NCBI GenBank assembly: GCA_027459745.1
Contig: DAIDHL010000005.1
Coordinates: 646 to 64,645, forward strand
Source of the DNA: Candidatus Levyibacteriota bacterium
GTDB lineage: Bacteria > Patescibacteriota > Microgenomatia > Levybacterales > UBA12049
Length of the DNA: 64,000 nt
Direction of reading: 5' to 3'
Shown here: piece by piece, positions 1 to 64,000 of the stretch
Position numbering within the stretch: the first letter of the stretch is position 1
Layout of the letters: every line of letters starts with the position of its first letter
Program-made: the position numbers and the translations under genes
The notes under the pieces: generated by a model
Told to the model about the DNA's origin: nothing
Database searches by the model: none
The model's input: only the letters and a program-made list of their open reading frames with translations

Positions 1-299
1 TGATCCAAAACTAGTTGATATAAAGTAGCTGGTTTAAAAATTAATTGAATAAGCTCGCTAATATAAGCCATCAGCATGTTATGCTGGAAAAAAATTTGGG
101 TATATAATATCTTTCCTGACAAAAGAAAGTACCCAGCCATAAAATTGTTATATTCATCTATAAAGCTAAATGAAACTGCATTTTTGTAGTATAAATAAGT
201 AATAAAAACAAAAAAGATAGATGAAACTAAATAAAGAACTTTTGAGGTTAAAATGATACGTTCAACTTTTAAAGCCAGGACTTTATGATGAGATAGCAT
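1..299 (-). CDS. Partial hydrophobic membrane protein; the 3' part lies beyond the window start. Its ATG at 299 overlaps the end of the GT2 gene.
   Basis: Minus-strand frame open from ATG (297-299) to position 1 with no stop. Translation MLSHHKVLALKVERIILTSKVLYLVSSIFFVFITYLYYKNAVSFSFIDEYNNFMAGYFLLSGKILYTQIFFQHNMLMAYISELIQLIFKPATLYQLVLD... is strongly hydrophobic. It sits in operon context with glycosylation genes. Start uncertain (an alternative M lies further in). Confidence 0.4.
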   Translation of the reverse strand, partial: MLSHHKVLALKVERIILTSKVLYLVSSIFFVFITYLYYKNAVSFSFIDEYNNFMAGYFLLSGKILYTQIFFQHNMLMAYISELIQLIFKPATLYQLVLD

Positions 300-1224
300 A
301 ACTTCCTTTCCCGAACTTATGCAGATAGAAATCGATTACACCTCTCTTTTGCCAATATCTTCCAGAAAAGAAAATTTTGATACTTTCTCTAAATAAGGCA
401 AATTTTGTTCTTACACCCGCGTACCGGAAACCAAACAACATCCTGTTACGGCTAATAAAATAATCTTGTAGAGTAGAACCTGCTCCACCAGAAGATCCTG
501 CATTTTTATGCCAAAGCACAGCCTGAGGCCAATAAAGAATATTTATTCCTTTTTTATGAGCCTTCATACTATAATCAGCATCCTCATAATACATGAAAAA
601 TTCAGGAGGTAACATGCCTATCTTTTCTATAGTATGTTTAGTAATCAACATACAGCACCCGGTAGCTATTTCAGTTTTGTCCGGCTGATCAAATTGACCT
701 TTATCTACTTGGTCAACTCCCCTATGCGAACCTATAATGTTAGCCCAGTCCATTTTTCCACCTGCATACCAAAAGACTTTACCCTTCTCGATATCGCTAT
801 ATAGGCCTTTATGGTATTCAAAGCCAGGTGCAAAATATATTTTGGGTACTATTATTCCTGCATCATATTCTGATTCTGCTGCCCTTACTAATTCTTCAAT
901 TAAATTTTCGTGGACTATGGTATCGTTGTTTAAAAGCACTACATATCTGCACCCATCAACCAAAGCTTTCTGAATACCAAGATTATTACCAACTGAAAAG
1001 CCCGTATTCTTTTTGCTTTTTATTATATCTGTAGAAAAGACAGTAATAGGATTTTCCTGTAGATATTTCTCAATTTCTTCAATACTTCCCGGACGAGAAT
1101 GATTGTCAACAATATAAACCGTCAAATCTATATCTTTTAAGTTCAGCTTGGCTAAGGATTTTAAACAATCGATTACATTTTTTTCACCGTTATAATTTAT
1201 AGTAATTAATCCGACTTTTTTCAT
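283..1224 (-). CDS. Family 2 glycosyltransferase (GT-A fold; rhamnosyl/galactofuranosyl-transferase-like)
   Basis: 313 aa. N-terminal 'GLITINYNGEKNV...YIVDNHS' and 'LLNNDT' motifs and a DxD-like 'YYEDADYS' are typical GT2 (WbbL-like). 4-bp overlap with the upstream flippase gene. Confidence 0.85.
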   Translation of the reverse strand: MKKVGLITINYNGEKNVIDCLKSLAKLNLKDIDLTVYIVDNHSRPGSIEEIEKYLQENPITVFSTDIIKSKKNTGFSVGNNLGIQKALVDGCRYVVLLNNDTIVHENLIEELVRAAESEYDAGIIVPKIYFAPGFEYHKGLYSDIEKGKVFWYAGGKMDWANIIGSHRGVDQVDKGQFDQPDKTEIATGCCMLITKHTIEKIGMLPPEFFMYYEDADYSMKAHKKGINILYWPQAVLWHKNAGSSGGAGSTLQDYFISRNRMLFGFRYAGVRTKFALFRESIKIFFSGRYWQKRGVIDFYLHKFGKGSYAISS

Positions 1225-2678
1225 ACTTGTTTCTTTATTCTAAGGAAATCTAAAGTTTTTCTCAACTCCTGTTGTGAAATTATAAAAAGAATAGCAGCGT
1301 AGACTCCAACCGCAACACAGGCAAAAAATATAAATAACCAAAAGTTAACTATAAATGATTGTATAATATAAGAGAAAGTCATCATCAAAGCAGCTGCCAA
1401 GAAAGGTTTTATTAATGGTCTCCAAAAAGAATAGCTAACATATTGTTTAGTAAAAGGTAAAATAATAAGTAGACTAGCGGCCACCATAAATGACGCGATC
1501 GAAACTCCATTATATCCAAAATAGTGAATAAATAACGGAGTCAATATCCAGGTAAGTACAGTTAAAAATACCATTGAATAAAGAGTTACTTTTACTTTCC
1601 CTATAGCATTCAAGAAATTTGTTAAAGGAACAGTAATTGAAGCAAACAGAATATTCAATGAAAAAAAGAAAATTGAGATTACAGCTGGAATCCATTTAGT
1701 ATAACCTGGAATAGGAACATATACAATAAAAGCATGTGAGAACATCATAAATCCAATGACCAAGGGGAAAACACATGCAGAAATTAGAAACAATGACTGT
1801 TCAATAATTATTTTTAATGAATTTTTATCATGCTGTAATCTACTATAAGCAGGAAATGTGATACGCACAACATTATCCATAATCAAATTTGAGGGCAAAA
1901 AGGAAAGTTTTTGTGCAAATCCTATAATTCCCACATCACCATGAGAGAGAACTTTTCCAATATAAAGATTAACTAGATTATCTTTAATCAAAGACAGTAA
2001 ACTATTGGCCTGTAGTGGGATACCAAATCCAAACAAATTCTTTACTGTCTTAAAATGAAACGACACTCCAATCTTCCAAGGTTTGATATAGTAAATTACA
2101 AAAAGGCCTATTATACTTCTTGCGAGAATTGCAATACTAAAACTAGTAATTCCAAAGTGCATTAGCGCCAAAACTATTAAGACAACGTTATATACAAGGT
2201 TCTCTACAATATCGGGTATTACCAGTTTGTTGAAAAGCAAATTTCTTTCTAACATAACAGTAGGAATCGTTTTGAGTGAAGATATAAAAAATGAAATAAC
2301 TAAAGAATAAAACAAGAACATTCCTGCGCTATCTAAATGATAAAATCCAACTATCTTACTGGAGAAAACGAAACAAATAATAACCAGCGTCAAAACTAGA
2401 AGTTGTTGAATTGTAAAAGTAGCCTTATATTCTTCTAATGTTGGCTCCTCCTTCTTTTGAATTAAAGAGGCTGCTAAACCAATATCTTGAAAATAAACTA
2501 AAAATACAACAATTGATGATGCTATAAAATAGATACCAAAATCTTCTTTACTTAATATACTAGTTAAAATAAAACTGGTTGCGATACTTAAAACTTTTAC
2601 CAAAAAAGTACGCGAGGTTAACGCGGAAAACCCTTTCAATGATTTACTGGCAACAGCTTGCAGATCAAAATCTTCCAT
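1221..2678 (-). CDS. Polysaccharide biosynthesis protein / lipid-linked oligosaccharide flippase (MOP superfamily, Wzx-like)
   Basis: 485 aa, about 12-14 predicted TM helices, no soluble domains. Position between GT2 genes is typical of Wzx flippases. Confidence 0.65.
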   Translation of the reverse strand: MEDFDLQAVASKSLKGFSALTSRTFLVKVLSIATSFILTSILSKEDFGIYFIASSIVVFLVYFQDIGLAASLIQKKEEPTLEEYKATFTIQQLLVLTLVIICFVFSSKIVGFYHLDSAGMFLFYSLVISFFISSLKTIPTVMLERNLLFNKLVIPDIVENLVYNVVLIVLALMHFGITSFSIAILARSIIGLFVIYYIKPWKIGVSFHFKTVKNLFGFGIPLQANSLLSLIKDNLVNLYIGKVLSHGDVGIIGFAQKLSFLPSNLIMDNVVRITFPAYSRLQHDKNSLKIIIEQSLFLISACVFPLVIGFMMFSHAFIVYVPIPGYTKWIPAVISIFFFSLNILFASITVPLTNFLNAIGKVKVTLYSMVFLTVLTWILTPLFIHYFGYNGVSIASFMVAASLLIILPFTKQYVSYSFWRPLIKPFLAAALMMTFSYIIQSFIVNFWLFIFFACVAVGVYAAILFIISQQELRKTLDFLRIKKQV

Positions 2679-3378
2679 TTTTTAAATCCCACCAGAGAAT
2701 AAGGCTCTCCAGGACCGCCCTTACAACTACTGGGATGTTAGCTCCTGTAGGTTTACCGTGTAGACGCGGATAATGTTCTACACCCACCTGAGTAATTTTT
2801 AATTTTTTTATTGTTGCTTTAGCTAATATTTCAGTAGTAATCATTGCACCTTCTGACCTTAGAGGCATAATTGACTCCAGTGCGCTTTTCCTGAACATTT
2901 TAAAACCACAGTCTATATCTTTAAAATGAAAATGAAACAAAGCAAAATCCCAAATTTTTAACAGGTTCATAAGGAGGTGTCTTACCAACGGATCATTTCT
3001 GTGTTTACGATAACCAATAACCACATCAGAGTTTTGAATTGCAGGTATAAATTTATCAATTTCAGATATATCAAATTGTCCATCTCCATCGGTAAAAACA
3101 ATAAATGTATATTTAGAATTTATAAAACCTTCCTTGAGAGAAGCACCATAGCCTCGATTTGGATGATGAGATACCACTTTTAACCTATTATCTTGAGCTG
3201 ATAATCTTTTAGCAATATCTAAGGTTTTATCCATTGAACCGTCATCTACCATGAGAATCTCCCATTTTATCGCTACTTTATCTGCGACCTTTATGGCTTT
3301 ATTGACAACTTCTTCTATATTTGCTTCTTCATTCCAGAACGGGAAAAAAATTGATAGTTCTGGCAATTTCTTACTCAT
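2665..3378 (-). CDS. GT2 polyprenol-phosphate sugar synthase (DPM1/GtrB/ArnC-like)
   Basis: 237 aa. Motifs 'SIFFPFWNEEANI', 'VDDGSMDKT', 'FTDGDGQFD' and 'DCGFKMFRKSA' characteristic of dolichyl/polyprenyl-phosphate mannose/glucose synthases. Confidence 0.8.
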   Translation of the reverse strand: MSKKLPELSIFFPFWNEEANIEEVVNKAIKVADKVAIKWEILMVDDGSMDKTLDIAKRLSAQDNRLKVVSHHPNRGYGASLKEGFINSKYTFIVFTDGDGQFDISEIDKFIPAIQNSDVVIGYRKHRNDPLVRHLLMNLLKIWDFALFHFHFKDIDCGFKMFRKSALESIMPLRSEGAMITTEILAKATIKKLKITQVGVEHYPRLHGKPTGANIPVVVRAVLESLILWWDLKNGRF

Positions 3379-5069
3379 AAGCTAATGAATATTATACCAG
3401 CAAAAAGAATAATTATTCCAGCTATAGATACGATATCAGACCACGCTTCTACAGATGTTTGGGCATAGAATGCCTCCAACCTGTGTAATCCAACAGGTAA
3501 GTAAACAATTAACCCATTAGCTGCTGGAATATAGGAGATATTCTTGCTATCAATATAGACCTTCCAGTTGGAAAAAGGAGCTATATGCAAGGTAATCGGT
3601 TGTGTAGTTGCAGACTCTATAATTGCTTCAATCGAAGTAGTAGTCTGTTTATAATTTTTTAAAAGAATCTGCCCTTTTGCACTGATAGGATGGTACGCTA
3701 AAGCTTCTTTACTAGAGGAGGGAATTTTTATAATCTTAGGTAAATACTCATAAGAGACTAAAGACGACTGCCACAGCAAATAAGATTCATTTATATAATT
3801 CTGGTCTGTAAAATTATAGTATGTCTGAGGAATAAACAGTTTAGGGTATAAAATTCCTCCTAATAATATAACTACAACAATATATAAGTAACCTACCTTT
3901 AATTTCCAAAAACGCTTATGTAATATTTTCTCAAGGATAAATACTGCCGATCCTCCGATTAAGCTGGAAAAAAATGATGCTAAGATTAAGAATCTCCAAG
4001 GAAATTGAAAAAATTTCATAAAGGGTAACAAATTCCACAACCACTCTGACCAGGAAAGAGTCATAAATAGAGAAAACAGCAATCCTAGAAACAATGCAAT
4101 AAATATGTTGGTATATTTTTTAAATTCTATTTTTTTCCAAAGTATAACTATGAAAAATACAAAAGTTATAACTGATAAAAATAAATGTAATTTACCTACC
4201 CTGAAAGAAAGACCATCAACACATCCGGGTATTGATCCTCCATAACCCCAAGGACTATCCCAAAGCTGTGATAAACAAGCATATTGGGTATGGTAGTCTG
4301 AGCCTCCTTGGGTTACAGAATTCACATTTGTAAGGTTCATTTCTGTAAGAGATGGTAACCAGTAAAATGCTGAGATCAAGAGTGAACAAACTATCGTCAA
4401 AATAAAATAATAAATCATTTTACGGTTGTGGTTATAAAGACTACGAATAATAAATACTAATGACAACAAAAAAATAAACGGAGTAGCCATCAGTGCGGTG
4501 AGATTATGAGTCAAAATTAAAGCTGTATAAAACACTGAACTTAAAACTACATATCTCCATTGCTTAGTTTGACAAAGTTTAATTAAGAAAAAAATTATAA
4601 AAGGTATAAGTGCGTAAGCAAAAGCTTCAGCCATATCACCTCTCACATAAATGTCTAGTGCATGATATGGAGCGTAAACATATAATAACCCCGCTGTTAA
4701 ACCTGCTAAATTATTAAAAAGCTTACTACCTAATAGATACATTCCCAATCCTGACATTAAAACACCTAAAATTATGACGAACTTAACCGAAAAGATAGCA
4801 GACATTCCTCCTAGATATAAAATGCTAGAAAGATAATATATTAAAGGAGAATAAAAATTAAAAAAGGGATATCCATAACCAAAACCTAAATCTTGAGACC
4901 ATCTTACAGGGAACATGCCATCGCTTAAAGCCTTACTCATCTCATATACTCTTTGTACCTGACCATTATCGTGAATTGGGAAAAAACCTTGATGAAATAA
5001 AGGAAGTATCGCCCCAAGCGATAAAATAAACAAGAATAAGATAGTGTAAATTCTAACTTTTACATTCAT
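3375..5069 (-). CDS. Polytopic membrane protein, GT-C-fold glycosyltransferase-like (YfhO/PMT-like); tandem paralog of 5066..6721
   Basis: 564 aa, more than 10 TM helices. N-terminal loop 'GFFPIHDNGQ...WSQDLGFGYGYPFFNFYSPLIYY' parallels the acidic-motif plus aromatic-loop architecture of GT-C enzymes. 4-bp coupled to neighbours. Confidence 0.5.
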   Translation of the reverse strand: MNVKVRIYTILFLFILSLGAILPLFHQGFFPIHDNGQVQRVYEMSKALSDGMFPVRWSQDLGFGYGYPFFNFYSPLIYYLSSILYLGGMSAIFSVKFVIILGVLMSGLGMYLLGSKLFNNLAGLTAGLLYVYAPYHALDIYVRGDMAEAFAYALIPFIIFFLIKLCQTKQWRYVVLSSVFYTALILTHNLTALMATPFIFLLSLVFIIRSLYNHNRKMIYYFILTIVCSLLISAFYWLPSLTEMNLTNVNSVTQGGSDYHTQYACLSQLWDSPWGYGGSIPGCVDGLSFRVGKLHLFLSVITFVFFIVILWKKIEFKKYTNIFIALFLGLLFSLFMTLSWSEWLWNLLPFMKFFQFPWRFLILASFFSSLIGGSAVFILEKILHKRFWKLKVGYLYIVVVILLGGILYPKLFIPQTYYNFTDQNYINESYLLWQSSLVSYEYLPKIIKIPSSSKEALAYHPISAKGQILLKNYKQTTTSIEAIIESATTQPITLHIAPFSNWKVYIDSKNISYIPAANGLIVYLPVGLHRLEAFYAQTSVEAWSDIVSIAGIIILFAGIIFISL

Positions 5070-6721
5070 TTGAAGAACAATTTTTTAATAAAATAAAAAA
5101 TAATGAAAATAAACGAAATCAAACTAATAAGATCTGATATTAAGCGTAATGAGGTTTCTGTAAAAGTACCACTAACCGTATGAATACCTGCAGGTATATT
5201 AATATCCATTAAACCTTTAGGATTACTATATGAGATCTTAGTAGTATTACCGTCAATTTTTGCTACCCATCCAGGATAATAAATAATATTAACTTGCAAC
5301 ATAAAAGGTTTTGTTGAATTGGTATTAACAACAAATCTTCGTGAGTTATAAAATTCATCTGTTAAAAAGACTTTGTTATTTAATGCTGTAAACTTAACCA
5401 CTGGCCTCTGCAATGGTTTTTCTTTTACCCATAGAGGCATATATTCACTGGAAGATGTGGTAGTTGCATCGTTGGTTAAATAAAAATTATCACCTCTGTT
5501 AACATAACTCTGGGGATGAGCATAGGGAATTGTATAAATAATAGTAATTAACCCTAAAATTATATATGCAGGGTAAATTTTTTTAAGAGTAAATAATTTA
5601 GATGAAAGTATAGCGATCAAAAATCCTACAACACCCAGTAATGTCCAGGGATAATTAATTTCTTTAATCAATGGCGTATGCACCCAAATTGCGTTTGTAA
5701 AAGGAAATAGTAATAAGCAATATAAAACCAGAAGTATTGAAGCTATGATTAAGAATTTATCGCTCAACGAGTTTCGTAGAAAATGATTCCGGAATAGAGT
5801 TGTTGCAACAATTAAAAGTAATACTATCAATACTTGAGGTAAGCCTAGCTGAAAAGTAAACTGGTCTGCACTAGGAGGTATACCATATCCCCAAGAAGGT
5901 ATAAATAATTGCCACCAGTGAGCATAATTAATTACCCTGTCAGCAATCGGCGTTACAGCTAATGCAATAAGATTTTTTTCCGACAAAGCAGGAACCCAGA
6001 AGAATGCGGACAATCCAAAACCTAGAACTAAAGTAAAGAAATAAAACAGTGATAATTTTATTCTGTCTTTAACACTTAATAAAATAGAGCAACTCATAAA
6101 CAATAAGATTATAGGTAAAAACTCTACCGCCATTATGTTGTGTGTCGTAATTAAACTGGCAATAAAAATAGCTGCAAAAATTACATAATATAGTCGTCTA
6201 GATTTATGTATTTTAAGAAGAAAATAGATAATAAAAGGGAATAAGGCAAAGGACAGAGATTCACCTATTGATCCCCTTACAAACAAATCTACCATTCGAT
6301 AAGGATAGTACACGTATACAATTGCACTAAAAACACCCGACAATCTACTCTGCCACATTTCTTTTGCCAGCAGGTACATTCCCCACAAAGATAGCGGAAC
6401 TGTAATCGCGAATATCAACTTGATTGAATCAACAAAACTAATTTTAAATAAATGGATGAAAAAACCAAGATAATAAGGTAGCGGATAAGCGAATTCAAAC
6501 AGTGGATATCCATAACCAAAATTCAAGTTAGCACTATATCTGGCTGGGAATTGCAAATCTTTCAATTCTCTATACATGTCTGTAAGTCTCACCACAGCCC
6601 ATTCCCCATCATGAGTCGGGAAATACCCAGCATGGAAATAAGGTAATATCAAAGGAATACTTAACAATATAAATAATATTCCCGTCCAAATTTGAATATG
6701 TTGTGTAAATATTCTTTTCAT
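5066..6721 (-). CDS. Polytopic membrane protein, GT-C-fold glycosyltransferase-like; paralog of 3375..5069
   Basis: 551 aa. 'GYFPTHDGEW...NLNFGYGYPLFEFAYPLPYY' closely parallels the N-terminal loop of the neighbouring gene. Many TM helices. Confidence 0.5.
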   Translation of the reverse strand: MKRIFTQHIQIWTGILFILLSIPLILPYFHAGYFPTHDGEWAVVRLTDMYRELKDLQFPARYSANLNFGYGYPLFEFAYPLPYYLGFFIHLFKISFVDSIKLIFAITVPLSLWGMYLLAKEMWQSRLSGVFSAIVYVYYPYRMVDLFVRGSIGESLSFALFPFIIYFLLKIHKSRRLYYVIFAAIFIASLITTHNIMAVEFLPIILLFMSCSILLSVKDRIKLSLFYFFTLVLGFGLSAFFWVPALSEKNLIALAVTPIADRVINYAHWWQLFIPSWGYGIPPSADQFTFQLGLPQVLIVLLLIVATTLFRNHFLRNSLSDKFLIIASILLVLYCLLLFPFTNAIWVHTPLIKEINYPWTLLGVVGFLIAILSSKLFTLKKIYPAYIILGLITIIYTIPYAHPQSYVNRGDNFYLTNDATTTSSSEYMPLWVKEKPLQRPVVKFTALNNKVFLTDEFYNSRRFVVNTNSTKPFMLQVNIIYYPGWVAKIDGNTTKISYSNPKGLMDINIPAGIHTVSGTFTETSLRLISDLISLISFIFIIFYFIKKLFFK

Positions 6722-6728
6722 TTGCTTA

Positions 6729-8429
6729 CTATTGTGAAATTACACTGACTACAGGTTTAGTATATGGATATTGAGCTATATTATTCTGTAGTGACAGTAC
6801 GACAGGCCTAGTAGGATAGTAAAAAGTTTTAATAACATGTATATTTGCTGGTACGTCAGAACTAGCTGCAACTAATAAATTATGCTTATCTTTCACGTCC
6901 TTAGACCAATCAATTTTACGAAACTGATATTTTCCTAAACTTTCTACTGAGGTAAAAAGACTATCCTGTTGATATATAACTTCCTTTTGAAAAGATTTTG
7001 GAGAGTATTTTTGATAAAAAGCCAGTGATGTATATATAAACGGTGTATTGGTGTCTATTATAATATGTGAATAATTAGGAGCCACAGATTGTAGGTATAA
7101 GGACAAGGGTTTATCAGTCACTCTCCATTCCGCTGCATAATATTTGGGAAATCTATAATAATAAGACGCTTGAAAATATAAAAATGAGTAAACCACAATT
7201 ATAGAAACTAATATTATAAATAACCTTAAGTAGGTTTTGTTGATTTTACTCAATAAACCAATTAATACATAAAATCCGTAAGCTGAAAAGAAAATGAGAG
7301 GTATTACTAGCGGATAACTCCTGGTTCCGTGTGGAACTACAGAGCTAAAACCAACGATTAAAATTAAAATTGCTGCCCAGGAAAAAAAAATCATTGCCGA
7401 CTTAGTCACTTTTCTTGAAAGAAAATATAAACCTACTATCATAAAAAATAGATCAACCGGATAAAAAGCTCCCACATTACCCACTCCTACATCTCCATTA
7501 GTTGAACCTAAAGAATAGAAAAAAAATGTGGTTGAGAATGAGTTTGCAATGTTTCTGCAGTACTCCCAAATCAATAAGAAAAAACTATTAAAAAACAAGG
7601 CTGATAATATATGGGGCAAAGGAGTTAAATAACTTCTCATTTCAACCATTGCCGCTTTAGCATTTCCCCCCAGTAGAGTTACGTTTGTCTCATTATGTAA
7701 ACCAGAAGATTTAAAGAAAGTAAAAATAAACGGGGAAATCAGTATTAAAAAAACAATGCCCAATGAGAAAATTTTTGCGAGACTAAGTTCTTTAAATTGT
7801 TTTCTATAAATAACTACTAATGATAACAATAATAAAGGAGCATGAAATCTAGTGATGTTGTAAGAATACAATGCAATCACAAAAGCTACAACTGAAAAAA
7901 GATAAAATATTAACCTCTTTTTTTCAGCAGCGAGAACAAAAAATAATGTTCCTAAGACCTCAAAACATACTGCCAGATTTACTTCAAGTGCAACACGAGA
8001 GAAAAAAAGATTCCAAGGATTTATAGCTAAAAATAAAGCACCTATCAAGGCTAACCATTCGTTTCTGGTTAATAATTTTATTAAAAAATAAAACGCAAAT
8101 ACTGTTACAACCCCTGCTAAAGCGGAAGGAAAGCGTACCGCAAAAGTATTTACACCCAAAATACTCTCACTTATAACAGTAGTATAAATATATGCAGGCA
8201 ATTTATAATCATTAAATGATTTAAAGTACAATGGAAACTTGACTCCATGTTCGTCTCTACCTGTTTGAAGTATTGAGTAGGCGTTATAACCAATTGCTGT
8301 TTCATCCTGATTCATTCCAGCAGGAAAATTAGACAAGTTATTAAATCTTAAAAGGATGGCTATAATCACAACTATTAAAAAAAGAATTAACACTAACTTT
8401 TTTTGGTGATTTAATATAAGTGGAAGCAT
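6729..8429 (-). CDS. GT-C glycosyltransferase, ArnT/PMT family (GT39/GT83-like)
   Basis: 566 aa. First extracytoplasmic loop 'GMNQDETAIGYNAYSILQTGRDEHGVKFPLYFKSFNDYKLPAYIY' carries the DE motif and aromatic loop typical of dolichyl/undecaprenyl-phosphate-sugar dependent GT-C transferases. 11+ TM helices. Confidence 0.75.
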   Translation of the reverse strand: MLPLILNHQKKLVLILFLIVVIIAILLRFNNLSNFPAGMNQDETAIGYNAYSILQTGRDEHGVKFPLYFKSFNDYKLPAYIYTTVISESILGVNTFAVRFPSALAGVVTVFAFYFLIKLLTRNEWLALIGALFLAINPWNLFFSRVALEVNLAVCFEVLGTLFFVLAAEKKRLIFYLFSVVAFVIALYSYNITRFHAPLLLLSLVVIYRKQFKELSLAKIFSLGIVFLILISPFIFTFFKSSGLHNETNVTLLGGNAKAAMVEMRSYLTPLPHILSALFFNSFFLLIWEYCRNIANSFSTTFFFYSLGSTNGDVGVGNVGAFYPVDLFFMIVGLYFLSRKVTKSAMIFFSWAAILILIVGFSSVVPHGTRSYPLVIPLIFFSAYGFYVLIGLLSKINKTYLRLFIILVSIIVVYSFLYFQASYYYRFPKYYAAEWRVTDKPLSLYLQSVAPNYSHIIIDTNTPFIYTSLAFYQKYSPKSFQKEVIYQQDSLFTSVESLGKYQFRKIDWSKDVKDKHNLLVAASSDVPANIHVIKTFYYPTRPVVLSLQNNIAQYPYTKPVVSVISQ

Positions 8430-8435
8430 ATGTTC

Positions 8436-9977
8436 TTAAGGTAAGACTTTGTATAATGTTGCATGAACCTTACCATTATTTTTACTTACACTGTAAACTG
8501 GTATAACCGGCCAAGCAGTGGGAGCTACACCAGTGTTAGGACAATTTGGGCACGGCTCATAAAAATAAACATAGGTTGGCATCTTTTTGGCCATTGACTG
8601 CAAATCTGAGGGAATATTCCCAGAAATAGGCCAGTAAGCTTTGGTGGTAACATTAGGGTTATTATAGAAATACATTTCAAACGCAAATGGCATCAAACCA
8701 AAAGTTCCCTGTGTGCCAACAAATATGTGCTGATTTGCTGAAGCAGTTTTTAAATACTGAATTGACTCTTTTATTCCCCACCCTGCAGGCCAATCTAGCA
8801 TATATTGAGATTTATCAGCTTGGGGTATGGGTGCTTTTAATGGGTCAACAATTAAATAAAAACTGATATAGGCTGTAGGAGTAATCGCAACTAGTGTTAT
8901 CATCGATAGGTATATGGCAAGTTTTTTAGTTTTTTCATGAGATAATATTAAAGCACTACGCCAGATTCCAAATGCCACTATTGGCAGCAACACTACAGTC
9001 ATGAATAAAATGTACCTGGGAAATATAACTTTTCCAAACGTGGCATCAAAAATAAATGGTGCTAAAAAGTAAATCACTAGTACGGTTTTTTCTCTCCAAT
9101 AAGATATAGTTAACAGGCCAATTACTAAAAATACTAAATAGCTTATATTGAAGTATTCTAAAAACCAGGAGATTAATGATTGTAGATTGCCGGTAAACAA
9201 TTGAAATCTCCACAAAAGGGTATGCCCCATCCAGTCTTTTAATGTATAAATAAATACTGTATCTTTCAAACCTATTGTTCCATATAACGGAGACAAACGC
9301 AAAATAGAATAGAACATCATCCCTATTACTACAGATATCAAACCAAGAGTAATTAATCTAAATATTTTAAACTTTACTTGGTTTTGTTTAAAGTCAAAAA
9401 GCACAAATAAAAATGGCAGTAAAGCCATACTGATAAATGCACCTGCTTTGGTAAGTGCACCTCCACCTAATATAAAACCTAGATTATAACTATTTTTTAG
9501 ATTTGCTTTATTAAATAAAACTACTGAAAAATATAATGCCCAAACATACCACATGGCAGAAAGACTATCTTCTATGGCTAGACGATCATGTAGCAATGCA
9601 AGCGGGTAAAAAATGTATAACAACGAGCTAATTAACGCAACTTTTATATTCTTAAATATTCCATAAGCTAAAAACCCAACTCCTGCCATACCAAAAAAAC
9701 CACTAAAAACAGAGGATAGTCTTCCGGCTAGCAAGGGATCTTGGATGAACTTTACAAACAACATCATAATCCAGGTTTGCATAGGAGGCTTTCCATCGGT
9801 TAAAGAAATGAAACGCCAACTAGAATCGTGTAAAGCCACTTGCGCCCAACGTATATAAATAGCTTCGTCAGTAAAAATAGGTAATTTGGTTAGGAATAAC
9901 AGCCTGGTTAGAAAGTATACAATTACTATCAACAGACCAAGGAGTATATTAAATTTATGCTTCATAATTAATCTCAT
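8436..9977 (-). CDS. GT-C glycosyltransferase, ArnT/PMT family (GT39/GT83-like)
   Basis: 513 aa. 'LPIFTDEAIYIRWAQ' DE motif in the first loop after TM1. Polytopic. Confidence 0.75.
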   Translation of the reverse strand: MRLIMKHKFNILLGLLIVIVYFLTRLLFLTKLPIFTDEAIYIRWAQVALHDSSWRFISLTDGKPPMQTWIMMLFVKFIQDPLLAGRLSSVFSGFFGMAGVGFLAYGIFKNIKVALISSLLYIFYPLALLHDRLAIEDSLSAMWYVWALYFSVVLFNKANLKNSYNLGFILGGGALTKAGAFISMALLPFLFVLFDFKQNQVKFKIFRLITLGLISVVIGMMFYSILRLSPLYGTIGLKDTVFIYTLKDWMGHTLLWRFQLFTGNLQSLISWFLEYFNISYLVFLVIGLLTISYWREKTVLVIYFLAPFIFDATFGKVIFPRYILFMTVVLLPIVAFGIWRSALILSHEKTKKLAIYLSMITLVAITPTAYISFYLIVDPLKAPIPQADKSQYMLDWPAGWGIKESIQYLKTASANQHIFVGTQGTFGLMPFAFEMYFYNNPNVTTKAYWPISGNIPSDLQSMAKKMPTYVYFYEPCPNCPNTGVAPTAWPVIPVYSVSKNNGKVHATLYKVLP

Positions 9978-10063
9978 GGTTTGATTATAAATTCAAACAA
10001 CAATATTAGCAAATGATAGAACATCTCATTGGTATTTCTGAATTCATGAGGTAAAATAGCAAT

Positions 10064-11401
10064 ATGAAGATAAAAAAAGATAAAAAATCACAAACGCAAC
10101 TATCATGGATCAAATCTATAAAAGACCAACTTCTTCACCACAAAAGTGAAGTTATCATCTTCCTGTTATTGTTGATTGTCTTTATTTTTCTGAGATCTTA
10201 TCAGCTTGAATCTAGAATGTCATTTAACTTTGATCAAGTAAATGGAGCCTGGATGGCGAAAGATGCGTTAGTAGATCATCATTGGCCTCTTACTGGTCCA
10301 GTTGCCAAGCAGAATTCGGGCTTCTCTATGGCACCACTCTACTATTATATTTTGATTCCTTTTTATTTTGTCTTTAATTTGCACCCTATCGCTTCAGGAA
10401 TCGCAGCTGTTTTTATAAGTACTCTTACCTTCTTAAGTATATTTTTTGTGATTAAATACTTATTTAATACAAAGGTTGCCCTGATCGCAGCTTATATCGA
10501 TTTGGTATCCGTTTACATCATAAACTCTGACAAAATTGACTGGAATGCGGGATTAACTGTTTTGACTTCCGCTTTAACCTTCTTCTTTCTTTATAAAGTT
10601 CTCGTCGGGAAAACGAGAATGATTATTCCGTTGTTCTTAACTTTAGGCTTTTCTCTCAGCGGAGATTTTACCAATATTTTCTACTTTTTTATAGTATCAG
10701 TATGTATTCCCTTTTTCCCTAAAAGAAAAGAGACTCTATTATATCTAATTTTGGGGGTAATAATTATTATGTTATTGATTAGCCCCGTTTTGGTATCTGA
10801 CATCATTAGTCGTAAAGGTGAAGGAACTAATGCTCTTTCGTATTTGGGAACTTATTATCATGGTTTCCATTTAACCAGATTTTTACAGCTCAGAAGAGAT
10901 GCATTCATTGAATTCGTCATGTTTTTTGGTAACGACTTCGTGAGTTATTTCGATTTTCTTCTTCCTTTAATTTTTGGGTTTCTATATTATCGTCAGAATA
11001 AAAATAGAGAAGCAATTATCCTCTCCGTATTATCTATTTTATGGTTTTTTATACCTTGGATCGTATTTACTGCCTATAGCGGAGAGATTACTAACTATTA
11101 TTTTTATATGACTCGTCCAATTATACTTATGATTCTCGCTTACTTCACTTATAGACTTTTCCTTACACGTAAAATAATTATTATGACCTGTGTTTTACTT
11201 TTTTGGGGATATTTTACTGTTAATAATTTACTAAATTTTTTTCAAGAACATCCCGGGAATGATTTTTACAATGCCAAACAAATAATAACACCCGAGGTTA
11301 ATGCACATAATACTAGTGTCAGACATATATACTCTACACCAGAATCTTATCTACAATTTTATTATGAAGACTATAAAAATTTCAACTTAAAAGACAATTA
11401 A
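10064..11401 (+). CDS. Polytopic membrane protein, GT-C-like with DQ in place of the DE motif; paralog of 40034..41371
   Basis: 445 aa. 'FNFDQVNGAWMAKDALVDHHWPLTGPVAKQNSGFSMAPLYYY' loop and conserved C-terminal 'YYHGFHL...YSGEITNYY' blocks are shared with the 40034 paralog. Confidence 0.5.
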   Translation: MKIKKDKKSQTQLSWIKSIKDQLLHHKSEVIIFLLLLIVFIFLRSYQLESRMSFNFDQVNGAWMAKDALVDHHWPLTGPVAKQNSGFSMAPLYYYILIPFYFVFNLHPIASGIAAVFISTLTFLSIFFVIKYLFNTKVALIAAYIDLVSVYIINSDKIDWNAGLTVLTSALTFFFLYKVLVGKTRMIIPLFLTLGFSLSGDFTNIFYFFIVSVCIPFFPKRKETLLYLILGVIIIMLLISPVLVSDIISRKGEGTNALSYLGTYYHGFHLTRFLQLRRDAFIEFVMFFGNDFVSYFDFLLPLIFGFLYYRQNKNREAIILSVLSILWFFIPWIVFTAYSGEITNYYFYMTRPIILMILAYFTYRLFLTRKIIIMTCVLLFWGYFTVNNLLNFFQEHPGNDFYNAKQIITPEVNAHNTSVRHIYSTPESYLQFYYEDYKNFNLKDN

Positions 11402-12654
11402 ATCTTTCTTGATAAATTATAGACTTGTTTAAGAATATATAATCCTCCTATGATACTTGCCACTAGCATTCCGTACTTATACATTAATTCCTGATCGGTA
11501 AACCAAAAAGAGTTCCATTCGCCAGTAAATAGATAGGGCAAATAAGTTAATTGAGAAATAAGAGTTAGAAGTATAATCAAACCTTTGAGATATTTACTTT
11601 TAACTAAAGGCACAAAGGTTATTATATACATTAGATACCAGGGCTGAAATTCGGTACGAAAAATTGCCAGAGTTATAGCCCCTATCATTAATACAATCAT
11701 CATATTGAATAGATAATCTGGGATTGCATCCTTATTTCTTTTTTGTAATATATATACCCAGATAAATATAGGCAACAATATAATAGTGGCATATTTTATC
11801 AATGCAGAAGCTATTAGTAATAATATAGCCCACCAAAATTTCTTACTAATAAGTAGATAAAAACCCAACACCGCGAAAAACATCATAACTATATCATTAT
11901 GACTAGAGACAAGAGATTCGAAAATAACTAGTGGATTTAATGCAAAAAGAACTATTCCTTGAAGTTTCTTTGATGCGTAAATTTTATCTAGTATTTTATA
12001 AAGATAAAAAACAGTTCCCAAATAGGATGCAGTCATCAGGATTTTAAAAAGATAAAAAGTCAAGATAAATATATGCAAGCCCACAAAAGAAAATGGCAAT
12101 GTTATTAGCAACCATAATGGTCCATAAGCCTGTGCGTATGTCCTATTTGTCCAACGCATAAAGCCCAACATAGGGTCATGCGGAAAGTCCTGCGCCTTAT
12201 GTAAATAAGGGTTTTGATGATAATAAGTCAGAATTTTGGCATCGAAGATATAATTAAATAAATCATAAGACAACATGTTATAGGAAAAAGTCAAAATTAT
12301 AGCTGCTAATCCAATAATACCGGCGATTACAGGGAATGAAACTCGTTTTAAATGGACAAGTCTTAATGTATATAAATATAAACTGAAGAAAATCAAGACT
12401 GTCAGAGAAAATAAAAATGTGGATAATGGTCGGTTAAAATAACCGATATATTGGAAGCCCCGTTCAATTGTATATAACCAGGATATTCTACTAATCACTA
12501 ATCCCAGATCTGCTTGCGTATAGCTTAAAAGTAAAATTAGAGTAAAAAAAATTCCCCAGCTTGAAGTAATAATCTTCTCTTTTTTTGTTCCTTGCTTGTA
12601 TACAAATGCCAAGTTAGTAAATAATAATTTGAAGGGAGAAAGAATTATATTCAC
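11398..12654 (-). CDS. Polytopic membrane protein, putative GT-C / DUF2029(GT87)-like glycosyltransferase
   Basis: 418 aa. 'DFPHDPMLGF...YAQAYGPLWLL' acidic and aromatic loop motif. Converges with 4-bp overlap on 10064..11401. Confidence 0.45.
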   Translation of the reverse strand: MNIILSPFKLLFTNLAFVYKQGTKKEKIITSSWGIFFTLILLLSYTQADLGLVISRISWLYTIERGFQYIGYFNRPLSTFLFSLTVLIFFSLYLYTLRLVHLKRVSFPVIAGIIGLAAIILTFSYNMLSYDLFNYIFDAKILTYYHQNPYLHKAQDFPHDPMLGFMRWTNRTYAQAYGPLWLLITLPFSFVGLHIFILTFYLFKILMTASYLGTVFYLYKILDKIYASKKLQGIVLFALNPLVIFESLVSSHNDIVMMFFAVLGFYLLISKKFWWAILLLIASALIKYATIILLPIFIWVYILQKRNKDAIPDYLFNMMIVLMIGAITLAIFRTEFQPWYLMYIITFVPLVKSKYLKGLIILLTLISQLTYLPYLFTGEWNSFWFTDQELMYKYGMLVASIIGGLYILKQVYNLSRKI

Positions 12655-12659
12655 ATTAT

Positions 12660-13418
12660 TTATTTATAAATGCCAGAAATAATATTCTTTTTGATTACTA
12701 ATAAGTCTATAAATCCGGCTATTGAACTACGCAAGGGACTGACTCTTCGTGTTTCTACGTGCAACCAACGAACAGGTACCTCTTTAATTTTATAACCCAT
12801 TTTTTTTGCTAGATACAAGACTTCCATGTCCATACCAGCTGATACATTAGAACCTGAGACATTTTTGAAACCATCATGTATCTGAAAGAACTTGGTAAAA
12901 AGCTGCTGCGCAACATTGTGACTAAACATTTTAAAGCCACACTGTGTATCAACGATTTCGGGTAGACCTATTAACATTTTTCGTAAAATTACCGTGGCTT
13001 TAGATACAAATTTGCGTGTCCAAGGAGCTCCCTGCCTTTGATTACTTCGGGATCCAATAACTACATCGTAACCATCTTTTGTAAAAGGAAAAAACTTATT
13101 CACTTCTTCAATTGGGGTAGCTTGATCCATATCAGTAAATAAAATATAGTCTCCTTTAGCTGCTAAGACTCCGGCTGTTACAGCCCCAGCTTTACCACTG
13201 TGCTGATTTTTGATCAGAATAAAATTATCATTCTGTTTGATAAAATCTTCTATAAATTCTACACTACCATCTTTGGAACCATCATCTACGACAATGACTT
13301 CATAATAAAACTTTGCCTTATCTAGAAAATGCTGTACTTTATCGAGGACTCCTTTTTGTAGATTGGACATCTCATCGTAACATGGAATGACAACTGAGAG
13401 ATAAATATTTTCTTTCAC
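12660..13418 (-). CDS. GT2 polyprenol-phosphate sugar synthase (GtrB/DPM1-like)
   Basis: 252 aa. 'LSVVIPCYDEMSNL', 'VVDDGSKDGS', 'FTDMDQATP' and 'TQCGFKMFSHN' motifs. Confidence 0.8.
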   Translation of the reverse strand: MKENIYLSVVIPCYDEMSNLQKGVLDKVQHFLDKAKFYYEVIVVDDGSKDGSVEFIEDFIKQNDNFILIKNQHSGKAGAVTAGVLAAKGDYILFTDMDQATPIEEVNKFFPFTKDGYDVVIGSRSNQRQGAPWTRKFVSKATVILRKMLIGLPEIVDTQCGFKMFSHNVAQQLFTKFFQIHDGFKNVSGSNVSAGMDMEVLYLAKKMGYKIKEVPVRWLHVETRRVSPLRSSIAGFIDLLVIKKNIISGIYK

Positions 13419-13548
13419 AAAGAAATTATACAGTAAACATTCTCATCTGTCATGCTTCCTTGCAAATTGTTCACCTTTCTCTTACATAAGATTAAGCTGA
13501 TAACTGTGTTTGCTCAAAATCAGCTTTTCGGGTAAAATAAGCAGGCAC

Positions 13549-13621
13549 GGCCCCATCGTCTAGTGGTCTAGGACAGTGGATTCTCATTCCACTAACTGGG
13601 ATTCGAATTCCCATGGGGTCA
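13549..13621 (+). tRNA. tRNA-Glu (anticodon CUC)
   Basis: Cloverleaf folded by hand. Acceptor GGCCCCA/TGGGGTC (one G-U pair), D-arm GTCTAGTGGTCTAGGAC, anticodon stem GTGGA/TCCAC with loop TTCTCAT (U33, anticodon CTC, A37), T-arm TGGGA-TTCGAAT-TCCCA, discriminator A. CCA is not encoded. Confidence 0.85.
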
Positions 13622-13722
13622 CATTCGATTTTACATTAATCTTTTTATAATTCAGGATTAAATATGCTACGCTCCTAAAAATTCAAACTTTATCCATTTA
13701 AAGAATATGCCTTATAGCAAAA

Positions 13723-14619
13723 TTATTTAGTATTAAATATATCATTCAAGGTGGCATTTTTACGTCCCATGGCTATGGCAACTCTTCTTCTGGCCCTCTT
13801 TTCATACAAACTTACTGATAAGGGAGTAAAATTTCCATTTACTAGATCTATTGGTAACATTGGAGGCTCAATCTTACCCATATCGCTGTAAAAAACACCA
13901 CTTCTTACATCAACTTTATAAGGTGGTACACTACCTTGTGACTGGATTTTACGTTCTTCATGAGGTAACATAGGAGGAGGCCTAAAACCTGGAACATTGA
14001 CTTTGCCACGGTTTAGTAAACTTTGCTTCTTAAGTTCTGTAGCAGCTCTTCTGTCGTTTATTTGAACTTCCTTTTTAGCTTCTAATTTATCAAATTCAAA
14101 CTGAGATGATAGCAGCCATTTTTTGAAATTTTTAGGTGGATTAACTGAATCGCCTTCAGAATCATAGTCTTGAAATGATTTATAAATCATCAATGATTCT
14201 GGTCTATCGGTATTCTTTAATCTTAAAGAACTAGACAGTTGAGATAATAATCTACTTGAGATAGCATCTTCACAGATAGCAATAAGATTTACAAATTCTG
14301 CACCTGTGTTAGGCAACATCTCTGTTATGAACTGTCCAATACTGCCAACCAGTAAATGTGCTCCCCTGCTATATTCGCTCTGTCCATTCCCCGCATATAC
14401 CACTGCATGTAGTGCATGACGGATAATATTACGTAGATTTTCTTGAGTTATTTTAGGTTTACTTTTAACTGAAGCCTGTTCTGTCACAGCCAGATCATAT
14501 ATTTCTTCTATTGCTCCCATTATCTGAAGAACTTTACTTGAATCTTGTTCGATACCTTGGTCTATCCAATTGTCTTTAACTTCTTTACTATATCTCATTA
14601 TAAGAAATGATTCTAACAT
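13723..14619 (-). CDS. Hypothetical protein with two proline-rich 'PPMLP' motifs
   Basis: 298 aa ORF with no recognisable domain. Contains 'RPPPMLPHEERK' and 'EPPMLPIDL'. The first is an exact 7-residue match to a motif in the P-loop protein at 25107..26330. Confidence 0.55.
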   Translation of the reverse strand: MLESFLIMRYSKEVKDNWIDQGIEQDSSKVLQIMGAIEEIYDLAVTEQASVKSKPKITQENLRNIIRHALHAVVYAGNGQSEYSRGAHLLVGSIGQFITEMLPNTGAEFVNLIAICEDAISSRLLSQLSSSLRLKNTDRPESLMIYKSFQDYDSEGDSVNPPKNFKKWLLSSQFEFDKLEAKKEVQINDRRAATELKKQSLLNRGKVNVPGFRPPPMLPHEERKIQSQGSVPPYKVDVRSGVFYSDMGKIEPPMLPIDLVNGNFTPLSVSLYEKRARRRVAIAMGRKNATLNDIFNTK

Positions 14620-14686
14620 AAATCTTTGTATATTTCTTATCTAATTTTTATTGCTATATGATATATTATAGGTTATAATAAGCTTT

Positions 14687-15247
14687 ATGATTGAAGGCTT
14701 TAAACATTTTGTTAGAAAATTTAAAAAGTCAACTGAAAATGTTGATCAATTTGTAGAATCAGCGGCTGAACGAATGATTCAACTAGACAATACCCAATTA
14801 AATCTACTTACTTCGGCTTCAGAACAACGCACGAATCTGGCCCTGGCAGTTCAAGATCCGCTTGATTCAACTTTTTATCAAATCCGAAGAGTAAGATTAA
14901 CAAAAGTTGACCCTATAACCGCACAGGTGACCTCACAACCAAACGGAGTTGTAGTGGTGTCATTATTTCCTCTTGGTTTTATAGGGCAAAGAAGAATACC
15001 TGAATCTGAAATCCAGAAAACTCTCAAATTATTAGACAAAACAGAAGAAGCTGCTGCTAAACGTGAAAGGATCGCAAGAGAAAATGGAGAAATCCTTGAT
15101 CAAAGCCTACTTCCAGGGGCGGTAGGAATAGCTAGTTATACCACAACTGAGCAGTGTAAAACCCCAAACATAGACCAGATTGCTGAATTTGCAGGTGAGA
15201 AATATGCAAAATTGATATTTACACAACGTATAGATGAAAATAAATAA
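14687..15247 (+). CDS. Hypothetical protein
   Basis: 186 aa ORF divergent from 13723..14619. No recognisable motifs. Confidence 0.5.
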   Translation: MIEGFKHFVRKFKKSTENVDQFVESAAERMIQLDNTQLNLLTSASEQRTNLALAVQDPLDSTFYQIRRVRLTKVDPITAQVTSQPNGVVVVSLFPLGFIGQRRIPESEIQKTLKLLDKTEEAAAKRERIARENGEILDQSLLPGAVGIASYTTTEQCKTPNIDQIAEFAGEKYAKLIFTQRIDENK

Positions 15248-15433
15248 CACAATCAAACTTGAATATATAATTCAAAATAGTTAATATTCATTTTTGTATT
15301 TATTCTCGCTCCTCTTAACCATGAGTAAATATTAAAAAACAAAGTTGTAATTGTTTTGTATTGTAAAATTATGTATCGGCTCAGTTTGCAATACGGGATT
15401 CTATCTGATATACCTGAGACTAGTAAAAAATAA

Positions 15434-17785
15434 GTGAAAAAACAAACCCAGACAACAATTACAGACTTCTCTTTTTTTGACCACTGCCCTCAAGGATTTT
15501 ATGCCATAAGCACCGATTGGAAGTACATTTACGTTAATCGAGCGGGTTTAAAAATGGCACAAAAGAAAAAATCAGACCTGGTTAATAAAAACCCTCAAGA
15601 ACTATTCTCTGATGCTCACTCATTAGAATTCGGCCAGGCTGTAAGACGAGTCATGCAAGAACGCAAAGCCCGCAAGGTTGAAGCATTCTATCCAAGATAC
15701 AATAAATGGTATGAAAATGTAGTATTTCCTATTCAGGATGGAGTGGGAATAATAGCACAAGATATAACTACAAGGAAACGCTTGGAAGAAAACTTACTTT
15801 TAACCACTGCCCAGTTCAGCGCATTAGCAGATAATATTCCTAACCTAGCTTGGATGGCTGATTCTAAAGGAAAAATCTATTGGTACAATTCAAGTTGGTA
15901 TAAGTATACTGGAAAGAATGAACGTCAGATGCAAAAACAAGGATGGAAAAAAGTTCATGATCCTAGACTTCTGCCATTAGTAGTCAAGAAATGGACAACA
16001 GCCGTTAAAAATGGCCTACCCTTCGAGATGGAATTTCCTCTAAAGGACAGTCATGGTCAATTTCATGACTTTCTAACTCAGGTAACTCCTGTAAAAGATA
16101 ATCATGGCAATGTTTTACATTGGTTTGGTACTAATACAGACCTTACAAATCAGAAAAAAATTGAGGAAGCCCAACTTAGATTAGCTGCAATCGTAGAATT
16201 TTCGGATGACGCGATAATTAGTGAGGATTTAAGAGGATATATAACCAGCTGGAACAAGGGTGCTGAGAGATTATTTCAATATAAAGCTGAGGAAGTATTA
16301 AATAAGTCAGTTAATGTAATTGTTCCTCCAGACTTGCTTGAACAGGAGAAAGAAATTTTGTCCAATCTCAAAAAGGGTAAAAGTACAGACCATTTACAAA
16401 CTGTACGAATATCTAAGGATGGAACAAGAATAAATGTTTCTCTAAGCATTTCTACTATTAAAAACCCCAATGGAGAACTAATTGGCGGATCAAAAATAAT
16501 TCATGATATTTCAGATATTAAGCGTAATGAAGAAAATCTAAAATTTTTAGCACGAGCAAGTAAAATCCTTTCTTCCTCCTTGGATTATCAAAAGACCCTA
16601 AATAACCTTACACAATTAGCTGTTCCGCACATTGCTGATTGGTGTTCCGTAGATATGCTTAACTCTAGTTCACAGGTAGAATTAGTAGCGCTTGCTCATA
16701 AAGACCCTAAAAAAGTAGCTTGGGCTAAGGAGCTTCGCCAGCGACAACCTATAGATATGAACGCACCCCTGGGAGTTCCAAATGTATTGCGTACAGGTAA
16801 ATCAGAAATTTATCCAATTATTACAGACGCAATGTTAGTCGCGGCCGCCAAAAATCAAAAGGAATTGCAATTAGCTAGGCAAATAGGATTTACCTCTGTA
16901 ATTATCGTCCCTATACTTTCACAACGTAAACCGATCGGTGCAATTTCTTTTATTACAACTGAATCAAGAAAACGATATGTAGAAGCTGATCTAACTGTAG
17001 CAGAGGAAATTGCCAGCCGGGCATCTTTAGCTATTGAAAATTCCCGCTTGTACAGATCGGCTCAGAAAGAATTGAACGAACGTAAAAAACTGGAAAAACA
17101 GAAAGATGAATTCATCGGTGTTGCATCGCATGAACTAAAAACTCCAGTAACGAGTATTAAGTCTTATACACAAATGCTACATTATAAATTCAAGAAAGAA
17201 GGACAATTAGAAGCAGCTAATTTATTAGCCAAGCTAGACACCCAGATCGATAAGCTTACAGACCTAATTGGAGACTTATTAGATGTAACTAAAATCGAAG
17301 CTGGAAAAATGGCTTTTAATACTACTAACTTTGACTTTGATGATTTGGTTGAAGAAATTGTGGAAGAGATGCAGATAATAACTGCTAAACATAAATTGAT
17401 TATCAACGGTAGCAGCAATCAGACAATCAATGGAGACAGGGAAAGGATTGGACAAGTATTAATCAACTTGATATCCAATGCTATAAAATACTCCCCAAAC
17501 GCAGATAAAATTGTCATTAGTAATAGCCGTGAAGGCAAAAATGTCAAATTATGCGTACAAGATTTTGGTCTTGGAATTCCCGAAGAAAAGAAGAATCAAG
17601 TATTTAATCGTTTTTTTAGAATTAGTGGTCCTAATCAGGAAACCTTTCCAGGATTGGGACTGGGATTATATATCTCCAGTGAAATAATTAAACGCTCAAA
17701 AGGTAAAATTTGGGTTGAGAGCAGAGAAGGAGAAGGGTCAGTGTTTTGTTTTTCTCTACCTTTAAAAAATATGGTAAATAACTAA
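15434..17785 (+). CDS. Multi-sensor histidine kinase (3x PAS, GAF, HisKA, HATPase_c), cytoplasmic
   Basis: 783 aa. Repeated PAS-like blocks, a GAF-like block, H-box 'GVASHELKTPVTSIKSY', N/G1/G2 boxes 'LISNAIKYSP', 'DFGLGIPEE' and 'GLGLGLYISSEIIKRSKGKIWVES'. Confidence 0.9.
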   Translation: MKKQTQTTITDFSFFDHCPQGFYAISTDWKYIYVNRAGLKMAQKKKSDLVNKNPQELFSDAHSLEFGQAVRRVMQERKARKVEAFYPRYNKWYENVVFPIQDGVGIIAQDITTRKRLEENLLLTTAQFSALADNIPNLAWMADSKGKIYWYNSSWYKYTGKNERQMQKQGWKKVHDPRLLPLVVKKWTTAVKNGLPFEMEFPLKDSHGQFHDFLTQVTPVKDNHGNVLHWFGTNTDLTNQKKIEEAQLRLAAIVEFSDDAIISEDLRGYITSWNKGAERLFQYKAEEVLNKSVNVIVPPDLLEQEKEILSNLKKGKSTDHLQTVRISKDGTRINVSLSISTIKNPNGELIGGSKIIHDISDIKRNEENLKFLARASKILSSSLDYQKTLNNLTQLAVPHIADWCSVDMLNSSSQVELVALAHKDPKKVAWAKELRQRQPIDMNAPLGVPNVLRTGKSEIYPIITDAMLVAAAKNQKELQLARQIGFTSVIIVPILSQRKPIGAISFITTESRKRYVEADLTVAEEIASRASLAIENSRLYRSAQKELNERKKLEKQKDEFIGVASHELKTPVTSIKSYTQMLHYKFKKEGQLEAANLLAKLDTQIDKLTDLIGDLLDVTKIEAGKMAFNTTNFDFDDLVEEIVEEMQIITAKHKLIINGSSNQTINGDRERIGQVLINLISNAIKYSPNADKIVISNSREGKNVKLCVQDFGLGIPEEKKNQVFNRFFRISGPNQETFPGLGLGLYISSEIIKRSKGKIWVESREGEGSVFCFSLPLKNMVNN

Positions 17786-17842
17786 TACAAATTTCTTTCC
17801 CCTATCTTACAATTAATTTAATATACTAAATTTACAATCGAT

Positions 17843-18205
17843 GTGAAAACCATGAAAACAATACTTATTGCAGATGACGACCCTGCTATTGTGGAATCAA
17901 CTAAGTTCATTCTGGAAGAATTTGGCTTTCATGTAGACTATAGCTATGATGGCAAGGTTGTTTATGAAATGCACGATCATTTCCCTGATTTAATGCTTCT
18001 GGATATCTGGATGTCTGGACAAGACGGACGTCAGATCTGTAAATATTTAAAAAAAGATCCTCAAAAAAAATCAATACCGGTTATTTTGATATCGGCTAGT
18101 CGGGATGTCAAAAAATCAGCTATGGATGTAGGCGCTAATGATTTTTTGGAGAAACCATTTGATATGGACGATCTTTTAACCAAAATCAATAATCTAATTA
18201 ATTAA
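17843..18205 (+). CDS. Single-domain response regulator (CheY-like receiver)
   Basis: 120 aa. 'ILIADDDPAIVE', 'LMLLDIWMSGQDG' and 'PVILISASRD...GANDFLEKPFDMDDL' receiver hallmarks. Directly downstream of the kinase. Confidence 0.85.
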   Translation: MKTMKTILIADDDPAIVESTKFILEEFGFHVDYSYDGKVVYEMHDHFPDLMLLDIWMSGQDGRQICKYLKKDPQKKSIPVILISASRDVKKSAMDVGANDFLEKPFDMDDLLTKINNLIN

Positions 18206-18262
18206 ATATTCACAATTTAAATACGCTGGTATATCATACTTTTTTATAGTTATAATACTCCC

Positions 18263-18934
18263 ATGTCTGCTAAATATAGTTATACAAATTTTAATCCGCA
18301 TAAATTAAGCCTTCATAATATTGATCGTCAAGCAATTGATTTTGTACCTGTTAGCTCTTTGGTTCTGGACATAGGCTGTGCAACTGGATTTATGGGTGCA
18401 TATCTTAAGAAGCACAAAAATTGTCAAGTATTTGGTTTGGAAATTAGATCGGAGGAAATAAAGATTGCTAAAAAATACCTTGACGATGTAATCAAAGGAG
18501 ATATTGTTGAGAGTAAATCTATCAGCGCAATTTTAAAAAAAACTAAACAGAAAAAATTCGATGTTATTTTAGCGACTTCTGTTATTGAACATGTTACAAA
18601 TCCTTCTCAAGCACTTAAAAATATGCTCAGACTTCTTAAGACAAATGGCTTAATCATAATGAGTACCCCTAATATAGCCCATTGGTCTATGCGCTGGGAT
18701 TTATTTAGAGGAAGATTTAACTATACCGAATATGGTATTTTGGATAATACTCACTTTCATCTATTTACCGCTGATAATTTTAAAGATCTATTCCTCAATG
18801 AAGGATTGAAAATTGAAAAATTCTTAATTGATGCAGAAGGCGGTGGCTATCCGAGAATTAGTTTGATATTAGCCAAATTCTTTCCCAAGATATTTGCTTA
18901 TCAAATGTTGATAGTCGCTAGAAAAACTAACTGA
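18263..18934 (+). CDS. Class I SAM-dependent methyltransferase
   Basis: 223 aa. 'VLDIGCATGFMGAYL' glycine-rich SAM-binding motif I and a downstream acidic motif 'VFGLEIR'. Confidence 0.75.
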   Translation: MSAKYSYTNFNPHKLSLHNIDRQAIDFVPVSSLVLDIGCATGFMGAYLKKHKNCQVFGLEIRSEEIKIAKKYLDDVIKGDIVESKSISAILKKTKQKKFDVILATSVIEHVTNPSQALKNMLRLLKTNGLIIMSTPNIAHWSMRWDLFRGRFNYTEYGILDNTHFHLFTADNFKDLFLNEGLKIEKFLIDAEGGGYPRISLILAKFFPKIFAYQMLIVARKTN

Positions 18935-19729
18935 TTATAAACTCACTTTTATTATATTTTGCGTAATATTGTCTCCAAAAAAGCTTGCAGCTACTTCCTG
19001 CACAGTAGACGACAAATCTGTGACATAAAATGTTTTTTCTCCCTTAATATTTTTTTTGTTTAATAAATTTTTTATCGTAAGTAACTTTTGCAATTCATAA
19101 GCTGTGGGGTTGGCTGAGTCGATAATCTTAACCGCTGGTAAAACTTTTTGTATAGTATTTCTTAACAGCGGATAATGCGTACAGCCTAAATGCAAAGTAT
19201 CAATAGATTCTAAGTCAGATAAATACTTTTTCGCTACTAACTCGGCTACTTCACTCTCAGCTAATCCCTCTTCGGCCAATGGCACAAATAGTGGACAGGC
19301 TTTTGATACTACTGCAATGGAGGAATCTATTTTTTTTATTTCAGATGTGTATATCCCACTATTAATCGTTGCTTTCGTACCAATAATTCCCACTCGTTTG
19401 TTGCTTGTGGCTTTAACAATCATTTCAGCCGAAGGCTGAATCACTCCTATAAGTGGTATAAAAGCCATAGCTTGTAAATCTGGTAAACACGTTGCACTTA
19501 TAGTATTGCAGGCGACGACTAAAGCTTTAACTTTTTTGTCTAGAAGAAAACTAACTAGATCCTTGGCAAAAGCTGTAATAACTTCTTTACCACGATTGCC
19601 ATACGGAACCCGCGCTGTATCACCCAAGTAAATAATATCTTCATGAGGAAGTAAATTTACAATCTCGCGCGCTACGGTTAAACCGCCTATTCCTGAGTCA
19701 AAAACACCGATGGGTAAATTTCTATTCAT
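18935..19729 (-). CDS. murI: Glutamate racemase
   Basis: 264 aa. 'GVFDSGIGGLTVAREI', 'YLGDTARVPYGNRG', 'VVACNTISA' and 'LGCTHYPLL' with both catalytic Cys motifs. Confidence 0.9.
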   Translation of the reverse strand: MNRNLPIGVFDSGIGGLTVAREIVNLLPHEDIIYLGDTARVPYGNRGKEVITAFAKDLVSFLLDKKVKALVVACNTISATCLPDLQAMAFIPLIGVIQPSAEMIVKATSNKRVGIIGTKATINSGIYTSEIKKIDSSIAVVSKACPLFVPLAEEGLAESEVAELVAKKYLSDLESIDTLHLGCTHYPLLRNTIQKVLPAVKIIDSANPTAYELQKLLTIKNLLNKKNIKGEKTFYVTDLSSTVQEVAASFFGDNITQNIIKVSL

Positions 19730-19865
19730 AAAATCGACTTTAATTTTTTATACATAATAAAAATCCAGTTATACTTACCTGTCCCTAATTTCATATATGT
19801 CATAAACACAAAACAACTGTATTCATAATTATTTCCATAACTATTACATACAGTTGTTAGTTTAA

Positions 19866-19893
19866 CAATAAAAAACAGATTTAATATCTGTTT
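19866..19893 (-). terminator. Rho-independent terminator of the RRM gene (hairpin overlapping the stop codon, followed by a U-run)
   Basis: Minus strand reads 'AAACAGAT-ATTAA-ATCTGTTT' followed by 'TTTTATTG'. The stem is 8 bp and the stop codon TAA sits in the loop. Confidence 0.55.
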
Positions 19894-20216
19894 CGATTAT
19901 CGTTATATCTTGGTCTGCGGTCTCCTCCACGATTGTCTCGTGAACCAAAATCTCTTCTTGGTCTGTCTTCCATAGGTTTAGCTTCGTTTACCTTGATTGT
20001 TCTTCCGTCCAATTCTTTATCATTCAATTCCGCAACTGCTTTTTGGGCTTCTTCTTCAGTCGACATTTCGACAAAACCAAAACCACGTGAACGACCAGAT
20101 TCACGATCTGTTATGACTTTAGCTGAAACTACGTTTCCGGCTTGAGAGAAGAATTGCTGCAAACTTTCGTCAGTTGTGTTCCATGACAAACTGCCGACAA
20201 ATAATTTTTTACTCAT
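19881..20216 (-). CDS. RRM-domain RNA-binding protein with R/D/N-rich (RGG-like) tail
   Basis: RNP2 'KLFVGSLSW' and RNP1 'RGFGFVEM'. Start placed at internal M ('MSKKLFVG') because a perfect SD 'AAAGGAGG' lies 6 nt upstream. The longer ORF-track start at 20276 is unlikely. Confidence 0.85.
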   Translation of the reverse strand: MSKKLFVGSLSWNTTDESLQQFFSQAGNVVSAKVITDRESGRSRGFGFVEMSTEEEAQKAVAELNDKELDGRTIKVNEAKPMEDRPRRDFGSRDNRGGDRRPRYNDNRNRY

Positions 20217-20407
20217 ACTGTCCTCCTTTCTTCCATTATTCGTAGAGACATAGCTGTTTACTGAGGTAACTAACAAATATTAACTATCGAGCTACTCAAA
20301 AGAGAACAGTATTCTTTACTACACAGATTATAGCATATTGACGCAATATATGCCTTCAACTAATATTTTTGGCCTCAAAACCAGGCTGTGCTATAATACT
20401 CCACATT

Positions 20408-21541
20408 ATGCCTAAGATCGAAATGGGGCGAATACGCTTAAGTAAATCAGAAAAAAGTAGCATAGTACAGGCAAAAGACAGATTTATAAACCATTTAGAC
20501 AAACTTACACAACCTTCCCGTAGGCTGTTATTGAGTAATATTTTTATCAAAGGCCTACCTGGTAAATTAGAATTTACCAACACAAACTCTGAATCAGAGC
20601 TTAAGCGATATATAGACGAAGGATATGCGGTTATTGGTTTATTTACTCATCCTGGACAAAATGAGACTCTTGGCTTGCCATCTCTATGGACAAAAAGATT
20701 TAAACAGTCGCGAAAAAAACCAATTCAGTTTGCAGTAGCAGAACACATGCTACATATCCCCGGACTTGAAGGAGCTGCCAGGTTCGGAGGCGTACAGTTA
20801 GATGGTATGACTATTGAAGACACATTAGACCATATAGCTAAAAAACGCGCATTACAAACCATTCGCAATAATACCCCTTACGTTCCAATCTCCCAAGATG
20901 AGATCAATTCTATTGCAAGCAGTTTTATCTCAGTTGGTAAGTCTTTCGCCAAAATAATTAGAGAAGGCGGCACGGCATTTGAAAACCCCCAGCAAGGAAG
21001 AAGAGCATTCTTGGACGAAGAAAAAGATCATTTATATAATAAGTCTCCTGATGAGGTATTAAGGATAGTCAGAGAAGAACAAGAAAGTAAAGTGCACCAA
21101 AGAAAAGGTTTTAAACGTAAGATCAGAGAAACTATCTTTAAGGCGGCTAACAGAAGACTTCGACCATCAGCGCCCAAACAACCCTTAACCCCTTTTTCTG
21201 AAAAAATACCCGCCAAAGTCGGAACTTTCAACGGCGAGCCTGTTAAGAAATTCTTACGCTTAACCAGCGGGTGGGTGGAAGAAAACGGGAAACGAGTCAG
21301 GGTTCAACATAAAGCTGTAGTAGTTTGTATTACTGTCAAAGCTGATGTTGATTACCGTAAATTAAAAAACCTCAATCGATATCCATACACCTACCATGTA
21401 AGTGAACCTATGGAAGTACAAGATTTTCTAGCTAATGCAGCCAAGGAAGGATTAACTCCTGATGAATTTGCTTTTAGAATTTTTAATAAAAATTCAGATG
21501 AAAGATATAAGGCACGACATTTTAATCCTTATAACAATTAG
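20408..21541 (+). CDS. Hypothetical basic protein
   Basis: About 377 aa with no recognisable domain. Start set at 'MPKIEMG' because an extended -10 'TGcTATAAT' (20389-20397) lies 10 nt upstream. The ORF-track start at 20369 would precede the promoter. The 3' end overlaps the Lon stop convergently. Confidence 0.5.
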
Positions 21542-23910
21542 TCTGCTTTATATGGTTGAGGCGTGTAGGCTACACTTCTTGAGGAAACTCTTTCTTCCAA
21601 TTTTGGCTTTAATGGTTTGGCTAAGGCAATAGCTAATACTTCATCCATATGTGAGACAAATTTGAATTCAATATCTCTCTTCACTTCAGCCGGAATTTCT
21701 TCTAAATCTTTTTGATTATCTTTAGGCAATATGATCGTTTTGATACCTGCCCTATGCGCTGCAATGACTTTTTCCTTCACTCCTCCGATTTCTAAAGCTC
21801 TCCCGCGCAAGGTAACCTCACCAGTCATAGCCACTTTACGATTAACCGGAATCTTGGTCAGAGCCGACACAATAGCTGTGGTAATAGCCAAACCAGCTGA
21901 AGGACCATCTTTTGGTACTGCACCTTCCGGAACGTGCACATGTACATCAATCTTTTGATAAAAGTTTTCCGATAGACCTAAAGCCTTGGCTCGAGTACGA
22001 ATATAAGACATTGCAGCCGTGGCTGATTCCTTCATCACATCACCCAACTGACCAGTCAAAATCATACTACCCTTACCAGCCATCAATGCAACCTCAATAA
22101 ATAAAATTTCTCCTCCTGCTTCTGTCCAAGCCAAGCCAGTAGACATGCCAACTTCATTTTTCTTTTCGATTAAATTAGCACTGAATTTAATAGGACCAAG
22201 ATAAGTGGGAATCTGCTTGCTTGTAATGACAATTTTACCTGTTTTGCCCTCGGCGACTTGTTTGGCAATCTTACGTAACACCCCGGCAATACGTCTTTCT
22301 AAGTTACGAACACCTGCTTCACGGGTATAGTGGTGAATGATAAACTTTAAAGCATCATCTGAGAAACTAACTTTTTTAGAATCCAAGCCATTCATCTCCA
22401 TTTGTTTTTTTACTAAGAAATCTTTAGCAATTTTATATTTCTCATCATGCGTATAACCGGCAAAATTGATGATTTCTAAACGGTCTCGCAAAGCTGGAGG
22501 AATCGTATCCAGCACATTTGCAGTGGTAATAAACATTACATTAGACAAATCAAAAGGAACTTCGAGATAATGATCCGAAAATTCAGAATTTTGTTCTGGA
22601 TCCAGGGCTTCCAATAATGCACTGGAAGGATCTCCACGGAAATCCGCACCGACTTTATCTATCTCATCAAGCATAAAGACTGGATTTTTACTGCCTGCAT
22701 CTTTGATCCCCTGAATAATACGTCCTGGCAAAGCACCTACATAAGTTCGGCGATGCCCCCGTATTTCAGCCTCATCACGAATTCCCCCCAATGACACACG
22801 AACAAATTTACGACCCAACGCACGCGCAATAGAACGTCCAATCGAAGTCTTACCAACTCCAGGAGGTCCTGAGAAGCATAAAATAGGTCCTCTGGTTTTA
22901 CCAGTCAGCTTATGAACCGCTAAGTATTCCACGATTCTCTCTTTGGCTTTGTCCAAACCATAATGATCTTCATTTAGGATTTTCTCAGCTTTCTTGATAT
23001 CATCATTACTACTTGTTTCTATACTCCAAGGTAGGCTAATTAACCATTCCACATAATTGCGAATATATCCTGCCTCAGGGTTAAATTGGTTCATAGCGTT
23101 TAGCTTGCGAACTTCTTTCTTAGCTTTTTCTTCCACATCCTTGGGCATCTTGGCTTCTTTGATTTTTAACATCAATTCACGCATCTCTCCAGCCTCATCA
23201 TCATTGCCTAATTCTTTCTCAATCACCTTCAAACGTTCTTTTAACATGGCTTCGCGGGCACCTTTTTCAAATTGTTGTTGAGTCTTGGAAGCTATACGTC
23301 TCTCTAATTCCAAAACCTTGATTTCCTTGGCTAACAGATCAGTCAATCTTTGTAAACGTTGTTTGACATCAGTCATTTCCAACAACTCTTGACGCTCCTG
23401 AGGCTTTAATTCTAACGCTGAAGACAGTAGATCAGCCAATTCGGAGGGGGAATTTTCTGACATAATATTCATAAATAACAAAAAGTCAGCGGATTTCCCT
23501 AAATTCATGGCTCGACGAAATTCGTGAGTCAAATGGTTACATAATGCTTCAATCTCAGGAGAGGCTATATATTCATCGGGAATCTCTTCAACTCTTGCTA
23601 GCAAGAAATTATCATGTGGCTCATAAGATAGGATCTTGACTCTACTTATTCCCCTCACCTGGGCATTAATTTCTCCATCTGTACGAATCATACGCTCAAT
23701 ACGCGCCAAAGTACCAATTTCATATAAATCATTATTTGTGGGTTCATTCAAGCGAGAATTCTTTTGCAAGACAAATACCACAATCCGTTCATTAACATAG
23801 GAAGACTCCAACGCAGCCAGACTCTTTGGACGTCCAAACGTCAAAACCGAATCGGTATTGGGGAAAATGATTCCATCTCTAATTGGGATTATCGCTACAA
23901 TTCTTTCCAT
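21538..23910 (-). CDS. lon: ATP-dependent Lon protease (La)
   Basis: 790 aa. Lon N-domain, AAA+ Walker A 'GPPGVGKTS', Walker B 'VFMLDEIDK', and protease domain with catalytic Ser '[20 protein letters not shown]' and Lys. Confidence 0.95.
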
Positions 23911-23984
23911 AAATTTAGTATTAGCACTCTATCATAGGTATTGCTAGTTGTCAATCCTATTTAATCTATCATTCTATATCAAAA

Positions 23985-24350
23985 TTATTCGATATTGTTT
24001 TTAACAATGTTTATCAACGCTATCATATCAAAAGGTTTCTTTAAATAACCTGAAACCTTATATTTAAGAACAAGTTTTTCTAAATTTGCATCGGCAGAAG
24101 ATATAATTACAGGCACTTTAACTGTTTTAGAATTTTTACGCAATTGATCTATTAAACTTTCTGTCCTAAGCTGTTTATAATGTATGTCCATTAAAATAAG
24201 ACCGGGATTATGAGCAATTACCTGAGCAATAAAATCACTACTATCATCAAACCTTTGAACCACATAATGCTCAGACTCCAGTACAATACACATTACGTCA
24301 AAAATTGAATCATCGTCCTCAAAAATGAAAATCTTTTTACCCTTGAACAT
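23985..24350 (-). CDS. Orphan single-domain response regulator (receiver)
   Basis: 'KKIFIFEDDDSIFD', 'LILMDIHY' and 'KVPVIISSADANLEKLVLKYKVSGYLKKPFD'. Start taken at 'MFKGKK' because a TATAAT box lies about 12 nt upstream. The ORF-track start at 24404 is probably too long. Confidence 0.75.
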   Translation of the reverse strand: MFKGKKIFIFEDDDSIFDVMCIVLESEHYVVQRFDDSSDFIAQVIAHNPGLILMDIHYKQLRTESLIDQLRKNSKTVKVPVIISSADANLEKLVLKYKVSGYLKKPFDMIALINIVKNNIE

Positions 24351-24416
24351 TTTCAACCGTATTATAGCACTCCAGTAAAGTAAACCTGAAGTTAGACTGT
24401 ACATACTAAAAATTTG

Positions 24417-24426
24417 TTGCTATAAT
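24417..24426 (+). promoter_or_regulatory. Extended -10 promoter element 'TTGCTATAAT' 12 nt upstream of the OmpR-regulator ATG
   Basis: Sequence 'aaatttgTTGCTATAATgcacacgcgaagATG'. Same decamer at 42704-42713 before the paralogous regulator. 'TGcTATAAT' also at 20389-20397. Confidence 0.5.
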
Positions 24427-24438
24427 GCACACGCGAAG

Positions 24439-25110
24439 ATGGTACAGACAATTTTAGTCGTCGAAGACGACAAAGGAGTACAAAAATATTTAAGAGAGCT
24501 GCTACTGGATAACGGCTACGCTACACAGATTTCTGCAGACGGAATCGATGCACTTGAGAAGTTGAAAAAAATTGAGCCTGATGCAGTAGTATTGGACTTA
24601 GGCTTACCCAAAATGAGCGGTGAAGCTGTGTGTATGGAAATCCGCAAAAAGTATCCTGATCTCCCAATTATTATTCTCACAGCAAAAGACAGTATTAATA
24701 ACGTAGTTGAAGGCTTAAACTTAGGAGCTGATGATTACATGACCAAACCTTTTGTGGGTGACGAATTACTGGCACGTCTGAAGGCCAGGCTTAGACACTC
24801 TGTTTCTTCTGACGAAATTTTGCAGGTAGCTGATTTAACTCTTAATACCAAAACCATGGAAGTCAAAAGAGGAGTAAAACAAATACAACTTACTCCCCAG
24901 GAATATAAGCTGCTTGAATATTTGATGTCGAATAAAACCCGCGTTCTGACTCGTGAAATGATTTTAAATCGTATCTGGCTGTACGCTTCGGAAGTAGAAA
25001 CACGAGTAGTTGATGTATATATGGGATATCTTAGAAAAAAGATTGATTCAGGTCACGAAAAGAAACTACTTAAATCCGTCCGTGGTTTTGGTTATATGAT
25101 GAAAGACTAA
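24439..25110 (+). CDS. OmpR-family response regulator (receiver plus winged-helix DNA-binding)
   Basis: 223 aa. 'ILVVEDDKGV', 'VVLDLGLPKMSG', 'LTAKDSINNVVEGLNLGADDYMTKPF', and a C-terminal wHTH 'LTPQEYKLLEYLMSN...RVLTREMILNRIW...VDVYMGYLRKKI'. Preceded by 'TTGCTATAAT' ending 12 nt before the ATG. Confidence 0.9.
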   Translation: MVQTILVVEDDKGVQKYLRELLLDNGYATQISADGIDALEKLKKIEPDAVVLDLGLPKMSGEAVCMEIRKKYPDLPIIILTAKDSINNVVEGLNLGADDYMTKPFVGDELLARLKARLRHSVSSDEILQVADLTLNTKTMEVKRGVKQIQLTPQEYKLLEYLMSNKTRVLTREMILNRIWLYASEVETRVVDVYMGYLRKKIDSGHEKKLLKSVRGFGYMMKD

Positions 25111-26330
25111 GGCTTGTATTGGGGTAAGAACTTGGTTATATCAAGATTTGTAACCAGTTTTTCATCCAGAGGACTAAATACACAAAATACATTTTCAGCG
25201 GGTAAACCCAGCCTTTCGACTAAATATCCCTGCATTCCTTTGGCTCTCATTTTGTAAGTTCTACTATAAACGTTGAAAATATCTCCCGAAGATGACGGTG
25301 TGCGTCTCTTATTTTTTGGTTCACCCCAATCTCCTACTGGAGGGAGAATTACAGAGTTAAGTGCATCTTCTATCCACAAATCAGAATTGCCAACTCCCGG
25401 TAAAATACGTTGTTTATTTAGTTTTCGTTGCCAATATCTCTTAACTAATCCATCATATTCTTTATGTATTTCATCGTACTGTTCTTGTCTAGCAAATGAA
25501 CTTATAGCTTGTTGAGCAAGCAGAGCACGATAGAGAGTAGTTGCACTTTTTATTTTTTTAGCCTTAGAGAAGTTTTCAAACGACACACCAAATCTTGCTT
25601 TTGCAATTTTCTCAATTAACTGTATATCATCAAAAGATGGAACAGGAATTCCGCTAACTGTAGTTTTAAATTTCTTTCTTAGATCACTTTCCAGCGCAAG
25701 ATAATCTTCTAGGGTTCCCGCGCCGACTGTAAAATCTCGCATGGAAATACCTCTTTCTACCACATCCATCGTCACCATGGGATGTATAACAGCCATATGT
25801 CTACCAAACTTTCTTGCAAAGTGCTTTAGTGCTTTTTGACCTCTATCTATCCCTCCTGCTCCATGACTTCTAATTGCAGCTACGTCAGCTATAACTTTGT
25901 CGGAAATTGAAAGTGCATAATCCAAACGGTCTATGTAATCATTATTTACACTATCATATTCTAAACTCCCCCATTTAGTGGTTCCATCAGTATTTCTTCT
26001 TGAACCGAGTCTTTTTTCACCAGCTAACAACGCTAATTCGTATGGTACATGCAATGCAGGCATGACAGAGCCAATTCCCTGAGCCGTACTAGTTTTACCA
26101 CTCAAAGGAGGTCCAATCACAAAAACAATTCTTGTGTTGCTATCATCTAAACAGCTTAATATTTCATCTTCAGCTTTCTCTCCTTTTATATTCCAAAAAT
26201 TCCTTAACAATGTACCCTCGGTTTTTGATTCTACTTCTTCATGGGGTAACATGGGACGTTCTGAATACGTAGAATATGGTGAACTCAGTTTCGGACGATA
26301 TTGCCCGTTATTCATTTCAGGTAAACTCAT
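25107..26330 (-). CDS. P-loop NTPase / small-molecule-kinase-like protein (zeta-toxin/AAA_33-like Walker A) of unknown function
   Basis: 407 aa. Walker A 'VIGPPLSGKTSTAQ'. N-terminal region carries 'RPMLPHEE'. 4-bp ATGA overlap with the upstream histidine kinase implies co-transcription. Confidence 0.5.
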   Translation of the reverse strand: MSLPEMNNGQYRPKLSSPYSTYSERPMLPHEEVESKTEGTLLRNFWNIKGEKAEDEILSCLDDSNTRIVFVIGPPLSGKTSTAQGIGSVMPALHVPYELALLAGEKRLGSRRNTDGTTKWGSLEYDSVNNDYIDRLDYALSISDKVIADVAAIRSHGAGGIDRGQKALKHFARKFGRHMAVIHPMVTMDVVERGISMRDFTVGAGTLEDYLALESDLRKKFKTTVSGIPVPSFDDIQLIEKIAKARFGVSFENFSKAKKIKSATTLYRALLAQQAISSFARQEQYDEIHKEYDGLVKRYWQRKLNKQRILPGVGNSDLWIEDALNSVILPPVGDWGEPKNKRRTPSSSGDIFNVYSRTYKMRAKGMQGYLVERLGLPAENVFCVFSPLDEKLVTNLDITKFLPQYKP

Positions 26331-27484
26331 ACAAGTCTGGGCAGGTAAATACTCGCTTCAATATCGTTTTGAGAGGATTTTTTAAGTGATATCTTACCTT
26401 TGTGATGCTTGACTATATCTTTAGCTAAATACAGTCCTAACCCCATACCTGTATTCAGACTATCTCCACCTTTGTAGTATTTTTTAAAAAGATGCACCAA
26501 ATCGTCTGAAGGTATATTGCCTTTATTAACTACTGTTATTACAATTTGATTCTTTTTTTGTAATAGTACTATTGATAGAGGTGTATCTTCCTGAGAAAAT
26601 TTTGCAGCATTATCCACCAGATGGGAGATTAGCTGATCGATTTTTTCCGGATCACCTTTGATAAAGATTGATCTTTCATCAGTATTGTTAACAAAAGAAT
26701 ACTTTCTCTGACTGTGAATAGTCATATAGCGTAAAATCACTCTATTAATAAGGGGAATAACATCAAATGTATTCTTTACATATTGCTGTTTTTTGGAATT
26801 TATCCTAGTAATATCTAGTAACTCGTTTACAATATAGATTAATCTATGTGTTTGAGAATATAATTCATTTATCCAATCCTGCTCTCGGGATTTTCGGTTT
26901 ACAAAGCGTTTATGCAAGAGTTGAATATAGCCATGAATAGAAGTAAGAGGGGTACGTAATTCATGAGCCGCTAGAGAAATAAACTCATCCCGGGTAGAAA
27001 GTGCATTTGCCATATCTTGATAAGCTTGTGCTTTGGTTATGGCCAAACTAGCTAACGACCCTATAAAATTTAGCGTACTGATAATCTTTGAATTTAGTTT
27101 TTTCTTTTTGGTAAGATTAATAGACAACACTCCTATTTTTGTCTTTTCAAAAATTATGGGAATGTAAACAATTCCTACGATATCCAGAGTTAGTAGCTCT
27201 TTATGAAATTGGGAAACATGATTAATCGGAAGCAAGAAAACGCTTTCTTTTTTATATGCTTCATAAACAAAACCTTTACGTCTAGATTTAACTTGAAATT
27301 TAGGTGGTAAGGTACTATACACTCTCTCAAAATATGTCCCATTTTTTATGTGGATTGACCCGTAAGATGTTTGAAAAATACCAGCAGTTACACTGACAAT
27401 AACCTTATAGGTTTCTTCCAATGTTTTGCAATCCAATAATTTGAGCATCAGCTCATTCAATTTCTCCACATCAATACTGCTCAT
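26327..27484 (-). CDS. Cytoplasmic sensor histidine kinase (GAF-like N-terminal domain, HisKA, HATPase_c)
   Basis: 385 aa. H-box 'LAAHELRTPLTSIHGYIQLL', N-box 'LVDNAAKFS', G-boxes 'GMGLGLYLAKDIVKHHKGKISL'. No TM segments. Confidence 0.85.
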   Translation of the reverse strand: MSSIDVEKLNELMLKLLDCKTLEETYKVIVSVTAGIFQTSYGSIHIKNGTYFERVYSTLPPKFQVKSRRKGFVYEAYKKESVFLLPINHVSQFHKELLTLDIVGIVYIPIIFEKTKIGVLSINLTKKKKLNSKIISTLNFIGSLASLAITKAQAYQDMANALSTRDEFISLAAHELRTPLTSIHGYIQLLHKRFVNRKSREQDWINELYSQTHRLIYIVNELLDITRINSKKQQYVKNTFDVIPLINRVILRYMTIHSQRKYSFVNNTDERSIFIKGDPEKIDQLISHLVDNAAKFSQEDTPLSIVLLQKKNQIVITVVNKGNIPSDDLVHLFKKYYKGGDSLNTGMGLGLYLAKDIVKHHKGKISLKKSSQNDIEASIYLPRLV

Positions 27485-27541
27485 TACGTCTTATAGCATA
27501 CCATTTAGGGATGTGTTCTTCAAGTGAAGTAAAATGAAATG

Positions 27542-27721
27542 TTATTTCTTTTTATTTTTTTTCTGTCTGGACAGACCTCCTTTGCGCCCAGCCATCTTTG
27601 CTTCTTCACTACTCCACTTGTGAGCAGTGCCTTTAGCATGTGCAGCTTTGCCGCCTTTACTGGCGATACTTCTTTGTTTGTTGCTGTCCATTGAAGCAAA
27701 TCCGCGATTTTTTATTGCCAT
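27542..27721 (-). CDS. KGG-repeat general stress protein (YciG/con-10-like), 59 aa. Not in the ORF track because it is under 60 aa.
   Basis: Hand translation: MAIKNRGFASMDSNKQRSIASKGGKAAHAKGTAHKWSSEEAKMAGRKGGLSRQKKNKKK. Two KGG/RKGG repeats. Perfect SD 'GAAGGAGG' 5 nt upstream of the ATG. Confidence 0.65.
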   Translation of the reverse strand: MAIKNRGFASMDSNKQRSIASKGGKAAHAKGTAHKWSSEEAKMAGRKGGLSRQKKNKKK

Positions 27722-27887
27722 AAACCTCCTTCTAAAAAAATTTCATATCATTCATAATCATCTTCGTTACAAAAAAAGTAATAAATAATAAAGTCATCTC
27801 AGCTTCCATAATTAATACATCAATAATAATACTCATATATAAAAGGTCAAGCAATTCTGTGTAAGAATTATGTGTGAAATGTAGAGC

Positions 27888-28586
27888 TTATTTTTTAAGC
27901 TGTGAGTCAATCGCACTCTTTAAGTCAGTGTAGGTATAATTGCCAACAAAATGACGTTGGTTTATATAAAAGGTCGGAGTTTCGTTAACTTGTAAGGTAT
28001 TTCCATCTGCTTCATCCTTATTCACCTGGTCGATTACTGCGTTTGAATTTAGAGCTTCGTCAAATTTGCTCACATTCAAACCAATTTTTTTAGCGTAAGT
28101 GTCAAAATAAGACTTGGGATTACTACTAGTAGCCCAAGTATCCTGATTATCATATAAAATATCATGCATAGGCCAGAATTTTCCCTGCTGGCCCGCAGCC
28201 ACAGCCGCCTGAGCTCCAATCATGGCATTTTTATGAATTTGCACTAAAGGGAAATTACGAAATACTAAATTAATCTTATTGCCATACTGCTGTTTTAACT
28301 GCTTAACAATTGGATACATTGCTCCGCAACCAGGACATTCAAAATCTCCAAACTCCACAAAAGTAACCGGTGCATTGCTGGGACCTGATTGGAAACTGCC
28401 CTTAGGAACTAATAATGAGTTACTCGCTTTTGTTGAGTCAAGCTCTTGAGTTGAAGATGAGGAAGAAGTTGTACTACCAACACTACCGTTACTCAAAAAA
28501 ACCGCTCCGATTATAATAATTATTAATGTGACTATTCCAATTCCTGTTATAACTTTAGCATCCTGTGACATGAATTTATTATACAA
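27888..28586 (-). CDS. Membrane-anchored thioredoxin-fold thiol:disulfide oxidoreductase (DsbA-like)
   Basis: 232 aa. N-terminal TM anchor, Ser/Thr-rich linker, 'FVEFGDFECPGCGAMYP' CxxC active site, and DsbA-like downstream helices. Confidence 0.75.
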   Translation of the reverse strand: MYNKFMSQDAKVITGIGIVTLIIIIIGAVFLSNGSVGSTTSSSSSTQELDSTKASNSLLVPKGSFQSGPSNAPVTFVEFGDFECPGCGAMYPIVKQLKQQYGNKINLVFRNFPLVQIHKNAMIGAQAAVAAGQQGKFWPMHDILYDNQDTWATSSNPKSYFDTYAKKIGLNVSKFDEALNSNAVIDQVNKDEADGNTLQVNETPTFYINQRHFVGNYTYTDLKSAIDSQLKK

Positions 28587-28652
28587 AAGTTTTAAATCCG
28601 TGCAAGAGGTAGTTTTACATGCTGTAGTAGACCAACAACAAATGATAAATAA

Positions 28653-28865
28653 TTATTTATCATTTACACCAGGTGTAATTAACGGTGAGTGAAATGGATC
28701 ACCTTCTTTATCATTATTTCCGTTTTGATTTAAATATATGAAAATTGGAGTTGGAGGTAAATAATACTCAGTTGCTCTTTCAATCACTTCTCTTCCCCAG
28801 CCCTGTTCAGACAAAGATTTTATAACCTTATCAGCAGGAACTTTCGTCTTCTTACAAGCATCCAA
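28653..28865 (-). CDS. Small hypothetical protein (70 aa)
   Basis: ORF only. Divergent from 28986 gene. No supporting signals. Confidence 0.25.
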   Translation of the reverse strand: MDACKKTKVPADKVIKSLSEQGWGREVIERATEYYLPPTPIFIYLNQNGNNDKEGDPFHSPLITPGVNDK

Positions 28866-28985
28866 GTATCTTTGTATGCCCTAATGTAACACTCGCATAA
28901 ATTCTTACCTATAAGACTATCCTGACAAAAACAAATAAGATTGTCAATCAATACTATATTTACAACACATGATATAATAAGATTA

Positions 28986-29480
28986 ATGAGGATTAAACGT
29001 TTATTCACGTTATCTTTATTTAGCTCAGTATTTTTTCTTGTTACATCTAGTGTTTACGCTGACATGACAAATATTGTAAATAATATTACCAGCAATAATA
29101 ACTCTACTGGCAATATCAATTCAGTAAATACAGTGCAAACAAATACCAATTCTAATGGTTCCACCAGTACTAGTATTAAAATCAATGACAACGGTAAAGA
29201 AACTGACTACGAATCAAATCAGCCAGGTAGTGTAACCGTTAATTCATCTAACGGAAACGTACATGTTCAGGTCAATAATAATCGAGATCAAAATTTAAGC
29301 GGTACTTCTTCTCCTTCAGCCACACCCAGACTAGAAAAATTAGAGGATAAGTTAAAAAAACATATCTTGCCAACTGCAAAACCTGATCAGAAAACTTCTT
29401 CCCTAAGCGCAAGTTTAAAAATCTTTAATTTTGATGTTCGACAATTCTTCTACAATCTTTTTAATTTAAAATGGTTCTAG
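28986..29480 (+). CDS. Secreted low-complexity Asn/Ser/Thr-rich protein
   Basis: Start at 'MRIKRLFTLSLFSSVFFLVTSSVYA' (signal peptide), followed by N/S/T-rich low-complexity sequence. Confidence 0.5.
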   Translation: MRIKRLFTLSLFSSVFFLVTSSVYADMTNIVNNITSNNNSTGNINSVNTVQTNTNSNGSTSTSIKINDNGKETDYESNQPGSVTVNSSNGNVHVQVNNNRDQNLSGTSSPSATPRLEKLEDKLKKHILPTAKPDQKTSSLSASLKIFNFDVRQFFYNLFNLKWF

Positions 29481-29575
29481 ATAATATGAGGAGAAATAAG
29501 ACTGAAGATATATCTACCTTACACTGCTAAATTTAGACTCTCCGTAAATATGATCATTGCTATATCAGAAAAAAA

Positions 29576-29926
29576 TTGTATACTAGACAGATGGCAGAAG
29601 AAAAGAAATTGATTATCGAAGATTTAAAGGTAGGGACCGGCCCTGAAGTAAAATCTGGAGACCACGTAGTCATGCATTATGTCGGCACTTTAGAAGATGG
29701 AACAAAATTTGATTCTTCTTATGATCGTGATCAACCCTTTGAAACACCAATCGGAGTTGGATATGTAATCAAAGGCTGGGATATGGGTGTTCAAGGTATG
29801 AAAGTAGGAGGAAAAAGAAAATTAACTATTCCTTATCAATTGGGTTACGGAAAATATGGAATTGATCCTGACATCCCTGGATTTGCTACGTTAATATTCG
29901 AAGTAGAGTTATTAAGAATCAAATAA
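29576..29926 (+). CDS. FKBP-type peptidyl-prolyl cis-trans isomerase
   Basis: 'GDHVVMHYVGTLEDGTKFDSSYDRDQPFETPIGVGYVIKGWDMGVQGMKVGGKRKLTIPYQLGYG...ATLIFEVELL' is the canonical FKBP domain. True start may be the second ATG (29591, 'MAEEKK'). Confidence 0.85.
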   Translation: MYTRQMAEEKKLIIEDLKVGTGPEVKSGDHVVMHYVGTLEDGTKFDSSYDRDQPFETPIGVGYVIKGWDMGVQGMKVGGKRKLTIPYQLGYGKYGIDPDIPGFATLIFEVELLRIK

Positions 29927-30205
29927 TCAGCCATTAAGATATCGCATGGAGAAGCAGCATGAGGGTTTCACATATTATTGCCGCAAATATAACCACTGTG
30001 ATTAACAAAAAACTTGCCATTAAATGATTCTGAGCCTTTATTGGATTCACGCTTTTTACCCTAGCAACATCTTGATACAACTTATTTGTAATAAAGACAA
30101 TAAGTAATAATAAGAATTATGCAAGAATAAACTTAATATTACCTGAAGTCTCAAATTTCTTTCTGAATGACAAAAGTTCAGATTTCTAGTAAAATAAGCT
30201 CACAA

Positions 30206-30276
30206 TGCTGGATCATCTAACGGTAGGATAGTGGACTCTGAATCCATTCATCTTGGTCCGAATCCAAGTCCAGCAG
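30206..30276 (+). tRNA. tRNA-Gln (anticodon CUG)
   Basis: Hand fold. Acceptor TGCTGGA/TCCAGCA with the U1:A72 pair typical of bacterial tRNA-Gln. D-stem ATCT/GGAT. Anticodon stem GTGGA/TCCAT with loop C-T-CTG-A-A. T-arm CTTGG-TCCGAAT-CCAAG. Discriminator G. CCA not encoded. Confidence 0.8.
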
Positions 30277-30373
30277 CATTTAACAACCGAGGTTAGAAGC
30301 TAGTCGACCGAGCAGGTTGACAATCATTATGATATTGAGAAGTGATCAAAGATAATTAATTTTGATTCTAGGT

Positions 30374-31960
30374 CTAGCATCCGACATTTAATTTTTGTCC
30401 AGGATAAATAAGAGAAGATTTTAAATCATTTTTTTGCATAATGTTTTTGGAAAATATCCCCTCCCCTAAGTTATTATTTGCAATTTCCCATAAACTATCT
30501 CCAGGTTGAACTGTATAGGTTAGACATGCAGTTAATTTCCCTTTATTAGTAAAAACACCCAAAACATTCTTTGATATCGAAGAATTTATATTTGAACTGA
30601 ATGGAAAAACATTAACTGAAACGACTTGCGACCAATTCCCCGGCATGCACCCATTTTGTCCTCTTACTTTGAAATACCATGTCCCGGCAAAAAGATCATT
30701 AATAGTATATGCAATAACTCCACTTATCTCTGGATTATTCAATGTTGTCCCAAATCCAATTGCAGAACTATCTAATCCATAACTTATATAATACCTTGTA
30801 TTTCCACTCAGTATTGGTACAAAATATAATGTTGCAGTAGTACCGGTTGAATTTACTTGAAATAAATTAGGTGCAATTGGTACAGTTCCTCCACAACCCG
30901 ATGGACTTGACGAATTAGACGAAGTATTTGATGATGACGATGGCAAAGTGGTGGGGGTTGGATTAGTTGCTTGCCATTGAAAAACGGGATAGACTGTCCC
31001 ATTATTTGAATTACTCCAGATCGTGTTAAAGTCCCAGTTATTCATGGGTGGATTTGTTACTGTATAAAAATAAGAAAGCGTCGTCTCAGATGTACATTGG
31101 TAATCTCCCGTCTGATAACAGTTGCTTGGGGAACCGGTTGTTTTATACCAGTAATCAGCTGTAGGGTTTCCACCTGATATCCCAACCAGCCCTCCTCTAT
31201 TTGTTACGCTTTGATCTACACTTCCAGTACTAAAACTATAAGAAATTGATCCACCGTTTTCCACATATCCAACTAGGCCTCCTATCGTACTGCCACCCGT
31301 TATATTTCCAGTTGCATATGAATTTGAAATATCAGCCGTACCACCATCATCAACACCTACCAAACCTCCTTCATCTCCAGAACCAGTTGACTGAACATTT
31401 CCCGTGGCATAAGAATCACTCACTGTTCCAAAATTATAGCCTACAATCCCCCCACCATTGGGATGAAGCCCTCCGTCGGTTCCGTAAATATCTACATTAG
31501 AGTATGATTTGGTTATCGACCCTTCACTTACTGCTGCTATTCCACCCATATTACCAACAGAACTACCTCCAGTGACACTGCCGCTTACATAGCCTACTTT
31601 TGTTACGACACCACTGCTTCCGATATAGCCAAATATACCTACATACAATTGGTTCTTATTTATAGTCAAATTCGTAATTTTGTATTCATTCCCATCGTAA
31701 GTACCAGTAAACTTGCTAGAACTAGATCCAATGGGGGTAAAATCATACCCTGTACAATCAATATCATTTTGTTGTTGATAATAAGAACTCAAGCTGTTGG
31801 CAACTTCTTGCAATTGTGCACATGTGGTCACTTGATACGGACTACTACTTGTGCCACTACCTGATCCGGAAAACGCAAAAGCTGAGGTCGTTGTAAAAAG
31901 AGAAAATAGGGAAATACTAATCGTACATAAGAAAATATTTAGCGGTTTATTTATGTTCAT
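30374..31960 (-). CDS. Secreted Gly/Ser-rich surface protein with C-terminal LysM peptidoglycan-binding domain
   Basis: 528 aa. Signal peptide 'MNINKPLNIFLCTISISLFSLFTTTSAFA', repeated glycine-rich 'GG(I/L)VG...G' beta-strand motifs, and C-terminal LysM 'YTVQPGDSLWEIANNNLGEG...YPGQKLNV'. Confidence 0.7.
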   Translation of the reverse strand: MNINKPLNIFLCTISISLFSLFTTTSAFAFSGSGSGTSSSPYQVTTCAQLQEVANSLSSYYQQQNDIDCTGYDFTPIGSSSSKFTGTYDGNEYKITNLTINKNQLYVGIFGYIGSSGVVTKVGYVSGSVTGGSSVGNMGGIAAVSEGSITKSYSNVDIYGTDGGLHPNGGGIVGYNFGTVSDSYATGNVQSTGSGDEGGLVGVDDGGTADISNSYATGNITGGSTIGGLVGYVENGGSISYSFSTGSVDQSVTNRGGLVGISGGNPTADYWYKTTGSPSNCYQTGDYQCTSETTLSYFYTVTNPPMNNWDFNTIWSNSNNGTVYPVFQWQATNPTPTTLPSSSSNTSSNSSSPSGCGGTVPIAPNLFQVNSTGTTATLYFVPILSGNTRYYISYGLDSSAIGFGTTLNNPEISGVIAYTINDLFAGTWYFKVRGQNGCMPGNWSQVVSVNVFPFSSNINSSISKNVLGVFTNKGKLTACLTYTVQPGDSLWEIANNNLGEGIFSKNIMQKNDLKSSLIYPGQKLNVGC

Positions 31961-32400
31961 AATTTTAATATATTAACTATTTATAAAAAAAACAATACAT
32001 GTATATATAAAATTTACTTGCGTGTGTATCTGTTTAAATTTAGAATCTGATTTAAATAACCAAATCATCAAGGCTGGTATATATTTAGGAAAACTAGTTG
32101 TCAATAATGAAAATGAAAAAAACTTAACCCCCAATTAAGGCTGTTATTCTTAGGACATCATCAGCTACTTATGAATTAAGTAGCTTGGAGATAGTACAAA
32201 AATAATATTAACACAGCTGTACAAGAGAGAAGACTCAGAATAAAATTGACAAATGTTTCTTGAAGAACTAAAAAAATCCATGAAAGTAGAATTTAACTAA
32301 GTAAAATTTCCTACATAGTACAACTATGCCAGCACAAATATTTAACCTCGCTTGAGCATGTCAAACCACAAACCTGGATTCTAAATATGGAATTAGTGAT

Positions 32401-32970
32401 CTAAAAATTTATATTTAATAACTTTTCAACCATTAAACTTAAGGCTACAAAAGCGAGTACAATACCTGAAATCAATTCTGCTTTATCTGTTAAGTTCTTA
32501 CTGATTCTATTTCCAATCGTTGTACCAAGATAAGTAAAAATAAAAGCTTGAGCAGCAATCAGAAGGACAGAAAGAGCAATTGGCAACCCTAATACACCAA
32601 TACTAAACCCAACTGCTAATTCATCTACACTTACGGTTATAGAGGTCAGTAAAAGACCTCTCCAGTTAGTAACTAATAATTTTCCTTCACTCTTTTGAAA
32701 AGATTCTGCAATAACCCAACCACCTATGATAAATAGTACTAATATTCCAAACCATGAAGCTATGTCGCCAACTAAATTTATGAACAAACTGCCTAACAAA
32801 TAACCGACAAGTGGCATACCGCCCTCAAAAAGCGCAAAACTACCACCTACTTTCACTCTCTCACTTTTTTTCATCCCTGATAAACCAAGTCCCACAGCAA
32901 CAGCAAAGGAATCTATACCTAGCGAAATTATTAGTGCAGCTAATTTTAGCTCAGTAATTAACGCGTGCAT
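32401..32970 (-). CDS. mntP: Manganese efflux pump MntP (DUF204 tandem repeat family)
   Basis: 189 aa. Two internal repeats 'SLGIDSFAVAVGLGLSG' and 'SVDELAVGFSIGVLG' matching the MntP 'SMDAFAASIG / SLDAMAVGVG' signature. 6 TM. Confidence 0.8.
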   Translation of the reverse strand: MHALITELKLAALIISLGIDSFAVAVGLGLSGMKKSERVKVGGSFALFEGGMPLVGYLLGSLFINLVGDIASWFGILVLFIIGGWVIAESFQKSEGKLLVTNWRGLLLTSITVSVDELAVGFSIGVLGLPIALSVLLIAAQAFIFTYLGTTIGNRISKNLTDKAELISGIVLAFVALSLMVEKLLNINF

Positions 32971-33027
32971 TCATATATTATAGATTATGTCTTCCGACCT
33001 GGAATATTTAAGTGTTAAAATACGCGT

Positions 33028-33609
33028 ATGGATAAGAAAAAACTAACACACATGGGATTATGGTTGGAATATACAACATTGGTATGGAACATCATAGGTT
33101 GTTGGATTGTCTTAATATCTGCTTTTGCTGCCAAATCAGTTGCCTTAGCCGGCTTTGGCATTGACAGCCTTATTGAGATATTCGCTTCTATCATTGTCGT
33201 CTGGCAATTAAAATCTATTAACAAAGATAAAGAAGAATTTGCAGAACGGATTATTGGCATAGCGTTTTTACTCTTGGCGTTATATATCGGCATCCAATCT
33301 TTGGTTGTGTTATATACCAAATTTCATCCGCATAACTCTATTTCTGGCATTATCTGGCTGGTCCTAACAGCTATAAGTATGTTTGCGTTAGCATATGGCA
33401 AAGGAAAAATAGGCAAAATGTTAAACAATCCAGTATTAAAAAAAGAGTCTAAAGTTACTGTGATTGATGGATTACTTGCAGTGGCAGTATTGCTTGGTAT
33501 TAGTCTAAACGCATTACTTGGCTGGTGGTGGGCCGATCCGTTAGCCGGGTTGTTCATCGTCTATTATGGACTTAAAGAAGGTATGCAGGCAATAAAAGGA
33601 AATATGTAA
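33028..33609 (+). CDS. Cation diffusion facilitator (CDF)-like transporter, transmembrane domain only (no cytoplasmic C-terminal domain)
   Basis: 193 aa. TM2 'SVALAGFGIDSLIEIFASIIVVW' resembles YiiP 'ALVDSLVD'. TM5/6 'WWWADPLAGLFIVYYGL' resembles CDF 'W.W.DP...L'. Divergent from mntP across a 57-bp intergenic region. Confidence 0.5.
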   Translation: MDKKKLTHMGLWLEYTTLVWNIIGCWIVLISAFAAKSVALAGFGIDSLIEIFASIIVVWQLKSINKDKEEFAERIIGIAFLLLALYIGIQSLVVLYTKFHPHNSISGIIWLVLTAISMFALAYGKGKIGKMLNNPVLKKESKVTVIDGLLAVAVLLGISLNALLGWWWADPLAGLFIVYYGLKEGMQAIKGNM

Positions 33610-33625
33610 TTATAAAAATTTTCTT

Positions 33626-34090
33626 TTGTCTTCGTTTCAACTGTATATTTGTTATATTCTAATTATGCAAAAAGGAACCTATAAAAGCTTTAGCCTTTTG
33701 TTTATCATCGTCATCCTAAACTATATGGCCCAAATCCCTTATGACATCCATTTATATGCGGGTAGATTTAATCCTATCGGCGCTGTAATGTTGGTTGGTA
33801 CTCTTCTATGGTTTTTGATAGGATTTAATTTAGTTTTAAAACAGAGCAGAATGGGATACTGGCTCTTATTCTCCTTCCTCGTGGTGCAATTTCTATTTTA
33901 TTTCCACGGGCAAATTATTTTAATGCTGTGGGGTTACGGTCTTTTTTATCATTTACTACGCTTCAACGATATGATTCTCTGGTGGGTATTTTTTATCGGT
34001 GATGTAAATTTTTTTACGGCTGCATTTTACATTTATTATCTGTGGAAAAAAAGAAAATCATTAATCAAAAACCATATTAACAAATCTTGA
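33626..34090 (+). CDS. Hypothetical integral membrane protein
   Basis: 154 aa ORF with about 4 hydrophobic helices. Likely start at 'MQKGTYKSF'. Confidence 0.4.
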   Translation: MSSFQLYICYILIMQKGTYKSFSLLFIIVILNYMAQIPYDIHLYAGRFNPIGAVMLVGTLLWFLIGFNLVLKQSRMGYWLLFSFLVVQFLFYFHGQIILMLWGYGLFYHLLRFNDMILWWVFFIGDVNFFTAAFYIYYLWKKRKSLIKNHINKS

Positions 34091-34442
34091 GTCTATAACC
34101 TAGTGGGACTAAATTTACCAGCTTCTTTACAATTCTATCTCCGACCTTAAATTGATCCCAAATTTCTTTACCCACAACTACAGATTTTTCAGTTCCTTCC
34201 TCTGTTTTTACAACCAACGTATACACGATATATGAACCGTCTTTGACTCCTTCCTGTCCTTCTTCATTTTTTCGGGCAATAATTCCCTGATATGCCTGCT
34301 TTTTGGTATTTGCAATAACTAACCACACCACAACCACGCAAAGAACTAAAGTTCCGACAATTGTTGCAATGACTGCTATCATACCCGTAGACATAAAAAA
34401 GATTTTATCGCAAAACGAGCATAAATTTTCCCTCATTAACAT
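34077..34442 (-). CDS. Hypothetical single-pass membrane protein
   Basis: 121 aa. N-terminal TM 'GMIAVIATIVGTLVLCVVVVWLVIA' plus a soluble C-terminal domain. Confidence 0.4.
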   Translation of the reverse strand: MLMRENLCSFCDKIFFMSTGMIAVIATIVGTLVLCVVVVWLVIANTKKQAYQGIIARKNEEGQEGVKDGSYIVYTLVVKTEEGTEKSVVVGKEIWDQFKVGDRIVKKLVNLVPLGYRLKIC

Positions 34443-34636
34443 CTCCTAACCCAAACTTTGTAAATATAACTGCAAACATGTTTTGTATTTAGAAATTTAA
34501 ACATTACAAATATTTTATAAGACGCTATTGTTAATACTGAATATTGCAATACCCGAGCCTATACGATAGAATGCAAAAAGTAAAAAACAAAACTATATCA
34601 AAGAAAAGAATTATAAACTTAATATAACCTACATCT

Positions 34637-36958
34637 TTGGAAAGAGGGGCAAAACTAGTGAAAATTCACAAAAAACAGCATGCAAATGTTAAAAAACGGC
34701 AGTGGGGCACAGAAGAAAACATAACCTCACTCCCAATTTTACATGACAAACCATCATTACTAAAAATCGCACTGAGTAGAGTAGCTATTGTACTTACTGT
34801 GGTCTTTTGGTTGATGTATATCGTTTCCACAATCTTAAGACAATTTTTAGATGGTTCAGGCAATTATGAATTTACTATGGAAGCCTTCAGTTACGCCCTA
34901 ATTGTAACTTTTCTCACATTTTCCGCCCTGATGTATTTGATTGCCCGTCAAGGAGCCTTTCAGCGATTCAGCAAGCATGTGCGTGTACCCCGTTCTATAC
35001 TTGATAAGCACTTTACGACAAATCAACCAACAATTACCGTCTTAATCCCCTCTTATGCAGAAGAACTTGCAGTGATTAGAAAAACTATCCTCTCGGCTAT
35101 GTTACAAGAGTATCCACATATTCGCATAGTGCTACTTATGGATGACAATCCATACCCAAAAGATGCCGTAAATTTAAAACGAGTTAATCAAACTCGTGAG
35201 CTTATTAAAGATTTACAAATATTGCTGGACAAGCCATATAAACACGTCTCACATGCATTAGCCACATTTGAAAAGTTTAAAGCTAAAAATAAGATAATTT
35301 CTTTAAGTAATATTAAGGATTTAGCTAACGAATACGAATGGGCAGCCAACTGGTTAAATAAGTTTGCCGATGAAGAGTTAATTGAAGATCATGTTGATAA
35401 ATTTTTCACTGAACAAGTACTGCGGGAATTGGCGAAAGATCTACAATTAGTTTCTCATGCACTTCAATTGTCCCTCAAAGACCAAGCAAAACTTTCATCT
35501 GAGCGTATACATCAGCTTTATCGCAGATTAGTATGGATCTTTGGTGCTGAACTGAAGATTTTCGAACGTAAAAAATATGCTTCTTTATCTCATGAAGCAA
35601 ATAAGGCTATGAATCTTAATGCTTATATCGGATTAATGGGTAAAACGTACCAGTGCGAAGAAACAGTAGATGGCACGATCCTCATACCGACTGAGCAGAA
35701 AAACCCTAATAATATTATAGTTCCGGATAGCGATTTTATACTTACACTTGATGCTGATTCTATACTGCTTCGCGACTATTGTTTACGTCTGGTATATTTT
35801 TTACAACAACCTGACAATGCCCATGTAGCTGTAACCCAAACTCCCTATTCTTCTTTCAGGGGAGCATACTCACGTATTGAAAGATTGTCAGGGGCAACCA
35901 CTGATTTACAACATATTCTGCATCAGGGCATGAGTCAATATGGAGCAACTTTTTGGGTAGGAGCAAACGCTGTCATCAGAAAACGTGCACTGGAAGATAT
36001 TGCTATCCGGGAATGGGTAGGGGGTTTTGAAGTGAAACGCTTTATTCAAGATCGTACCGTCATAGAAGATACAGAATCGAGTATTGACCTGGCAAGTCAT
36101 GGTTGGACACTAGTTAATTATCCAGAAAGATTGAGTTATAGCGCGACACCACCTGATTTTGGTGCACTAGTTGTTCAGCGTCGACGGTGGGCCAATGGAG
36201 GATTATTAATTCTTCCCAAACTTTGGTCACAACTCACCGTGCGCAAAAATCGTAATGAGATTATTTCACGCACTGAAATAATGCTAAGAATAAACTATAT
36301 GGCCTCTATATGTTGGGCAAGCTTTGGACTAATCTTTCTACTTGCATTTCCTTATGACGGTCGCTTACTTAGTCCCTTAGTGTTGTTAGCTGCACTTCCC
36401 TACTTTATCGCCATGGCTTATGATTTAAAATATTGCGGATATAACTATAGCGATGTGATTAGAATTTATGGTTTTAATCTTATTCTCCTACCAGTAAATT
36501 TGGCCGGGGTGTTAAAATCGATTGAACAAGCCTTAACAGGCAAAAAAATTCCCTTCGCACGCACACCCAAGGTAAAAAATAGAACCTCAGTCCCTTTGCT
36601 CTATCTGGTTGTTCCTTTATTTATTGTCGCATTTTCTCTTTTTACACTCTGGCGAAATATAGAAAGCGCGAATATAGGTAATGCCCTGTTTGCAGGCTTT
36701 AATGCAATAGTGGCTACCTGGGCGATAGTGGCATATATAGGTATTATTAATTTATTGGCAGATTTATGGAGAGGTTTAACCAGTTGGTTATATGTGGAAC
36801 ACAAGTCCAAGACCCTAATCCCGCCCCCTACCCAAACTTCAGGAGTAGACTGGAAGGTTGTGCTTTATCATGGCGAAGACAAAGGTACAGTGCCTCATAC
36901 ATTTCTAAGAGAAATTGCAGACGAATCTAATTACCCTAAAGGAGGCTTTATTCGATGA
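34637..36958 (+). CDS. Processive family-2 beta-glycosyltransferase (cellulose/chitin-synthase superfamily) with N- and C-terminal membrane domains
   Basis: 773 aa. N-terminal TM helices, DxD 'LTLDADSIL', 'VIEDTESSIDLASHGWTLVNY' (TED/EDR-like motif) and 'QRRRWANGG' (QxxRW, identical to the chitin-synthase QRRRW signature). About 6 C-terminal TM helices. No obvious PilZ domain. Likely real start is GTG 34658 with RBS 'AGAGGGG' upstream. Confidence 0.8.
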   Translation: MERGAKLVKIHKKQHANVKKRQWGTEENITSLPILHDKPSLLKIALSRVAIVLTVVFWLMYIVSTILRQFLDGSGNYEFTMEAFSYALIVTFLTFSALMYLIARQGAFQRFSKHVRVPRSILDKHFTTNQPTITVLIPSYAEELAVIRKTILSAMLQEYPHIRIVLLMDDNPYPKDAVNLKRVNQTRELIKDLQILLDKPYKHVSHALATFEKFKAKNKIISLSNIKDLANEYEWAANWLNKFADEELIEDHVDKFFTEQVLRELAKDLQLVSHALQLSLKDQAKLSSERIHQLYRRLVWIFGAELKIFERKKYASLSHEANKAMNLNAYIGLMGKTYQCEETVDGTILIPTEQKNPNNIIVPDSDFILTLDADSILLRDYCLRLVYFLQQPDNAHVAVTQTPYSSFRGAYSRIERLSGATTDLQHILHQGMSQYGATFWVGANAVIRKRALEDIAIREWVGGFEVKRFIQDRTVIEDTESSIDLASHGWTLVNYPERLSYSATPPDFGALVVQRRRWANGGLLILPKLWSQLTVRKNRNEIISRTEIMLRINYMASICWASFGLIFLLAFPYDGRLLSPLVLLAALPYFIAMAYDLKYCGYNYSDVIRIYGFNLILLPVNLAGVLKSIEQALTGKKIPFARTPKVKNRTSVPLLYLVVPLFIVAFSLFTLWRNIESANIGNALFAGFNAIVATWAIVAYIGIINLLADLWRGLTSWLYVEHKSKTLIPPPTQTSGVDWKVVLYHGEDKGTVPHTFLREIADESNYPKGGFIR

Positions 36959-38535
36959 GTAGTACACAAAGAAAATTATCCTGGTGGAGAGTGTGCTTGA
37001 TGCTATTTATGTTGTCAGCAATCACGGCAGGGGGGATATTTATGTGGATAGAATGGAAACAAGCTAAAGCTGTAGTAAAACCACAGGCATGGTTTGCCCC
37101 TTATGTGGATGTGACCGCAACTCCTTTATTTTCCTTTGAACAAATGGGCAGCTCATCAACTCCAAATGTAGTTTTAGCATTTATAGTCGCTTCATCTTCT
37201 AATCCATGTATACCAACATGGGGAAATGCTTATACACTAAATCAGGCTAGCATAGCATTGGATCTGGACAGAAGAATTGCCCGTTTGAGACAACAAGGCG
37301 GCAATGTAGCTATCTCCTTTGGTGGACAAGCCAATAATGAATTATCCTTCAGTTGCACTGATACCAAGCAATTATTCAATGCTTACCAAGCAGTTATTCA
37401 ACGCTACAAAATCGACACCATCGACCTGGATATCGAAGGAAGTGATCTAAGCAACATAGCAGCCTTAGATCGTCGTGCAGAAGTTATTGCTAAACTACAA
37501 AAAAGTATACGCTCCCAAAAGAAAAATCTAGCTGTCTGGTTAACTTTACCGGTATCCCCGCAAGGATTAACTCTAGACGGAGCTAATGTGGTGGACAAAT
37601 TTTTAGCTGCAGGTGTAGATATCGCTGGAGTAAATGCTATGACTATGGATTATGGCAATAGCAGAAGTCCCCACCAAACTATGGCTCAAGCTTCTGAGCA
37701 AGCCTTGGTGGAAACACATCGTCAGCTTGGTATTTTATATAAACAAGCTAAAATAAATCTTAACAGTACCACCTTATGGAGCAAAATTGGCGCCACGGTT
37801 ATGATTGGGCAAAACGATATTATAAATGACATTTTTACACTTGATGATGCGCAAAAGCTAAATTCTTTTGCACGTTCGGAGGGAATGAGTAGAATATCAA
37901 TGTGGTCAGCCAACCGGGATATTCAATGCGGAGTAAATTATGTGGATACACAAATTGTTTCTGATTCATGTAGTGGAGTGAAACAAAATAAACAACAATT
38001 TGCTAGCTTACTTAGTTATAAGTTAACTGGTGATTTCACTCATAATTCTCAGGTCATAACTATTCAAGATGCCGGAGCCAATGTGCAAAAACCTGATGAC
38101 CCTGGTAAAAGTCCTTATCAAATTTGGAACTCAACTTCCGTCTATCTACAAGGAACTAAAGTTGTCTGGCATAGGAATGTTTATCAAGCCAAATGGTGGA
38201 CGCAAGGTGATTTACCGGACAATCCGGTTTTAGAATCTTGGCAAACTCCCTGGCAACTTATTGGCCCTGTCTTACCTGGGGAAAAACCAATTCCTCAACC
38301 TACCTTACCCCCAGGTACATATCCTACCTGGTCTGGTACACAAATATATGATGTGGGAATGAGAGTGCTTTTTAACGGTGTTCCTTATCAGGCAAAATGG
38401 TGGAACCAAGGAGATAGTCCTGCCGCTTCAAGTGCCAATCAAGACAGCTCACCTTGGTTAGCATTGACTCAAAGTCAAGTTAACACTCTGATTCAAACTA
38501 TCAATGCTACTAAATCAGCCACCGTTAAGAAATAG
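36955..38535 (+). CDS. Membrane-anchored GH18-like glycoside hydrolase (chitinase-like) with two C-terminal CBM5/12 (ChtBD3) chitin-binding domains
   Basis: 526 aa. N-terminal TM anchor. 'ISFGGQ' and 'KIDTIDLDIEGSD' (DxxDxDxE GH18 catalytic motif with one substitution). Two repeats 'Y..G..V...NVYQAKWWTQGDLP' and 'VPYQAKWWNQGDSP' match CBM5/12. 4-bp ATGA overlap with the synthase. Confidence 0.75.
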   Translation: MSSTQRKLSWWRVCLMLFMLSAITAGGIFMWIEWKQAKAVVKPQAWFAPYVDVTATPLFSFEQMGSSSTPNVVLAFIVASSSNPCIPTWGNAYTLNQASIALDLDRRIARLRQQGGNVAISFGGQANNELSFSCTDTKQLFNAYQAVIQRYKIDTIDLDIEGSDLSNIAALDRRAEVIAKLQKSIRSQKKNLAVWLTLPVSPQGLTLDGANVVDKFLAAGVDIAGVNAMTMDYGNSRSPHQTMAQASEQALVETHRQLGILYKQAKINLNSTTLWSKIGATVMIGQNDIINDIFTLDDAQKLNSFARSEGMSRISMWSANRDIQCGVNYVDTQIVSDSCSGVKQNKQQFASLLSYKLTGDFTHNSQVITIQDAGANVQKPDDPGKSPYQIWNSTSVYLQGTKVVWHRNVYQAKWWTQGDLPDNPVLESWQTPWQLIGPVLPGEKPIPQPTLPPGTYPTWSGTQIYDVGMRVLFNGVPYQAKWWNQGDSPAASSANQDSSPWLALTQSQVNTLIQTINATKSATVKK

Positions 38536-38541
38536 AGGCTA

Positions 38542-38724
38542 TTACTTCATCAACCACAAAAATTTAACCAAGATGGCCATTAATATAAATCCATTTAAAA
38601 ATAATGAGATCAGTATCAATCCCAAACCCAAACCAATTGGCGAATTCCAACTATGCCAAGAATAATCACTTATAGCTTGCATAGCTGCGATGTGTCCTAA
38701 ATGTTTACTTTCGATTTTATCCAT
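38542..38724 (-). CDS. Small hypothetical membrane protein (60 aa)
   Basis: ORF with one hydrophobic helix. No other support. Confidence 0.25.
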   Translation of the reverse strand: MDKIESKHLGHIAAMQAISDYSWHSWNSPIGLGLGLILISLFLNGFILMAILVKFLWLMK

Positions 38725-38769
38725 AATTTATATTTCACCCCCTATCCATAAACTCTGAATTCTCTAATC

Positions 38770-39279
38770 TTATATGTCCAGATATTCAACCGGAGTTTCA
38801 TATTGCTTTGCATATTCTAAAATCGAGGAGTACAACTCTTGAGGAATTTTACCTTTTAACTCTTCAGGAGATTTACCTACCAACAATTCACTTTTTTGGG
38901 AGTTAACTAGATAATCCCCACTTTCTTTCCATTCCTTTTTATTTGTAAGCAAACTTGCTTTGCAAATAGTTCCCAACCATACAGCCCAATTTTCTTTTTG
39001 TGTACGATAGATATTAGCTTTTAAAAACCAAATTTTATCATCGCTAAACCCACTCCATTTACCGATACGAGAACCAATAAAACGCTGTTCACGTTCAGCT
39101 CCGTCTACGCCAACCTTGAGACCAATTTCCTCCATGTCTTTTTGTTTATCCTCCTGACGGGCAATGAATTCACGCAGAGCACGCACAATAACTGAGGAAA
39201 GAGCCTCACCGGCTATAGTTTTAGCCTGCTCGAAGAGTGACTCATCCTTTTCACTTACATAAATAGTCTTATTTGCCAT
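38770..39279 (-). CDS. EXLDI-family protein with ribbon-helix-helix-like N-terminus
   Basis: 169 aa. N-terminus 'KTIYVSEKDESLFEQAKTIAGEALSSVIVRALREFIAR' has an RHH (beta-strand plus two helices) pattern. C-terminus ends '...PVEYLDI', matching the EXLDI motif that names that family. Preceded by a consensus promoter and palindrome. Confidence 0.5.
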   Translation of the reverse strand: MANKTIYVSEKDESLFEQAKTIAGEALSSVIVRALREFIARQEDKQKDMEEIGLKVGVDGAEREQRFIGSRIGKWSGFSDDKIWFLKANIYRTQKENWAVWLGTICKASLLTNKKEWKESGDYLVNSQKSELLVGKSPEELKGKIPQELYSSILEYAKQYETPVEYLDI

Positions 39280-39315
39280 ATACGTATATTATACATATAT
39301 GTATAATGTTGTCAA
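39280..39315 (-). promoter_or_regulatory. Consensus sigma70 promoter (TTGACA-N16-TATAAT) overlapping an 18-bp perfect palindrome; TATAAT ends 8 nt before the ATG (leaderless or short leader)
   Basis: Minus strand reads 'TTGACA acattatacatatatg TATAAT atacgtat ATG'. Palindrome 'TTATACATATATGTATAA' (39289-39306) spans the spacer and -10. Confidence 0.6.
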
Positions 39316-39486
39316 GATATTAATAAGACAAGAGTAATAGCTTCGTCTTGAGTATGTCTTGCTAAAAGAGTGTAATAAATCGTATAAATACGATTGCCAC
39401 ATAACAACTCTTTTTTTCGCCTTATCTAAAAGCAGTGGCAAACACTATGGTAATCTAATTAGTCTGAGTGATTAAATATGAGAGCA

Positions 39487-39912
39487 CTAAGAGGTCTGCT
39501 TATCTGCTTTAAAAATCCATTGTCTGCCAAATTTGTCATAGAACTGTCCATAAGTGCCAAATGGCATCTCATGTAAATCTTGAAACCTGCTCTTTTCTGC
39601 TCCAACGGCTAACTTGTCAAAAATTTCTTTTAACTCATCGTAAGCTTTGCCTATGATAAAAATCGCAAATGTATTTCCAGAGACGGGTTCAAAATCAGGA
39701 GAAGCCATCCAGTCAGTGGCTGATATCTCTATTGCTCCACTTTTTAGATGGGCATTGATAATTCTACTCCATTTTTCTTGAGGAAAGGAACTTTTCATGG
39801 GAGTATCACCTAACTTTGTGAGACTCAAAACTCCTCCCAGACACTCATGGTAAAATGTCATAGCTTCCGCACAGTTACCATCAAATAGTAAAAAGGGTGT
39901 ACAGTACAACAT
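39487..39912 (-). CDS. VOC-family protein (PhnB-like / 3-demethylubiquinone-9 3-methyltransferase-like glyoxalase fold)
   Basis: 141 aa. 'PFLLFDGNCAEAMTFY', 'INAHLKSGAIEISATD' and 'FGRQWIFK' are typical of PhnB-like VOC proteins. Confidence 0.7.
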   Translation of the reverse strand: MLYCTPFLLFDGNCAEAMTFYHECLGGVLSLTKLGDTPMKSSFPQEKWSRIINAHLKSGAIEISATDWMASPDFEPVSGNTFAIFIIGKAYDELKEIFDKLAVGAEKSRFQDLHEMPFGTYGQFYDKFGRQWIFKADKQTS

Positions 39913-40033
39913 CTTTAAATATTATACTTAGTATAATATTAAACATAAATAATTAAATAATCTTAATATAAATTAAATCTTGTCAGTACCACTATAAATT
40001 GACTTAGGAATGCTCGTATGACAGAATAATAGT

Positions 40034-41371
40034 GTGAAATCGATCAGCCATAAGAAAAACAGTTTACAAGTATCTAACTTCATAAATATTCCTTTTCTAC
40101 TGAAGCATAAAATACAAATTGCTATGTTTTTATTATTTATTGTATTTATCATCCTGCGTTTTATTTTATTAACCCAGAGGGCAAATTTAGGCTGGGATCA
40201 AATTGATAGTGCCTGGGCGGCTAAAAGCATTCTGGTTGATAAACATATTTTTATGTTAGGACCAGTTGCCAAAGGTAATAGTGGTATTTATATAGGTCCA
40301 TTATATTTTTACTTGATTTCTATTTTCTATTTTTTTACCAATTTGAATCCCATAGCCTCACCCATCTTCCAGGGAATTTTAAGCATAGTTAATTTGTTAG
40401 TTTTATTTTTCATTGTCAAAAAAATGTTCAATCTCAATGTTGCGTTTATTGCCTGTTTTATAAATACATTTACTCTTTTTATTATGAATTCTGACCGTGG
40501 ACAAAGTGACTTCTATTTAATTGTTCCGACATCATTGGTTATTTTTTATTTTCTATACAAAGTCATAACCAATCATGCAAAATATATCATTTATCTGGCA
40601 ATAGCTGTAGGTCTTTCATTTCATGTCGATTTTACCTCAGTATATTACCCACTAATAATATTATTGGCTCTACCTTTCTTCCCGAGAACTAAAGCTACCT
40701 TGAAATATATTCTAATTTCCATACCAGTATTTTTACTCTTTTTAGTTCCTTCGATAGTTGCCGATATAACCCTAAAACATTCAACTCCAACTAATTTAGT
40801 TTATCTTTTTAATAATTATTATCATGGACTACATTTGGCAAGAATTATACAACTAACTAAAGATGCCGTTATAAGTGGAACTGAATTATGGCCATTCGCC
40901 ATGTTATCTCCAACTATTCTTACTCCCCTTACATTTTTAATATATGTCTTATTTATGTTTGTATATTATAAAAAAAACAAGAACAGAAATAGCCTCCTTC
41001 TTTTTTACCTTATAGGGCTATGGATAATCATTCCCTGGTTAATTATGTCTACTTATAGTGGAGAGATAACAGACTATTATTATTCAGTATCCAGAGATCT
41101 TTTTATTTTTGCCTTATCATACATTATCTATATACTTTACATTCAAAAAGTTATTGCTGCTAAATTAGTAATAATTGTTATTGGACTAATATATGCTTTT
41201 TATAATATCCAGCTTTTCTGGCACGAAGGGAATGGCAATTTTCTCTCGGTCGAAAACAATGTTAAACAAGCAGTAGCTCATAATCAACTTATACCCTATG
41301 GAAGCCATGATCCTAACTACTATGTACAATATGTATATTTAAGAGATAAAAAATTAGGAATTAAGTATTAA
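40034..41371 (+). CDS. Polytopic membrane protein, GT-C-like; paralog of 10064..11401
   Basis: 445 aa, identical length to its paralog. 'NLGWDQIDSAWAAKSILVDKHIFMLGPVAKGNSGIYIGPLYFY', 'NYYHGLHLARIIQLTKDA' and 'YSGEITDYYYSVSRD' are collinear with the 10064 gene. Confidence 0.5.
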   Translation: MKSISHKKNSLQVSNFINIPFLLKHKIQIAMFLLFIVFIILRFILLTQRANLGWDQIDSAWAAKSILVDKHIFMLGPVAKGNSGIYIGPLYFYLISIFYFFTNLNPIASPIFQGILSIVNLLVLFFIVKKMFNLNVAFIACFINTFTLFIMNSDRGQSDFYLIVPTSLVIFYFLYKVITNHAKYIIYLAIAVGLSFHVDFTSVYYPLIILLALPFFPRTKATLKYILISIPVFLLFLVPSIVADITLKHSTPTNLVYLFNNYYHGLHLARIIQLTKDAVISGTELWPFAMLSPTILTPLTFLIYVLFMFVYYKKNKNRNSLLLFYLIGLWIIIPWLIMSTYSGEITDYYYSVSRDLFIFALSYIIYILYIQKVIAAKLVIIVIGLIYAFYNIQLFWHEGNGNFLSVENNVKQAVAHNQLIPYGSHDPNYYVQYVYLRDKKLGIKY

Positions 41372-41423
41372 AAAATTTCATTTTCCGTTCATAATTGTTC
41401 GATAACATCCATTTATAGTAAAT

Positions 41424-41747
41424 ATGAAACCTCAATATTGGATAATAATCTTAATATTTTTAGCAATTATTGGGTTTGGTGGATACAAACTTTGGCATCA
41501 TTTCAACGCTCAATCCATGCTACATAACGTACAGAAAACAGCTATGGTAAACGCGGTCCCTAGTCCTTCAACCTCAGTTACAAATACTACAAATAGCGGC
41601 GGTTTACCCAATAAATCTGATACCAGTAACCAACAGTTAAATCAGGATTTGCAAAATATACAAAACAGTATGAATCAATTGCAACAAGATCAAAATACTT
41701 CCAATCAGGACGTAAGCACTCAATCTCAAGATACTCCTCAGCAATAA
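41424..41747 (+). CDS. Small TM-anchored Q/N/S-rich protein
   Basis: 107 aa. N-terminal TM 'YWIIILIFLAIIGFGGY' then a low-complexity tail. Confidence 0.35.
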   Translation: MKPQYWIIILIFLAIIGFGGYKLWHHFNAQSMLHNVQKTAMVNAVPSPSTSVTNTTNSGGLPNKSDTSNQQLNQDLQNIQNSMNQLQQDQNTSNQDVSTQSQDTPQQ

Positions 41748-41875
41748 TTTTTTTAATTAAATACTGCAGACTTAATCAATTTAAATACATATTTTAAACT
41801 TCTATATTTGTTTTACTAAAAAACCGCCTATTTCTAGACGGTATTTTAGCTCTCAGTCATCAATTTATCCTAATT

Positions 41876-42661
41876 CTACTGTGTTGGCGACGGAGTAGTA
41901 GAAACAGTTGAAGATCTAAGATACTGTACAATCTGCTTGGCGTCAGCAAAAGCAGCTTTTAAATCAGCTGCACCAGCCTGAATTTCTGTCCGGGCAGTTT
42001 TTAACGTTGCTGAAGTACCGGCAGGGTCACTATCATAACTTTGCGGAGTTAAAGATGTAACCTGAGACTCAACACTATTATATTGCGTGTTAGCATCACT
42101 AATCTTGGACTGCATATCTGTTAACAAGCCCGTCATACTACTTGGGTTACCCAAAGACTGAAGTCTTGTCTGCAGTTTAGTAGCCAAATCTGATAATTTA
42201 GTATCTGTAACACTCATAGTATCTGACGCAACTAACAAATGTAATTGCGGCAAGAACTCAACGTAAATACGATAGGTAGTAAAGATACTTTTATAATCCG
42301 CTCGTAATGTAGGTAAATCAGTATCTCCATCAGCCTTAGCTTTCAAACTGGTCAAACCATTAATATCGGTGGTAATTTCAGCTGAATATTGGGCTTTTTG
42401 TGCTGATGATAATTTAACTAAACCATTTATACGAGTTTCCACGGCATTAAGTACTGTCAAACGTTGAGTTATAGCATTGTCAGCTAAAGTATGCAAATTC
42501 GACAGCCTGGCAGCTTGATTAGCTGCTTTAGTGTTAATAGGAGCTGTGGTTACACTCTGAGCAAATGCTGTCAAAGGCATGACTAATAATAAAGCTGTCA
42601 AACTGCCTGTGGTAATAATAGTTGTAAGTTTTGTTGTAATCATATATTCACCTCCCTTCAA
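41876..42661 (-). CDS. Secreted hypothetical protein (signal peptide plus helical / coiled-coil region)
   Basis: 261 aa. Signal peptide '...LTALLLVMPLTAFAQS'. Remainder alanine/threonine-rich and predicted helical. Start may be the internal 'MITTKL'. Confidence 0.5.
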   Translation of the reverse strand: MKGGEYMITTKLTTIITTGSLTALLLVMPLTAFAQSVTTAPINTKAANQAARLSNLHTLADNAITQRLTVLNAVETRINGLVKLSSAQKAQYSAEITTDINGLTSLKAKADGDTDLPTLRADYKSIFTTYRIYVEFLPQLHLLVASDTMSVTDTKLSDLATKLQTRLQSLGNPSSMTGLLTDMQSKISDANTQYNSVESQVTSLTPQSYDSDPAGTSATLKTARTEIQAGAADLKAAFADAKQIVQYLRSSTVSTTPSPTQ

Positions 42662-42703
42662 TAGTACTAGTTATATAGGCAAAACATGAACAGAAAATGA
42701 CAT

Positions 42704-42713
42704 TTGCTATAAT
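42704..42713 (+). promoter_or_regulatory. Extended -10 promoter element 'TTGCTATAAT' 7 nt upstream of the regulator ATG (predicts leaderless mRNA)
   Basis: Sequence 'catTTGCTATAATcagctacATGagaatactag'. Confidence 0.5.
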
Positions 42714-42720
42714 CAGCTAC

Positions 42721-43392
42721 ATGAGAATACTAGTAGTTGAGGATGAACAAACCTTAGCCTACACGATCAAAACCGGACTGGTTGATGAAGGGTTTGCCGT
42801 CGATGTGCTTAATACAGGGCTAGCAGCTTATGAACAGGCCAGTGTAGAAGAATATGATGTGATAATTCTTGATCGTATGTTACCCGAAATGGACGGTATG
42901 TCAATTTGCCGACGTTTACGATTAGAAAAAAACTTTACCCCTATAATCATGCTTACTGCCCGTGGGAGCGCCGAGGAGAAAGTTGAGGGTTTAGATGCAG
43001 GTGCTGACGACTATCTTGCTAAACCTTTTTCATTTAATGAGTTAATTGCCAGAATTCGATCTTTAATTCGTAGATCTACCACCAAAGAAACAATACTACA
43101 AATTGATACATTAATCGTAGATCCTGCCAAACACCTGGTCCAACGCAACGGAATTAATATTGAATTGACTGCTAAAGAATATGCCCTGCTGGAATTTTTA
43201 CTCCGACATCCTAATCAGGTAGTAACTCGTGAGCAAATATCAAGTCATGTATGGGATTATGCGCATGAATCAATGAGTAATACCATTGAAGTATTGATCA
43301 AAAGACTACGCAGTAAGATAGATAAAGCTTTCCCAAAAGAAAAAAAGCTTTTTACAACTGTACGAGGATTAGGTTATAAAATATCAGCTTAA
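42721..43392 (+). CDS. OmpR-family response regulator
   Basis: Start at 'MRILVVEDEQT'. 'IILDRMLPEMDG', 'MLTARGSAEEKVEGLDAGADDYLAKPF', and a C-terminal wHTH. 'TTGCTATAAT' ends 7 nt before the ATG. Confidence 0.9.
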   Translation: MRILVVEDEQTLAYTIKTGLVDEGFAVDVLNTGLAAYEQASVEEYDVIILDRMLPEMDGMSICRRLRLEKNFTPIIMLTARGSAEEKVEGLDAGADDYLAKPFSFNELIARIRSLIRRSTTKETILQIDTLIVDPAKHLVQRNGINIELTAKEYALLEFLLRHPNQVVTREQISSHVWDYAHESMSNTIEVLIKRLRSKIDKAFPKEKKLFTTVRGLGYKISA

Positions 43393-43394
43393 CT

Positions 43395-44411
43395 ATGCAA
43401 AATTTTTTACAGTATCTTCCACCGTTTACTCGAGCCCGATTAATATTATCAGGTTGGTATACCTTTATCTTGCTTTTAATTTTAATTGCGTTTTCTGTAG
43501 CTTTATCAATTACCTATAATAATGATGTTACACGTATTGTCCTTCAGCAGGATTTTGGCAACCATGTACCAAGAACACTGTCTAAGGTAGAATTAAGATT
43601 GGTTATTGCTCAAGTTAGAGCTTTAAGATCTACTTCCAGACTAGATATTATAGTGATAGATATCATAACCATCATAGTCGGAGGCGGACTAAGTTTCCTT
43701 TTAGCAGGAAAGACCTTACAACCCATCCAAAAAACCCTCCATAGTCAAAAAGTTTTTATTGCAGATGCTTCTCATGAGTTAAAAAGTCCTGTAACCGCAA
43801 TTCAATCCGCTTGCGAAGTAGCACTTCGTTCATCAAAAAAAACCAATGAAGACTATAGAGAAGTTTTACAGACCGTACATGAGCAGACATTAAGGTTGGG
43901 TAAATTGATTAATGATCTGCTATCGTTATCAGTATTAGAATCGGGTGGAACAAAAGAATTAAAACCATGTTCTTTATCTGATATTGCTCAAAAAGAGTGC
44001 AATAATATGCTACCCATAGCTAAAAAGGCTAAAATTAATCTGAAGGTAAATATTGAACCAAATGTTATTATAACTGGAAATCCGGAAAGCTTGCAGAAAA
44101 TCGTGATAATTCTACTGGATAATGCACTAAAGTTCACTCCTGCACACGGTAAAATTAGCGTTGAAGTAAATCAGAGACCTACACCTACCTTAAGGATAAG
44201 AGATACAGGTATAGGCATTCCAGCTGAAAAACAAAAAGATATTTTTAAGAGATTTTATCAGGCCGACTCCTCACATGCCGGCCAGGGAGCAGGATTGGGA
44301 TTATCACTGGCTGAGGCTATTATGCAAGAACACAAAGGTAGAATTAGTGTAGAAAGTACTCCAAGCAAAGGCAGTATATTCTCCTGTAGTTTCCCCAAAA
44401 AACAAGTTTAA
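43395..44411 (+). CDS. Membrane sensor histidine kinase (2 TM, HisKA, HATPase_c), cognate of the upstream regulator
   Basis: 338 aa. H-box 'ADASHELKSPVTAIQSA', 'LDNALKFTP', 'DTGIGIPAEKQKDIFKRF' and 'GAGLGLSLAEAIMQEHKGRISVES'. Confidence 0.85.
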   Translation: MQNFLQYLPPFTRARLILSGWYTFILLLILIAFSVALSITYNNDVTRIVLQQDFGNHVPRTLSKVELRLVIAQVRALRSTSRLDIIVIDIITIIVGGGLSFLLAGKTLQPIQKTLHSQKVFIADASHELKSPVTAIQSACEVALRSSKKTNEDYREVLQTVHEQTLRLGKLINDLLSLSVLESGGTKELKPCSLSDIAQKECNNMLPIAKKAKINLKVNIEPNVIITGNPESLQKIVIILLDNALKFTPAHGKISVEVNQRPTPTLRIRDTGIGIPAEKQKDIFKRFYQADSSHAGQGAGLGLSLAEAIMQEHKGRISVESTPSKGSIFSCSFPKKQV

Positions 44412-44469
44412 CACTCTCAATTTATACATCAGCGTGACAAAATAAATAAATCTGCTAAGATGTCCTCTC

Positions 44470-45552
44470 GTGATGCTGCCAATAAAGAAGTTAGTCCTGC
44501 AAAATCTTAGTGTTATTTGCTTATTAATTCTTTTTTTTACGTTTTACTTTCAACAATCGGTTAATGCCCAAAATATAGTTTCTAATCAAGGTACGCCAGA
44601 AAATACTCTTTCTCCATCCCATCAGATTAAACCACCTTCTGCTTTCCCTTTTGCCTGGATGTTCTTGCCCGCTCTTCAACATAGATCATATCCTGGCAGT
44701 AAGATAAAAATTGAAAAAAACCTGACTTCTGGAAGTAATTACAACCGATATCTTACTTCCTACTATTCAGACGGATTAAAAATTTATGCGTTACTAACTG
44801 TCCCTGAGCAAGCAACTCCGTCTGGTGGGTTTCCGGTGATTCTATTTAATCATGGATATATAAAACCCCAGGATTATAATACGCAAACTTCCTACGCCAA
44901 ATACGTCAATGCATTGGCTACCCAAGGATATATAATATTTAAACCTGATTATAGAGGTAACGGTAATTCACAAGGTTCTCCTGCCCGAAGCTTCATTTCT
45001 CCTGAATATATCATTGATGATATGAATGCCTTGTCCTCAATTCAAAGATTTAAACTTGCAAATCCTAATAAAATAGGCATCTGGGCCCATTCTATGGGAG
45101 GGAATATTACTCTTTATGATTTAGTCATTGCTAAAAACATAAAGGTCGCAGTTATCTGGTCTGGATTAGTCGGCTCCTATGCGGAAACATTAAATTGGTG
45201 GGAAAAGACAAATAAAAACAATCACGACCAAGCAAGCTATAGCAATACCGCCAAAATTGTTAATAATATTATTAAATACATCGGAACACCTGAGAGCAAC
45301 CCGTTTATCTGGCAATTTATCGATCCGTCTGCAGATATTAAGGATATCACTGCACCTATTCAAATAGATGCAGGACTAGATGATCATACACTACCTGTAC
45401 AATTCTCAAGAGATTTTGCGGCCAGATTAAAAAATGCCCACAAAACAGTACAACTTAATCTTTATGCCGGAGAAGACCATAGTATTTCTGGTCCGCACTT
45501 TGATCAAGCAATGAACAATAGCATTGCATACTTTAATAAATATCTAAAGTAA
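44470..45552 (+). CDS. Secreted alpha/beta-hydrolase (S9/dienelactone-hydrolase-like serine hydrolase)
   Basis: 360 aa. Signal peptide. Nucleophile elbow 'GIWAHSMGG' (GxSxG). Downstream Asp/His candidates 'GLDDHTLP' and 'GEDHSI'. Confidence 0.7.
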   Translation: MMLPIKKLVLQNLSVICLLILFFTFYFQQSVNAQNIVSNQGTPENTLSPSHQIKPPSAFPFAWMFLPALQHRSYPGSKIKIEKNLTSGSNYNRYLTSYYSDGLKIYALLTVPEQATPSGGFPVILFNHGYIKPQDYNTQTSYAKYVNALATQGYIIFKPDYRGNGNSQGSPARSFISPEYIIDDMNALSSIQRFKLANPNKIGIWAHSMGGNITLYDLVIAKNIKVAVIWSGLVGSYAETLNWWEKTNKNNHDQASYSNTAKIVNNIIKYIGTPESNPFIWQFIDPSADIKDITAPIQIDAGLDDHTLPVQFSRDFAARLKNAHKTVQLNLYAGEDHSISGPHFDQAMNNSIAYFNKYLK

Positions 45553-45600
45553 ATTTAATATAACAATGCTCTTGCAATGCATCCTCATAAAGACTAATAT

Positions 45601-46998
45601 ATGTTCAAGATGAGTCCAAGACTGCGATTGAGATTATTGCAGTATGGTCTACCATTTGTAGTAGTAATCTTAATTGCATATTTAAAAATTATCTTCATAA
45701 AAGAGCTTCAGGAGAGTATATTCCTTTTATTTTTTTCTGCTGTATTGGTTAGTGGATGGTATGGTACTTTAAGATCAGGATTAATCGCCACGTTAATTTC
45801 AGGACTGTTGGCAAACTATTTATTTATTCCACCTGCTTTCACTTTTAAAACCGACACACCATCCCTGTTTAATACGGGGATTTTTTTTATCGAAGGAACT
45901 TTATTTAGTATTATCATCAAAGCACATAATATATCCAAAAAGAAAATTGCAGAAAGCAGTGAAAGATTTAGGATCGTGGCCGAGGGTGTTAACGACTATA
46001 TGATCATGATCCTCGACCCCAACGGCCGGATAGAAAACATCAACACCACAGCACAACAAATACTAGGATACAAACGAGAGGAAATAACCAATTTGAATTT
46101 TTCTCATTTATATAATGTCAAAGATCGACGCAAACGGTTACCAAAAAAACAGCTACTTCAAGCAATGGAACGGGGCCATAAAGAAATTTCTGGCTGGCGA
46201 ATTAATAAAAGTGGAAAGTCTTTTTGGATACAAGGCACGATTTCCTCTATAAAAAACAAAGACGGAAGCATAAAAAGTCTGGTCGCAGTCTTTAAAGACA
46301 TTACTCGACAAAAAAAAGTAGAACGGGAAAGAGAAGATTTTATAAGTATAGCTACACACGAATTGAAACAACCAGTCACTAGTATCAAAATATACGCTCA
46401 AGTCTTGTATATACACTTACAAAAAATTAAAGATCTTAAAGCGATTCAGTTCAGCAAAAACCTGATTGAGCAACTAAATAAGATGGAAAATCTACTTAAT
46501 TCTCTACTTGATGTGACAAGAATCCAACGTGGTAAAGTAATTTTAAACAAAGAAAAATTCAAGCTGCAAGACCTTCTAGTCCAGGTCGTATCTTCTGTGA
46601 CAAAAACTTACCCTAACTACAAAATTGAGATCGAGAACGATAAAAATAATTATGTTCTCGCTGATAAAGAGCGCATACGTCAAGTCTTAGTTAATTTAAT
46701 CACTAACGCAATTAAGTATTCACCCAAGTCAAATCTTGTAAAGGTAAAGACACAACGCAACAAAAATAAAGTCGTTATTTCAGTACAAGATTTTGGCATA
46801 GGTATAGCTAAAAACGAACAGCTCATGATTTTTGATAGATTCTATCGAGTCGGAGAAAAGAAAACGCAAATAACAGGTCTAGGATTGGGGCTTTATATAA
46901 CCTCTGAAATATTGAAAAAACACTCAAGCAAACTCTACCTGACTAGCAAGGTCAACCAAGGCTCTACTTTCTATTTTAATCTACCCATTGTAAATTAG
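45601..46998 (+). CDS. Sensor histidine kinase with KdpD-like (DUF4118-type) membrane domain, PAS, HisKA, HATPase_c
   Basis: 465 aa. N-terminal 4-TM block, a PAS block, H-box 'ATHELKQPVTSIKIY', 'LITNAIKYSP', 'DFGIGIAKNEQ' and 'GLGLGLYITSEILKKH'. Confidence 0.85.
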   Translation: MFKMSPRLRLRLLQYGLPFVVVILIAYLKIIFIKELQESIFLLFFSAVLVSGWYGTLRSGLIATLISGLLANYLFIPPAFTFKTDTPSLFNTGIFFIEGTLFSIIIKAHNISKKKIAESSERFRIVAEGVNDYMIMILDPNGRIENINTTAQQILGYKREEITNLNFSHLYNVKDRRKRLPKKQLLQAMERGHKEISGWRINKSGKSFWIQGTISSIKNKDGSIKSLVAVFKDITRQKKVEREREDFISIATHELKQPVTSIKIYAQVLYIHLQKIKDLKAIQFSKNLIEQLNKMENLLNSLLDVTRIQRGKVILNKEKFKLQDLLVQVVSSVTKTYPNYKIEIENDKNNYVLADKERIRQVLVNLITNAIKYSPKSNLVKVKTQRNKNKVVISVQDFGIGIAKNEQLMIFDRFYRVGEKKTQITGLGLGLYITSEILKKHSSKLYLTSKVNQGSTFYFNLPIVN

Positions 46999-47040
46999 CT
47001 CTTCTTAGCCTATCGTAAAATATATTAGAAAAATTAGTAA

Positions 47041-48566
<1,526 letters not shown>

Positions 48567-48567
48567 G

Positions 48568-49041
48568 ATGAAAACACTGACTAACTCTTTAACGATCTTA
48601 AATATACGAACAACCACTGAACAACAAGAATGGATTAATATTCTGGAGGATATAATTGAGGATAATAAATCTGAGACAGATTTTAATTTAGAAAAATACA
48701 GTAAAAAAAACCTCACTTTGATTCAGTTCAATTCGCTGGAAGAATATTTAAAAGAATTTAAACCAACTGAGATGATGGAAGAATTACAAAAGTTAAAAGA
48801 TGAACTTACCAAGCTACCGGTGGTAAATATGACTATCGCATTTGATCCAAACAGCAATTTTGTAAATCGAGTAGTAGGAATAGTTCGTGAGAAAGTTGCC
48901 GCACAGGCTGTAATTCACTTAACAATCTCCAAAAATATAATCGGCGGTTTTCTTTTAGATTACCAGGGTAAATTCTATGATGCTAGTTTAATCAACATGA
49001 TTCATAATCTAACAAAGGAGAAAGAACATGCCAGACTTTGA
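48568..49041 (+). CDS. atpH: F-type ATP synthase subunit delta (OSCP)
   Basis: C-terminal 'VVNMTIAFDPNSNFVNRVVGIVREKVAAQAVIHLTISKNIIGGFLLDYQGKFYDASL' matches the delta C-terminal domain ('...DPSLIGG..., G..-DGS'). Start placed at ATG 48568 immediately after the b stop. The ORF-track start at 48526 overlaps b. Confidence 0.7.
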   Translation: MKTLTNSLTILNIRTTTEQQEWINILEDIIEDNKSETDFNLEKYSKKNLTLIQFNSLEEYLKEFKPTEMMEELQKLKDELTKLPVVNMTIAFDPNSNFVNRVVGIVREKVAAQAVIHLTISKNIIGGFLLDYQGKFYDASLINMIHNLTKEKEHARL

Positions 49042-50551
49042 TACTTTACTACATACTTGGAATGAAATAGGTTACGTACAAGAAGTGAATGGTTCACTTC
49101 TAACAGTTGATGGTCTGCCCAAGGCCAAAATGAACGAGGTTGTGCTCTTGGAATCTGGAGAATTAGCCCAAGTCTTTTCTTTGCAGAAAGATAGGGCTAT
49201 GTTGTTGTTGTTCTCGCGCCACTCTATCAATATCGGAACTCGTGTAGTCAGAACCGGGGAAACTCTCGATATTGAAGTAGGAAATTTTTTATTAGGAGCA
49301 TGCATTGATCCTTTAGCCAAACCTATTATCGCTAGTTTAACTCCCTCTAATTCAGAAAAGCGACCAATTGAAGTTAGAGCTAAAGGTATTGCGGAGAGAG
49401 AAAAAATCACACAGCCTTTTGTCAGCGGAGTATCTATTGTGGATATGCTTATCCCTTTGGGTAAAGGCCAAAGAGAGCTGATTATCGGTGATCGAAAAAC
49501 CGGAAAAACATCTTTTCTTTTGCAAACTGTTTTGAGTCAAACAAAAAGCGGAACGGTGTGTATTTATGCCATGATCGGTAAACAGCAAAATGAAATCAAT
49601 AACCTAATTAATTTCTTAAAGGAAAACAAGATTATGGATCAAACAGTACTGGTGGTCTCTTCTCGTCATGATCCCGAAGGTTTAATTTACCTGACTCCCT
49701 ACACTGCTATGACTATCGCTGAGTATTTTCGCGATCAGGGTAAAGAAGTCTTGTTAGTCATGGATGATTTAACTACACATGCCAAGGCATATCGCACAAT
49801 TTCTTTGATGGCTAAAAGATTCCCAGGTAGAAGCTCCTATCCAGCTAATATCTTTTATACTCACGCCAGGCTATTGGAGCGTGCAGGAAATTTCAAACAA
49901 GATGGTAAAGTCAATTCGATTACCTGCTTGCCGGTGGCTGAAACAACCAACGGAGATTTATCCGGCTATATCCAAACAAATCTGATGTCCATGACCGATG
50001 GTCATATTTTCTTTGACGTCAATCTTTATTCTGCAGGACGTCGTCCGCCTATTAACTCATTTTTGTCCGTAAGTAGAGTCGGCAGACAAACACAAACCCC
50101 ACTAGGACAATCAATTGCCCGGGAATTAAATAGTTTTCTGACACTTCTGGAAAAATCAGAAAAGTATTCACATTTTGGCGCAGAAGCGACTATGAATATC
50201 AAAGATACTCTCTCTTTTGGCAGTAAGATAATTGCTTTTTTTAACCAGTCTACAGACGTATCAATGCCTTTGCCCTTGCAAATGTTTGTCTTTGCACTAC
50301 TGTGGGCCAGATATTTCCAGGCTTTATCAATACCTGAACAAGAAGAGAAAATTAGTGTAATTAGAAAATTATATTTTTCTCAAAAAGAAATTCAGACATT
50401 TGTCGACAATCTTATTGTCAGTTCCGATACTCTTAATCACCTTTTGACACAACTTAATACACAAGATGCTAATATAAAGAAGTATTTTACGGTCAGTCAG
50501 CCGACATTTAAACCAACTAACACCTATGAAGGACCAAGCAATACAAAATAA
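49028..50551 (+). CDS. atpA: F-type ATP synthase F1 subunit alpha
   Basis: 507 aa. 'PLGKGQRELIIGDRKTGKTS' is the alpha-subunit P-loop signature. RBS 'AAGGAG' upstream. Confidence 0.95.
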   Translation: MPDFDTLLHTWNEIGYVQEVNGSLLTVDGLPKAKMNEVVLLESGELAQVFSLQKDRAMLLLFSRHSINIGTRVVRTGETLDIEVGNFLLGACIDPLAKPIIASLTPSNSEKRPIEVRAKGIAEREKITQPFVSGVSIVDMLIPLGKGQRELIIGDRKTGKTSFLLQTVLSQTKSGTVCIYAMIGKQQNEINNLINFLKENKIMDQTVLVVSSRHDPEGLIYLTPYTAMTIAEYFRDQGKEVLLVMDDLTTHAKAYRTISLMAKRFPGRSSYPANIFYTHARLLERAGNFKQDGKVNSITCLPVAETTNGDLSGYIQTNLMSMTDGHIFFDVNLYSAGRRPPINSFLSVSRVGRQTQTPLGQSIARELNSFLTLLEKSEKYSHFGAEATMNIKDTLSFGSKIIAFFNQSTDVSMPLPLQMFVFALLWARYFQALSIPEQEEKISVIRKLYFSQKEIQTFVDNLIVSSDTLNHLLTQLNTQDANIKKYFTVSQPTFKPTNTYEGPSNTK

Positions 50552-51416
50552 TTTTAACGATTTGAAAGATATGAACACTATCGTTTTGACTTATGAAGAA
50601 GTGGCGGCAATTCGCATGCAAAGAATCCGTTCGGTCGTTTTGCAAAAAAGATCATTCGTGGAAGAGTTACAGCACGTTTACAGTGTGGTAAGAAGGATGT
50701 ACAAAAATGATATTTTGGACTTACTGAAAAAGAAAAAAATAGCTGATACCAGAGTTCTCAATCGCAGAAATGGTAAAACCATTGCCGCTTTTATCGGAGC
50801 CAATACTGGTCTTTATGGAGATATTGTGAGAAAGACTTTCGAATATTTTTATAATGAAGTCCAGGACCATCCTGAATATGATTTAGCGATTATCGGCAGA
50901 ACGGGGAAATTATTAGCTGAGGAATATCAGATGAAACAGGCTATACAATATATTGACCTCTCTGATCAAGCCATCCAAAAGGAAGAGTTGAATGGCTTAA
51001 TTTTGACCTTGTTACAATATGAAAATGTCATTTTATATCACGGAGAATTTAAGAATATGCTGCATCAGGATGCGATCGCTTCCAGATTTGATGAGTCATC
51101 CACTCAACCTGCAACCGATGAGAACTCCGCTGAGACTCAACATCAGAAAAAAGAAAAATGGTTAGTTGATCCATCCTTGGAAGAATTACTTAATTTTTTT
51201 GAATCGGAACTATTCTCTTCGTTTGTAGTGCAGACAATCGGCGAAGGTCAATTGGCTAAGTTAGCCTCCAGAATTGATACACTAGAGCAAGCGACCGAAC
51301 ATATTCAATTAGAAGTAGAAAAAGCTGGTCGCAAACTGGATCAGTTAAATCATGAGATACTAAATAAAAAACAAAACGACATGCTAAGCGGAATGATGGT
51401 TTGGAATATACAATAA
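50526..51416 (+). CDS. atpG: F-type ATP synthase subunit gamma
   Basis: 296 aa between alpha and beta. N-terminal 'IVLTYEEVAAIRMQRIRS' resembles the gamma 'ITKAMEMVAASKMRK' helix. C-terminal helical region. Confidence 0.7.
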   Translation: MKDQAIQNNFNDLKDMNTIVLTYEEVAAIRMQRIRSVVLQKRSFVEELQHVYSVVRRMYKNDILDLLKKKKIADTRVLNRRNGKTIAAFIGANTGLYGDIVRKTFEYFYNEVQDHPEYDLAIIGRTGKLLAEEYQMKQAIQYIDLSDQAIQKEELNGLILTLLQYENVILYHGEFKNMLHQDAIASRFDESSTQPATDENSAETQHQKKEKWLVDPSLEELLNFFESELFSSFVVQTIGEGQLAKLASRIDTLEQATEHIQLEVEKAGRKLDQLNHEILNKKQNDMLSGMMVWNIQ

Positions 51417-51418
51417 TT

Positions 51419-52810
51419 ATGAATACTAAAGGAAAAATAATTAATATTAAAGATCAGATTGTTGAAGTTGAATTCATGGATAGCAATGCACCCAAACTGC
51501 ATGATCTATTGTATTTGGAAGAGGATAAAAACTCTTTACTAGAAGTTACCGGATCCTCAGCTCCCTCTCAGTTTTACTGCATGATTCTCAAAGGAGCTGA
51601 TAATTTTTACCGTGGTGCACCGGTTATAAATAGTGGTTCAGGTCTGACTATTCCCATCGGAAATGAGACTTTGGGCAGAGTCATTGATATCTTTGGCACA
51701 CCTATTGACGGTAAGGCAGAAATTAAAACAAATAACCATCACCCTATCTATAAAGATCCCCCGCCGTTGGAGTCAATTGCACCCAAAACAGGTGTTTTGG
51801 AATTGGGGATTAAGGTTATAGATTTTTTTGCTCCCATGCTGCAAGGTGGCAAATTAGGAATCCTGGGAGGCGCTGGTGTAGGAAAAACTATTTTATTAAC
51901 CGAAATCTTGCACAATGTCGTTATCTTAAACAAAAACAAAAGTGTATCCGTATATACGGGTGTGGGAGAACGTACTAGAGAGGGACAGGAATTGGTGGAA
52001 TCCCTGGCGGAAGGTGATGTCCTAAAGTCGGCTGCACTAATCTATGGAGCAATGGGTGAGAGCCCAGCAATTCGTTATTTAACAGCTTATGCCGGTATAA
52101 CTATGGCTGAAGGTTTTAGAGATGTGGAAAAAAAGGATGTCCTCTTTTTTGTAGATAATGTTTTTCGTTTGGCCCAAGCTGGAAACGAACTATCTATGCT
52201 GGCAAATACCATCCCTTCAGAAGACGGCTATCAGCCGAAATTGGATAGTGAAATGGGTACTTTTCATGAAAGACTAGTATCCACTAAAGATGCAAACATT
52301 AATACTATTGAGGCTATTTATGTCCCCAATGATGATATTACTGACCAGGGAGTACAGGCTATTTTCCCTTATCTTGATTCAATCATTGTATTATCAAGAA
52401 ATGTCTATCAGCAGGGATTTTTGCCAGCTGTAGATATCATGTCCAGCGGTTACTCCAAGGCTTTGACGCCTACAATTGTGGGAGAAAAACATTATTCCGC
52501 AGCGATTGAGGCACAACAATTGCTAAAAAAAGCTGCTTCCTTGGACCGTATCGTCTCCTTAATCGGTGAGTCAGAATTGTCAGCTGATGATCAGGTAACT
52601 TACAGACGAGCACAAAAGTTAAGAGCATATATGACTCAAAGCTTCTTCACAGCCGAAAAGCAAACTGGACGCAAGGGTGTCTTCGTCCCGGCTAAAGATA
52701 CCGTAGATGATGTGATTGGTATCATGCACGGCGCATTTGACGAATTGACCGTAGATAAATTTATGTTTATTGGTAGTTTATCAGAAGTAAAAAAGCCCAA
52801 TGGATCCTAA
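51419..52810 (+). CDS. atpD: F-type ATP synthase F1 subunit beta
   Basis: 'MNTKGKIINIKDQIVEVEF' N-terminus, P-loop 'GGKLGILGGAGVGKTILLTEIL', and a DELSEED-region equivalent. First ATG follows the gamma stop directly. Confidence 0.95.
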   Translation: MNTKGKIINIKDQIVEVEFMDSNAPKLHDLLYLEEDKNSLLEVTGSSAPSQFYCMILKGADNFYRGAPVINSGSGLTIPIGNETLGRVIDIFGTPIDGKAEIKTNNHHPIYKDPPPLESIAPKTGVLELGIKVIDFFAPMLQGGKLGILGGAGVGKTILLTEILHNVVILNKNKSVSVYTGVGERTREGQELVESLAEGDVLKSAALIYGAMGESPAIRYLTAYAGITMAEGFRDVEKKDVLFFVDNVFRLAQAGNELSMLANTIPSEDGYQPKLDSEMGTFHERLVSTKDANINTIEAIYVPNDDITDQGVQAIFPYLDSIIVLSRNVYQQGFLPAVDIMSSGYSKALTPTIVGEKHYSAAIEAQQLLKKAASLDRIVSLIGESELSADDQVTYRRAQKLRAYMTQSFFTAEKQTGRKGVFVPAKDTVDDVIGIMHGAFDELTVDKFMFIGSLSEVKKPNGS

Positions 52811-53078
52811 AGAATATACCGATCAAGTCTATACCGTGACCATTCGCAGTACGGAAACAGTGTATGAGCAGGATTTACCTGTAAGTGCCGTTTCGTCAAA
52901 AAATGTTAACGGTCCTTTTGATGTACTTCCTTTGCATGCCGATTGTATCTCTATTGTGGAAGATTATTTGGCCTATTACCCCCAAAAAGGTGAACGCAAA
53001 TTAATCAATATTCATAAAGGAGTCCTCAGAGTAGAAAACGGCAATGTCTATATCTTCCTAGATACCCTGACAAAATAG
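52800..53078 (+). CDS. atpC: F-type ATP synthase subunit epsilon (beta-sandwich domain only, short)
   Basis: 92 aa. 'GPFDVLPLHADCISIV...GVLRVENGNVYIFLDT' parallels epsilon 'G.LGI.PGHAPL...GG.LEV....V.VLAD'. Confidence 0.65.
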   Translation: MDPKEYTDQVYTVTIRSTETVYEQDLPVSAVSSKNVNGPFDVLPLHADCISIVEDYLAYYPQKGERKLINIHKGVLRVENGNVYIFLDTLTK

Positions 53079-53172
53079 CGATATTGTTCGAATGAAATGA
53101 GAACTATAATTGTCTTGAATTGCAAGAATATCGTTCGAGCATCTCGAGAACTATACCCTTCTTTTACCCTCC

Positions 53173-56100
53173 CTACGGTGTTCCGGTCAGCGGAGCGAAC
53201 ATCATCGCGGCATTGTTGCTATACAACATTTTTACTTGGGTCTGCGTTAGTGCGTAATTATATAGTCTTACATCATCAATTTGACCTTTAAAATAATTCC
53301 CATCTTGTCTCGCTCCGATACGCAAGCCGGCAGCATAATTGGCAAGCGTTTTGGTCATAGTTGCTGTACCAATAGATACGCCATTAACATACATAACTGC
53401 TGCTGTACCAGCTTGAGTTATTACAACATGTGACCAAGTATTTAGAGGCAAACTATAATTTACTGACATGAGTGAGGCGCCGGTGTTACTTACTACCCAG
53501 ACGATTTGTTGCGTGCCACTGTTGTTGTACATTTCCAACACATAACCAGTTGTATTACCAGCATCATCGCGTTTATCGATGAGTCCATATACATTTCCAC
53601 TTGTTGGGTAGGAGCTAGGTTTTACCCAAAATGAGAGCGAAATATTGGAAGGCGTAAGCGCTGTATTGTCGGGTATGTTGGCATAATCATCGGTACCATC
53701 AAAGTTGAGGCTGGAATTGAATTTGCCATTCACTCCATTGTACCAAGCAGATGTAGATAATCCATCATTGCACGTCCCGGGAGATGTTTGTGAACCACTC
53801 GCACCAATAGTCAATGTTCCGTTGTATCCATTACCTGAGCTATCCCCAAGCAGATTTCCCTGACAGTCATCAAATTTCCACCAAGCCAACGGCGCTCCAC
53901 GATTATAATCCCAAAGGATTTGGGCAGCGCTTCGAGCATAACCATAAATTTTAAAACCTGAAATATAACCCTGTAAATAACCTCCACCTGTTTCTGCATC
54001 CGGCGCTCCTAAGAGAATGCCTTCTGTAACACTGGGTAATACTCCACTCAGTGAACCAGTTCCATCAGCATTCCCATCAACATATGTTCTAACCGTTGTG
54101 CCATCCCATGCACCAACTATAAAATGCCAATGATTATCGTTTATAGTACGAGATGTTACTGAACTTGCAGCTGATCCGCCGGAATTAAATGGAGTAAAAC
54201 GCAAAGTTCCATTCTGAGCTAGCAAAAATTGCCATACTCTAGTAGATGTTGTTGACATGTCTCTATTAACGATTTGATTTCCATAGCTGGTACCTGGCAC
54301 TTGAGATGTTTTTATCCAACCTTCGATAGTAACATAACTCATAGTGGGTAAACTTGATATGCCTACATAATTATTTGAACCATTAAGATAGGATAATTCT
54401 TGCTCAAGTCCATTAGGTCCTTTCGTAAAAAACCATTGATTTCCCAGAGTTCCATTCCAGGTACCATTATTTCCATTACCACTTGTATCATTAACTGTAA
54501 TCCCTTGTCCTTCTTGAAAATTCCACTCTCCCACTGGCGCAGCACACGAAGATGTATCACCTGGGACACAATATAGTTGATTTTGCGCTTGCGGCTGGTA
54601 GGTAGAAGAAGTACCCAAGACGCCGGCGGTAACACTCGAGCCTTGGTTGTAATAATCAGACTTAATTTGCCCTGCTGTGAGAGAATAGTTATACACTCTG
54701 ACTTCATCAATCGATCCATCCCAGATAAAATTACCGCTATTGGTGAAATTTCCAATATACGTTTCCGTAATTGGATTACTTAAGAATGTTCCATTCCAAG
54801 AAGATGTTGCACTCAGCGCACCATTGACATACAGAGACAATGTGCTGGTAGAGCTATTTGCAACCGCCGTGAGGTAATACCATTTCCCAATCGTCGGAGT
54901 AAAGTTAGCTTCTACCTCTGTCCAGATATTACCACTTTGGTCTATACCTGTGCGGAATTTATTACTAGTATCTCTTTCAATATTTAAGATTGATCCTATG
55001 GAATTATTCTCTGCATAGATCGCATTTTCTGTCCCGTCGTTATCATTAGACTTGACCCAGGCGCTAATCGTAAAGTTACTGGTATTCGCAACGATAGAAC
55101 CATTATAAGGAACGGCATACTGACTACTGCCATTCAGACTGAGTGCTTTCCCATTCACCGCGTCATTGGTCCACACCGGAGTACCGACAAGTGATGCATC
55201 ATAGGTACTTCCACCACTCCCACTATTGTGAGCAGTCGTGCCATAACCTTCATTAAATTTCCAATAACCTACTGGCCCAGCCCGGCTCCCAGCATCTACC
55301 AAATTGGTATCTCCTTCATTCATACCCTGCAAGACCTGAGTTTGAGAAATAGGATAATTATATATTTTTACTTCATCCATACTCCCGATGAAATGATTAT
55401 TCCCGTTCACATCAGTTCCCATATAAAGTGGCACACCTTGATTTAACAAAAAACTACCGGCTGAAGAGAGATCAGCTGTTGCTGGATAGTTTATTCCATT
55501 GACATACAGACTGATTGATGAACTTGCAGCGTTCCATACCATTGTAATGTATTGCCATTTTCCACCCGTCATAGTTGTATTTGTATGCACATTTAACTTT
55601 CCACCACTTGTATACACAGCCGCACACAAACTTTGCCCGGTTGCACCACTATATGCATTTCCACATTCTGAGATTACCCAACCATAACCTGTTGAGCTGT
55701 TTTGTGCAGCAAATATTTTTTGGGATACATTACCAGTTGGAGGTAATATCCAAGCAGACAGAGAAAAACTACCTGCGTTAAATGATGTACTGGTAGAGTT
55801 AGGAATGGAAATATTAGTAGTTCCGGGGAAAACACCTACTTCACTGTCAAACGCACCATACTTGCTAAAGGAATAATTTGAACTGGACCAAGTTCCATTA
55901 TTTCCATAACCTGATAAATCTTTTAATGTGTTTCCACTTCCTTCCTCAAAGTTATAGTATGCCACAGGCCCGGGCGTGTAACTATATAAATTCTGTACAT
56001 CTGTACTAGATAAAACACGGTTATAAACACGCATTTCATCAATCGATCCATTAAAAACTGCTCCTGCCCCATATGTGGCACCAATTTCGATGTTATAACT

Positions 56101-58644
56101 TGTAGTTATCGATGAAGTCAAACTATCATGTATAACAGTCATTGCTAATAATTTATTATCCAGGTATATTTTCATTCCAGCGGCTTTGCTAGATCCATCA
56201 TATGTCTCTACAATATGATGCCATTTACCATCATTCACAGTCACCGTACTTTGCTCGGAAATGAGGTTCGTGGTAGCATAATTGCTCGTCAAGCCCACTA
56301 TAATATAACCCGAGCTAGTTAATTGCAAATCCCATCCTTGATAAGCTGGCCCTCCTCCAGCTTTGGCAATAATAACAGGATTGGTAGAGACATTACTCGT
56401 CTTAATCCAATTACTTATAGAAAAAGTGTTCGTTCGGTCAAAGTTCATGCTACTGACATTGCCAGCATTTATATATTGAGTCGTCCCATTAAATGTTCCT
56501 GCATCTCCATATACACCACCTACAGTGGGTGTGCTACTATAACCCACGCCTGTCGCATTATTGCCATTCCCACTTGAATCAGTTACTTCACCAGAAACAT
56601 TATTATATGAGGCCTCATCCATTTTATAGTATGCTAACAAACCATTACTTAAAGTATAATTAGTTGACACGCCTAAAACTTCGCTTCCACTAATCGTAGT
56701 TCCACGACTGTTATAATCAGCCAGCACTTGTCCCAAAGATCTTGCATATCTATAATATTTCACCTCATCAATATATCCCTGAAAGTACTGTACATTGCCC
56801 ATTGCATACCCAATGTACGCACCCCCCAGAACTGTAGTTAAAGTGGTCGAAATACTTCCCGCATTCACGCCATTGATATACGCAGTTAAGACAGAACCTG
56901 TATATGTTAATTCAACGTGATTCCAATAATTTAAATTTAATTTTGAATTAGTAGTTAAAATATCATTACCATATCTGCCAATTTTAAGAGATCCATCCCC
57001 AGCCGCGCCATTTTCAGCAATAATCAGAGCATTATTGGTACCACTGGTTCCATAGGCAAAAGGAGTACCATAATTACCGGAAGCAAAAACAGTTGGTTTT
57101 ACCCATAGAGAAACAGAAAATGGATTGGCACCGGAAGCAAATTTACTGTCAGAAGCCGTAACGGCACTGCTGGCTCCATCAAAATACAAACATTTTCCGC
57201 TTATACATTGACTCTCTTGCTGCCAGGTAGGCTTTGTGGTACCGGATAACGTGGCATTATTTTTATTCGATGTGCTGTCATATGCTGTAACACCTTGCCC
57301 ATCATCAAATTTCCAATACGACACCGGTGCAGTACCCACCTCTTCTGATTGGAGAGAGTAGGTTATGTTATCGCCCGCTGTTTGAATAGCATAAGTATTT
57401 TTATAATCTAAGGCTACTTGTTGAGGGGTACGAACGTTATTATAAACGTGTACATCGTCTATCTGACCATTAAATAAACTGTCACCCGTCCATGAATTAT
57501 AACCGCTAATTTGCACAGGACCAGTGGTTAGTACACTACCACTAAGTGTATTAAACTGTGTAGTTGTAGATTGAGCTACGCCATCAATATATATAGAGAT
57601 TCCAGATGGAGAAGAGTTACCATTATATGTCGCAACTACATAATGCCAACTACCATTATTGACAGTTCCGGTTGTGTTGACTGATAGCTCATTTGAACTA
57701 TATGTATTAGTTAAATTAAGATTAACAGTACCCGATGTTGTTACTAAAAAAAAGATTCCCGGCCAAACGTTATTGGTTGTAAGAGCCTTGGAGTAAATAA
57801 TTTGCTGAGCGCTTGATGAGGTTTTAATCCAAGCTGTCAAACTAAAAGTATTGGTCTTGTCAAAAGCTAGAGTACTAACATTACCCATAGAAAGATATGC
57901 ATTGGTCCCATTGAATGTAGCATCTGAGCTATAAACTCCTGTTCCCCAGCTAGTTGTCCCACTCCAAGAACCATTATCAGCATATGCTGTAGAATCAATT
58001 GCTGATGTACCACTACCGTCATTCAATGTCCAATATCCCAGTAACCCGACTACATTATCAAAACCTTGAGTGGTTGAACCGGCTTTGGCGCTGGGGTTTC
58101 CGTAATACATATAAATATTATTAGTACCCGCTTGGAGACTATCGATCATTACCCAAACTTTGGTCGATGTTGTATTACAGCCCGAGTCAATATAATAACT
58201 TAAATTCTTCCCGCCTTCATTCGTAAAGCGTAGATCCTGACAATTGCTTTGCAATTTACCGGCAGAAATAAGTGTAGAAGTATTAAGTGCAAATGATTTC
58301 TGTATATTACTAACCGTAGCTCCTGTTGAATTGGTCACAATAATTCCTTCGCGATATGACCAATTGTTATCAAACCAAGCAGCTTGCACTGGTTTGATAT
58401 TTAACATTACCGTTATAAAACCTATCATCGAGAACAGAAAAAGAGAACCAATTATCAAGTATGAGTATTTGGTATGTGGTATTTTGTATTTGGTACGCAA
58501 CCCTTTCGTCATTGCAAGGAATCCCGATTTATCGGGAGACCGAAGCAATCTAGTCAATGATCTATTCTTTCTAGATTGCTTTACTAATGTTCGCAATGAC
58601 AGATTTATTTTAATTTTTAATAAATTCTTAAATCTTAATTTCAT
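53173..58644 (-). CDS. Giant membrane-anchored surface protein: DUF2341 domain followed by about 8 LamG (concanavalin-A-like lectin, Laminin_G_3) domains
   Basis: 1823 aa. N-terminal TM 'YLIIGSLFLFSMIGFITVML', then 'AAWFDNNWSYREGIIV' (the DUF2341 WxxxWxxR motif). Repeated LamG C-terminal motifs: 'FNGQIDDVHVYN', 'FNGSIDEMRVYN', 'FIGSMDEVKIYN', 'WDGSIDEVRVYN', 'LQGYISGFKIYGYARS', 'FKGQIDDVRLYN'. Alternative start 'MTKGLRTKYK' at 58512. Confidence 0.8.
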   Translation of the reverse strand: MKLRFKNLLKIKINLSLRTLVKQSRKNRSLTRLLRSPDKSGFLAMTKGLRTKYKIPHTKYSYLIIGSLFLFSMIGFITVMLNIKPVQAAWFDNNWSYREGIIVTNSTGATVSNIQKSFALNTSTLISAGKLQSNCQDLRFTNEGGKNLSYYIDSGCNTTSTKVWVMIDSLQAGTNNIYMYYGNPSAKAGSTTQGFDNVVGLLGYWTLNDGSGTSAIDSTAYADNGSWSGTTSWGTGVYSSDATFNGTNAYLSMGNVSTLAFDKTNTFSLTAWIKTSSSAQQIIYSKALTTNNVWPGIFFLVTTSGTVNLNLTNTYSSNELSVNTTGTVNNGSWHYVVATYNGNSSPSGISIYIDGVAQSTTTQFNTLSGSVLTTGPVQISGYNSWTGDSLFNGQIDDVHVYNNVRTPQQVALDYKNTYAIQTAGDNITYSLQSEEVGTAPVSYWKFDDGQGVTAYDSTSNKNNATLSGTTKPTWQQESQCISGKCLYFDGASSAVTASDSKFASGANPFSVSLWVKPTVFASGNYGTPFAYGTSGTNNALIIAENGAAGDGSLKIGRYGNDILTTNSKLNLNYWNHVELTYTGSVLTAYINGVNAGSISTTLTTVLGGAYIGYAMGNVQYFQGYIDEVKYYRYARSLGQVLADYNSRGTTISGSEVLGVSTNYTLSNGLLAYYKMDEASYNNVSGEVTDSSGNGNNATGVGYSSTPTVGGVYGDAGTFNGTTQYINAGNVSSMNFDRTNTFSISNWIKTSNVSTNPVIIAKAGGGPAYQGWDLQLTSSGYIIVGLTSNYATTNLISEQSTVTVNDGKWHHIVETYDGSSKAAGMKIYLDNKLLAMTVIHDSLTSSITTSYNIEIGATYGAGAVFNGSIDEMRVYNRVLSSTDVQNLYSYTPGPVAYYNFEEGSGNTLKDLSGYGNNGTWSSSNYSFSKYGAFDSEVGVFPGTTNISIPNSTSTSFNAGSFSLSAWILPPTGNVSQKIFAAQNSSTGYGWVISECGNAYSGATGQSLCAAVYTSGGKLNVHTNTTMTGGKWQYITMVWNAASSSISLYVNGINYPATADLSSAGSFLLNQGVPLYMGTDVNGNNHFIGSMDEVKIYNYPISQTQVLQGMNEGDTNLVDAGSRAGPVGYWKFNEGYGTTAHNSGSGGSTYDASLVGTPVWTNDAVNGKALSLNGSSQYAVPYNGSIVANTSNFTISAWVKSNDNDGTENAIYAENNSIGSILNIERDTSNKFRTGIDQSGNIWTEVEANFTPTIGKWYYLTAVANSSTSTLSLYVNGALSATSSWNGTFLSNPITETYIGNFTNSGNFIWDGSIDEVRVYNYSLTAGQIKSDYYNQGSSVTAGVLGTSSTYQPQAQNQLYCVPGDTSSCAAPVGEWNFQEGQGITVNDTSGNGNNGTWNGTLGNQWFFTKGPNGLEQELSYLNGSNNYVGISSLPTMSYVTIEGWIKTSQVPGTSYGNQIVNRDMSTTSTRVWQFLLAQNGTLRFTPFNSGGSAASSVTSRTINDNHWHFIVGAWDGTTVRTYVDGNADGTGSLSGVLPSVTEGILLGAPDAETGGGYLQGYISGFKIYGYARSAAQILWDYNRGAPLAWWKFDDCQGNLLGDSSGNGYNGTLTIGASGSQTSPGTCNDGLSTSAWYNGVNGKFNSSLNFDGTDDYANIPDNTALTPSNISLSFWVKPSSYPTSGNVYGLIDKRDDAGNTTGYVLEMYNNSGTQQIVWVVSNTGASLMSVNYSLPLNTWSHVVITQAGTAAVMYVNGVSIGTATMTKTLANYAAGLRIGARQDGNYFKGQIDDVRLYNYALTQTQVKMLYSNNAAMMFAPLTGTP

Positions 58645-58685
58645 AATTCTTTATTTATAAGTCCCAATTAAATCGTATCCACCCC

Positions 58686-61600
58686 CTAGTTAATGATCCA
58701 CCAGTTAAAGACAACCGGCGTATTCTTTGGCGTGTCCATATCAACGGTAAATGATGTTTTGGCTGACTTCTTAGTTACATATAACGCTCCTGATCCCTTG
58801 GTTTGTGAAGTCACAAAAATAAGCGAAGTTGATGAAACAATATTGGTAGGAATCGTTACACTAGTCAGACCTGCAGAAATTGTCGCCACTCCCACACTTG
58901 GATTCAAAGCATCAGGTGTAATATTTACCTTGCTGGCAGTTAATGTTCCCTGCAAGCTTACATCTCCCGTCGTACTAATTATTACACTGCTACCTTCCAA
59001 TTGAATGTCAGCTAAAGCTTCTGACTGTAATTGCAAAGGCTGACCAAGACTATCAATCTTGCCATTTAATCCATCGATTGTAATCAAGCCGTCAGTAATT
59101 ATTCCAGTCACTCCTACATCATTAAGAGTAGTTCTCCCACCCACCATCAGATCACCAGAAATTGTGGCTGTCTTGATATCCAGTTGGTCCGAGCTAGCAA
59201 AATTAGCTGAACCGGTGGCAAATAATTGATTTGGTAATGCGCTCATGGTAGCATTTTCCAAAGCTGATAATCGAGCAGACAGTGAGGCAATCAAGGCTGC
59301 GTGGTCATCAAGTGTGGCATGGATGGCAGTATTATCTGTTTGCAAACCAGCGACTTGTTGCTCTAAGGTTGGCGTACCCGTGGTACCAGAATTAGGCGTG
59401 GTGGTCGAAACATTTCCACTACTGGTTATATATACGGTTGGATCATACCAAGACACATTTGAATAGACGAGAATTGTCCCTACATCATTGGGGTTAGAAT
59501 CGCTATAAATAGCTAATGCTCGACCGATAATTACTCCTGCAGCAGTTGCTTTGACTGCCACTCCGGGAGTAGATGAGGATGTCAAAGGATCACCAACATT
59601 AATTGTTCCATTTGCACTACTCACATTCACGGGAACTCTTCCAACCAAAGCGACTGGATATAAATTTGGATGAGTAGAATCAGTCTTGGCTTCTGAGTTA
59701 ACAGTTACACCAGGACTACTGGAAATTATTCCCAGTAACCCAGTTTGATTTTGAGAAGTGGCCTTTACAATAGCATTGGAATTACCGTCATTTGCCATAA
59801 CTACCACATCGCCAGGAATAAGTGTTTGAGAAGAAATATAATTTTCCGCTACGTCTGCTCCAGTAATTGTCGTCGAAGTAGCATAAATAGTTCCTGCTGT
59901 ACTTCCGGAACACGCGGTAGACATCGTTGCCTTCACACAAAGAGACGCGACGATACGTGTATTACCGCTATTATCAATTCTAAAGAGAGGCGTCCCAGAT
60001 GAACTGGCAGTAAATATATCTGCTGATTCTGTTTGATTGAGCGTTAAGAGAGCCTTGCCAAATACTTGACTGTTTGTCATATAGGCTTGACCAAACAAGT
60101 TTGGCGCGATTGGCGGATTTTGCGCCCCCAAGACAAATTGTCCGGAAACAGTGGCCGCCCCTGTAGTCATAAATGATTCAGCATCCGCTACCACCATACC
60201 CTTGTTGTATGGGTCTAGAATCAAATTACTCGAATTGAACGGTTCACCCGGACGAATATAAATATTGGAAGAAGACTTAATAAATGAATTCATCGGATTG
60301 GTCAAATTAATATCATATGCCACAGATAAATCACCCGGTGTAGTCACTTGTAATGGTTCACTGGCAATGACCTGATTTTGTGTCACAGCAAACACACTGG
60401 TGCCGGCATTTTGTACATTGAAGATATTAGTTAGAGTTCCATTAGAACCCACATTCAAATCCAATAAATCACCCGTGGCAGTAGTAGCAACCGTGGGGTT
60501 CCATGCGAGACTTGACAAGCCACCCGTAAAGGCTGAGTTACCGGTATAGCTAAGATTTAACAAACTGCCTGAAGTCAAAGCATTTGAATTGGAAACCAAT
60601 GAAAGTTCATTGCCGGTAGTTAATAAATTGGCACTAAGAGTAGCCACGTTGCCGGTGGTTTCGGAACTGGTTTGAATTAAATCACCATTATATACGTTGA
60701 ATGCGAATTTGGCAGAAGAGGTTGCGCTACCGCCAAATAACACATCTTGCGTTAAATTACCTTCGGTTATCAAAGCACCAGTCGAATTAAATGGACTACT
60801 GCCTCCTCCACCACCACCCGGACAACTGGCACTACCTGTGACAATACCATTTACAGTGGTGACACAAGCCGCACTGGCAATCGTCGCCCCGGCATTACCA
60901 TTCATCGTCAAACTCCCTGTGGACAAAGCCAAAACTCCTGTCCCATTGCCAGCCTTCAAGGTCAGATTGCCAGTCGTCGCATTCCCGATATTCAAACCCT
61001 GGTTGGCAGTGGTAGCCAAAGTACCATCGGCAGTAATATATAATCCACCAGCTACTCCGGCCGAAATACTTGCAACTGGTGTTCCTGAATTCACATTTAT
61101 GAAAGCAAATTTAGCTGAGGGAGTAGAAACTCCTCCAAGCAGTAAATCTTGTGTGGTAATAGCCTCGCTTATTGTCCCTCCGATAGAGTTTAAAATATTT
61201 GCTCCACCGCCACTTGGACAAGCACCACTTCCGGTAACAATACCACCTACTGTCGTGACACAACCGGCACTTGCAATCGTCTGTCCTACACTACCACCAG
61301 CATAAAAAGTATTGGCAAAAATGTTCCTAAAAGCTATTGCACTCGTACCCAAATCTGTAACGTTATTACTGTTTGGACCTACATACCCACCAGCTATATT
61401 ATTTAAAGGTGCTAATAAAATATTTCCAGTTGTAGCAGAACCAAGCGTCAAGCTATGATCGTTGGTCGTAGCCAAAACTCCCAACCCAGTCAGATAGGCT
61501 GCATTATTTCCACTAGCCGCAGAGATACTGGCAGTAGGAGTTCCCGAATTAATATTTATAAATGCAAAATCTGCCGAAGCTGTTGAAGTTCCACCCAACA

Positions 61601-64000
61601 ACAAATCTTGGGTCGTATTATTTTCTATAATACTGCCACTGAGTGTGTTGAAGGGACTACTATTGACGGCTGGACAGGCTGCACTACCCGTTACGATACC
61701 GTTACTTGTCGTTACGCATGATGCAGAAGCAACTGTTGAACCTGCAGTACCATTCATCGTCAAACCACCAACAGATAATACTAGCAAGCCAGCGCCATTA
61801 TTAGGTGAAAGGGTAATATTACCGGTACTCGCTCCTCCAATAGTCAAATTTTGCTTGGCGGTGGTAGCCAATGTACCGGTTGAAGTAATATATAGACCTC
61901 CTGCAGATCCAGCAGACAGACTGGCGGTAGGTGTACCAGTATTTACATTCAAAACAGCAAATTTGGCCGCAGCTGTGGATGTTCCTCCAAGTAAGAAATC
62001 TTGCGTGTTAATCAGTTCTTGAATCGTTCCACTAACAGCCTGGAAAGGAGAACTAACAGTACCTGCTCCACAACTTCCCCAAATTGGAGCAGAGCCTCCC
62101 GAGATTAGACATTGACCAGAAGTATTGGTTGAAAGTGCCGTAACTACACCATTGGCTGAATTATCAGCATACAAAACAGTATTGTTCGCCCCACCATAAC
62201 CAGGAAGGTTAATAGCTTCACCACTTCTGCCCAAAGATAAGGTAGTAGCGTTTGTATTACCAATATTTAATATTCCTGATGTAATTGTATCTAGACCAGA
62301 ACCTGAACTTACCTTCACATTACCATTCTGACTGACAATAAATCTACTTAATCCACTGGTACTGGCTGCTAATAAATCACCACTGCCTGAATTATCAACA
62401 ATCAAACCAGCCATATTAGTGGATCCGGAGATAGAAGCAATTGGAGTAGTAGCTGAATTGCCTCTAACATCCACCGTCGCCAACGGAGCAATCGTATTAA
62501 CTCCCATGCTGCCAAGTCCACTTATAGTCATCAAGGCTGTAGTGGCACCATTATATACAGTCATACCACCAGTTCCTGCTATTCCGTTGGTAGCATCATA
62601 ATTTATGGCCAGCATACCTGCACCCTGTGAGTTCAAATTCAAATTGGCATTACCCAACGCAGCCGCAAAGCTACTAGCAGCGCTAGTCAAAGTAGAAGCA
62701 CTAGTCTTGGCTTCAAAATCATCGAAATTGGCTGTAAATTGTTGTGTTTGTGATACAGTTACCCTAACACGTATGCCAGTCACAGCAGTTCTTGAGGGAA
62801 TTGAGGTAATATTACAATCCATTTTTTGCCAACTACTTGGACTGGTGATATTCATCGTACCCACCCCGTTAAAACTACAGGTCTGCCAATTTGGTGACCC
62901 ACTAGTTCCGGTATTAATATCCATAGTCAGGTATGATCCGGCAAGAGTAGAATACGCATAAAAAACAATATCATTCATGTTACTCATATCCATAGGCGAA
63001 AAGTTGGTTCTAGCAACATTATAAATTGTTTGGTCTGAATTAATTTTTGCTTTATAAATAGTGGCTTGTGTTGAGGTTGTCATGCCACCCACCAAGTATC
63101 CATAATTATTGCCACTATTATCTGTAAACCCAAATGCTCCAGCATTGGCTGTAGCAGTGCCTAGCTGATAATTGCCCATTGTACTGACAGACGTTACATT
63201 CCCACTTCCATCAAGTGTGGCCTTATATACAGTTGTTTGTTTGGTACCGCCAGTTGTGGTTCCACCTAGTATATATATGTAATTATTTGCACCAATTGTC
63301 TGGAAGAAAGCAGATTCACCATATAATGCTGTAGGTAATGTTGCTTGTCCACTGGTTGTTAGGCTTGTAATATTGCCATTAGCGCTGTTAATTGTGCCTT
63401 TATAAATCGTATTCTGCGCAGTCGTCCCATTTTCTCCACCAATTACCCAAATATAATTATTCCCACCGATATTCCCTGTGACAGTTGCATGGTGAGAAAT
63501 TCCAGTAGTTAATTGTGATTGACCAGATGCCGTAGGTGTTCCCAAAGTACCTGTTAACGATGCTGTAATATTATAAACTGTAGTTTGATCAGATGTTCCA
63601 TTATTGCCTCCAATCACATATATATATGTACTACCATTGATTATCACTGCATTAGCTGTTGCACCAAATAATGCTTGAGGTAGGGGATTTGCAGCCGAAG
63701 AAAATGCAGCCACATTCCCAGTATTATAATCTACAGTAGCCTGACTTATGGTAGATTGAGCAACTCCAGATGTATTTTCCCCTCCCATACTGTATAACAT
63801 CGTTGAATATGGAATAGATAAATATGTAGTAGATCCTCCTGATTGACCTCCTACTGTTGATATAGTTCCCGGCGTAACCGATTTCACATAATTTAAGAGG
63901 ATTTTGCCTGCTCCACCTCCCATTGAACCAGTACCTCCATTTGCAGATAATGAACCATTATTTACAACATTCGTTGCAGCAAGATGAATAAGTCCTCCAC
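58686..64000 (-). CDS. Giant surface protein, 5'-partial (continues beyond the window end): Kelch-like beta-propeller repeats, about 140-aa tandem beta-rich repeats, and a C-terminal conserved beta-rich module with coiled coil
   Basis: More than 1770 aa. The frame stays open upstream of the ORF-track Met to position 64000. N-terminal 'YIYVIGGNNG / YIWVIGGENG / YIYILGGTTTGG / YGYLVGGMTT' Kelch-like repeats. Repeats 'GGTSTA.AKFAFINVNSGTP.ASISAG..GGLYIT..GTLATT' occur 3-4 times. C-terminus 'GADVAENYISSQTLIPGDVVV...VALVGRVPVNVS' then coiled coil 'LQTDNTAIHATLDDHAALIASLSARLSALENA'. Confidence 0.75.
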   Translation of the reverse strand, partial: GGLIHLAATNVVNNGSLSANGGTGSMGGGAGKILLNYVKSVTPGTISTVGGQSGGSTTYLSIPYSTMLYSMGGENTSGVAQSTISQATVDYNTGNVAAFSSAANPLPQALFGATANAVIINGSTYIYVIGGNNGTSDQTTVYNITASLTGTLGTPTASGQSQLTTGISHHATVTGNIGGNNYIWVIGGENGTTAQNTIYKGTINSANGNITSLTTSGQATLPTALYGESAFFQTIGANNYIYILGGTTTGGTKQTTVYKATLDGSGNVTSVSTMGNYQLGTATANAGAFGFTDNSGNNYGYLVGGMTTSTQATIYKAKINSDQTIYNVARTNFSPMDMSNMNDIVFYAYSTLAGSYLTMDINTGTSGSPNWQTCSFNGVGTMNITSPSSWQKMDCNITSIPSRTAVTGIRVRVTVSQTQQFTANFDDFEAKTSASTLTSAASSFAAALGNANLNLNSQGAGMLAINYDATNGIAGTGGMTVYNGATTALMTISGLGSMGVNTIAPLATVDVRGNSATTPIASISGSTNMAGLIVDNSGSGDLLAASTSGLSRFIVSQNGNVKVSSGSGLDTITSGILNIGNTNATTLSLGRSGEAINLPGYGGANNTVLYADNSANGVVTALSTNTSGQCLISGGSAPIWGSCGAGTVSSPFQAVSGTIQELINTQDFLLGGTSTAAAKFAVLNVNTGTPTASLSAGSAGGLYITSTGTLATTAKQNLTIGGASTGNITLSPNNGAGLLVLSVGGLTMNGTAGSTVASASCVTTSNGIVTGSAACPAVNSSPFNTLSGSIIENNTTQDLLLGGTSTASADFAFININSGTPTASISAASGNNAAYLTGLGVLATTNDHSLTLGSATTGNILLAPLNNIAGGYVGPNSNNVTDLGTSAIAFRNIFANTFYAGGSVGQTIASAGCVTTVGGIVTGSGACPSGGGANILNSIGGTISEAITTQDLLLGGVSTPSAKFAFINVNSGTPVASISAGVAGGLYITADGTLATTANQGLNIGNATTGNLTLKAGNGTGVLALSTGSLTMNGNAGATIASAACVTTVNGIVTGSASCPGGGGGGSSPFNSTGALITEGNLTQDVLFGGSATSSAKFAFNVYNGDLIQTSSETTGNVATLSANLLTTGNELSLVSNSNALTSGSLLNLSYTGNSAFTGGLSSLAWNPTVATTATGDLLDLNVGSNGTLTNIFNVQNAGTSVFAVTQNQVIASEPLQVTTPGDLSVAYDINLTNPMNSFIKSSSNIYIRPGEPFNSSNLILDPYNKGMVVADAESFMTTGAATVSGQFVLGAQNPPIAPNLFGQAYMTNSQVFGKALLTLNQTESADIFTASSSGTPLFRIDNSGNTRIVASLCVKATMSTACSGSTAGTIYATSTTITGADVAENYISSQTLIPGDVVVMANDGNSNAIVKATSQNQTGLLGIISSSPGVTVNSEAKTDSTHPNLYPVALVGRVPVNVSSANGTINVGDPLTSSSTPGVAVKATAAGVIIGRALAIYSDSNPNDVGTILVYSNVSWYDPTVYITSSGNVSTTTPNSGTTGTPTLEQQVAGLQTDNTAIHATLDDHAALIASLSARLSALENATMSALPNQLFATGSANFASSDQLDIKTATISGDLMVGGRTTLNDVGVTGIITDGLITIDGLNGKIDSLGQPLQLQSEALADIQLEGSSVIISTTGDVSLQGTLTASKVNITPDALNPSVGVATISAGLTSVTIPTNIVSSTSLIFVTSQTKGSGALYVTKKSAKTSFTVDMDTPKNTPVVFNWWIIN
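60700..62100. repeat. Intragenic tandem DNA repeats (about 400-450 bp units, diverged) inside the giant surface-protein gene
   Basis: Similar DNA blocks start near 60821 ('ggacaactggcactacctgtgacaataccatttacagtggtgacacaagc'), 61217 ('ggacaagcaccacttccggtaacaataccacctactgtcgtgacacaacc') and 61671 ('ggacaggctgcactacccgttacgataccgttacttgtcgttacgcatga'). The spurious plus-strand ORFs 60697..61305 and 61645..62022 with near-identical peptides reflect the same repeats. Confidence 0.7.

Follow-up and report, generated by a model that had tools for sequence, protein, structure and literature searches.

What would an ultra-small CPR bacterium build with half a dozen membrane enzymes encoded side by side, and which acceptor would receive the sugars? 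The question is raised by a block of genes near the left end of a 64,000-nucleotide stretch of Levybacteria DNA (the window), in which positions 283 to 13,418 encode six polytopic proteins of the GT-C type together with three GT2 enzymes and a single MOP flippase of the Wzx type. This block is part of a Levybacteria operon crowded with membrane enzymes, whose most likely role is to assemble or modify a sugar polymer of the cell surface on the far side of the membrane. The kinds of component are already known; an arrangement of such density has no prior description.

Organization of the locus

The block comprises ten complete ORFs, whose ends overlap by 4–14 nt or are separated by gaps of 5–7 nt, except that G7 and G8 diverge from an intergenic region of 86 bp (Table 1). 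A preliminary description of this DNA placed the whole block on one strand, which holds for nine of the complete genes but not for G8. The six polytopic proteins are indeed consecutive (3375–12,654), with 8–11 hydrophobic segments apiece, and every motif quoted in that description is found in the translations: HDNGQ, HDGEW, DE (twice), DQ and HDP, together with CGFKMF in both short GT2 enzymes. The block is truncated by the window edge, where a further polytopic gene (G0p) starts at 299 and continues past the left end.

Promoter-like sites are present in the G7/G8 intergenic region on the minus strand (10,012–9984, TTGCTA-17-TATAAT) and on the plus strand (10,029–10,057), and the minus-strand operon might restart there; overall, promoter-like sites are no more numerous in this region than in shuffled sequences. 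The best site of the region precedes the G10 start by 7 nt and could be the operon promoter.

Table 1. Features of the putative glycan locus and its surroundings in the window
Feature	Position	Strand	Description and evidence
G0p	1..299	-	Polytopic; first 99 codons of about 530 aa, runs off the window; read from sequence
G1	283..1224	-	Soluble GT2, rhamnosyltransferase-like, 313 aa; Glycos_transf_2 E 1.6e-17
G2	1221..2678	-	Wzx-type MOP flippase, 485 aa, 12 hydrophobic segments; Polysacc_synt_3 E 7.8e-50
G3	2665..3378	-	Short GT2 without TM segment, 237 aa; Glycos_transf_2 E 6.4e-24
G4	3375..5069	-	PTPS_related (PF10131)/YfhO-like GT-C, 564 aa; PTPS_related above Pfam gathering score
G5	5066..6721	-	PTPS_related/YfhO-like GT-C, 551 aa, conserved D38-G39; tandem paralogue of G4
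G6	6729..8429	-	PMT/PMT_2-type GT-C, 566 aa, D42-E43 after TM1, variable cassette; PMT_2 and PMT
G7	8436..9977	-	PMT_2-type GT-C, 513 aa, conserved T36-D37-E38, core gene; PMT_2 E 1.9e-8
Divergent intergenic region	9978..10063		86 bp, between G7 and G8
G8	10064..11401	+	Compact GT-C, 445 aa, without large soluble domain; homologues with PMT_2 and fold match
G9	11398..12654	-	MptA/MptB-like (GT87-related) GT-C, 418 aa, core gene; TIGR03459, GT87, PF26314 in orthologues
G10	12660..13418	-	Second short GT2 without TM segment, 252 aa, first gene of the locus; Glycos_transf_2 E 6.1e-26
Best promoter-like site	13425..13453	-	ATGACA-17-TATAAT, 11/12; consensus match only
tRNA-Glu	13549..13622	+	Just past the putative operon promoter
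Paralogue of G8	40034..41371	+	445 aa, unlinked, outside the block; PMT_2 E 1.5e-9

GT2 enzymes and the flippase

Profile searches bear out the three GT2 enzymes and the MOP flippase of the preliminary description, the former matching Pfam Glycos_transf_2 with E-values from 1e-17 to 6e-26. G1 also matches the TIGR01556 rhamnosyltransferase model (E 3.6e-16), far under the cut-off of that model; no TM segment is predicted in it and it is presumed to be a glycan-building enzyme at the cytoplasmic face. In addition to the match given in Table 1, G2 is detected by Polysacc_synt (E 2.8e-22) and by the NCBIfam models for MOP flippases (NF007773, E 7.6e-41), the O-glycosylation Wzx (E 1.1e-33) and TuaB (E 5e-26), in each case under the equivalog cut-off.

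The two short GT2 enzymes are related to each other (30% identity, E 3.5e-18). G3 has near full-length NCBIfam matches to PgfS, AglJ, ArnC and PpgS, the best being PgfS (E 2.8e-19) followed by AglJ (E 1.9e-17), and its top PDB matches are ArnC (1.4e-14), the Pyrococcus DPM synthase (5.6e-13) and GtrB (9.5e-9). G10 matches ArnC NF007986 (E 5e-20) and PgfS (3e-18) in NCBIfam and, in PDB, GtrB sll0501 (2e-17), the Pyrococcus DPM synthase (9e-15) and ArnC (2e-14). The residues C157-G158-F159-K160-F162 of G3 are at least 90% conserved in 60 orthologues, and Q159-C160-G161-F162-K163 of G10 are conserved among its orthologues. For each protein, all seven top-ranking PDB entries are ArnC, Pyrococcus DPM synthase or GtrB, and the proposed likeness to polyprenyl-phosphate-sugar synthases stands. 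However, their description as GtrB-like has to be qualified, for both lack the membrane anchor found in GtrB, ArnC and CsbB. No GacJ- or DPM3-like partner and no GtrA-type flippase is encoded at the locus, where there is no room for a small anchor or partner gene because the genes abut. The flippase that is present is of the Wzx type and not, as in the three-component GtrA/B/C systems, of the GtrA type.

Membrane glycosyltransferases of the GT-C type

Three of the six polytopic proteins, which had been proposed to share the GT-C architecture, score above Pfam gathering thresholds: G4 (PTPS_related), G6 (PMT_2 and PMT) and G7 (PMT_2). G5 is assigned by paralogy, G8 by homologues carrying PMT_2 and by an ArnT/STT3 fold, and G9 by sub-threshold GT87 and TIGR03459 matches and by PF26314. 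The acidic residue of the motif is at least 90% conserved among orthologues in every case (H33-D34, D38-G39, D42-E43, D37-E38, D57-Q58 and D160-P161 in G4 to G9, respectively). The motifs regarded earlier as variants are family-specific and conserved within each family, rather than decayed sites.

In G4, an invariant H33-D34 follows TM1, an extracytoplasmic β-sandwich spans residues 460–535 approximately and a TM helix closes the C-terminus. G5 is 29% identical to it over 547 residues (E 7e-68), and its own PTPS_related match (E 1.1e-5, 24.6 bits) falls slightly below the gathering score. By hhalign, G5 is linked to G4 with a probability of 100 and to YfhO with 99.7, and both proteins reach YfhO with values above 99.

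G6 matches PMT_2 with an E-value of 3e-10 (41 bits, threshold 26.1) and PMT (PF02366) with 2.9e-7 (30.7 bits, threshold 22.7), and at least 90% of 52 sequences keep its D42 and E43; G7 attains 35.1 bits against the same PMT_2 threshold of 26.1. The hhalign probability between G7 and the G6 family is 99.6, and the links among G6, G7 and G8 range from 96 to 99.6. Scans of G8 against Pfam and NCBIfam gave no match of its own, but PF13231 (PMT_2) is present in most of its listed homologues. Its AF2 model (pLDDT 86, pTM 0.88) finds ArnT 5f15 first in Foldseek (E 8e-7), followed by STT3, AglB, ALG9/12, Pmt and AftB; its D57 and Q58 do not vary among 38 sequences. The unlinked paralogue of G8 is 36% identical to it over the full length (E 4e-84).

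G9 matches TIGR03459, alpha-(1->6)-mannopyranosyltransferase A, with 48 bits where the cut-off is 439 (E 6.8e-13), and GT87 with 22.9 bits, below the threshold of 25 (E 8e-5), while its orthologues carry PF26314 (MptA_B_family). In its loop after TM3, D131, D138 and D156 are conserved beside the Asp of D160-P161 (the HDP motif), so that any of them may be the catalytic residue.

G0p is a candidate seventh GT-C enzyme. Its ATG overlaps the stop of G1 by 17 nt, the motif F-I-D-E-Y-N-N-F follows TM1, and the fragment shares 74% identity with the N-terminal part of P0242; a full-length orthologue is found at L004:14772-16364. The family has 64 homologues with an invariant Asp, for which no matching Pfam domain is precomputed, one of them carrying the unrelated PF13493 (DUF4118). 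By hhalign it aligns with the G6 family over 391 columns (probability 80.6%, E 1.3e-5), DE against DE; comparisons with A1, A2 and PDB gave nothing significant.

Conservation in Levybacteria

The same arrangement is seen in 80 independent loci, nearly all of them from Levybacteria/Patescibacteria records, a recurrence far beyond chance. Identity to G4 across these loci is 37–51%, with one exception at 73%, and in GCA_027459725.1 the ten genes are colinear with 73–90% protein identity. Among the 37 loci with full flanks, there are 4–9 GT-C genes (median 7 per 21.6 kb) and the central GT-C cassette is variable. G4 and G2 are found in all 37, G7 in 35, G9, G5, YfhO and G1 in 34 each, GT1 in 32 and G6 in 21, whereas G8 lies inside the locus in only one. 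The genus-specific additions are G8, on the plus strand, and the left-edge gene. Hence it was misleading to call the system massively expanded here, as a locus with several GT-C genes is a conserved feature of Levybacteria.

Two adjacencies are fixed, that of G9 with a short GT2 (G10) and that of the G5–G4 pair with a short GT2 (G3) and then the flippase. The G5–G4 tandem is kept in 68 of the 80 loci, followed in 65 of these by the short GT2 and the flippase; G10, G9 and G7 are adjacent in 33 loci and in 16 more that are interrupted by contig ends. A Lon protease gene is a recurrent upstream neighbour, indicating that the chromosomal neighbourhood is conserved. A Wzy-type protein occurs in one of the 80 loci. 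No priming phosphoglycosyltransferase (Bac_transf, Glycos_transf_4), LCP ligase or NDP-sugar gene appears in the window, in the unknown ORFs inside the cluster or among the 25 commonest of 87 flanking families.

Comparison with known systems

The GtrABC, CsbB-YfhO and Ppm1-PMT systems invoked in the preliminary description are a reasonable comparison. In GacI/J/K/L, the GT-A enzyme has no TM segment and acts jointly with a flippase of the Wzx type and a GT-C of the PMT_2 type, and L. lactis csdAB/CD/EF consist of paired GT-A/GT-C genes (PMC8035078). Together with CsbB-GtcA-YfhO and GtlA/GtlB, these systems likewise combine a GT-A synthase, a flippase and a YfhO/PMT_2 GT-C working at the outer face (PMC8035078, PMC5836110). 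However, the Gram-positive systems have one GT-C each, while the Levybacteria locus groups 7–9 GT-C genes and two synthases in a single operon, without a GtrA-type flippase or GacJ-like anchor; no teichoic-acid or rhamnan backbone genes are seen at the locus. The GtrA/GtrB/Gtr* seroconversion and GT136 pentofuranose systems share the logic of donor synthase, flippase and GT-C (PMC11127046), but their cassettes hold only three genes, are often carried by phages and pair a flippase of the GtrA or MATE kind with a GtrB anchored in the membrane, whereas the locus described here is chromosomal, lineage-wide and multi-enzyme.

The lipomannan/LAM/arabinogalactan set of Corynebacterineae (Ppm1; PimE, MptB, MptA, MptC/D; Emb/Aft GT-C) is also comparable. 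Its mycobacterial genes are scattered and not grouped in one operon, G9 reaches only a small part of the MptA equivalog cut-off, no phosphatidylinositol-mannoside genes were identified at the locus, and the host is a CPR bacterium of about 1 Mb in which a mycomembrane is not known. Another parallel is the Agl pathway of S-layer N-glycosylation in Haloferax volcanii, with the GT2 enzymes AglJ and AglD, Wzx-like AglR, AglS and AglB. In this pathway GT2 enzymes form dolichyl-phosphate-hexose, the Wzx-like flippase is implicated in the transport of polyprenyl-phosphate monosaccharides, and membrane transferases take part as well. G3 matches AglJ, but the present locus is bacterial, encodes no STT3/AglB orthologue with the WWDYG motif and contains far more GT-C enzymes.

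Proposed assembly line and alternative explanations

The region makes up the right-hand two thirds of an operon that is conserved on the chromosome of Levybacteria and that, on balance, probably serves the assembly and decoration of an extracytoplasmic glycan. As judged from their homology to ArnC, GtrB and DPM synthase, G3 and G10 would load two different sugars onto polyprenyl phosphate at the cytoplasmic face. Soluble GT2/GT1 enzymes, namely G1 and two to four others encoded further left in relatives, would assemble a lipid-linked primer or oligosaccharide, and G2 would carry the lipid-linked sugar(s) to the outer face. There, enzymes whose family and fold are those of GT-C transferases would pass sugars from polyprenyl-phosphate donors to the growing acceptor. 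The core would comprise G9, G7, G5 and G4, while G6, G8 and G0 would form the variable cassette, setting lineage-specific branching; YfhO-type enzymes are encoded beyond the window edge. Judging by which genes are neighbours, there could be two donor/transferase modules, G10 with G9 (and perhaps G7) and G3 with G4/G5, with one common flippase. The most likely acceptor is a glycopolymer of the cell envelope or a lipoglycan anchored in the membrane, which would have parallels in lipomannan/LAM assembly in Corynebacterineae and in the decoration of rhamnose-polysaccharides and teichoic acids in Firmicutes. The MptA/MptB match of G9 and a GT87-like domain fused to a PBP pedestal (MecA_N plus PBP_dimer) in one relative hint at an acceptor of this kind or in the cell wall. 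As all NCBIfam matches are far below equivalog cut-offs, they specify neither the sugars nor the linkages.

A rather unlikely, though serious, explanation is protein O-glycosylation, in which the flipped products of G3 and G10 would serve PMT-like G6, G7, G8 and possibly others to modify secreted proteins (S-layer proteins, pilins or giant adhesins, for instance) on Ser/Thr, as in Ppm1/Pmt of Actinobacteria or Pgf of Streptococcus mutans. The PMT score of G6, the DE motif conserved after TM1 in G6 and G7, the PgfS and AglJ matches of G3 and the O-glycosylation Wzx match of G2 are all consistent with it, as are the very large secreted-looking proteins encoded in the same window. However, those NCBIfam matches are far below their cut-offs, and PMT_2 acceptors are not protein-specific, since GacL, GtlB, CsdD/F and ArnT modify polysaccharides, teichoic acids and lipid A (PMC8035078). 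The giant proteins lie 40 kb away and nothing was found that ties the locus to them; no conserved candidate substrate gene adjoins it. Moreover, MptA/B-like G9, YfhO-like G4/G5 and four to five cytoplasmic glycosyltransferases better fit polymer building. For at least G6 a protein acceptor is equally compatible because it passes the Pfam threshold of protein O-mannosyltransferases, and both activities may coexist. It is improbable that the locus works in an Agl- or PglB-like manner, with GT2/GT1 enzymes building a polyprenyl-linked oligosaccharide, Wzx flipping it, G4/G5 with their STT3-like fold transferring it en bloc to a surface (S-layer) protein and the other GT-C enzymes adding the last sugars from polyprenyl-phosphate donors, as Haloferax AglS and AglR do.

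That the block is an island of recent acquisition or confined to this strain, received by horizontal transfer and amplified on the spot, is very doubtful. Its GC content is 31–34.5% compared with 34–44% in most of the remaining window, a tRNA gene flanks it, and G8 and the left-edge gene belong to the locus only in the source genus. This explanation is nevertheless contradicted by the census of loci and by the recurrent Lon neighbour; no integrase or transposase is present inside or beside the block in the window, and a low GC content is expected where codons for Phe, Ile, Leu, Tyr and Asn are frequent. Least credible is that the polytopic proteins are O-antigen ligases/polymerases, transporters or other membrane proteins with coincidental acidic motifs. 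Pfam gives no direct match for G8 or the left-edge protein, G5 and G9 fall narrowly below Pfam gathering scores, and no polytopic protein has a sequence-level PDB match. However, this idea is largely refuted by the three proteins above GT-C thresholds and by the motif Asp conserved in every family. None of the polytopic proteins matches Wzy_C, which the same kind of scan detected in a control ORF (L064), and hhalign of each GT-C family against the MOP flippase control gives probabilities below 4%.

The PTPS_related family

PF10131 (PTPS_related) is a member of clan CL0111 and is listed with function unknown (PMC7801869); no characterised member was found in the literature searched. G4 is an above-threshold member and G5 its paralogue. 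To this family the locus adds a confident GT-C model, with top structural matches, as for G8, solely to GT-C enzymes, as well as a profile link to YfhO and a conserved genomic context.

Organization of the gene block

The block at 283-13418 contains ten complete ORFs (G1-G10, numbered from left to right), whose adjoining ends overlap by 4-14 nt or lie 5-7 nt apart. This tight packing is broken by a divergent gap of 86 bp (9978-10063) and by two genes that overlap tail to tail (11398-11401). Pfam and NCBIfam searches bore out the tally of the preliminary description, namely three family 2 glycosyltransferases (GT2, of the GT-A type), one flippase and six polytopic proteins, and all the motifs quoted there are present in the translations. 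The genes that it listed in 1-13418 are thus real, and one further gene, that of the left-edge protein, had been missed. Nor is this a block of a single strand, as had been stated, since G8 is encoded on the opposite one.

Coordinates and profile-based assignment of the genes discussed
Gene	Position	Strand	Assignment
Left-edge gene	ATG at 299, overlapping the G1 stop; runs off the left window edge	-	Read from the sequence
G1	283-1224	-	Soluble GT2, rhamnosyltransferase-like (Pfam/NCBIfam)
G2	1221-2678	-	MOP/Wzx flippase; Polysacc_synt_3 E 8e-50, MOP flippase model E 8e-41; 12 segments
G3	2665-3378	-	Short GT2
G4	3375-5069	-	PTPS_related (PF10131), over gathering score
G5	5066-6721	-	PTPS_related, slightly under gathering score
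G6	6729-8429	-	PMT_2 and PMT, each over threshold
G7	8436-9977	-	PMT_2, over threshold
G8	10064-11401	+	No Pfam/NCBIfam match
G9	11398-12654	-	GT87 slightly under threshold; TIGR03459 (MptA-type) E 7e-13
G10	12660-13418	-	Short GT2
Giant ORFs	53173-63923	-	1823 aa, seven Laminin_G_3 repeats and DUF2341; 1745 aa, no significant Pfam match

A scan for promoters and terminators gave totals not above those of shuffled sequence. The promoter-like sites ahead of G10, G7 and G8 are consensus matches that are not more frequent in the region than in shuffled sequence, and the two well-placed ones are to be taken as putative. The block has a lower GC content (31-34.5%), as would be expected of AT-rich membrane-protein genes.

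The six polytopic proteins

By crude hydropathy estimates, each of the six polytopic proteins (G4-G9) contains 8-11 hydrophobic segments, a YfhO relative contains 13 and the three GT2 proteins none. An acidic residue that is invariant or at least 90% conserved is located right after the first transmembrane segment (TM1) of G4 (H33-D34), G5 (D38-G39), G6 (D42-E43), G7 (D37-E38) and G8 (D57-Q58). Since each family keeps its Asp, the "DQ", "HDN" and "HDG" forms of the motif are stable family signatures and not decayed sites. In G9 the conserved acidic residues (D131, D138, D156 and D160-P161) come later, in the loop that follows hydrophobic segment three, so that the topology and catalytic residue of this protein are only provisionally placed.

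The assignment of all six proteins to the GT-C fold (polytopic membrane glycosyltransferases, Pfam clan CL0111) is directly supported by profiles for G4 (PTPS_related, 41.6 bits, threshold 26.4), G6 (PMT_2, 41.0 bits, threshold 26.1; PMT, PF02366, 30.7 bits, threshold 22.7) and G7 (PMT_2 as its only match, 35.1 bits, threshold 26.1). G5 (PTPS_related, 24.6 bits, threshold 26.4) and G9 (GT87, 22.9 bits, threshold 25) remain slightly under the cut-off, and the Pfam scan of G8 itself gave no match. These gaps would be closed indirectly. G5 is paralogous to G4 (29% identity, E 7e-68), the 200 homologues of G8 at E ≤ 1e-3 mostly carry PF13231 (PMT_2), the named ones being Levybacteria or Patescibacteria, and the orthologues of G9 have precomputed matches to PF26314 (MptA_B_family).

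PDB searches with single GT-C sequences and with family profiles yielded nothing significant. Because the six polytopic proteins have no sequence match to a solved structure, family context and fold comparison were used, and their link to solved GT-C enzymes is by fold comparison only. Predicted structures cover two of them, G4 and G8, both of which are helical bundles according to DSSP and show three-dimensional similarity to solved GT-C enzymes. The G8 AlphaFold model (pLDDT 86, pTM 0.88) retrieves ArnT with Foldseek (E 8e-7), followed by STT3, AglB, ALG9/12, Pmt and AftB, and the top 38 Foldseek matches of the G4 model (pLDDT 85, pTM 0.89) are exclusively GT-C enzymes. The homologues of G4 are PF10131 proteins, among which weak YfhO, PMT_2 or STT3 co-hits are common. 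Pfam classifies PF10131 within the GT-C clan, as a family of unknown function (PMC7801869).

Profile-profile comparison of the family alignments connects G4 and G5 to YfhO (probabilities of 99.2 and 99.7), G6 to G7 (99.6), G6 and G7 to G8 (97.4 and 95.9), and G4 and G5 to G6 (92 and 96); the connection of G6 to G9 is weaker (77). With the MOP flippase as negative control, each GT-C family scored below 4%. The opposite possibility, that these proteins are O-antigen ligases, polymerases or transporters, had been named in the preliminary description as the finding that would overturn the GT-C assignment. It is rejected, given these flippase values and the lack of any Wzy_C match in the ten block proteins, the positive control (L064:14194-15294, + strand, in a related locus) being detected at E 2e-16. 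That control ORF is the only Wzy_C gene seen in the 80 related loci; it comes directly behind the flippase gene, and its locus is truncated by a contig end. The use of lipid-phosphate-linked sugars as donors by the GT-C proteins of the block is predicted.

The left-edge protein is a probable distant GT-C and thus a candidate member of this group. Its family comprises 64 homologues, every named one belonging to Patescibacteria, and no Pfam domain fitting the family was found among them (one homologue carries an unrelated DUF4118). An invariant Asp is present in an F-x-D-E-x-N-N-F motif directly after TM1. Comparisons with the G8 family, the G4 family and the PDB gave nothing significant; a probability of this order was reached only in the hhalign alignment with the G6-type family (80.6%, E 1.3e-5, 391 columns), in which DE falls on DE.

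The short GT2 proteins and the flippase

The seven best PDB matches of both G3 and G10 are to polyprenyl-phosphate glycosyltransferases, namely ArnC, the Pyrococcus dolichyl-phosphate-mannose (DPM) synthase and GtrB sll0501 (E 1e-8 to 2e-17). NCBIfam alignments to AglJ, ArnC, PgfS and PpgS extend over nearly the full length of G3 (residues ~8-210 of 237 for AglJ, ArnC and PpgS). G3 and G10 are paralogous (E 3.5e-18) and the CGFK-F motif is kept in their orthologues. Because all matches are far below the equivalog cut-offs, both proteins are assigned to the polyprenyl-phosphate-sugar synthases without a specific sugar.

G3 and G10 (237 and 252 aa) have no hydrophobic segment, whereas their solved relatives (320-374 aa) are membrane-anchored. 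Neither TM helices of their own nor a GacJ/DPM3-like partner was found, and the abutting genes leave no room for a small membrane ORF. Contact with the membrane might be provided by a partner encoded elsewhere or by amphipathic-helix binding. No ORF for a small (3-4 TM) flippase of the GtrA family is present in 1-13418, where G2, a Wzx-type MOP protein with 12 segments, is the sole flippase candidate.

Conservation of the locus in Levybacteria

The named homologues of the block proteins are from Candidatus Levybacteria/Levyibacteriota and "Patescibacteria group". The identical ten-gene order, including the inverted G8, is found in contig DAIDHK010000002.1 of GCA_027459725.1. Between the window and this relative (L004), the closest one, the cytoplasmic proteins G1, G2, G3 and G10 share 87-90% identity and all six GT-C proteins 73-80%; the outward-facing enzymes seem to evolve faster than the components of the cytoplasmic face. 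In GCA_027459725.1 the locus continues to the left of G1 with five more genes, coding for a 530-aa orthologue of the left-edge protein, a GT2, a GT1, a 744-aa YfhO and a GT2, which indicates that the window cuts the locus. Its left extension is deduced from this 73-90% identical relative and from a census of related loci.

The census, a pattern scan for the G4 family with one genome per species, gave at least 536 relatives, and 80 loci were kept. Their ORFs were annotated against the window proteins and labelled by the best phmmer match, so the G3-like and G10-like labels interchange. The recurrent order begins with a short GT2 (G10), the MptA/B-like protein (G9), PMT_2 (G7) and a variable set of YfhO, PMT-like, PTPS-like or GT87-like genes. 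It continues with the PTPS_related pair (G5, G4), a short GT2 (G3) and the MOP flippase (G2), and ends with GT2, G1, GT2, an optional YfhO, GT1 and YfhO. Additional polytopic ORFs that occupy the variable slot belong to the GT87 or PMT_2 type.

The 37 loci with full 10-kb flanks contain 4-9 GT-C genes (median 7). All 37 have G4 and G2; G7 is found in 35, each of G9, G5, YfhO and G1 in 34, GT1 in 32, G6 in 21, the left-edge family in two and G8 in one. The succession of G5, G4, a short GT2 and the flippase is kept in 65/80 loci. A short GT2 before G9, with G7 after it, is seen in 33 loci, 16 further ones being cut by contig ends. A Lon protease recurs upstream in relatives, its counterpart in the window being at 21538-23910. 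The locus is vertically inherited within the lineage, and its GT-C cassette varies. A mobile or strain-specific island is rejected given the gene order common to the 80 loci and the recurrence of Lon upstream, and the expansion first noticed in this genome is not peculiar to it.

G8 is a plus-strand relative, within the block, of an unlinked PMT_2 GT-C of exactly 445 aa (40034-41371, + strand; 36% identity, E 4e-84), and probably arose from the widespread Levybacteria family of the latter. In many records entitled "uncultured Gammaproteobacteria bacterium" (L005, L008-L010, L012 and others), a locus of the Levybacteria type is present, with unchanged synteny and 38-51% identity; the organism named on these MAG records seems to be a placeholder or erroneous. 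About ten related loci contain, between a GT2 and the G1-type gene, an ORF of ~210-230 aa (for instance L015:9584-10261, L026:14823-15500 and L035:14867-15523, plus seven other loci). Its copies are 34-62% identical and it is absent from the window; the first member had no Pfam match, and among the 30 ORFs scanned there was no Pfam family shared by two or more. Just past tRNA-Glu, two ORFs without Pfam match (13723-14619, - strand, 298 aa; 14687-15247, + strand, 186 aa) are barely conserved in the closest relative, which has an AAA ATPase/DUF4143 gene and a PIN toxin module instead. The region beyond tRNA-Glu is a variable junction beside the conserved locus.

Proposed pathway and acceptor

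The pathway proposed here is built on the observed family and fold assignments, the operon-like gene packing and the conserved order and adjacencies. G3 and G10 would load two sugars onto polyprenyl phosphate at the inner face of the membrane, and G1, together with neighbouring GT2/GT1 enzymes, would make a lipid-linked primer. One or more lipid-linked species would be translocated by G2 and, at the outer face, the GT-C enzymes would pass sugars to the growing acceptor. Adjacency suggests two modules, one of G10 with G9 (or G9 and G7) and another of G3 with G4/G5.

The favoured acceptor is a cell-envelope glycopolymer or lipoglycan, because the many successive GT-C enzymes, accompanied by cytoplasmic glycosyltransferases, recall LM/LAM synthesis, in which Ppm1 supplies the donor and MptA/B/C/D are GT-C enzymes (PMC3485146, PMC3123699). 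The MptA/B-like nature of G9 points in the same direction: this protein can be considered a homologue of MptA/MptB, functional equivalence not being implied, since it matches TIGR03459 with E 6.8e-13, yet with 48 bits against a cut-off of 439 bits. A further reason is the predicted beta-sandwich of G4, which has a carbohydrate-binding-module-like fold; the glycan-acting GT-C enzymes EmbC, AftD and GT136 carry domains of this kind (PMC11127046). In addition, a protein of one relative (L029:19080-21158, + strand) joins a GT87-like polytopic domain to the two domains that form the pedestal in class B penicillin-binding proteins, MecA_N and PBP_dimer. This fusion hints that some GT-C enzymes of the locus may act at or near peptidoglycan.

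Protein O-glycosylation, which may coexist with glycopolymer synthesis, is a serious rival because of the PMT match of G6 and of the genes that a glycopolymer pathway lacks here. G6 is the only block protein that combines a PMT profile match with a conserved DE motif in loop 1. No block protein matches the MIR domain; as bacterial Pmt enzymes are not known to carry MIR either, a protein O-mannosyltransferase function is compatible with this result. Genes for a priming phosphoglycosyltransferase, an LCP ligase, Wzy, a GtrA-type flippase or sugar-nucleotide synthesis were found neither in the window, nor among the intra-cluster ORFs of unknown function, nor among the 25 most frequent of 87 flanking families, and no synthase membrane anchor was found in or beside the loci. 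The giant proteins, which the preliminary description regarded as possible targets, show no linkage: they are 40 kb away and no comparable gene is kept beside the locus in relatives. An STT3-like role of the G4/G5 pair in en bloc transfer is less likely. No window protein matches the STT3 profile at E ≤ 0.01, the WWD of the WWDYG motif is absent from both sequences, the fold of G4 is no closer to STT3 than to AftD, ArnT or Pmt4, and the nearest sequence family is YfhO; STT3 membership is therefore rejected.

If a cell-envelope glycopolymer or lipoglycan is the acceptor, a more ambitious joint reading can be formulated, which we hold to be improbable as a whole. According to it, about 2% of a Levybacteria genome of roughly 1 Mb would be devoted to an operon-encoded assembly line of 7-9 GT-C enzymes, working wholly outside the membrane, that builds and branches a lineage-specific lipoglycan or wall heteroglycan from just two polyprenyl-phosphate sugars. 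The PTPS_related G5/G4 pair would be an obligatory heterodimer, the Wzx protein would flip polyprenyl-monophosphate sugars, the left-edge protein would represent a new GT-C family restricted to Patescibacteria, and the variable cassette would be a surface code for episymbiotic host recognition or phage evasion. Such a system would be an independent and compact counterpart of mycobacterial LM/LAM/arabinogalactan synthesis.

Relation to known systems

Every component is a member or look-alike of a known family, and the logic is that of three- or multi-component transmembrane glycosylation. For instance, the paired GT-A/GT-C genes of Lactococcus (csdAB, csdCD and csdEF) resemble the G10-G9 and G3-G4/G5 adjacencies, and GacI-J-K-L offers a precedent in which a GT-A devoid of TM segments is combined with a Wzx-type flippase and a PMT_2 GT-C (PMC8035078). 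Three-component Gtr systems differ in having a GtrA-type flippase instead of the Wzx-type G2. The distinctive features are the presence of two TM-less synthases, one Wzx and 7-9 GT-C genes in a single conserved operon, a host from a CPR lineage with a very small genome, and the participation of PF10131 and the Pfam-less left-edge family, both of them uncharacterised. Since the individual components are of known kinds, what makes the locus interesting is the system and the organism; the mechanism itself is unsurprising.

CPR/Patescibacteria are abundant and mostly uncultured bacteria with tiny genomes, whose cultivated members are attached to other microbes. To our knowledge, essentially nothing is known about their surface chemistry. 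No account of such loci emerged from searches of the literature on glycosyltransferases (GT-C and mannosyltransferases included) or teichoic polymers in Patescibacteria, CPR or Levybacteria. A conserved operon of at least 21 kb, with two lipid-sugar synthases, a flippase and 4-9 GT-C genes (median 7), is a heavy lineage-wide investment that points to an elaborate extracellular glycan. It provides a testable lead for CPR surface biology, as it names enzymes for donor and acceptor assays. For PF10131, the model gives a confident GT-C fold, the profiles tie it to YfhO and the locus places it in a genomic context; the polytopic left-edge family is flagged as a possible new GT-C family. The fixed core can be told apart from the variable cassette, which could be compared with host range or phage pressure.

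Other genes in the window

The gene for a 773-aa polytopic processive GT2 similar to chitin/cellulose synthases (Glyco_trans_2_3, E 1e-36) overlaps the one directly behind it, which encodes a protein of 526 aa carrying GH18 plus two CBM_5_12 modules (34637-38535, + strand). This is a possible pair for synthesis and remodelling of a chitin-like polymer in a CPR genome. A 131-aa protein (19881-20276, - strand) contains a eukaryote-type RNA recognition motif (RRM_1, E 3e-24). The 528-aa product of 30374-31960 (- strand) contains GLUG motifs and a C-terminal LysM domain, an architecture that points to a peptidoglycan-binding surface protein.

What the first reader, a model, noticed from the sequence alone, without database searches (positions are those of the whole stretch)
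23985..27484. Histidine kinase co-transcribed with a P-loop kinase-like protein, flanked by an OmpR regulator and an orphan receiver
A cytoplasmic GAF-HisKA-HATPase kinase (26327..27484) overlaps by ATGA a 407-aa protein with a zeta-toxin/AAA_33-like Walker A ('GPPLSGKTSTAQ') and no other recognisable domain. The pair converges on an OmpR-type regulator (24439..25110), which is in turn divergent from a stand-alone receiver (23985..24350). A small-molecule kinase or NTPase coupled to a two-component sensor is unusual. It could be a nucleotide or second-messenger modifying output, or a toxin-like kinase under two-component control.
Basis: partly seen in the sequence, partly recalled or inferred. 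Interest (0 to 1): 0.5.

Follow-up and report, generated by a model that had tools for sequence, protein, structure and literature searches.

The report
Fast-evolving P-loop partner of a histidine kinase
A two-component signalling operon in a tiny "candidate phyla" bacterium carries a third, uncharacterised ATP/GTP-binding-type protein welded onto the end of the sensor kinase gene, and a gene of this kind sits in the same slot in most relatives examined, changing so fast that standard searches see it as an orphan.

Summary
A soluble GAF-HisKA-HATPase kinase (26327..27484, -) overlaps by ATGA a 407-aa protein (25107..26330, -) with Walker A GPPLSGKT. That protein converges on an OmpR regulator, which is divergent from a 121-aa receiver. 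The 407-aa protein ("X") looks like an orphan: only itself in 5.8 billion and 1.84 billion protein sets, no Pfam, NCBIfam, PADLOC or PDB match, and AlphaFold failed. Neighbourhoods of 14 HK homologues (33-75% identity, Patescibacteria) change the picture. Ten have a Pfam-less 351-422-aa gene in the same slot, fused or abutting the HK stop, and most are followed by the convergent OmpR gene. All nine available sequences carry a Walker-A-type motif at residues 48-102, and the seven full-length ones also share an acidic strand, G-x-DRG and an Arg-rich motif. Profile-profile links (93% and 81% probability over about 145 columns) join a core group. X proteins are only 17-21% identical where HKs are 35-51% and RRs 65-83%. 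The P-loop subclass (kinase-like or AAA+-like) is unresolved, and a zeta-toxin or housekeeping-kinase reading is not supported. The best model is an accessory nucleotide-binding third component of the two-component system. A conserved direct-repeat box upstream suggests autoregulation. I rate it a new variant of a known kind, of moderate interest.

The parts
27861..27878 (-). Conserved direct-repeat box TTCACAC-ATAA-TTCTTAC (7-bp repeats, 11-bp period), 10 bp upstream of the -35. Putative binding site for the OmpR-family regulator.
   Evidence: Aligned block conserved across window, L001, L005 and L008. The pattern YTCWCAC-N4-TYCTTAC occurs once in the window and once at the same place in each of L001-L008, and nowhere in the 85 other loci. 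Binding by the RR is inferred, not shown.
27823..27850 (-). Promoter-like site (TTGACC-16-TATTAT) for the KGG-HK-X transcription unit.
   Evidence: Consensus scan, 10 of 12 matches. The -35 lies in the conserved block. No terminator-like site on the minus strand between here and the end of X.
27542..27721 (-). 59-aa KGG-repeat stress-induced protein gene with a strong AGGAGG ribosome-binding site, first gene of the unit.
   Evidence: Sequence read. Orthologous genes carry PF10685 KGG in L001-L008.
26327..27484 (-). Soluble GAF-HisKA-HATPase_c histidine kinase. H-box His174 (26948..26971), N box and G2 box are intact. The G1 box reads VVNKGNIP (26510..26533), with Asn320 in place of the canonical Asp.
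   Evidence: Pfam and NCBIfam, 767 homologues mostly from Patescibacteria, motif alignment, no TM segment.
25107..26330 (-). X: 407-aa P-loop protein, start overlapping the HK stop (ATGA) and stop overlapping the OmpR stop. Motifs: Walker A GPPLSGKT 26091..26114; acidic Walker-B-like strand KVIADV 25881..25898; GGIDRG 25839..25856; Arg-rich VVERGISMRD 25734..25763; C-terminal LGLPAENVFCVFSP 25170..25211.
   Evidence: No curated family and no homologue other than one orthologue.
24439..25110 (+). OmpR-family response regulator (receiver plus winged helix), convergent on X. 97% identical to the L001 orthologue.
24398..24426 (+). Promoter-like site (TGTACA-17-TATAAT with extended TG) for the OmpR gene, in the 88-bp divergent spacer.
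   Evidence: The -10 and flanks are conserved in L001.
23985..24350 (-). Stand-alone 121-aa receiver domain protein with an intact phospho-acceptor site (D55).
   Evidence: Present at the same place in L001, L005 and L006, and near the RR in the P0111 locus.

Best explanation
X is the third component of a three-component signalling module found in many Microgenomates-type Patescibacteria. It is a cytoplasmic P-loop nucleotide-binding protein made in fixed proportion to the soluble GAF histidine kinase, by termination-reinitiation at the ATGA junction.

Proposed mechanism:
1. X binds the kinase, and possibly the regulator.
2. Its nucleotide state (ATP or GTP bound, or hydrolysed) tunes the kinase/phosphatase balance of the HK towards the OmpR-type regulator and the single-domain receiver.
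3. The phosphorylated regulator then acts on a direct-repeat box in front of the KGG-HK-X operon, giving autoregulation.

X is an accessory rather than a core part, because some lineages have lost it while keeping the HK and RR.

Shown:
- the gene order and the coupling geometry, and their conservation;
- the conserved P-loop, acidic strand, G-x-DRG and Arg motifs;
- the extreme divergence rate;
- the absence of X from curated families;
- the conserved cis-box.

Inferred:
- physical interaction with the HK;
- nucleotide dependence;
- the direction of regulation;
- RR binding to the box.
For: (1) Slot conservation. A Pfam-less 351-422-aa co-directional gene lies directly after the HK in 10 of 14 independent HK-homologue neighbourhoods (33-75% HK identity) and is usually followed by a convergent OmpR gene.

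(2) Junction. There is an ATGA overlap in 6 of 9 sequenced junctions, plus the P0111 locus by coordinates. The others have an 11-nt overlap or a 2-4-nt gap, and no Shine-Dalgarno is visible in the window.

(3) Motifs. 7 of 9 slot proteins have a strict Walker A, against 45 of 2314 background ORFs. The other two are near-misses (GLTGLAKS, GESATGKG). All are at residues 48-102.

(4) Homology of the N-terminal domain.
- hhalign win+L001 vs L010: 92.8%, E 4e-7, 144 columns.
- hhalign L091+L093 vs L010: 81%, 149 columns.
- L010 ranks top among all Walker-A ORFs for both profiles.
- Leave-one-out ranks are #1, #2 and #2 for L010, L091 and L092, and #6 for the window protein via the DRG/Arg region.
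- Walker A G and K and one Arg are invariant in the 7-member alignment.

(5) X is dispensable. L003, L005/L006 and L012 have the HK converging directly on the RR.

(6) Precedent. RapZ binds the HK QseE and the RR QseF and stimulates QseE autophosphorylation (PMC7073468). That RapZ's N-terminal domain is P-loop kinase-like is my own knowledge.

(7) Cis-box. It is conserved and specific to this position.
Against: - There is no interaction, binding or activity data.
- AlphaFold gave no usable model (pLDDT 34 twice), so the fold and P-loop subclass are unknown.
- Sequence-level homology is demonstrable only for a core group (window/L001, L010, L091, L093, L092) and only for the N-terminal domain. 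L009 and the two truncated proteins rest on position plus motifs.
- C-terminal halves show no significant similarity.
- Operon co-membership would fit an output enzyme equally well.
- The sample is 14 neighbourhoods out of more than 700 homologous HKs.
Confidence: 0.45

Rival explanations
1. X is an output enzyme, not a regulator. It would be a P-loop kinase (AAA_33/KTI12/NMP-kinase-like) that phosphorylates a small molecule, nucleic acid or protein, co-expressed with the HK simply because the operon is the regulon of the OmpR regulator.
For: - Weak but concordant Pfam hits of the L001 orthologue to AAA_33 (E 0.0047, residues 68-201 to profile positions 1-121 of 143), KTI12 and AAA_18.
- L093 and L091 give weak hits to the 'nucleoside/nucleotide kinase family'.
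- The strand followed by V-x-[ER]-[RK]-G-x-x-x-R resembles the LID of P-loop kinases (the resemblance is my own knowledge).
- The cis-box suggests RR control of the operon.
Against: - All hits are below gathering thresholds, and other members hit GTPase, ABC or AAA+ models instead.
- The family profile prefers no P-loop class.
- 17-21% identity between lineages, with a degenerate Walker A in L009, is unusual for an enzyme with a fixed substrate.
- Conserved start-stop fusion to the HK specifically suggests stoichiometric partnership.
Confidence: 0.25
2. X is a conflict or toxin-type NTPase (zeta-like toxin, or an anti-phage or host-interaction sensor) whose rapid divergence reflects an arms race, kept under control of the two-component system.
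For: - X has by far the fastest divergence in the block: 53% where the HK is 75%, the RR 97% and Lon 96%, and 17-21% between lineages.
- Weak PADLOC hits to mad8 for the window, L001 and L010 proteins (E 0.0025-0.007) and to DolB for L010.
- X has been lost in some lineages.
Against: - No antitoxin-sized ORF is present. The upstream gene is the HK itself.
- The only Zeta_toxin hit is E 0.15 on one member.
- No match in phages, plasmids or viral contigs.
- Inheritance is syntenic and vertical, with no mobile-element signatures at the slot.
- dN is well below a saturated dS between the window and L001, which argues against pervasive positive selection.
Confidence: 0.1
3. The slot proteins are unrelated lineage-specific insertions into a permissive spot between convergent genes. 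The shared P-loop is coincidental or convergent, and there is no functional tie to the HK.
For: - Pairwise BLAST and phmmer find no significant similarity between lineages.
- Jackhmmer drifts into generic P-loop ATPases.
- C-terminal halves are not alignable.
- L002 has something different after the HK, and L009 and L092 carry extra unrelated genes in the gap.
Against: - 7 of 9 have a strict Walker A against a 1.9% background, all at the same relative position.
- The proteins share size, orientation and the ATGA junction.
- hhalign links span about 145 columns and rank first among all P-loop ORFs.
- There are additional shared motifs beyond Walker A.
Confidence: 0.1
4. X compensates for a crippled HK ATP site. 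The HK's G1-box Asp is Asn, so X would supply nucleotide binding or phosphoryl donation.
For: The G1 box reads VVNKGNIP, with N320 in place of Asp, in the window HK and its subclade.
Against: - X is equally present next to HKs with a canonical DxGxG (L009, L010, L091-L093).
- X is absent next to G1-Asn HKs in L003 and L005.
- So the two traits are not correlated.
Confidence: 0.03

Closest known systems
RapZ acting on the QseE/QseF two-component system (E. coli)
   Same: A cytoplasmic protein with an N-terminal P-loop domain acts as an accessory that binds both the HK and the RR and stimulates HK autophosphorylation (PMC7073468). This is the closest functional model for what X may do.
   Different: - rapZ is not in the qseEF operon and is not translationally coupled to the HK.
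- RapZ has a defined PFK-like RNA/GlcN6P-binding C-terminal domain and is well conserved.
- No X member hits any RapZ model in the Pfam or NCBIfam scans.
P-loop kinases of the AAA_33 / KTI12-PSTK / zeta-toxin type
   Same: - Walker A of the GxPxxGK[ST] type.
- An acidic strand about 70 residues later.
- An Arg-rich segment after the next strand.
- The orthologue's weak Pfam hits cover the whole kinase core.
- KTI12/PSTK also have a kinase domain followed by a C-terminal extension (my own knowledge).
   Different: - All scores are below family thresholds, and the window copy scores nothing.
- No DxTN-type or catalytic-Asp motif could be assigned.
- There is no epsilon-type antitoxin.
- Other family members hit GTPase, ABC or AAA+ models instead.
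AAA+ modules (for example Lon, whose gene lies 1.2 kb away)
   Same: hhalign of the win+L001 profile to Lon's AAA+ module gives 53-69% probability over about 95 columns spanning Walker A to Walker B. The hydrophobic strand followed by Arg residues is reminiscent of sensor-1 and the Arg finger.
   Different: - No member has the hhhhDE Walker B.
- The Pfam AAA score is below threshold.
- The alignment is shorter and scores lower than that to the slot protein L010.
- There is no lid-domain similarity.
Other HK plus NTPase partnerships (KaiC-SasA; PstB/PhoU-PhoR; BceAB-BceS; Streptomyces conservons CvnA-D)
   Same: In each, a P-loop NTPase feeds information to a histidine kinase. In conservons the NTPase is in the same operon as an HK-like sensor (my own knowledge).
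   Different: - X is not a RecA-type, ABC-type or Ras-like protein by any scan.
- There are no roadblock/DUF742 partners and no transporter.
- The soluble GAF-HK and the start-stop fusion are particular to this system.

Membership tests
Canonical two-component system (HisKA histidine kinase plus OmpR-family regulator) | HisKA H-box with a phospho-accepting His, and the HATPase_c N and G2 boxes | tested here: met
   HisKA 55.5 bits, HATPase_c 61.2 bits. H174, DNAAKFS and GMGLGL are conserved in a 16-sequence alignment.
Canonical two-component system (HisKA histidine kinase plus OmpR-family regulator) | G1 box DxGxG, with the adenine-contacting Asp | tested here: not met
   The window HK reads VVNKGNIP (N320, second Gly missing). 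The same Asp-to-Asn change occurs in P0003-P0007 and P0010, while more distant homologues keep DxGxG. The functional consequence is unknown.
Canonical two-component system (HisKA histidine kinase plus OmpR-family regulator) | Receiver domain with acidic pocket, phospho-acceptor Asp, Thr/Ser and Lys; winged-helix output | tested here: met
   OmpR protein: Response_reg 98.5 bits, Trans_reg_C 88.6 bits, with D10/D11, D53, T81 and K103. Stand-alone receiver: 54.9 bits, with D55, S84 and K105.
Zeta toxin / AAA_33 / KTI12 P-loop kinases | Match to the family model at or above its gathering score | tested here: not met
   Window X has no hit. The L001 orthologue scores AAA_33 17.7 bits (cutoff 27), KTI12 16.2 (cutoff 22) and AAA_18 17.1 (cutoff 29.4). 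Zeta_toxin appears only at 11.9 bits, on L010.
Zeta toxin / AAA_33 / KTI12 P-loop kinases | Walker A GxxxxGK[ST] | tested here: met
   GPPLSGKT at residues 73-80, conserved in the orthologue and in 7 of 9 slot proteins.
Zeta toxin / AAA_33 / KTI12 P-loop kinases | Kinase-type fold and topology with a LID and a catalytic base | not testable with these tools
   AlphaFold2 single-sequence models had mean pLDDT 34.1 and 33.9. The orthologue could not be added to the alignment. The PDB profile search matched only the P-loop and first helix.
Zeta toxin / AAA_33 / KTI12 P-loop kinases | Adjacent small antitoxin gene (for zeta/epsilon modules) | tested here: not met
   The upstream gene is the 385-aa HK, overlapping by ATGA. 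Downstream is the convergent OmpR gene. No small co-directional ORF exists.
AAA+ ATPases | Walker B hhhhDE and a family model match | tested here: not met
   The acidic strand reads VIADV, ITLEL, VIKEN, ITFDI or FVREK, with no DE pair. The best Pfam AAA score is 14.3 bits against a cutoff of 21.2, on L010 only. hhalign to Lon gives 53-69% probability.
RapZ family | Sequence match to RapZ models (P-loop N-terminal domain plus PFK-like C-terminal domain) | tested here: not met
   No RapZ-type family appears in any Pfam or NCBIfam scan of 7 family members at E<=1-10.
RapZ-like function (accessory that binds the HK and RR) | Physical interaction with the HK or RR and an effect on phosphorylation | not testable with these tools
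   Only genomic coupling can be shown here.
Streptomyces conservon (CvnA-D) | HK-like sensor with roadblock/LC7, DUF742 and a Ras-like GTPase in one operon | tested here: not met
   No such genes occur in the window locus or in any related locus.
Proposed new family: HK-coupled P-loop protein of Patescibacteria | Gene immediately 3' of a soluble GAF-HK, co-directional, start overlapping or within 4 nt of the HK stop | tested here: met
   Window ATGA overlap. The same geometry occurs in 9 further neighbourhoods (and the coordinates).
Proposed new family: HK-coupled P-loop protein of Patescibacteria | Walker A at residues 48-102, then an acidic strand, G-x-DRG and V-x-[ER]-[RK]-G-x-x-x-R | tested here: met
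   All four motifs are present in window X. hhalign to L010 gives 92.8%.
Proposed new family: HK-coupled P-loop protein of Patescibacteria | Statistically demonstrable homology of all slot proteins over their full length | tested here: inconclusive
   Core group only, and N-terminal domain only. L009, L011 and L008 are not recovered. C-terminal halves are not significant.

The most novel reading that the evidence does not exclude
The slot proteins define a previously unrecognised, Patescibacteria-wide class of three-component signalling system. In it a hyper-variable P-loop NTPase, not the GAF domain, is the specificity-determining sensor subunit of a soluble histidine kinase. It would read a lineage-specific cue, for example a host-derived or phage-derived molecule in these epibiotic, reduced-genome bacteria, and its arms-race-like divergence would explain why it has escaped every family database.
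Probability: 0.2. Interest if true: 0.75.

Novelty: new variant of a known kind. Interest (0 to 1): 0.55.

Why it matters
Patescibacteria have tiny genomes and very few regulators, so a signalling module kept across several of their lineages is likely central to their lifestyle. If X is a nucleotide-dependent partner of the kinase, the simplest textbook two-component system is really a three-component one in this large radiation. It would add a new accessory family to the short list of proteins known to modulate histidine kinases from the cytoplasm.

There is also a methodological point. A protein that looks like a strict orphan to exhaustive sequence search was placed in a family only by walking the neighbourhoods of its conserved partner gene.

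Tried and rejected
- Homologue searches with X: the word-indexed search of 5.8 billion proteins, as a single sequence and as a 2-sequence profile, returned only the query. Exhaustive phmmer on 1.84 billion representatives also returned only the query.
- Contig scans with X: metagenome and viral contigs gave nothing. Genome contigs gave only the one Levyibacteriota orthologue.
- PDB sequence and profile searches gave nothing beyond P-loop matches.
- AlphaFold2 on full-length X and on residues 36-232 gave pLDDT 34 for both, which is unusable, so no fold search was attempted.
- Pfam, NCBIfam, PHROGs and PADLOC gave no hit above threshold for any of 7 family members.
- The look-up of encoding contigs for X itself: not on record.
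- Pairwise BLASTP and phmmer between lineages were not significant. Jackhmmer drifts into Lon, YifB and ABC.
- hhalign on the C-terminal halves was not significant.
- The metagenome scan with the HK alignment mostly returned generic HKs. Only L011 and L012 were useful, and L014 and L046 are unrelated high-GC organisms.
- I rejected the idea that the HK tails in X-less loci are remnants of X. The shared ...[TN]-P-stop ending is forced by the complementary codons of the conserved RR C-terminus.
- I rejected a link between the HK's G1-box Asn and the presence of X, because the two are uncorrelated.
- Three literature searches found no description of this operon. The eLife 2020 conflict-systems paper is not relevant.
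- Phage and plasmid tblastn gave no match.

Full report
OBSERVATION. The four ORFs are as described.

- The kinase (26327..27484, minus strand, 385 aa) has HisKA and HATPase_c above Pfam thresholds. GAF_2 scores 26.6 bits, just under its cutoff of 28.6, but GAF is clear in its homologues. It has no transmembrane segment.
- The kinase's TGA stop overlaps the ATG of a 407-aa ORF (25107..26330, minus strand), which I call X. X carries GPPLSGKT at residues 73-80.
- X's stop overlaps by 4 nt the stop of a convergent OmpR-type regulator (24439..25110).
- That regulator is divergent from a stand-alone receiver.
- Both receivers have intact phospho-acceptor sites.
- A 59-aa KGG stress-protein gene (27542..27721) sits directly upstream of the kinase. 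It lies behind a promoter-like site, and no terminator-like signal occurs on that strand through the end of X.

The window is low-GC (32-44%) and comes from a Patescibacteria genome. The nearest relative is a Candidatus Levyibacteriota MAG.

X LOOKS LIKE AN ORPHAN.

- It has no Pfam, NCBIfam, PADLOC, PHROGs or PDB match.
- The 5.8-billion-protein search returns only the query, both as a single sequence and as a profile.
- Exhaustive HMMER over 1.84 billion representatives also returns only the query.
- Metagenome, viral, phage and plasmid collections give nothing.
- AlphaFold2 without an alignment failed twice, with mean pLDDT 34, so no fold comparison was possible.

X is nevertheless a real gene. 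The Levyibacteriota MAG has a 407-aa orthologue in the same place. It is 53-56% identical with no gaps, and dN (0.35) is far below a saturated dS. X is the fastest-evolving gene of the block: the HK is 75% identical, the receiver 67%, DsbA 85%, Lon 96% and OmpR 97%.

THE NEIGHBOURHOOD WALK CHANGES THE PICTURE. The kinase belongs to a large family of soluble GAF kinases of Patescibacteria (767 hits at E<=1e-20). I examined 14 independent neighbourhoods of homologues at 33-75% identity.

- Ten have a Pfam-less, co-directional gene of 351-422 aa (two are cut by contig ends) starting at the HK stop.
- By coordinates, the junction is an ATGA overlap in seven, an 11-nt overlap in one, and a gap of 2-4 nt in two.
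- Where the contig continues, a convergent OmpR gene usually follows. In L009 and L092 an extra gene lies in between.
- Three neighbourhoods (L003, L005/L006, L012) lack X and have the HK converging directly on OmpR.
- One close relative (L002) has different sequence after the HK.

So the arrangement HK -> X -> <- OmpR is a widespread feature, with X lost in some lineages.

ARE THE SLOT PROTEINS ONE FAMILY? The evidence against is as follows.

- Pairwise comparisons are not significant.
- Global identities are 17-21%, where the cognate HKs are 35-51% identical and the RRs 65-83%.

The evidence for is as follows.

- All nine available sequences have a Walker-A-type motif 48-102 residues from the N-terminus, each preceded by a hydrophobic strand. 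The motifs are GPPLSGKT (twice), [32 protein letters not shown] and GEPVSGKS, plus the deviants GLTGLAKS and GESATGKG.
- Only 45 of 2314 background ORFs (1.9%) have a strict Walker A.
- The win+L001 profile aligns to L010 over 144 columns (92.8%, E 4e-7). L091+L093 aligns to L010 over 149 columns (81%). L010 ranks first for both profiles among all Walker-A ORFs, ahead of Lon's AAA+ module (53-69%, about 95 columns).
- A seven-member alignment of the N-terminal domain shows four further features: the invariant Walker A Gly and Lys; an acidic strand (VIADV, ITLEL, VIKEN, ITFDI, FVREK); a G-x-D-R-G motif; and a hydrophobic strand followed by V-x-[ER]-[RK]-G-x-x-x-R with an invariant Arg.

Leave-one-lineage-out HMM tests are mixed. 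L010 ranks #1, L091 #2 and L092 #2. The window protein ranks #6 of about 1200, through the DRG/Arg region. L093, L009 and the two truncated proteins are not recovered.

The C-terminal halves are not significantly alike. The best local match is the LGLPxxN-hhhh motif, at E 0.14.

My reading is that there is a single, hyper-divergent family, with good support for a core group and for the N-terminal domain. For the remaining members the evidence is position plus motifs.

WHAT KIND OF P-LOOP PROTEIN? This is unresolved.

- The L001 orthologue gives weak, concordant hits to AAA_33, KTI12 and AAA_18 across the whole kinase core (E 0.005-0.03, below thresholds).
- L093 and L091 touch a nucleotide-kinase model.
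- L010 hits RuvB, AAA and ABC models, and L091 hits GTPases.
- The family profile against PDB matches only the P-loop and first helix.
- Its recurrent background competitors are ABC, GspE and HflX/Obg proteins, so it prefers no class.
- There is no DE Walker B, no NKxD motif and no antitoxin gene.

MECHANISM. The conserved start-stop fusion to the HK, without a visible ribosome-binding site, points to translational coupling and fixed stoichiometry, which is the hallmark of a physical partner. X has been lost repeatedly while the HK and RR remain, which makes it an accessory.

I therefore favour a nucleotide-dependent accessory that modulates the kinase/phosphatase balance of the soluble GAF kinase. 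The closest known example is RapZ, which binds QseE and QseF and stimulates QseE autophosphorylation (PMC7073468).

The rivals are:
- an output kinase co-expressed with the sensor;
- a fast-evolving conflict or toxin-type NTPase;
- unrelated insertions into a permissive slot;
- compensation for a defective ATP site in the HK.

The last is contradicted by the distribution of the two traits.

REGULATION. Upstream of the KGG gene there is a 7-bp direct repeat with 11-bp period (TTCACAC-ATAA-TTCTTAC, 27861..27878). It lies 10 bp upstream of a TTGACC -35 hexamer and is conserved across lineages whose surrounding non-coding DNA has diverged.

The pattern YTCWCAC-N4-TYCTTAC occurs once in the window. 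It also occurs once, at the same position, in each of L001-L008, and in none of the other 85 loci. This geometry is typical of OmpR/PhoB-family sites (my own knowledge). It suggests that the 97%-conserved regulator autoregulates the KGG-HK-X operon. That is an inference and has not been shown.

COMPARISON AND NOVELTY. The HK and RR are ordinary members of their families, except for the G1-box Asn. X fails membership of Zeta_toxin, AAA_33, KTI12, AAA+, RapZ and the conservon GTPases. It belongs to no curated family as of Pfam 2025, NCBIfam 2026 and PADLOC 2023, and three literature searches found no description of it.

Accessory proteins that tune histidine kinases are a known kind, including some P-loop proteins. 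What is new here is this particular family, its obligate start-stop fusion to a soluble GAF kinase, its spread in Patescibacteria and its extreme divergence. I rate it 'new variant of a known kind', with interest 0.55.

CAVEATS. The sample is only 14 neighbourhoods. There is no usable structure model and no experimental data. Homology of the most divergent slot proteins rests on motifs and position.

Noticed in passing
window 26510..26533 (HK residues 318-325): The HK's G1 box reads VVNKGNIP. The adenine-contacting Asp of DxGxG is Asn (N320) and the second Gly is missing. The same change is present in the whole subclade (P0003-P0007, P0010), while more distant homologues keep DxGxG. The kinase may have altered nucleotide use, or may act mainly as a phosphatase.
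   Followed up: partly
The order DsbA - KGG - HK is conserved in the window, L001, L002, L003/L004, L005/L006 and L008.
   Followed up: partly
L003:7677-7988 (-): In one X-less lineage the gene convergent on the HK is only 103 aa (Trans_reg_C alone, no receiver), and no stand-alone receiver or Lon gene follows. This looks like a decaying copy of the module.
   Followed up: no
L002:2664-2866: The HK orthologue at 72% identity is followed neither by X nor by OmpR. The 203 bp to the contig end are open on the opposite strand in one frame and resemble neither gene.
   Followed up: partly
L009:7237-8100 and L092:7200-7916: Extra genes sit between X and the OmpR gene in two lineages: a 287-aa Pfam-less protein in L009, and a 238-aa protein with a weak His_Phos_1 (histidine phosphatase superfamily) hit in L092. 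A phosphatase-fold protein in this slot may be relevant to the signalling module.
   Followed up: no
window 20369..21541 (+): A 390-aa ORF with no Pfam or PHROGs match converges on the Lon gene with a 4-nt overlap (21538..21541). Pfam-less genes of 377 and 275 aa occupy the same position in L001 and in L005/L006. This may be another fast-evolving positional gene.
   Followed up: no
L001:562-5193: The Levyibacteriota relative carries Phage_rep_O, IstB/DnaA-like and two serine recombinase genes next to the FKBP gene. In the window, the corresponding side of FKBP (29576..29926) has tRNA-Gln (30206..30277) and a 528-aa protein instead. This is probably an integrated element in the relative.
   Followed up: no
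window 53173..58644 and 58686..63923 (-): Two adjacent giant ORFs of 1823 and 1745 aa in the highest-GC part of the window. They were not examined.
   Followed up: no
window 19881..20216 (-): A small RRM-type RNA-binding protein with a Gly/Arg-rich tail, 98% identical to the L001 orthologue. It is the most conserved gene compared.
   Followed up: no
L009:6158-7231: The slot protein of this widely sampled lineage (its HK, P0049, was read on 23 contigs) has a degenerate Walker A, GLTGLAKS, with the Gly before the Lys replaced by Ala. This hints that nucleotide hydrolysis is not required in all lineages.
   Followed up: partly

Follow-up and report, generated by a model that had tools for sequence, protein, structure and literature searches.

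The window analysed here, a stretch of 64,000 nucleotides from a Candidatus Levyibacteriota bacterium, carries on its forward strand, where all features described below are located, a gene for a predicted processive glycan synthase of the GT2 type (34637-36958; 773 aa as listed), followed by a gene for a GH18 chitinase that has a membrane anchor at its N-terminus and a pair of CBM5/12 modules at its C-terminus (36955-38535; 526 aa). The coordinates and lengths of both reading frames in the original prediction were borne out by an ORF check. The genes meet in an ATGA overlap, in which the ATG of the GH18 gene (36955-36957) lies over the TGA of the GT2 gene (36956-36958), and the AGGAGG Shine-Dalgarno sequence of the GH18 gene (36940-36945) is situated within the 3' end of the GT2 gene and precedes the GH18 start codon by 9 nt. 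Together with the overlap or near-abutment found in most of the 78 related loci with both genes readable, this junction agrees with the translational coupling that had been predicted. The listed TTG start of the GT2 gene at 34637 may be wrong, since an in-frame GTG at 34658, a candidate start instead, is preceded 8 nt upstream by the purine-rich stretch GAAAGAGGGG and the alignments of homologues begin at approximately residues 10-20. Upstream of the GT2 gene, a promoter-like site (TTGCAA-17-TAGAAT; 34544-34572) represents a consensus match only (9/12) and constitutes weak evidence of a GT2 promoter; in a consensus scan, the region contained no more sites of this kind than expected from shuffling.

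The GT2 protein matched the Pfam family Glyco_trans_2_3 (E 1.4e-36, above the curated cut-off), and the conservation of its residues was scored over 46 homologues. The motif set attributed earlier to a processive synthase (DxD, IEDTES, and QRRRW) was located in full, aligned to BcsA, and found to be invariant among the homologues. The first aspartate motif of the GT-A domain, MDDN (residues 168-171; 35138-35149), aligns with the DD of BcsA 'LCDDG', and its D169 and D170 are invariant. Downstream in the translation lies HEANKAMNLN (35591-35620), with E320 and N322-N328 invariant and H319 and A321 nearly so, which presumably corresponds to the HAKAGNLN nucleotide-binding motif of cellulose synthases. 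LDADS, the DxD metal/nucleotide-sugar motif (D372, D374; 35747-35761), aligns with 'FDADH' of BcsA, while FWVGAN (35951-35968) is by alignment the equivalent of BcsA FFCGS and is also invariant. Further on are situated IEDTES (residues 476-481; 36062-36079), the TED-type catalytic-base motif (E477, D478) aligned with BcsA 'ITEDAET', and QRRRW (residues 514-518; 36176-36190), the QxxRW acceptor-binding motif aligned with 'QRGRW'. The invariant loop motif FARTPK (F640-K645; 36554-36571), which the predicted structure places outside any helix and between transmembrane segments, is presumably the equivalent of FxVTxK, the gating loop in BcsA and CesA. Finally, the otherwise disordered cytosolic C-terminal tail contains the conserved motif DWKVVLYHG (36848-36874), with W739, Y744, and G746 invariant and D738, L743, and H745 nearly so; the pLDDT of this region was below 50.

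A hydropathy scan placed two N-terminal transmembrane segments at residues 49-67 and 84-102 (34781-34942; model helices 41-72 and 77-113) and five C-terminal segments at residues 554-708 (36296-36760; model helices 545-718), the latter bundle being a putative glycan channel. Scan and AlphaFold2 model thus both place transmembrane bundles on either side of the GT2 domain, as described in the original prediction, which had also proposed modelling the protein. In the model (pLDDT 76.5, pTM 0.77), the closest folds were BcsA, CesA, and hyaluronan synthases; the nearest Foldseek matches were BcsA structures (4p00, 9b8v; E 1e-12), and plant CesA had a query-normalised TM-score of about 0.5. In alignments of 387-469 residues, the C-terminal bundle matched the region that forms the channel in BcsA and in hyaluronan synthases, and chitin synthase structures ranked well below both of these. 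The model supports the assignment of the GT2 as a processive membrane synthase. Between the DD and DxD motifs, it also revealed a family-specific four-helix insert (residues ~177-302; 35165-35542) composed of helices 177-215, 223-246, 252-281, and 288-302, with pLDDT mostly 84-97. Modelled alone, the insert reached a pLDDT of 85.8, and its comparison with PDB folds gave no match with E < 0.4.

Membership of the GT2 in the chitin-synthase family was ruled out: no Chitin_synth Pfam family matched, the NodC NCBIfam profile scored 18.9 bits against a cut-off of 550, and the sequence search of solved structures returned cellulose synthase (BcsA) only. CelA, the best NCBIfam match (91 bits, cut-off 699), and PgaC_IcaA (51 bits, cut-off 422) were, like NodC, far under their cut-offs, and the GT2 is no closer to known GlcNAc polymerases than to glucan synthases. 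KAMNLN, FWVGAN, and FARTPK presumably belong with the motifs of cellulose synthases and not with GKR and WGT(R/K), which characterise Chs, NodC, and HAS; FARTPK stands where WGT(R/K) would be expected. The QRRRW string is indeed identical to the chitin-synthase signature, as had been noted, but alone it is weak evidence. These results suggest that the putative GlcNAc-polymer enzyme is not of the eukaryotic chitin-synthase lineage. A Pfam search of this copy detected no PilZ or other c-di-GMP domain, in line with the original prediction.

The partner protein matched Glyco_hydro_18 (PF00704; 36.6 bits, curated cut-off 29.6) and two copies of CBM_5_12 (46.3 bits, curated cut-off 26.2). The hydropathy scan identified a single N-terminal transmembrane anchor (residues 14-32; 36994-37050), and because basic residues precede it, the remainder of the protein should lie outside the cell. 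The catalytic domain (residues ~45-351; 37087-38007) matched 9buf 'Exochitinase 1' over residues 45-351 (E 5e-51) and chitinase 2dsk over residues 43-323 (E 5.6e-22), both called chitinases from their structure deposits. When conservation was scored over 40 homologues from five lineages, D157, D159, and E161 of the DxxDxDxE catalytic motif DTIDLDIEG (residues 154-162; 37414-37440), the SFGG motif, and the aromatic pairs of both CBMs were invariant. Module 1 (residues ~386-437 by Pfam; 38110-38265) contains YQAKWWTQG at 410-418, with Y410, A412, K413, W414, and W415 invariant, and matched the 4txg chitinase over residues 390-453; module 2 (best Pfam stretch, residues 458-500; 38326-38454) contains YQAKWWNQG at 478-486, with A480, K481, W482, and W483 invariant, and matched the chitinase C binding domain 2d49. 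Pfam, solved structures, and conservation therefore agree on a membrane-anchored GH18 with an intact catalytic Glu and two CBM5/12. The earlier concern over a G-to-T substitution in DGxDxDxE proved unfounded: the DxDxE core is invariant, and 9buf and 2dsk also lack the glycine. The Pyrococcus furiosus ChiA catalytic-domain type (2dsk, 3a4w) and 9buf align with this domain over about 300 residues and have D-x-D-x-E, SxGG, MDY, and the barrel-end W-S-x-x-R-D in common with it, whereas the present enzyme is tethered by an N-terminal membrane anchor, continues into two CBM5/12, and is obligatorily paired with a glycan synthase. Its sequence supports a competent, motif-intact enzyme of the chitinase type.

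When related genomes were compared, the GH18 partner adjoined the GT2 gene in 79 of 80 loci, and the sole exception stops at a contig edge. These loci belong to Patescibacteria, Ktedonobacteria, and Microbacteriaceae, and the pair also occurs on Lactococcus and Arthrobacter plasmids. It is found in unaltered form in at least four bacterial phyla. In the 78 loci with both genes readable, the junction was mostly a 4-nt or 1-nt overlap. The Lactococcus plasmids keep the pair at about 50% identity, the Arthrobacter plasmid retains it in a rearranged gene order, and the GC content of the cassette tracks each host. No third gene conserved across phyla was found around the pair, which is a self-contained cassette; its sequence distribution supports a functional tie between the two genes. 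A literature search found no published description of such a pair.

More distant GT2 relatives retain a GH18 gene beside them or have a CE4 deacetylase, EAL, LCP, or acyltransferase domain fused to them. The partner is still adjacent to a GT2 whose identity has dropped to 41% (L088) and to an EAL-fused GT2 (L087), while a relative with 38% GT2 identity (L089) has no GH18 neighbour. One metagenome ORF encodes the GT2, the GH18, and two CBMs in a single protein, although this fusion, present in one contig, may have arisen from a misread base where the two genes overlap. Six relatives (37-41% identity) bear C-terminal CE4 polysaccharide deacetylase domains, which points the family towards N-acetylated sugars; these fusions fall short of proving a GlcNAc polymer, since acetylxylan and peptidoglycan are CE4 substrates as well.

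Among known systems, BcsA/BcsZ likewise combines a membrane-embedded processive GT2 (DD, DxD, (T/I)ED, QxxRW) with a hydrolase in one operon, and BcsA, which ranked first among solved structures by sequence and also by fold, presumably also shares the KAxNLN, FxxGx, and FxxTxK motifs. In contrast, the present GT2 has two N-terminal transmembrane helices instead of four and an insert of about 130 residues between DD and DxD, its partner is a GH18 with CBM5/12 rather than a GH8 (BcsZ), and neither PilZ nor a BcsB-like partner was found in the window or in loci L081 and L083. Chs, NodC, and the bacterial Chs belong to the same superfamily of inverting, processive, channel-forming GT2 enzymes and share the QRRRW string and the proposed beta-1,4-GlcNAc product, but differ in the profile matches given above. 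The bacterial Chs of Proteobacteria, division-1 genes acquired from eukaryotes (PMC5122149), represent a different lineage. The PNAG systems (PgaC/PgaB, IcaA/IcaB, MatB) resemble the proposed pair in joining a synthase-dependent GlcNAc polymer to an extracellular modifying or hydrolysing partner; they differ in the PgaC_IcaA profile, under its cut-off here, and in the partner, which here is a GH18 with chitin-binding modules. GH18 enzymes are known to cleave beta-1,4, not beta-1,6, GlcNAc linkages. Streptomyces MatB, compared by description only, is a bifunctional GT2-CE4 protein, a fusion with CE4 being seen also in six relatives of the present GT2, and the GT domain of MatB was reported to be PgaC-like (PMC5972031).

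We propose, with a probability of roughly 55%, that the pair is a synthase-dependent system making a beta-1,4-GlcNAc (chitin-like) polymer trimmed by its own chitinase. By analogy with BcsA and hyaluronan synthases, and given the computed fold and motifs, the GT2 would span the membrane with two helices near its N-terminus and about five near its C-terminus, keep its GT-A domain on the cytoplasmic side, use a UDP-sugar to extend a beta-linked chain at the growing end, and push the chain outward through its own channel. The GH18 protein would be made from the same mRNA by translational coupling and tethered by its single N-terminal helix, with the catalytic domain and both chitin-binding modules outside the cell. 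GH18 catalysis employs the N-acetyl group of the substrate; therefore, if the GH18 acts on the GT2 product, this product must contain beta-linked GlcNAc. The likeliest product is beta-1,4-poly-GlcNAc, either chitin itself or a glycan resembling it. Using its CBMs, the anchored chitinase may hold the emerging chain and trim it, release it, or limit its length, a role comparable to that of BcsZ, PgaB, PslG, and AlgL for their own polymers. In this copy, which lacks a c-di-GMP sensor, a regulatory role of the four-helix insert or of the conserved tail in the cytosol is speculative.

Against this reading count the closeness of the GT2 to cellulose synthases, the lack of GlcNAc specificity of CE4 and CBM5 (some CBM5 modules bind cellulose), and the absence of a GH18 in L089. 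It is conceivable, though unlikely, that the GT2 makes a polymer without beta-1,4-GlcNAc (cellulose, another beta-glucan, or beta-1,6-PNAG) and that the anchored GH18-CBM protein acts on another substrate, such as environmental or host chitin or peptidoglycan, with co-expression in the service of a shared lifestyle, for instance matrix production together with attachment to surfaces of chitin or cell wall. Cellulose synthases as closest relatives in sequence and fold and the BcsA-like motif set would fit this, as would the peptidoglycan-acting GH18 enzymes of Bacillus spores. Published surveys read Patescibacteria GH18 genes as chitin catabolism (PMC9868632). However, the genes of unrelated activities would hardly remain neighbours, mostly with an overlap, in 79 of 80 loci from four phyla, despite rearranged gene order and down to 41% GT2 identity, and the membrane anchor would hold the GH18 at the producer's own surface. 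In known synthase-dependent systems, moreover, the operon-encoded hydrolase matches the polymer, and no GH5, GH6, GH8, or GH9 was found in the flanks of the window, L081, and L083.

Two other possibilities retain the GlcNAc chemistry. Rather improbable is a factory of short soluble chito-oligosaccharides, NodC-like in outcome and without a structural polymer, in which the anchored chitinase would cut the nascent chain to defined oligomers used as signals or taken up again. The GH18 domain, of only about 300 residues and aligned end to end with solved chains of 311-315 residues, is without the additional insertion domain found in processive chitinases with a deep cleft, which suggests endo-type cutting, and it is obligatorily co-translated with the synthase. 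Such an output has been proposed for other bacterial chitin synthases (PMC5122149). Yet a full BcsA-like channel exceeds the needs of oligomer synthesis, and the LytR-CpsA-Psr or acyltransferase fusions among the relatives suggest that the polymer is attached to the wall or modified. Tandem CBM5/12 modules with aromatic pairs, invariant here, are typical of binding to insoluble chitin, not oligomers. Very doubtful is a mainly non-hydrolytic GH18, either a transglycosylase grafting the GlcNAc chain to the wall or to other chains or a catalytically silent chaperone or lectin guiding fibril assembly: many GH18 enzymes transglycosylate, this one is anchored beside the synthase with two CBMs, and the LCP wall-ligase domains of some GT2 relatives suggest that wall attachment matters, but the full set of hydrolytic motifs is invariant, the nearest solved structures are chitinases according to their deposits, and no sequence feature marks a transglycosylase.

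The original idea of a chitin-like polymer made and trimmed at the cell surface thus gains weight, while unproven, from the near-obligate pairing across phyla and the CE4-fused relatives. The gene pair would represent a self-sufficient exopolysaccharide module of a kind suited to single-membrane bacteria, and our analysis suggests, short of proof, that a chitin-like polymer is produced in many bacteria by an enzyme that has no kinship with the eukaryotic chitin synthases.

The two genes of the cassette were confirmed at their predicted coordinates on the forward strand, with the GT2 gene at 34637-36958 (+; ORF of 773 aa) and the GH18 gene at 36955-38535 (+; ORF of 526 aa), joined by an ATGA sequence in which the ATG of the GH18 gene overlaps the TGA of the GT2 gene. 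An AGGAGG sequence is situated at 36940-36945, its end 9 nt 5' of the GH18 ATG. Regarding the beginning of the GT2 gene (34637-34660), the listed TTG start is doubtful. An in-frame GTG is found at 34658, with the purine-rich GAAAGAGGGG located 8 nt upstream; because of this stretch, and because the alignments of GT2 homologues start at approximately residues 10-20, the protein may comprise 766 aa instead of 773 aa. Rfam (gathering-threshold) and tRNA scans of the whole window revealed nothing within or adjoining the cassette.

According to the Pfam annotation, GT2 carries a Glyco_trans_2_3 domain (E 1.4e-36, above the curated cut-off), and a hydropathy scan placed the expected transmembrane bundles at both ends of the protein, composed of two N-terminal and five C-terminal segments. 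All the GT2 and GH18 motifs quoted in the original prediction were located in the proteins. The AlphaFold2 model of GT2, built on 46 homologues (pLDDT 76.5, pTM 0.77), and the Pfam checks agreed with the processive-synthase fold proposed before, including a membrane channel and a GT-A domain that carries the DD, DxD, TED and QxxRW motifs, features that are shared with BcsA. The nearest folds in the PDB (Foldseek) were the BcsA structures 4p00 and 9b8v (E 1e-12); hyaluronan synthases matched the model at E ~1e-9, chitin synthases at E 8e-5 to 2e-4, and plant CesA8 with a query-normalised TM-score of ~0.5. When the GT2 sequence was used, either as a single protein or as a 46-sequence profile, the solved structures matched were cellulose synthases only. 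The motif MDDN aligns with CDDG of BcsA, LDADS with FDADH, FWVGAN with FFCGS, VIEDTES with ITEDAET, and QRRRW (residues 514-518) with QRGRW, each GT2 motif being invariant among the family homologues. Two further strings, HEANKAMNLN and FARTPK (residues 640-645), are also invariant in the family; we equate the first with HAKAGNLN and the second with the FxVTxK gating loop, both known from cellulose synthases, and see in neither a resemblance to the GKR and WGT(R/K) motifs found in Chs, NodC and HAS.

The clade of Chs, NodC and HAS is defined by QxxRW and a downstream (S/T)WGT(R/K), and a WGT(R/K) string was not seen in the GT2 sequence, although QRRRW is present. GT2 likewise failed the Chs and NodC profile tests. 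Its best NCBIfam match was TIGR03030 CelA, at 91.2 bits against a cut-off of 699.1, followed by PgaC, MdoH and NodC, all far under their cut-offs (51 bits against 422.3 for the PNAG synthase PgaC/IcaA, TIGR03937, and 18.9 bits against 550 for NodC, TIGR04242). The cellulose synthase model NF008558 (PRK11498) scored 48.7 bits against 992. Neither Chitin_synth_1 nor Chitin_synth_2 matched the window GT2 at E <=0.01 in Pfam, and the PF03142 matches in a few GT2 relatives were sub-threshold, at 16-26 bits against a cut-off of 27. The description of GT2 as chitin/cellulose-synthase-like therefore holds in part: the BcsA-like fold and motifs speak for it, but a Chitin_synth match and a NodC score at cut-off level are lacking. 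On the basis of the fold, sequence, profile and motif comparisons, GT2 is predicted to be a processive, inverting synthase that is integrated in the membrane and has a fold of the BcsA/CesA/HAS class; it lies outside every curated family and, judging from its sequence, is not a Chs-family chitin synthase.

The comparison with BcsA extends to regulation and partners. As originally stated, PilZ or other c-di-GMP domains are absent from the window's two proteins (Pfam), so that GT2 differs from BcsA in having no C-terminal PilZ c-di-GMP receptor, in addition to failing its family cut-off. Whereas the BcsA operon has BcsB and the GH8 enzyme BcsZ, the only conserved neighbour in the cassette is the GH18-CBM5/12 gene, and no BcsB or GH8 endoglucanase genes were found in the flanks of the window cassette or of two related loci, L081 and L083. 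Between the DD and DxD motifs, GT2 bears a four-helix insert (residues ~177-302) predicted with high confidence; the region 172-312 modelled alone gave a pLDDT of 85.8, and a fold search of this model against the PDB returned nothing with E <0.4. Reading the insert as P-CR-like, which draws on sequence position only, finds no backing in its fold, the plant CesA P-CR not being among the PDB fold matches. In the model and the alignment, the C-terminal 50 residues form a short, disordered and poorly conserved tail. The homologue alignment showed a conserved motif, DWxxVLYHG, in the cytosolic tail (36848-36874, +; residues 738-746), and in some relatives the tail with this motif precedes an EAL domain.

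The partner protein was identified by Pfam as a Glyco_hydro_18 (PF00704; 36.6 bits against a cut-off of 29.6) with two CBM_5_12 modules (PF02839; 46.3 bits against 26.2), and homology to solved chitinases also bore out this architecture: residues 45-351 matched 'Exochitinase 1' 9buf at E 5e-51, and residues 43-323 matched chitinase 2dsk at E 5.6e-22. The catalytic motif D154-T-I-D157-L-D159-I-E161 and the S121-F-G-G124 motif are present. In an alignment of 40 homologues, including the Lactococcus, Arthrobacter, Leifsonia, Ktedonobacteria and Dojkabacteria copies, D157, D159, E161, S121-F-G-G124 and W317 were invariant, as were the AKWW pairs of both CBMs. An early concern was the missing glycine (G-to-T) in the catalytic motif; it was dispelled by 9buf and 2dsk, which also lack that glycine and read D-F-D-I-E where GH18 has D-L-D-I-E. 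A lectin function in place of an enzymatic one was rejected, the catalytic motif being invariant across the 40 homologues. Because of the solved-chitinase matches and these invariant residues, the protein is classed, from sequence comparison, as a motif-complete GH18 with two putative chitin-binding modules. The membrane anchor was recovered as one N-terminal segment in the hydropathy scan, and this single helix, oriented from the basic residues that precede it, would place GH18 on the outer face of the membrane.

With one genome scanned per species, at least 575 relatives of GT2 were confirmed. The best 80 of these are 61-69% identical to the window GT2 and span Patescibacteria (including Saccharibacteria, Woesebacteria, Collierbacteria, Dojkabacteria, Moraniibacteriota and WWE3), Ktedonobacteria and Microbacteriaceae such as Leifsonia, Humibacter and Frigoribacterium, among others. 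A GH18-CBM gene lies 3' of the GT2 gene in 79 of these 80 loci, and the lone exception ends with the contig. The junction is mostly a 4-nt or 1-nt overlap, and where high-GC loci gave large negative values, these are an artefact of the scripted choice of start codon. Cassette GC content spans 34% to 70% and tracks that of each host, which indicates a long residence of the genes; nevertheless, the proteins are >55% identical despite this GC span, which suggests strong constraint. None of the window's other genes, including those encoding the EXLDI protein, DUF7489 and PMT_2, was found by tblastn in any of the 80 related loci. Regarding a third conserved component, clustering of the flanking ORFs yielded synteny within Leifsonia only, and the flanks differ in L081 and L083, two genomes of Patescibacteria size. 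In 27 Leifsonia/Humibacter loci (L024-L073), the cassette occupies the same chromosomal position with shared upstream ORFs, suggesting vertical inheritance within the genus despite the spread between phyla. The ORFs shared among the Leifsonia loci lie ~2-5 kb upstream of the cassette and read, by sequence, as housekeeping genes, one of them encoding a Der-like GTPase.

The family also occurs on plasmids. GT2 was identified in 14 Lactococcus lactis/cremoris plasmid records, 13 of them full length at ~52.5-52.8% identity and the remaining one (H14) split across the record start, and on one Arthrobacter plasmid (55.8% identity). Carriage of GT2 by phages was not found. In the L. cremoris plasmid pG323 (L084), the GT2 gene is situated beside prtP and prsA, proteinase genes of dairy plasmids, with the GH18-CBM gene coming after it. 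The chitinase CDS of pG323 was deposited from an internal codon (VDAT..., L084 9310-9460), and the in-frame upstream MKTKISFLRLFILLGIITVAG... restores the membrane anchor; the deposited start is probably too short. In the Arthrobacter plasmid pNicSoilB8 (L085), the orthologous GH18-CBM gene is divergent and upstream of GT2, with a second GH18 downstream. A GGDEF gene is located 3 kb from GT2 on the same plasmid. In a rough neighbour-joining tree, the window GT2 grouped with copies from Woesebacteria and other Patescibacteria, Microbacteriaceae and the Arthrobacter plasmid formed one clade, the Ktedonobacteria formed one clade nested among Saccharibacteria, and the Lactococcus copy was the most divergent. 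This is compatible with an old cassette, most diverse in Patescibacteria, with occasional inter-phylum transfer. The position of the window GT2 in the tree, a GC of ~35% and the gene content together point to Patescibacteria as the origin of the window. One record titled Streptomyces sp. L7 (L059, a 4.27 Mb chromosome) was placed inside the Leifsonia clade beside L042, L056 and L051. Such a size is small for a Streptomyces chromosome, and from this and the tree position we suspect that the record is mislabelled.

An exhaustive search among the representatives of 50%-identity clusters extended the family to 523 clusters with E 1e-30 or better, in which full-length relatives that keep the insert reach down to ~35% identity. 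The longer relatives carry additional C-terminal domains: EAL in four relatives (46-49% identity), a CE4 polysaccharide deacetylase in six (37-41% identity), a LytR-CpsA-Psr wall ligase in two, and Acyl_transf_3 and DMFA2_C in one each. A metagenome protein of 1345 aa, P0247, fuses GT2 to a complete GH18 with two CBMs, the GH18 part being 46% identical to that of the window; it comes from one metagenome contig, and a sequencing error at the overlap is a possible source of the fusion. The partner persists in some of the more distant loci. At L087 (75% GC), the EAL-fused GT2 (47% identity) has a divergent GH18-CBM gene, 42% identical and reading DVDVE, and at L088 the GT2 (41%) has an overlapping downstream GH18-CBM gene, 43% identical and reading DFDIE. 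At L089, the GT2 (38%) has a cupredoxin neighbour and no GH18. In L087, the EAL-fused GT2 is bordered by response regulators of the HD-GYP type (HD_5) and with HDOD domains; with the GGDEF gene of pNicSoilB8, this places genes of c-di-GMP signalling close to the cassette in Actinobacteria-like contexts. The main substrates of CE4 enzymes are N-acetylated polymers (such as chitin, PNAG and peptidoglycan), but acetylxylan is a substrate too. Streptomyces MatB, a PNAG-making GT2-CE4 fusion, provides a functional precedent for the CE4-fused relatives, and its GT domain is reported to be PgaC-like (PMC5972031); judged by this description, the relatives were not assigned to MatB, which serves as an analogue only.

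Elsewhere in the window, five tandem ORFs of 485-566 aa occupy 1221-9977 (-), the two that were scanned being PMT_2/PTPS_related membrane glycosyltransferases of the GT-C type, and a sixth PMT_2 gene is found at 40034-41371 (+), 1.5 kb downstream of the cassette; this concentration of lipid-linked-sugar glycosyltransferases is unusual. An ORF of 1823 aa (53173-58644, -) encodes seven Laminin_G_3 repeats, a DUF2341 and a sialidase-N-like domain, and adjoins an ORF of 1745 aa (58686-63923, -) that had no Pfam match; both giant ORFs probably encode surface proteins. The 528-aa product of 30374-31960 (-) combines a signal-peptide-like hydrophobic N-terminus with GLUG repeats and, at its C-terminus, a LysM domain; it probably sits at the cell surface, bound to the wall. 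Closer to the cassette, an EXLDI protein gene (38770-39279, -; TIGR04342, 60 bits against a cut-off of 32) is convergent with the GH18 gene, and a small DUF7489 membrane protein gene (34077-34442, -) is divergent from the GT2 gene.

The cassette thus encodes a synthase of the BcsA fold, complete in its catalytic motifs, together with a motif-complete, anchored GH18 bearing two CBM5/12 modules, and the two genes show translational coupling and near-obligate co-occurrence across phyla. It is very probable that both proteins work jointly on one secreted glycan. GT2 would elongate and export a beta-linked glycan in a BcsA-like manner, GH18 would act on this glycan, and the hydrolase would trim, release or limit the chain, in the manner of BcsZ, PgaB, PslG and AlgL in their own systems. 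Since GH18 catalysis needs a 2-acetamido group in the substrate, and chitin is the typical ligand of CBM5/12 modules, the glycan is most probably beta-1,4-linked GlcNAc. This argument is indirect, being drawn from the GH18/CBM5/12 partner and from the CE4 fusions in relatives. The main argument against a chitin-like product is that no feature of GT2 itself points to GlcNAc rather than glucose; the donor sugar was not predictable from the active-site residues, and the chitin synthase structure gave no usable specificity rule.

A product free of GlcNAc, with the chitinase directed at something unrelated, would agree with the neutrality of GT2 and with its cellulose synthase matches, but it leaves the near-constant presence of the chitinase to be accounted for, and we consider it unlikely. 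The pair could also be a chito-oligosaccharide factory, which would retain both the GlcNAc units and the hydrolase; set beside the predicted processive synthase and its channel, this appears rather improbable. A GH18 working as a transglycosylase or chaperone would keep the pairing as well, and next to a complete motif matching those of solved chitinases it is a very improbable solution. We favour, at a probability of roughly 0.55, a beta-1,4-GlcNAc glycan made by GT2, exported as by BcsA, and trimmed, released or limited by its own GH18.

The cassette shares with synthase-dependent exopolysaccharide systems a membrane processive synthase and a co-encoded hydrolase, the product specificity of the latter being presumed here, whereas the c-di-GMP receptor on the synthase is missing, EAL domains being present in four relatives. 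By analogy, it would work like such a system cut down to two genes, which would suit cells without an outer membrane. Bacterial chitin synthases described earlier are division-1 Chs of eukaryotic origin in Proteobacteria (PMC5122149) and are unrelated to the window GT2 family. In a survey of Patescibacteria, the GH18 genes are interpreted as serving chitin degradation (PMC9868632), and the cassette offers an alternative reading for at least some of them. No published description of the GT2-GH18 pair was found in the full-text literature, a coverage outside which most subscription journals fall.

To our knowledge, chitin is treated as eukaryotic, and bacteria are known to make only the short backbones of Nod factors, with eukaryote-derived Chs genes present in a few Proteobacteria. 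We tentatively propose, at somewhat less than even odds, a chitin synthase lineage native to prokaryotes, derived from a BcsA-like GT2 branch independently of eukaryotic Chs and NodC and packaged with an anchored chitinase into a mobile cassette of two genes; many Patescibacteria, Ktedonobacteria, Microbacteriaceae and plasmid-bearing dairy lactococci would then make a chitin or chitin-like fibre, and the CPR GH18 genes would be biosynthetic, possibly serving attachment or a sheath. To a specialist, it would be surprising that minimal-genome organisms pair a BcsA-like synthase obligately with a chitinase, and if the product is otherwise, the conserved pairing still needs explaining. If the product is chitin-like, the cassette would give Gram-positive production hosts a compact, single-membrane route to chitin or chito-oligomers, and food-grade Lactococcus plasmids already carry a version of it. 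Bacterial chitin synthesis would then be common and of separate origin from the eukaryotic enzyme, and inferences on carbon and nitrogen cycling that take GH18 as a marker of degradation would need revision, above all in Patescibacteria.
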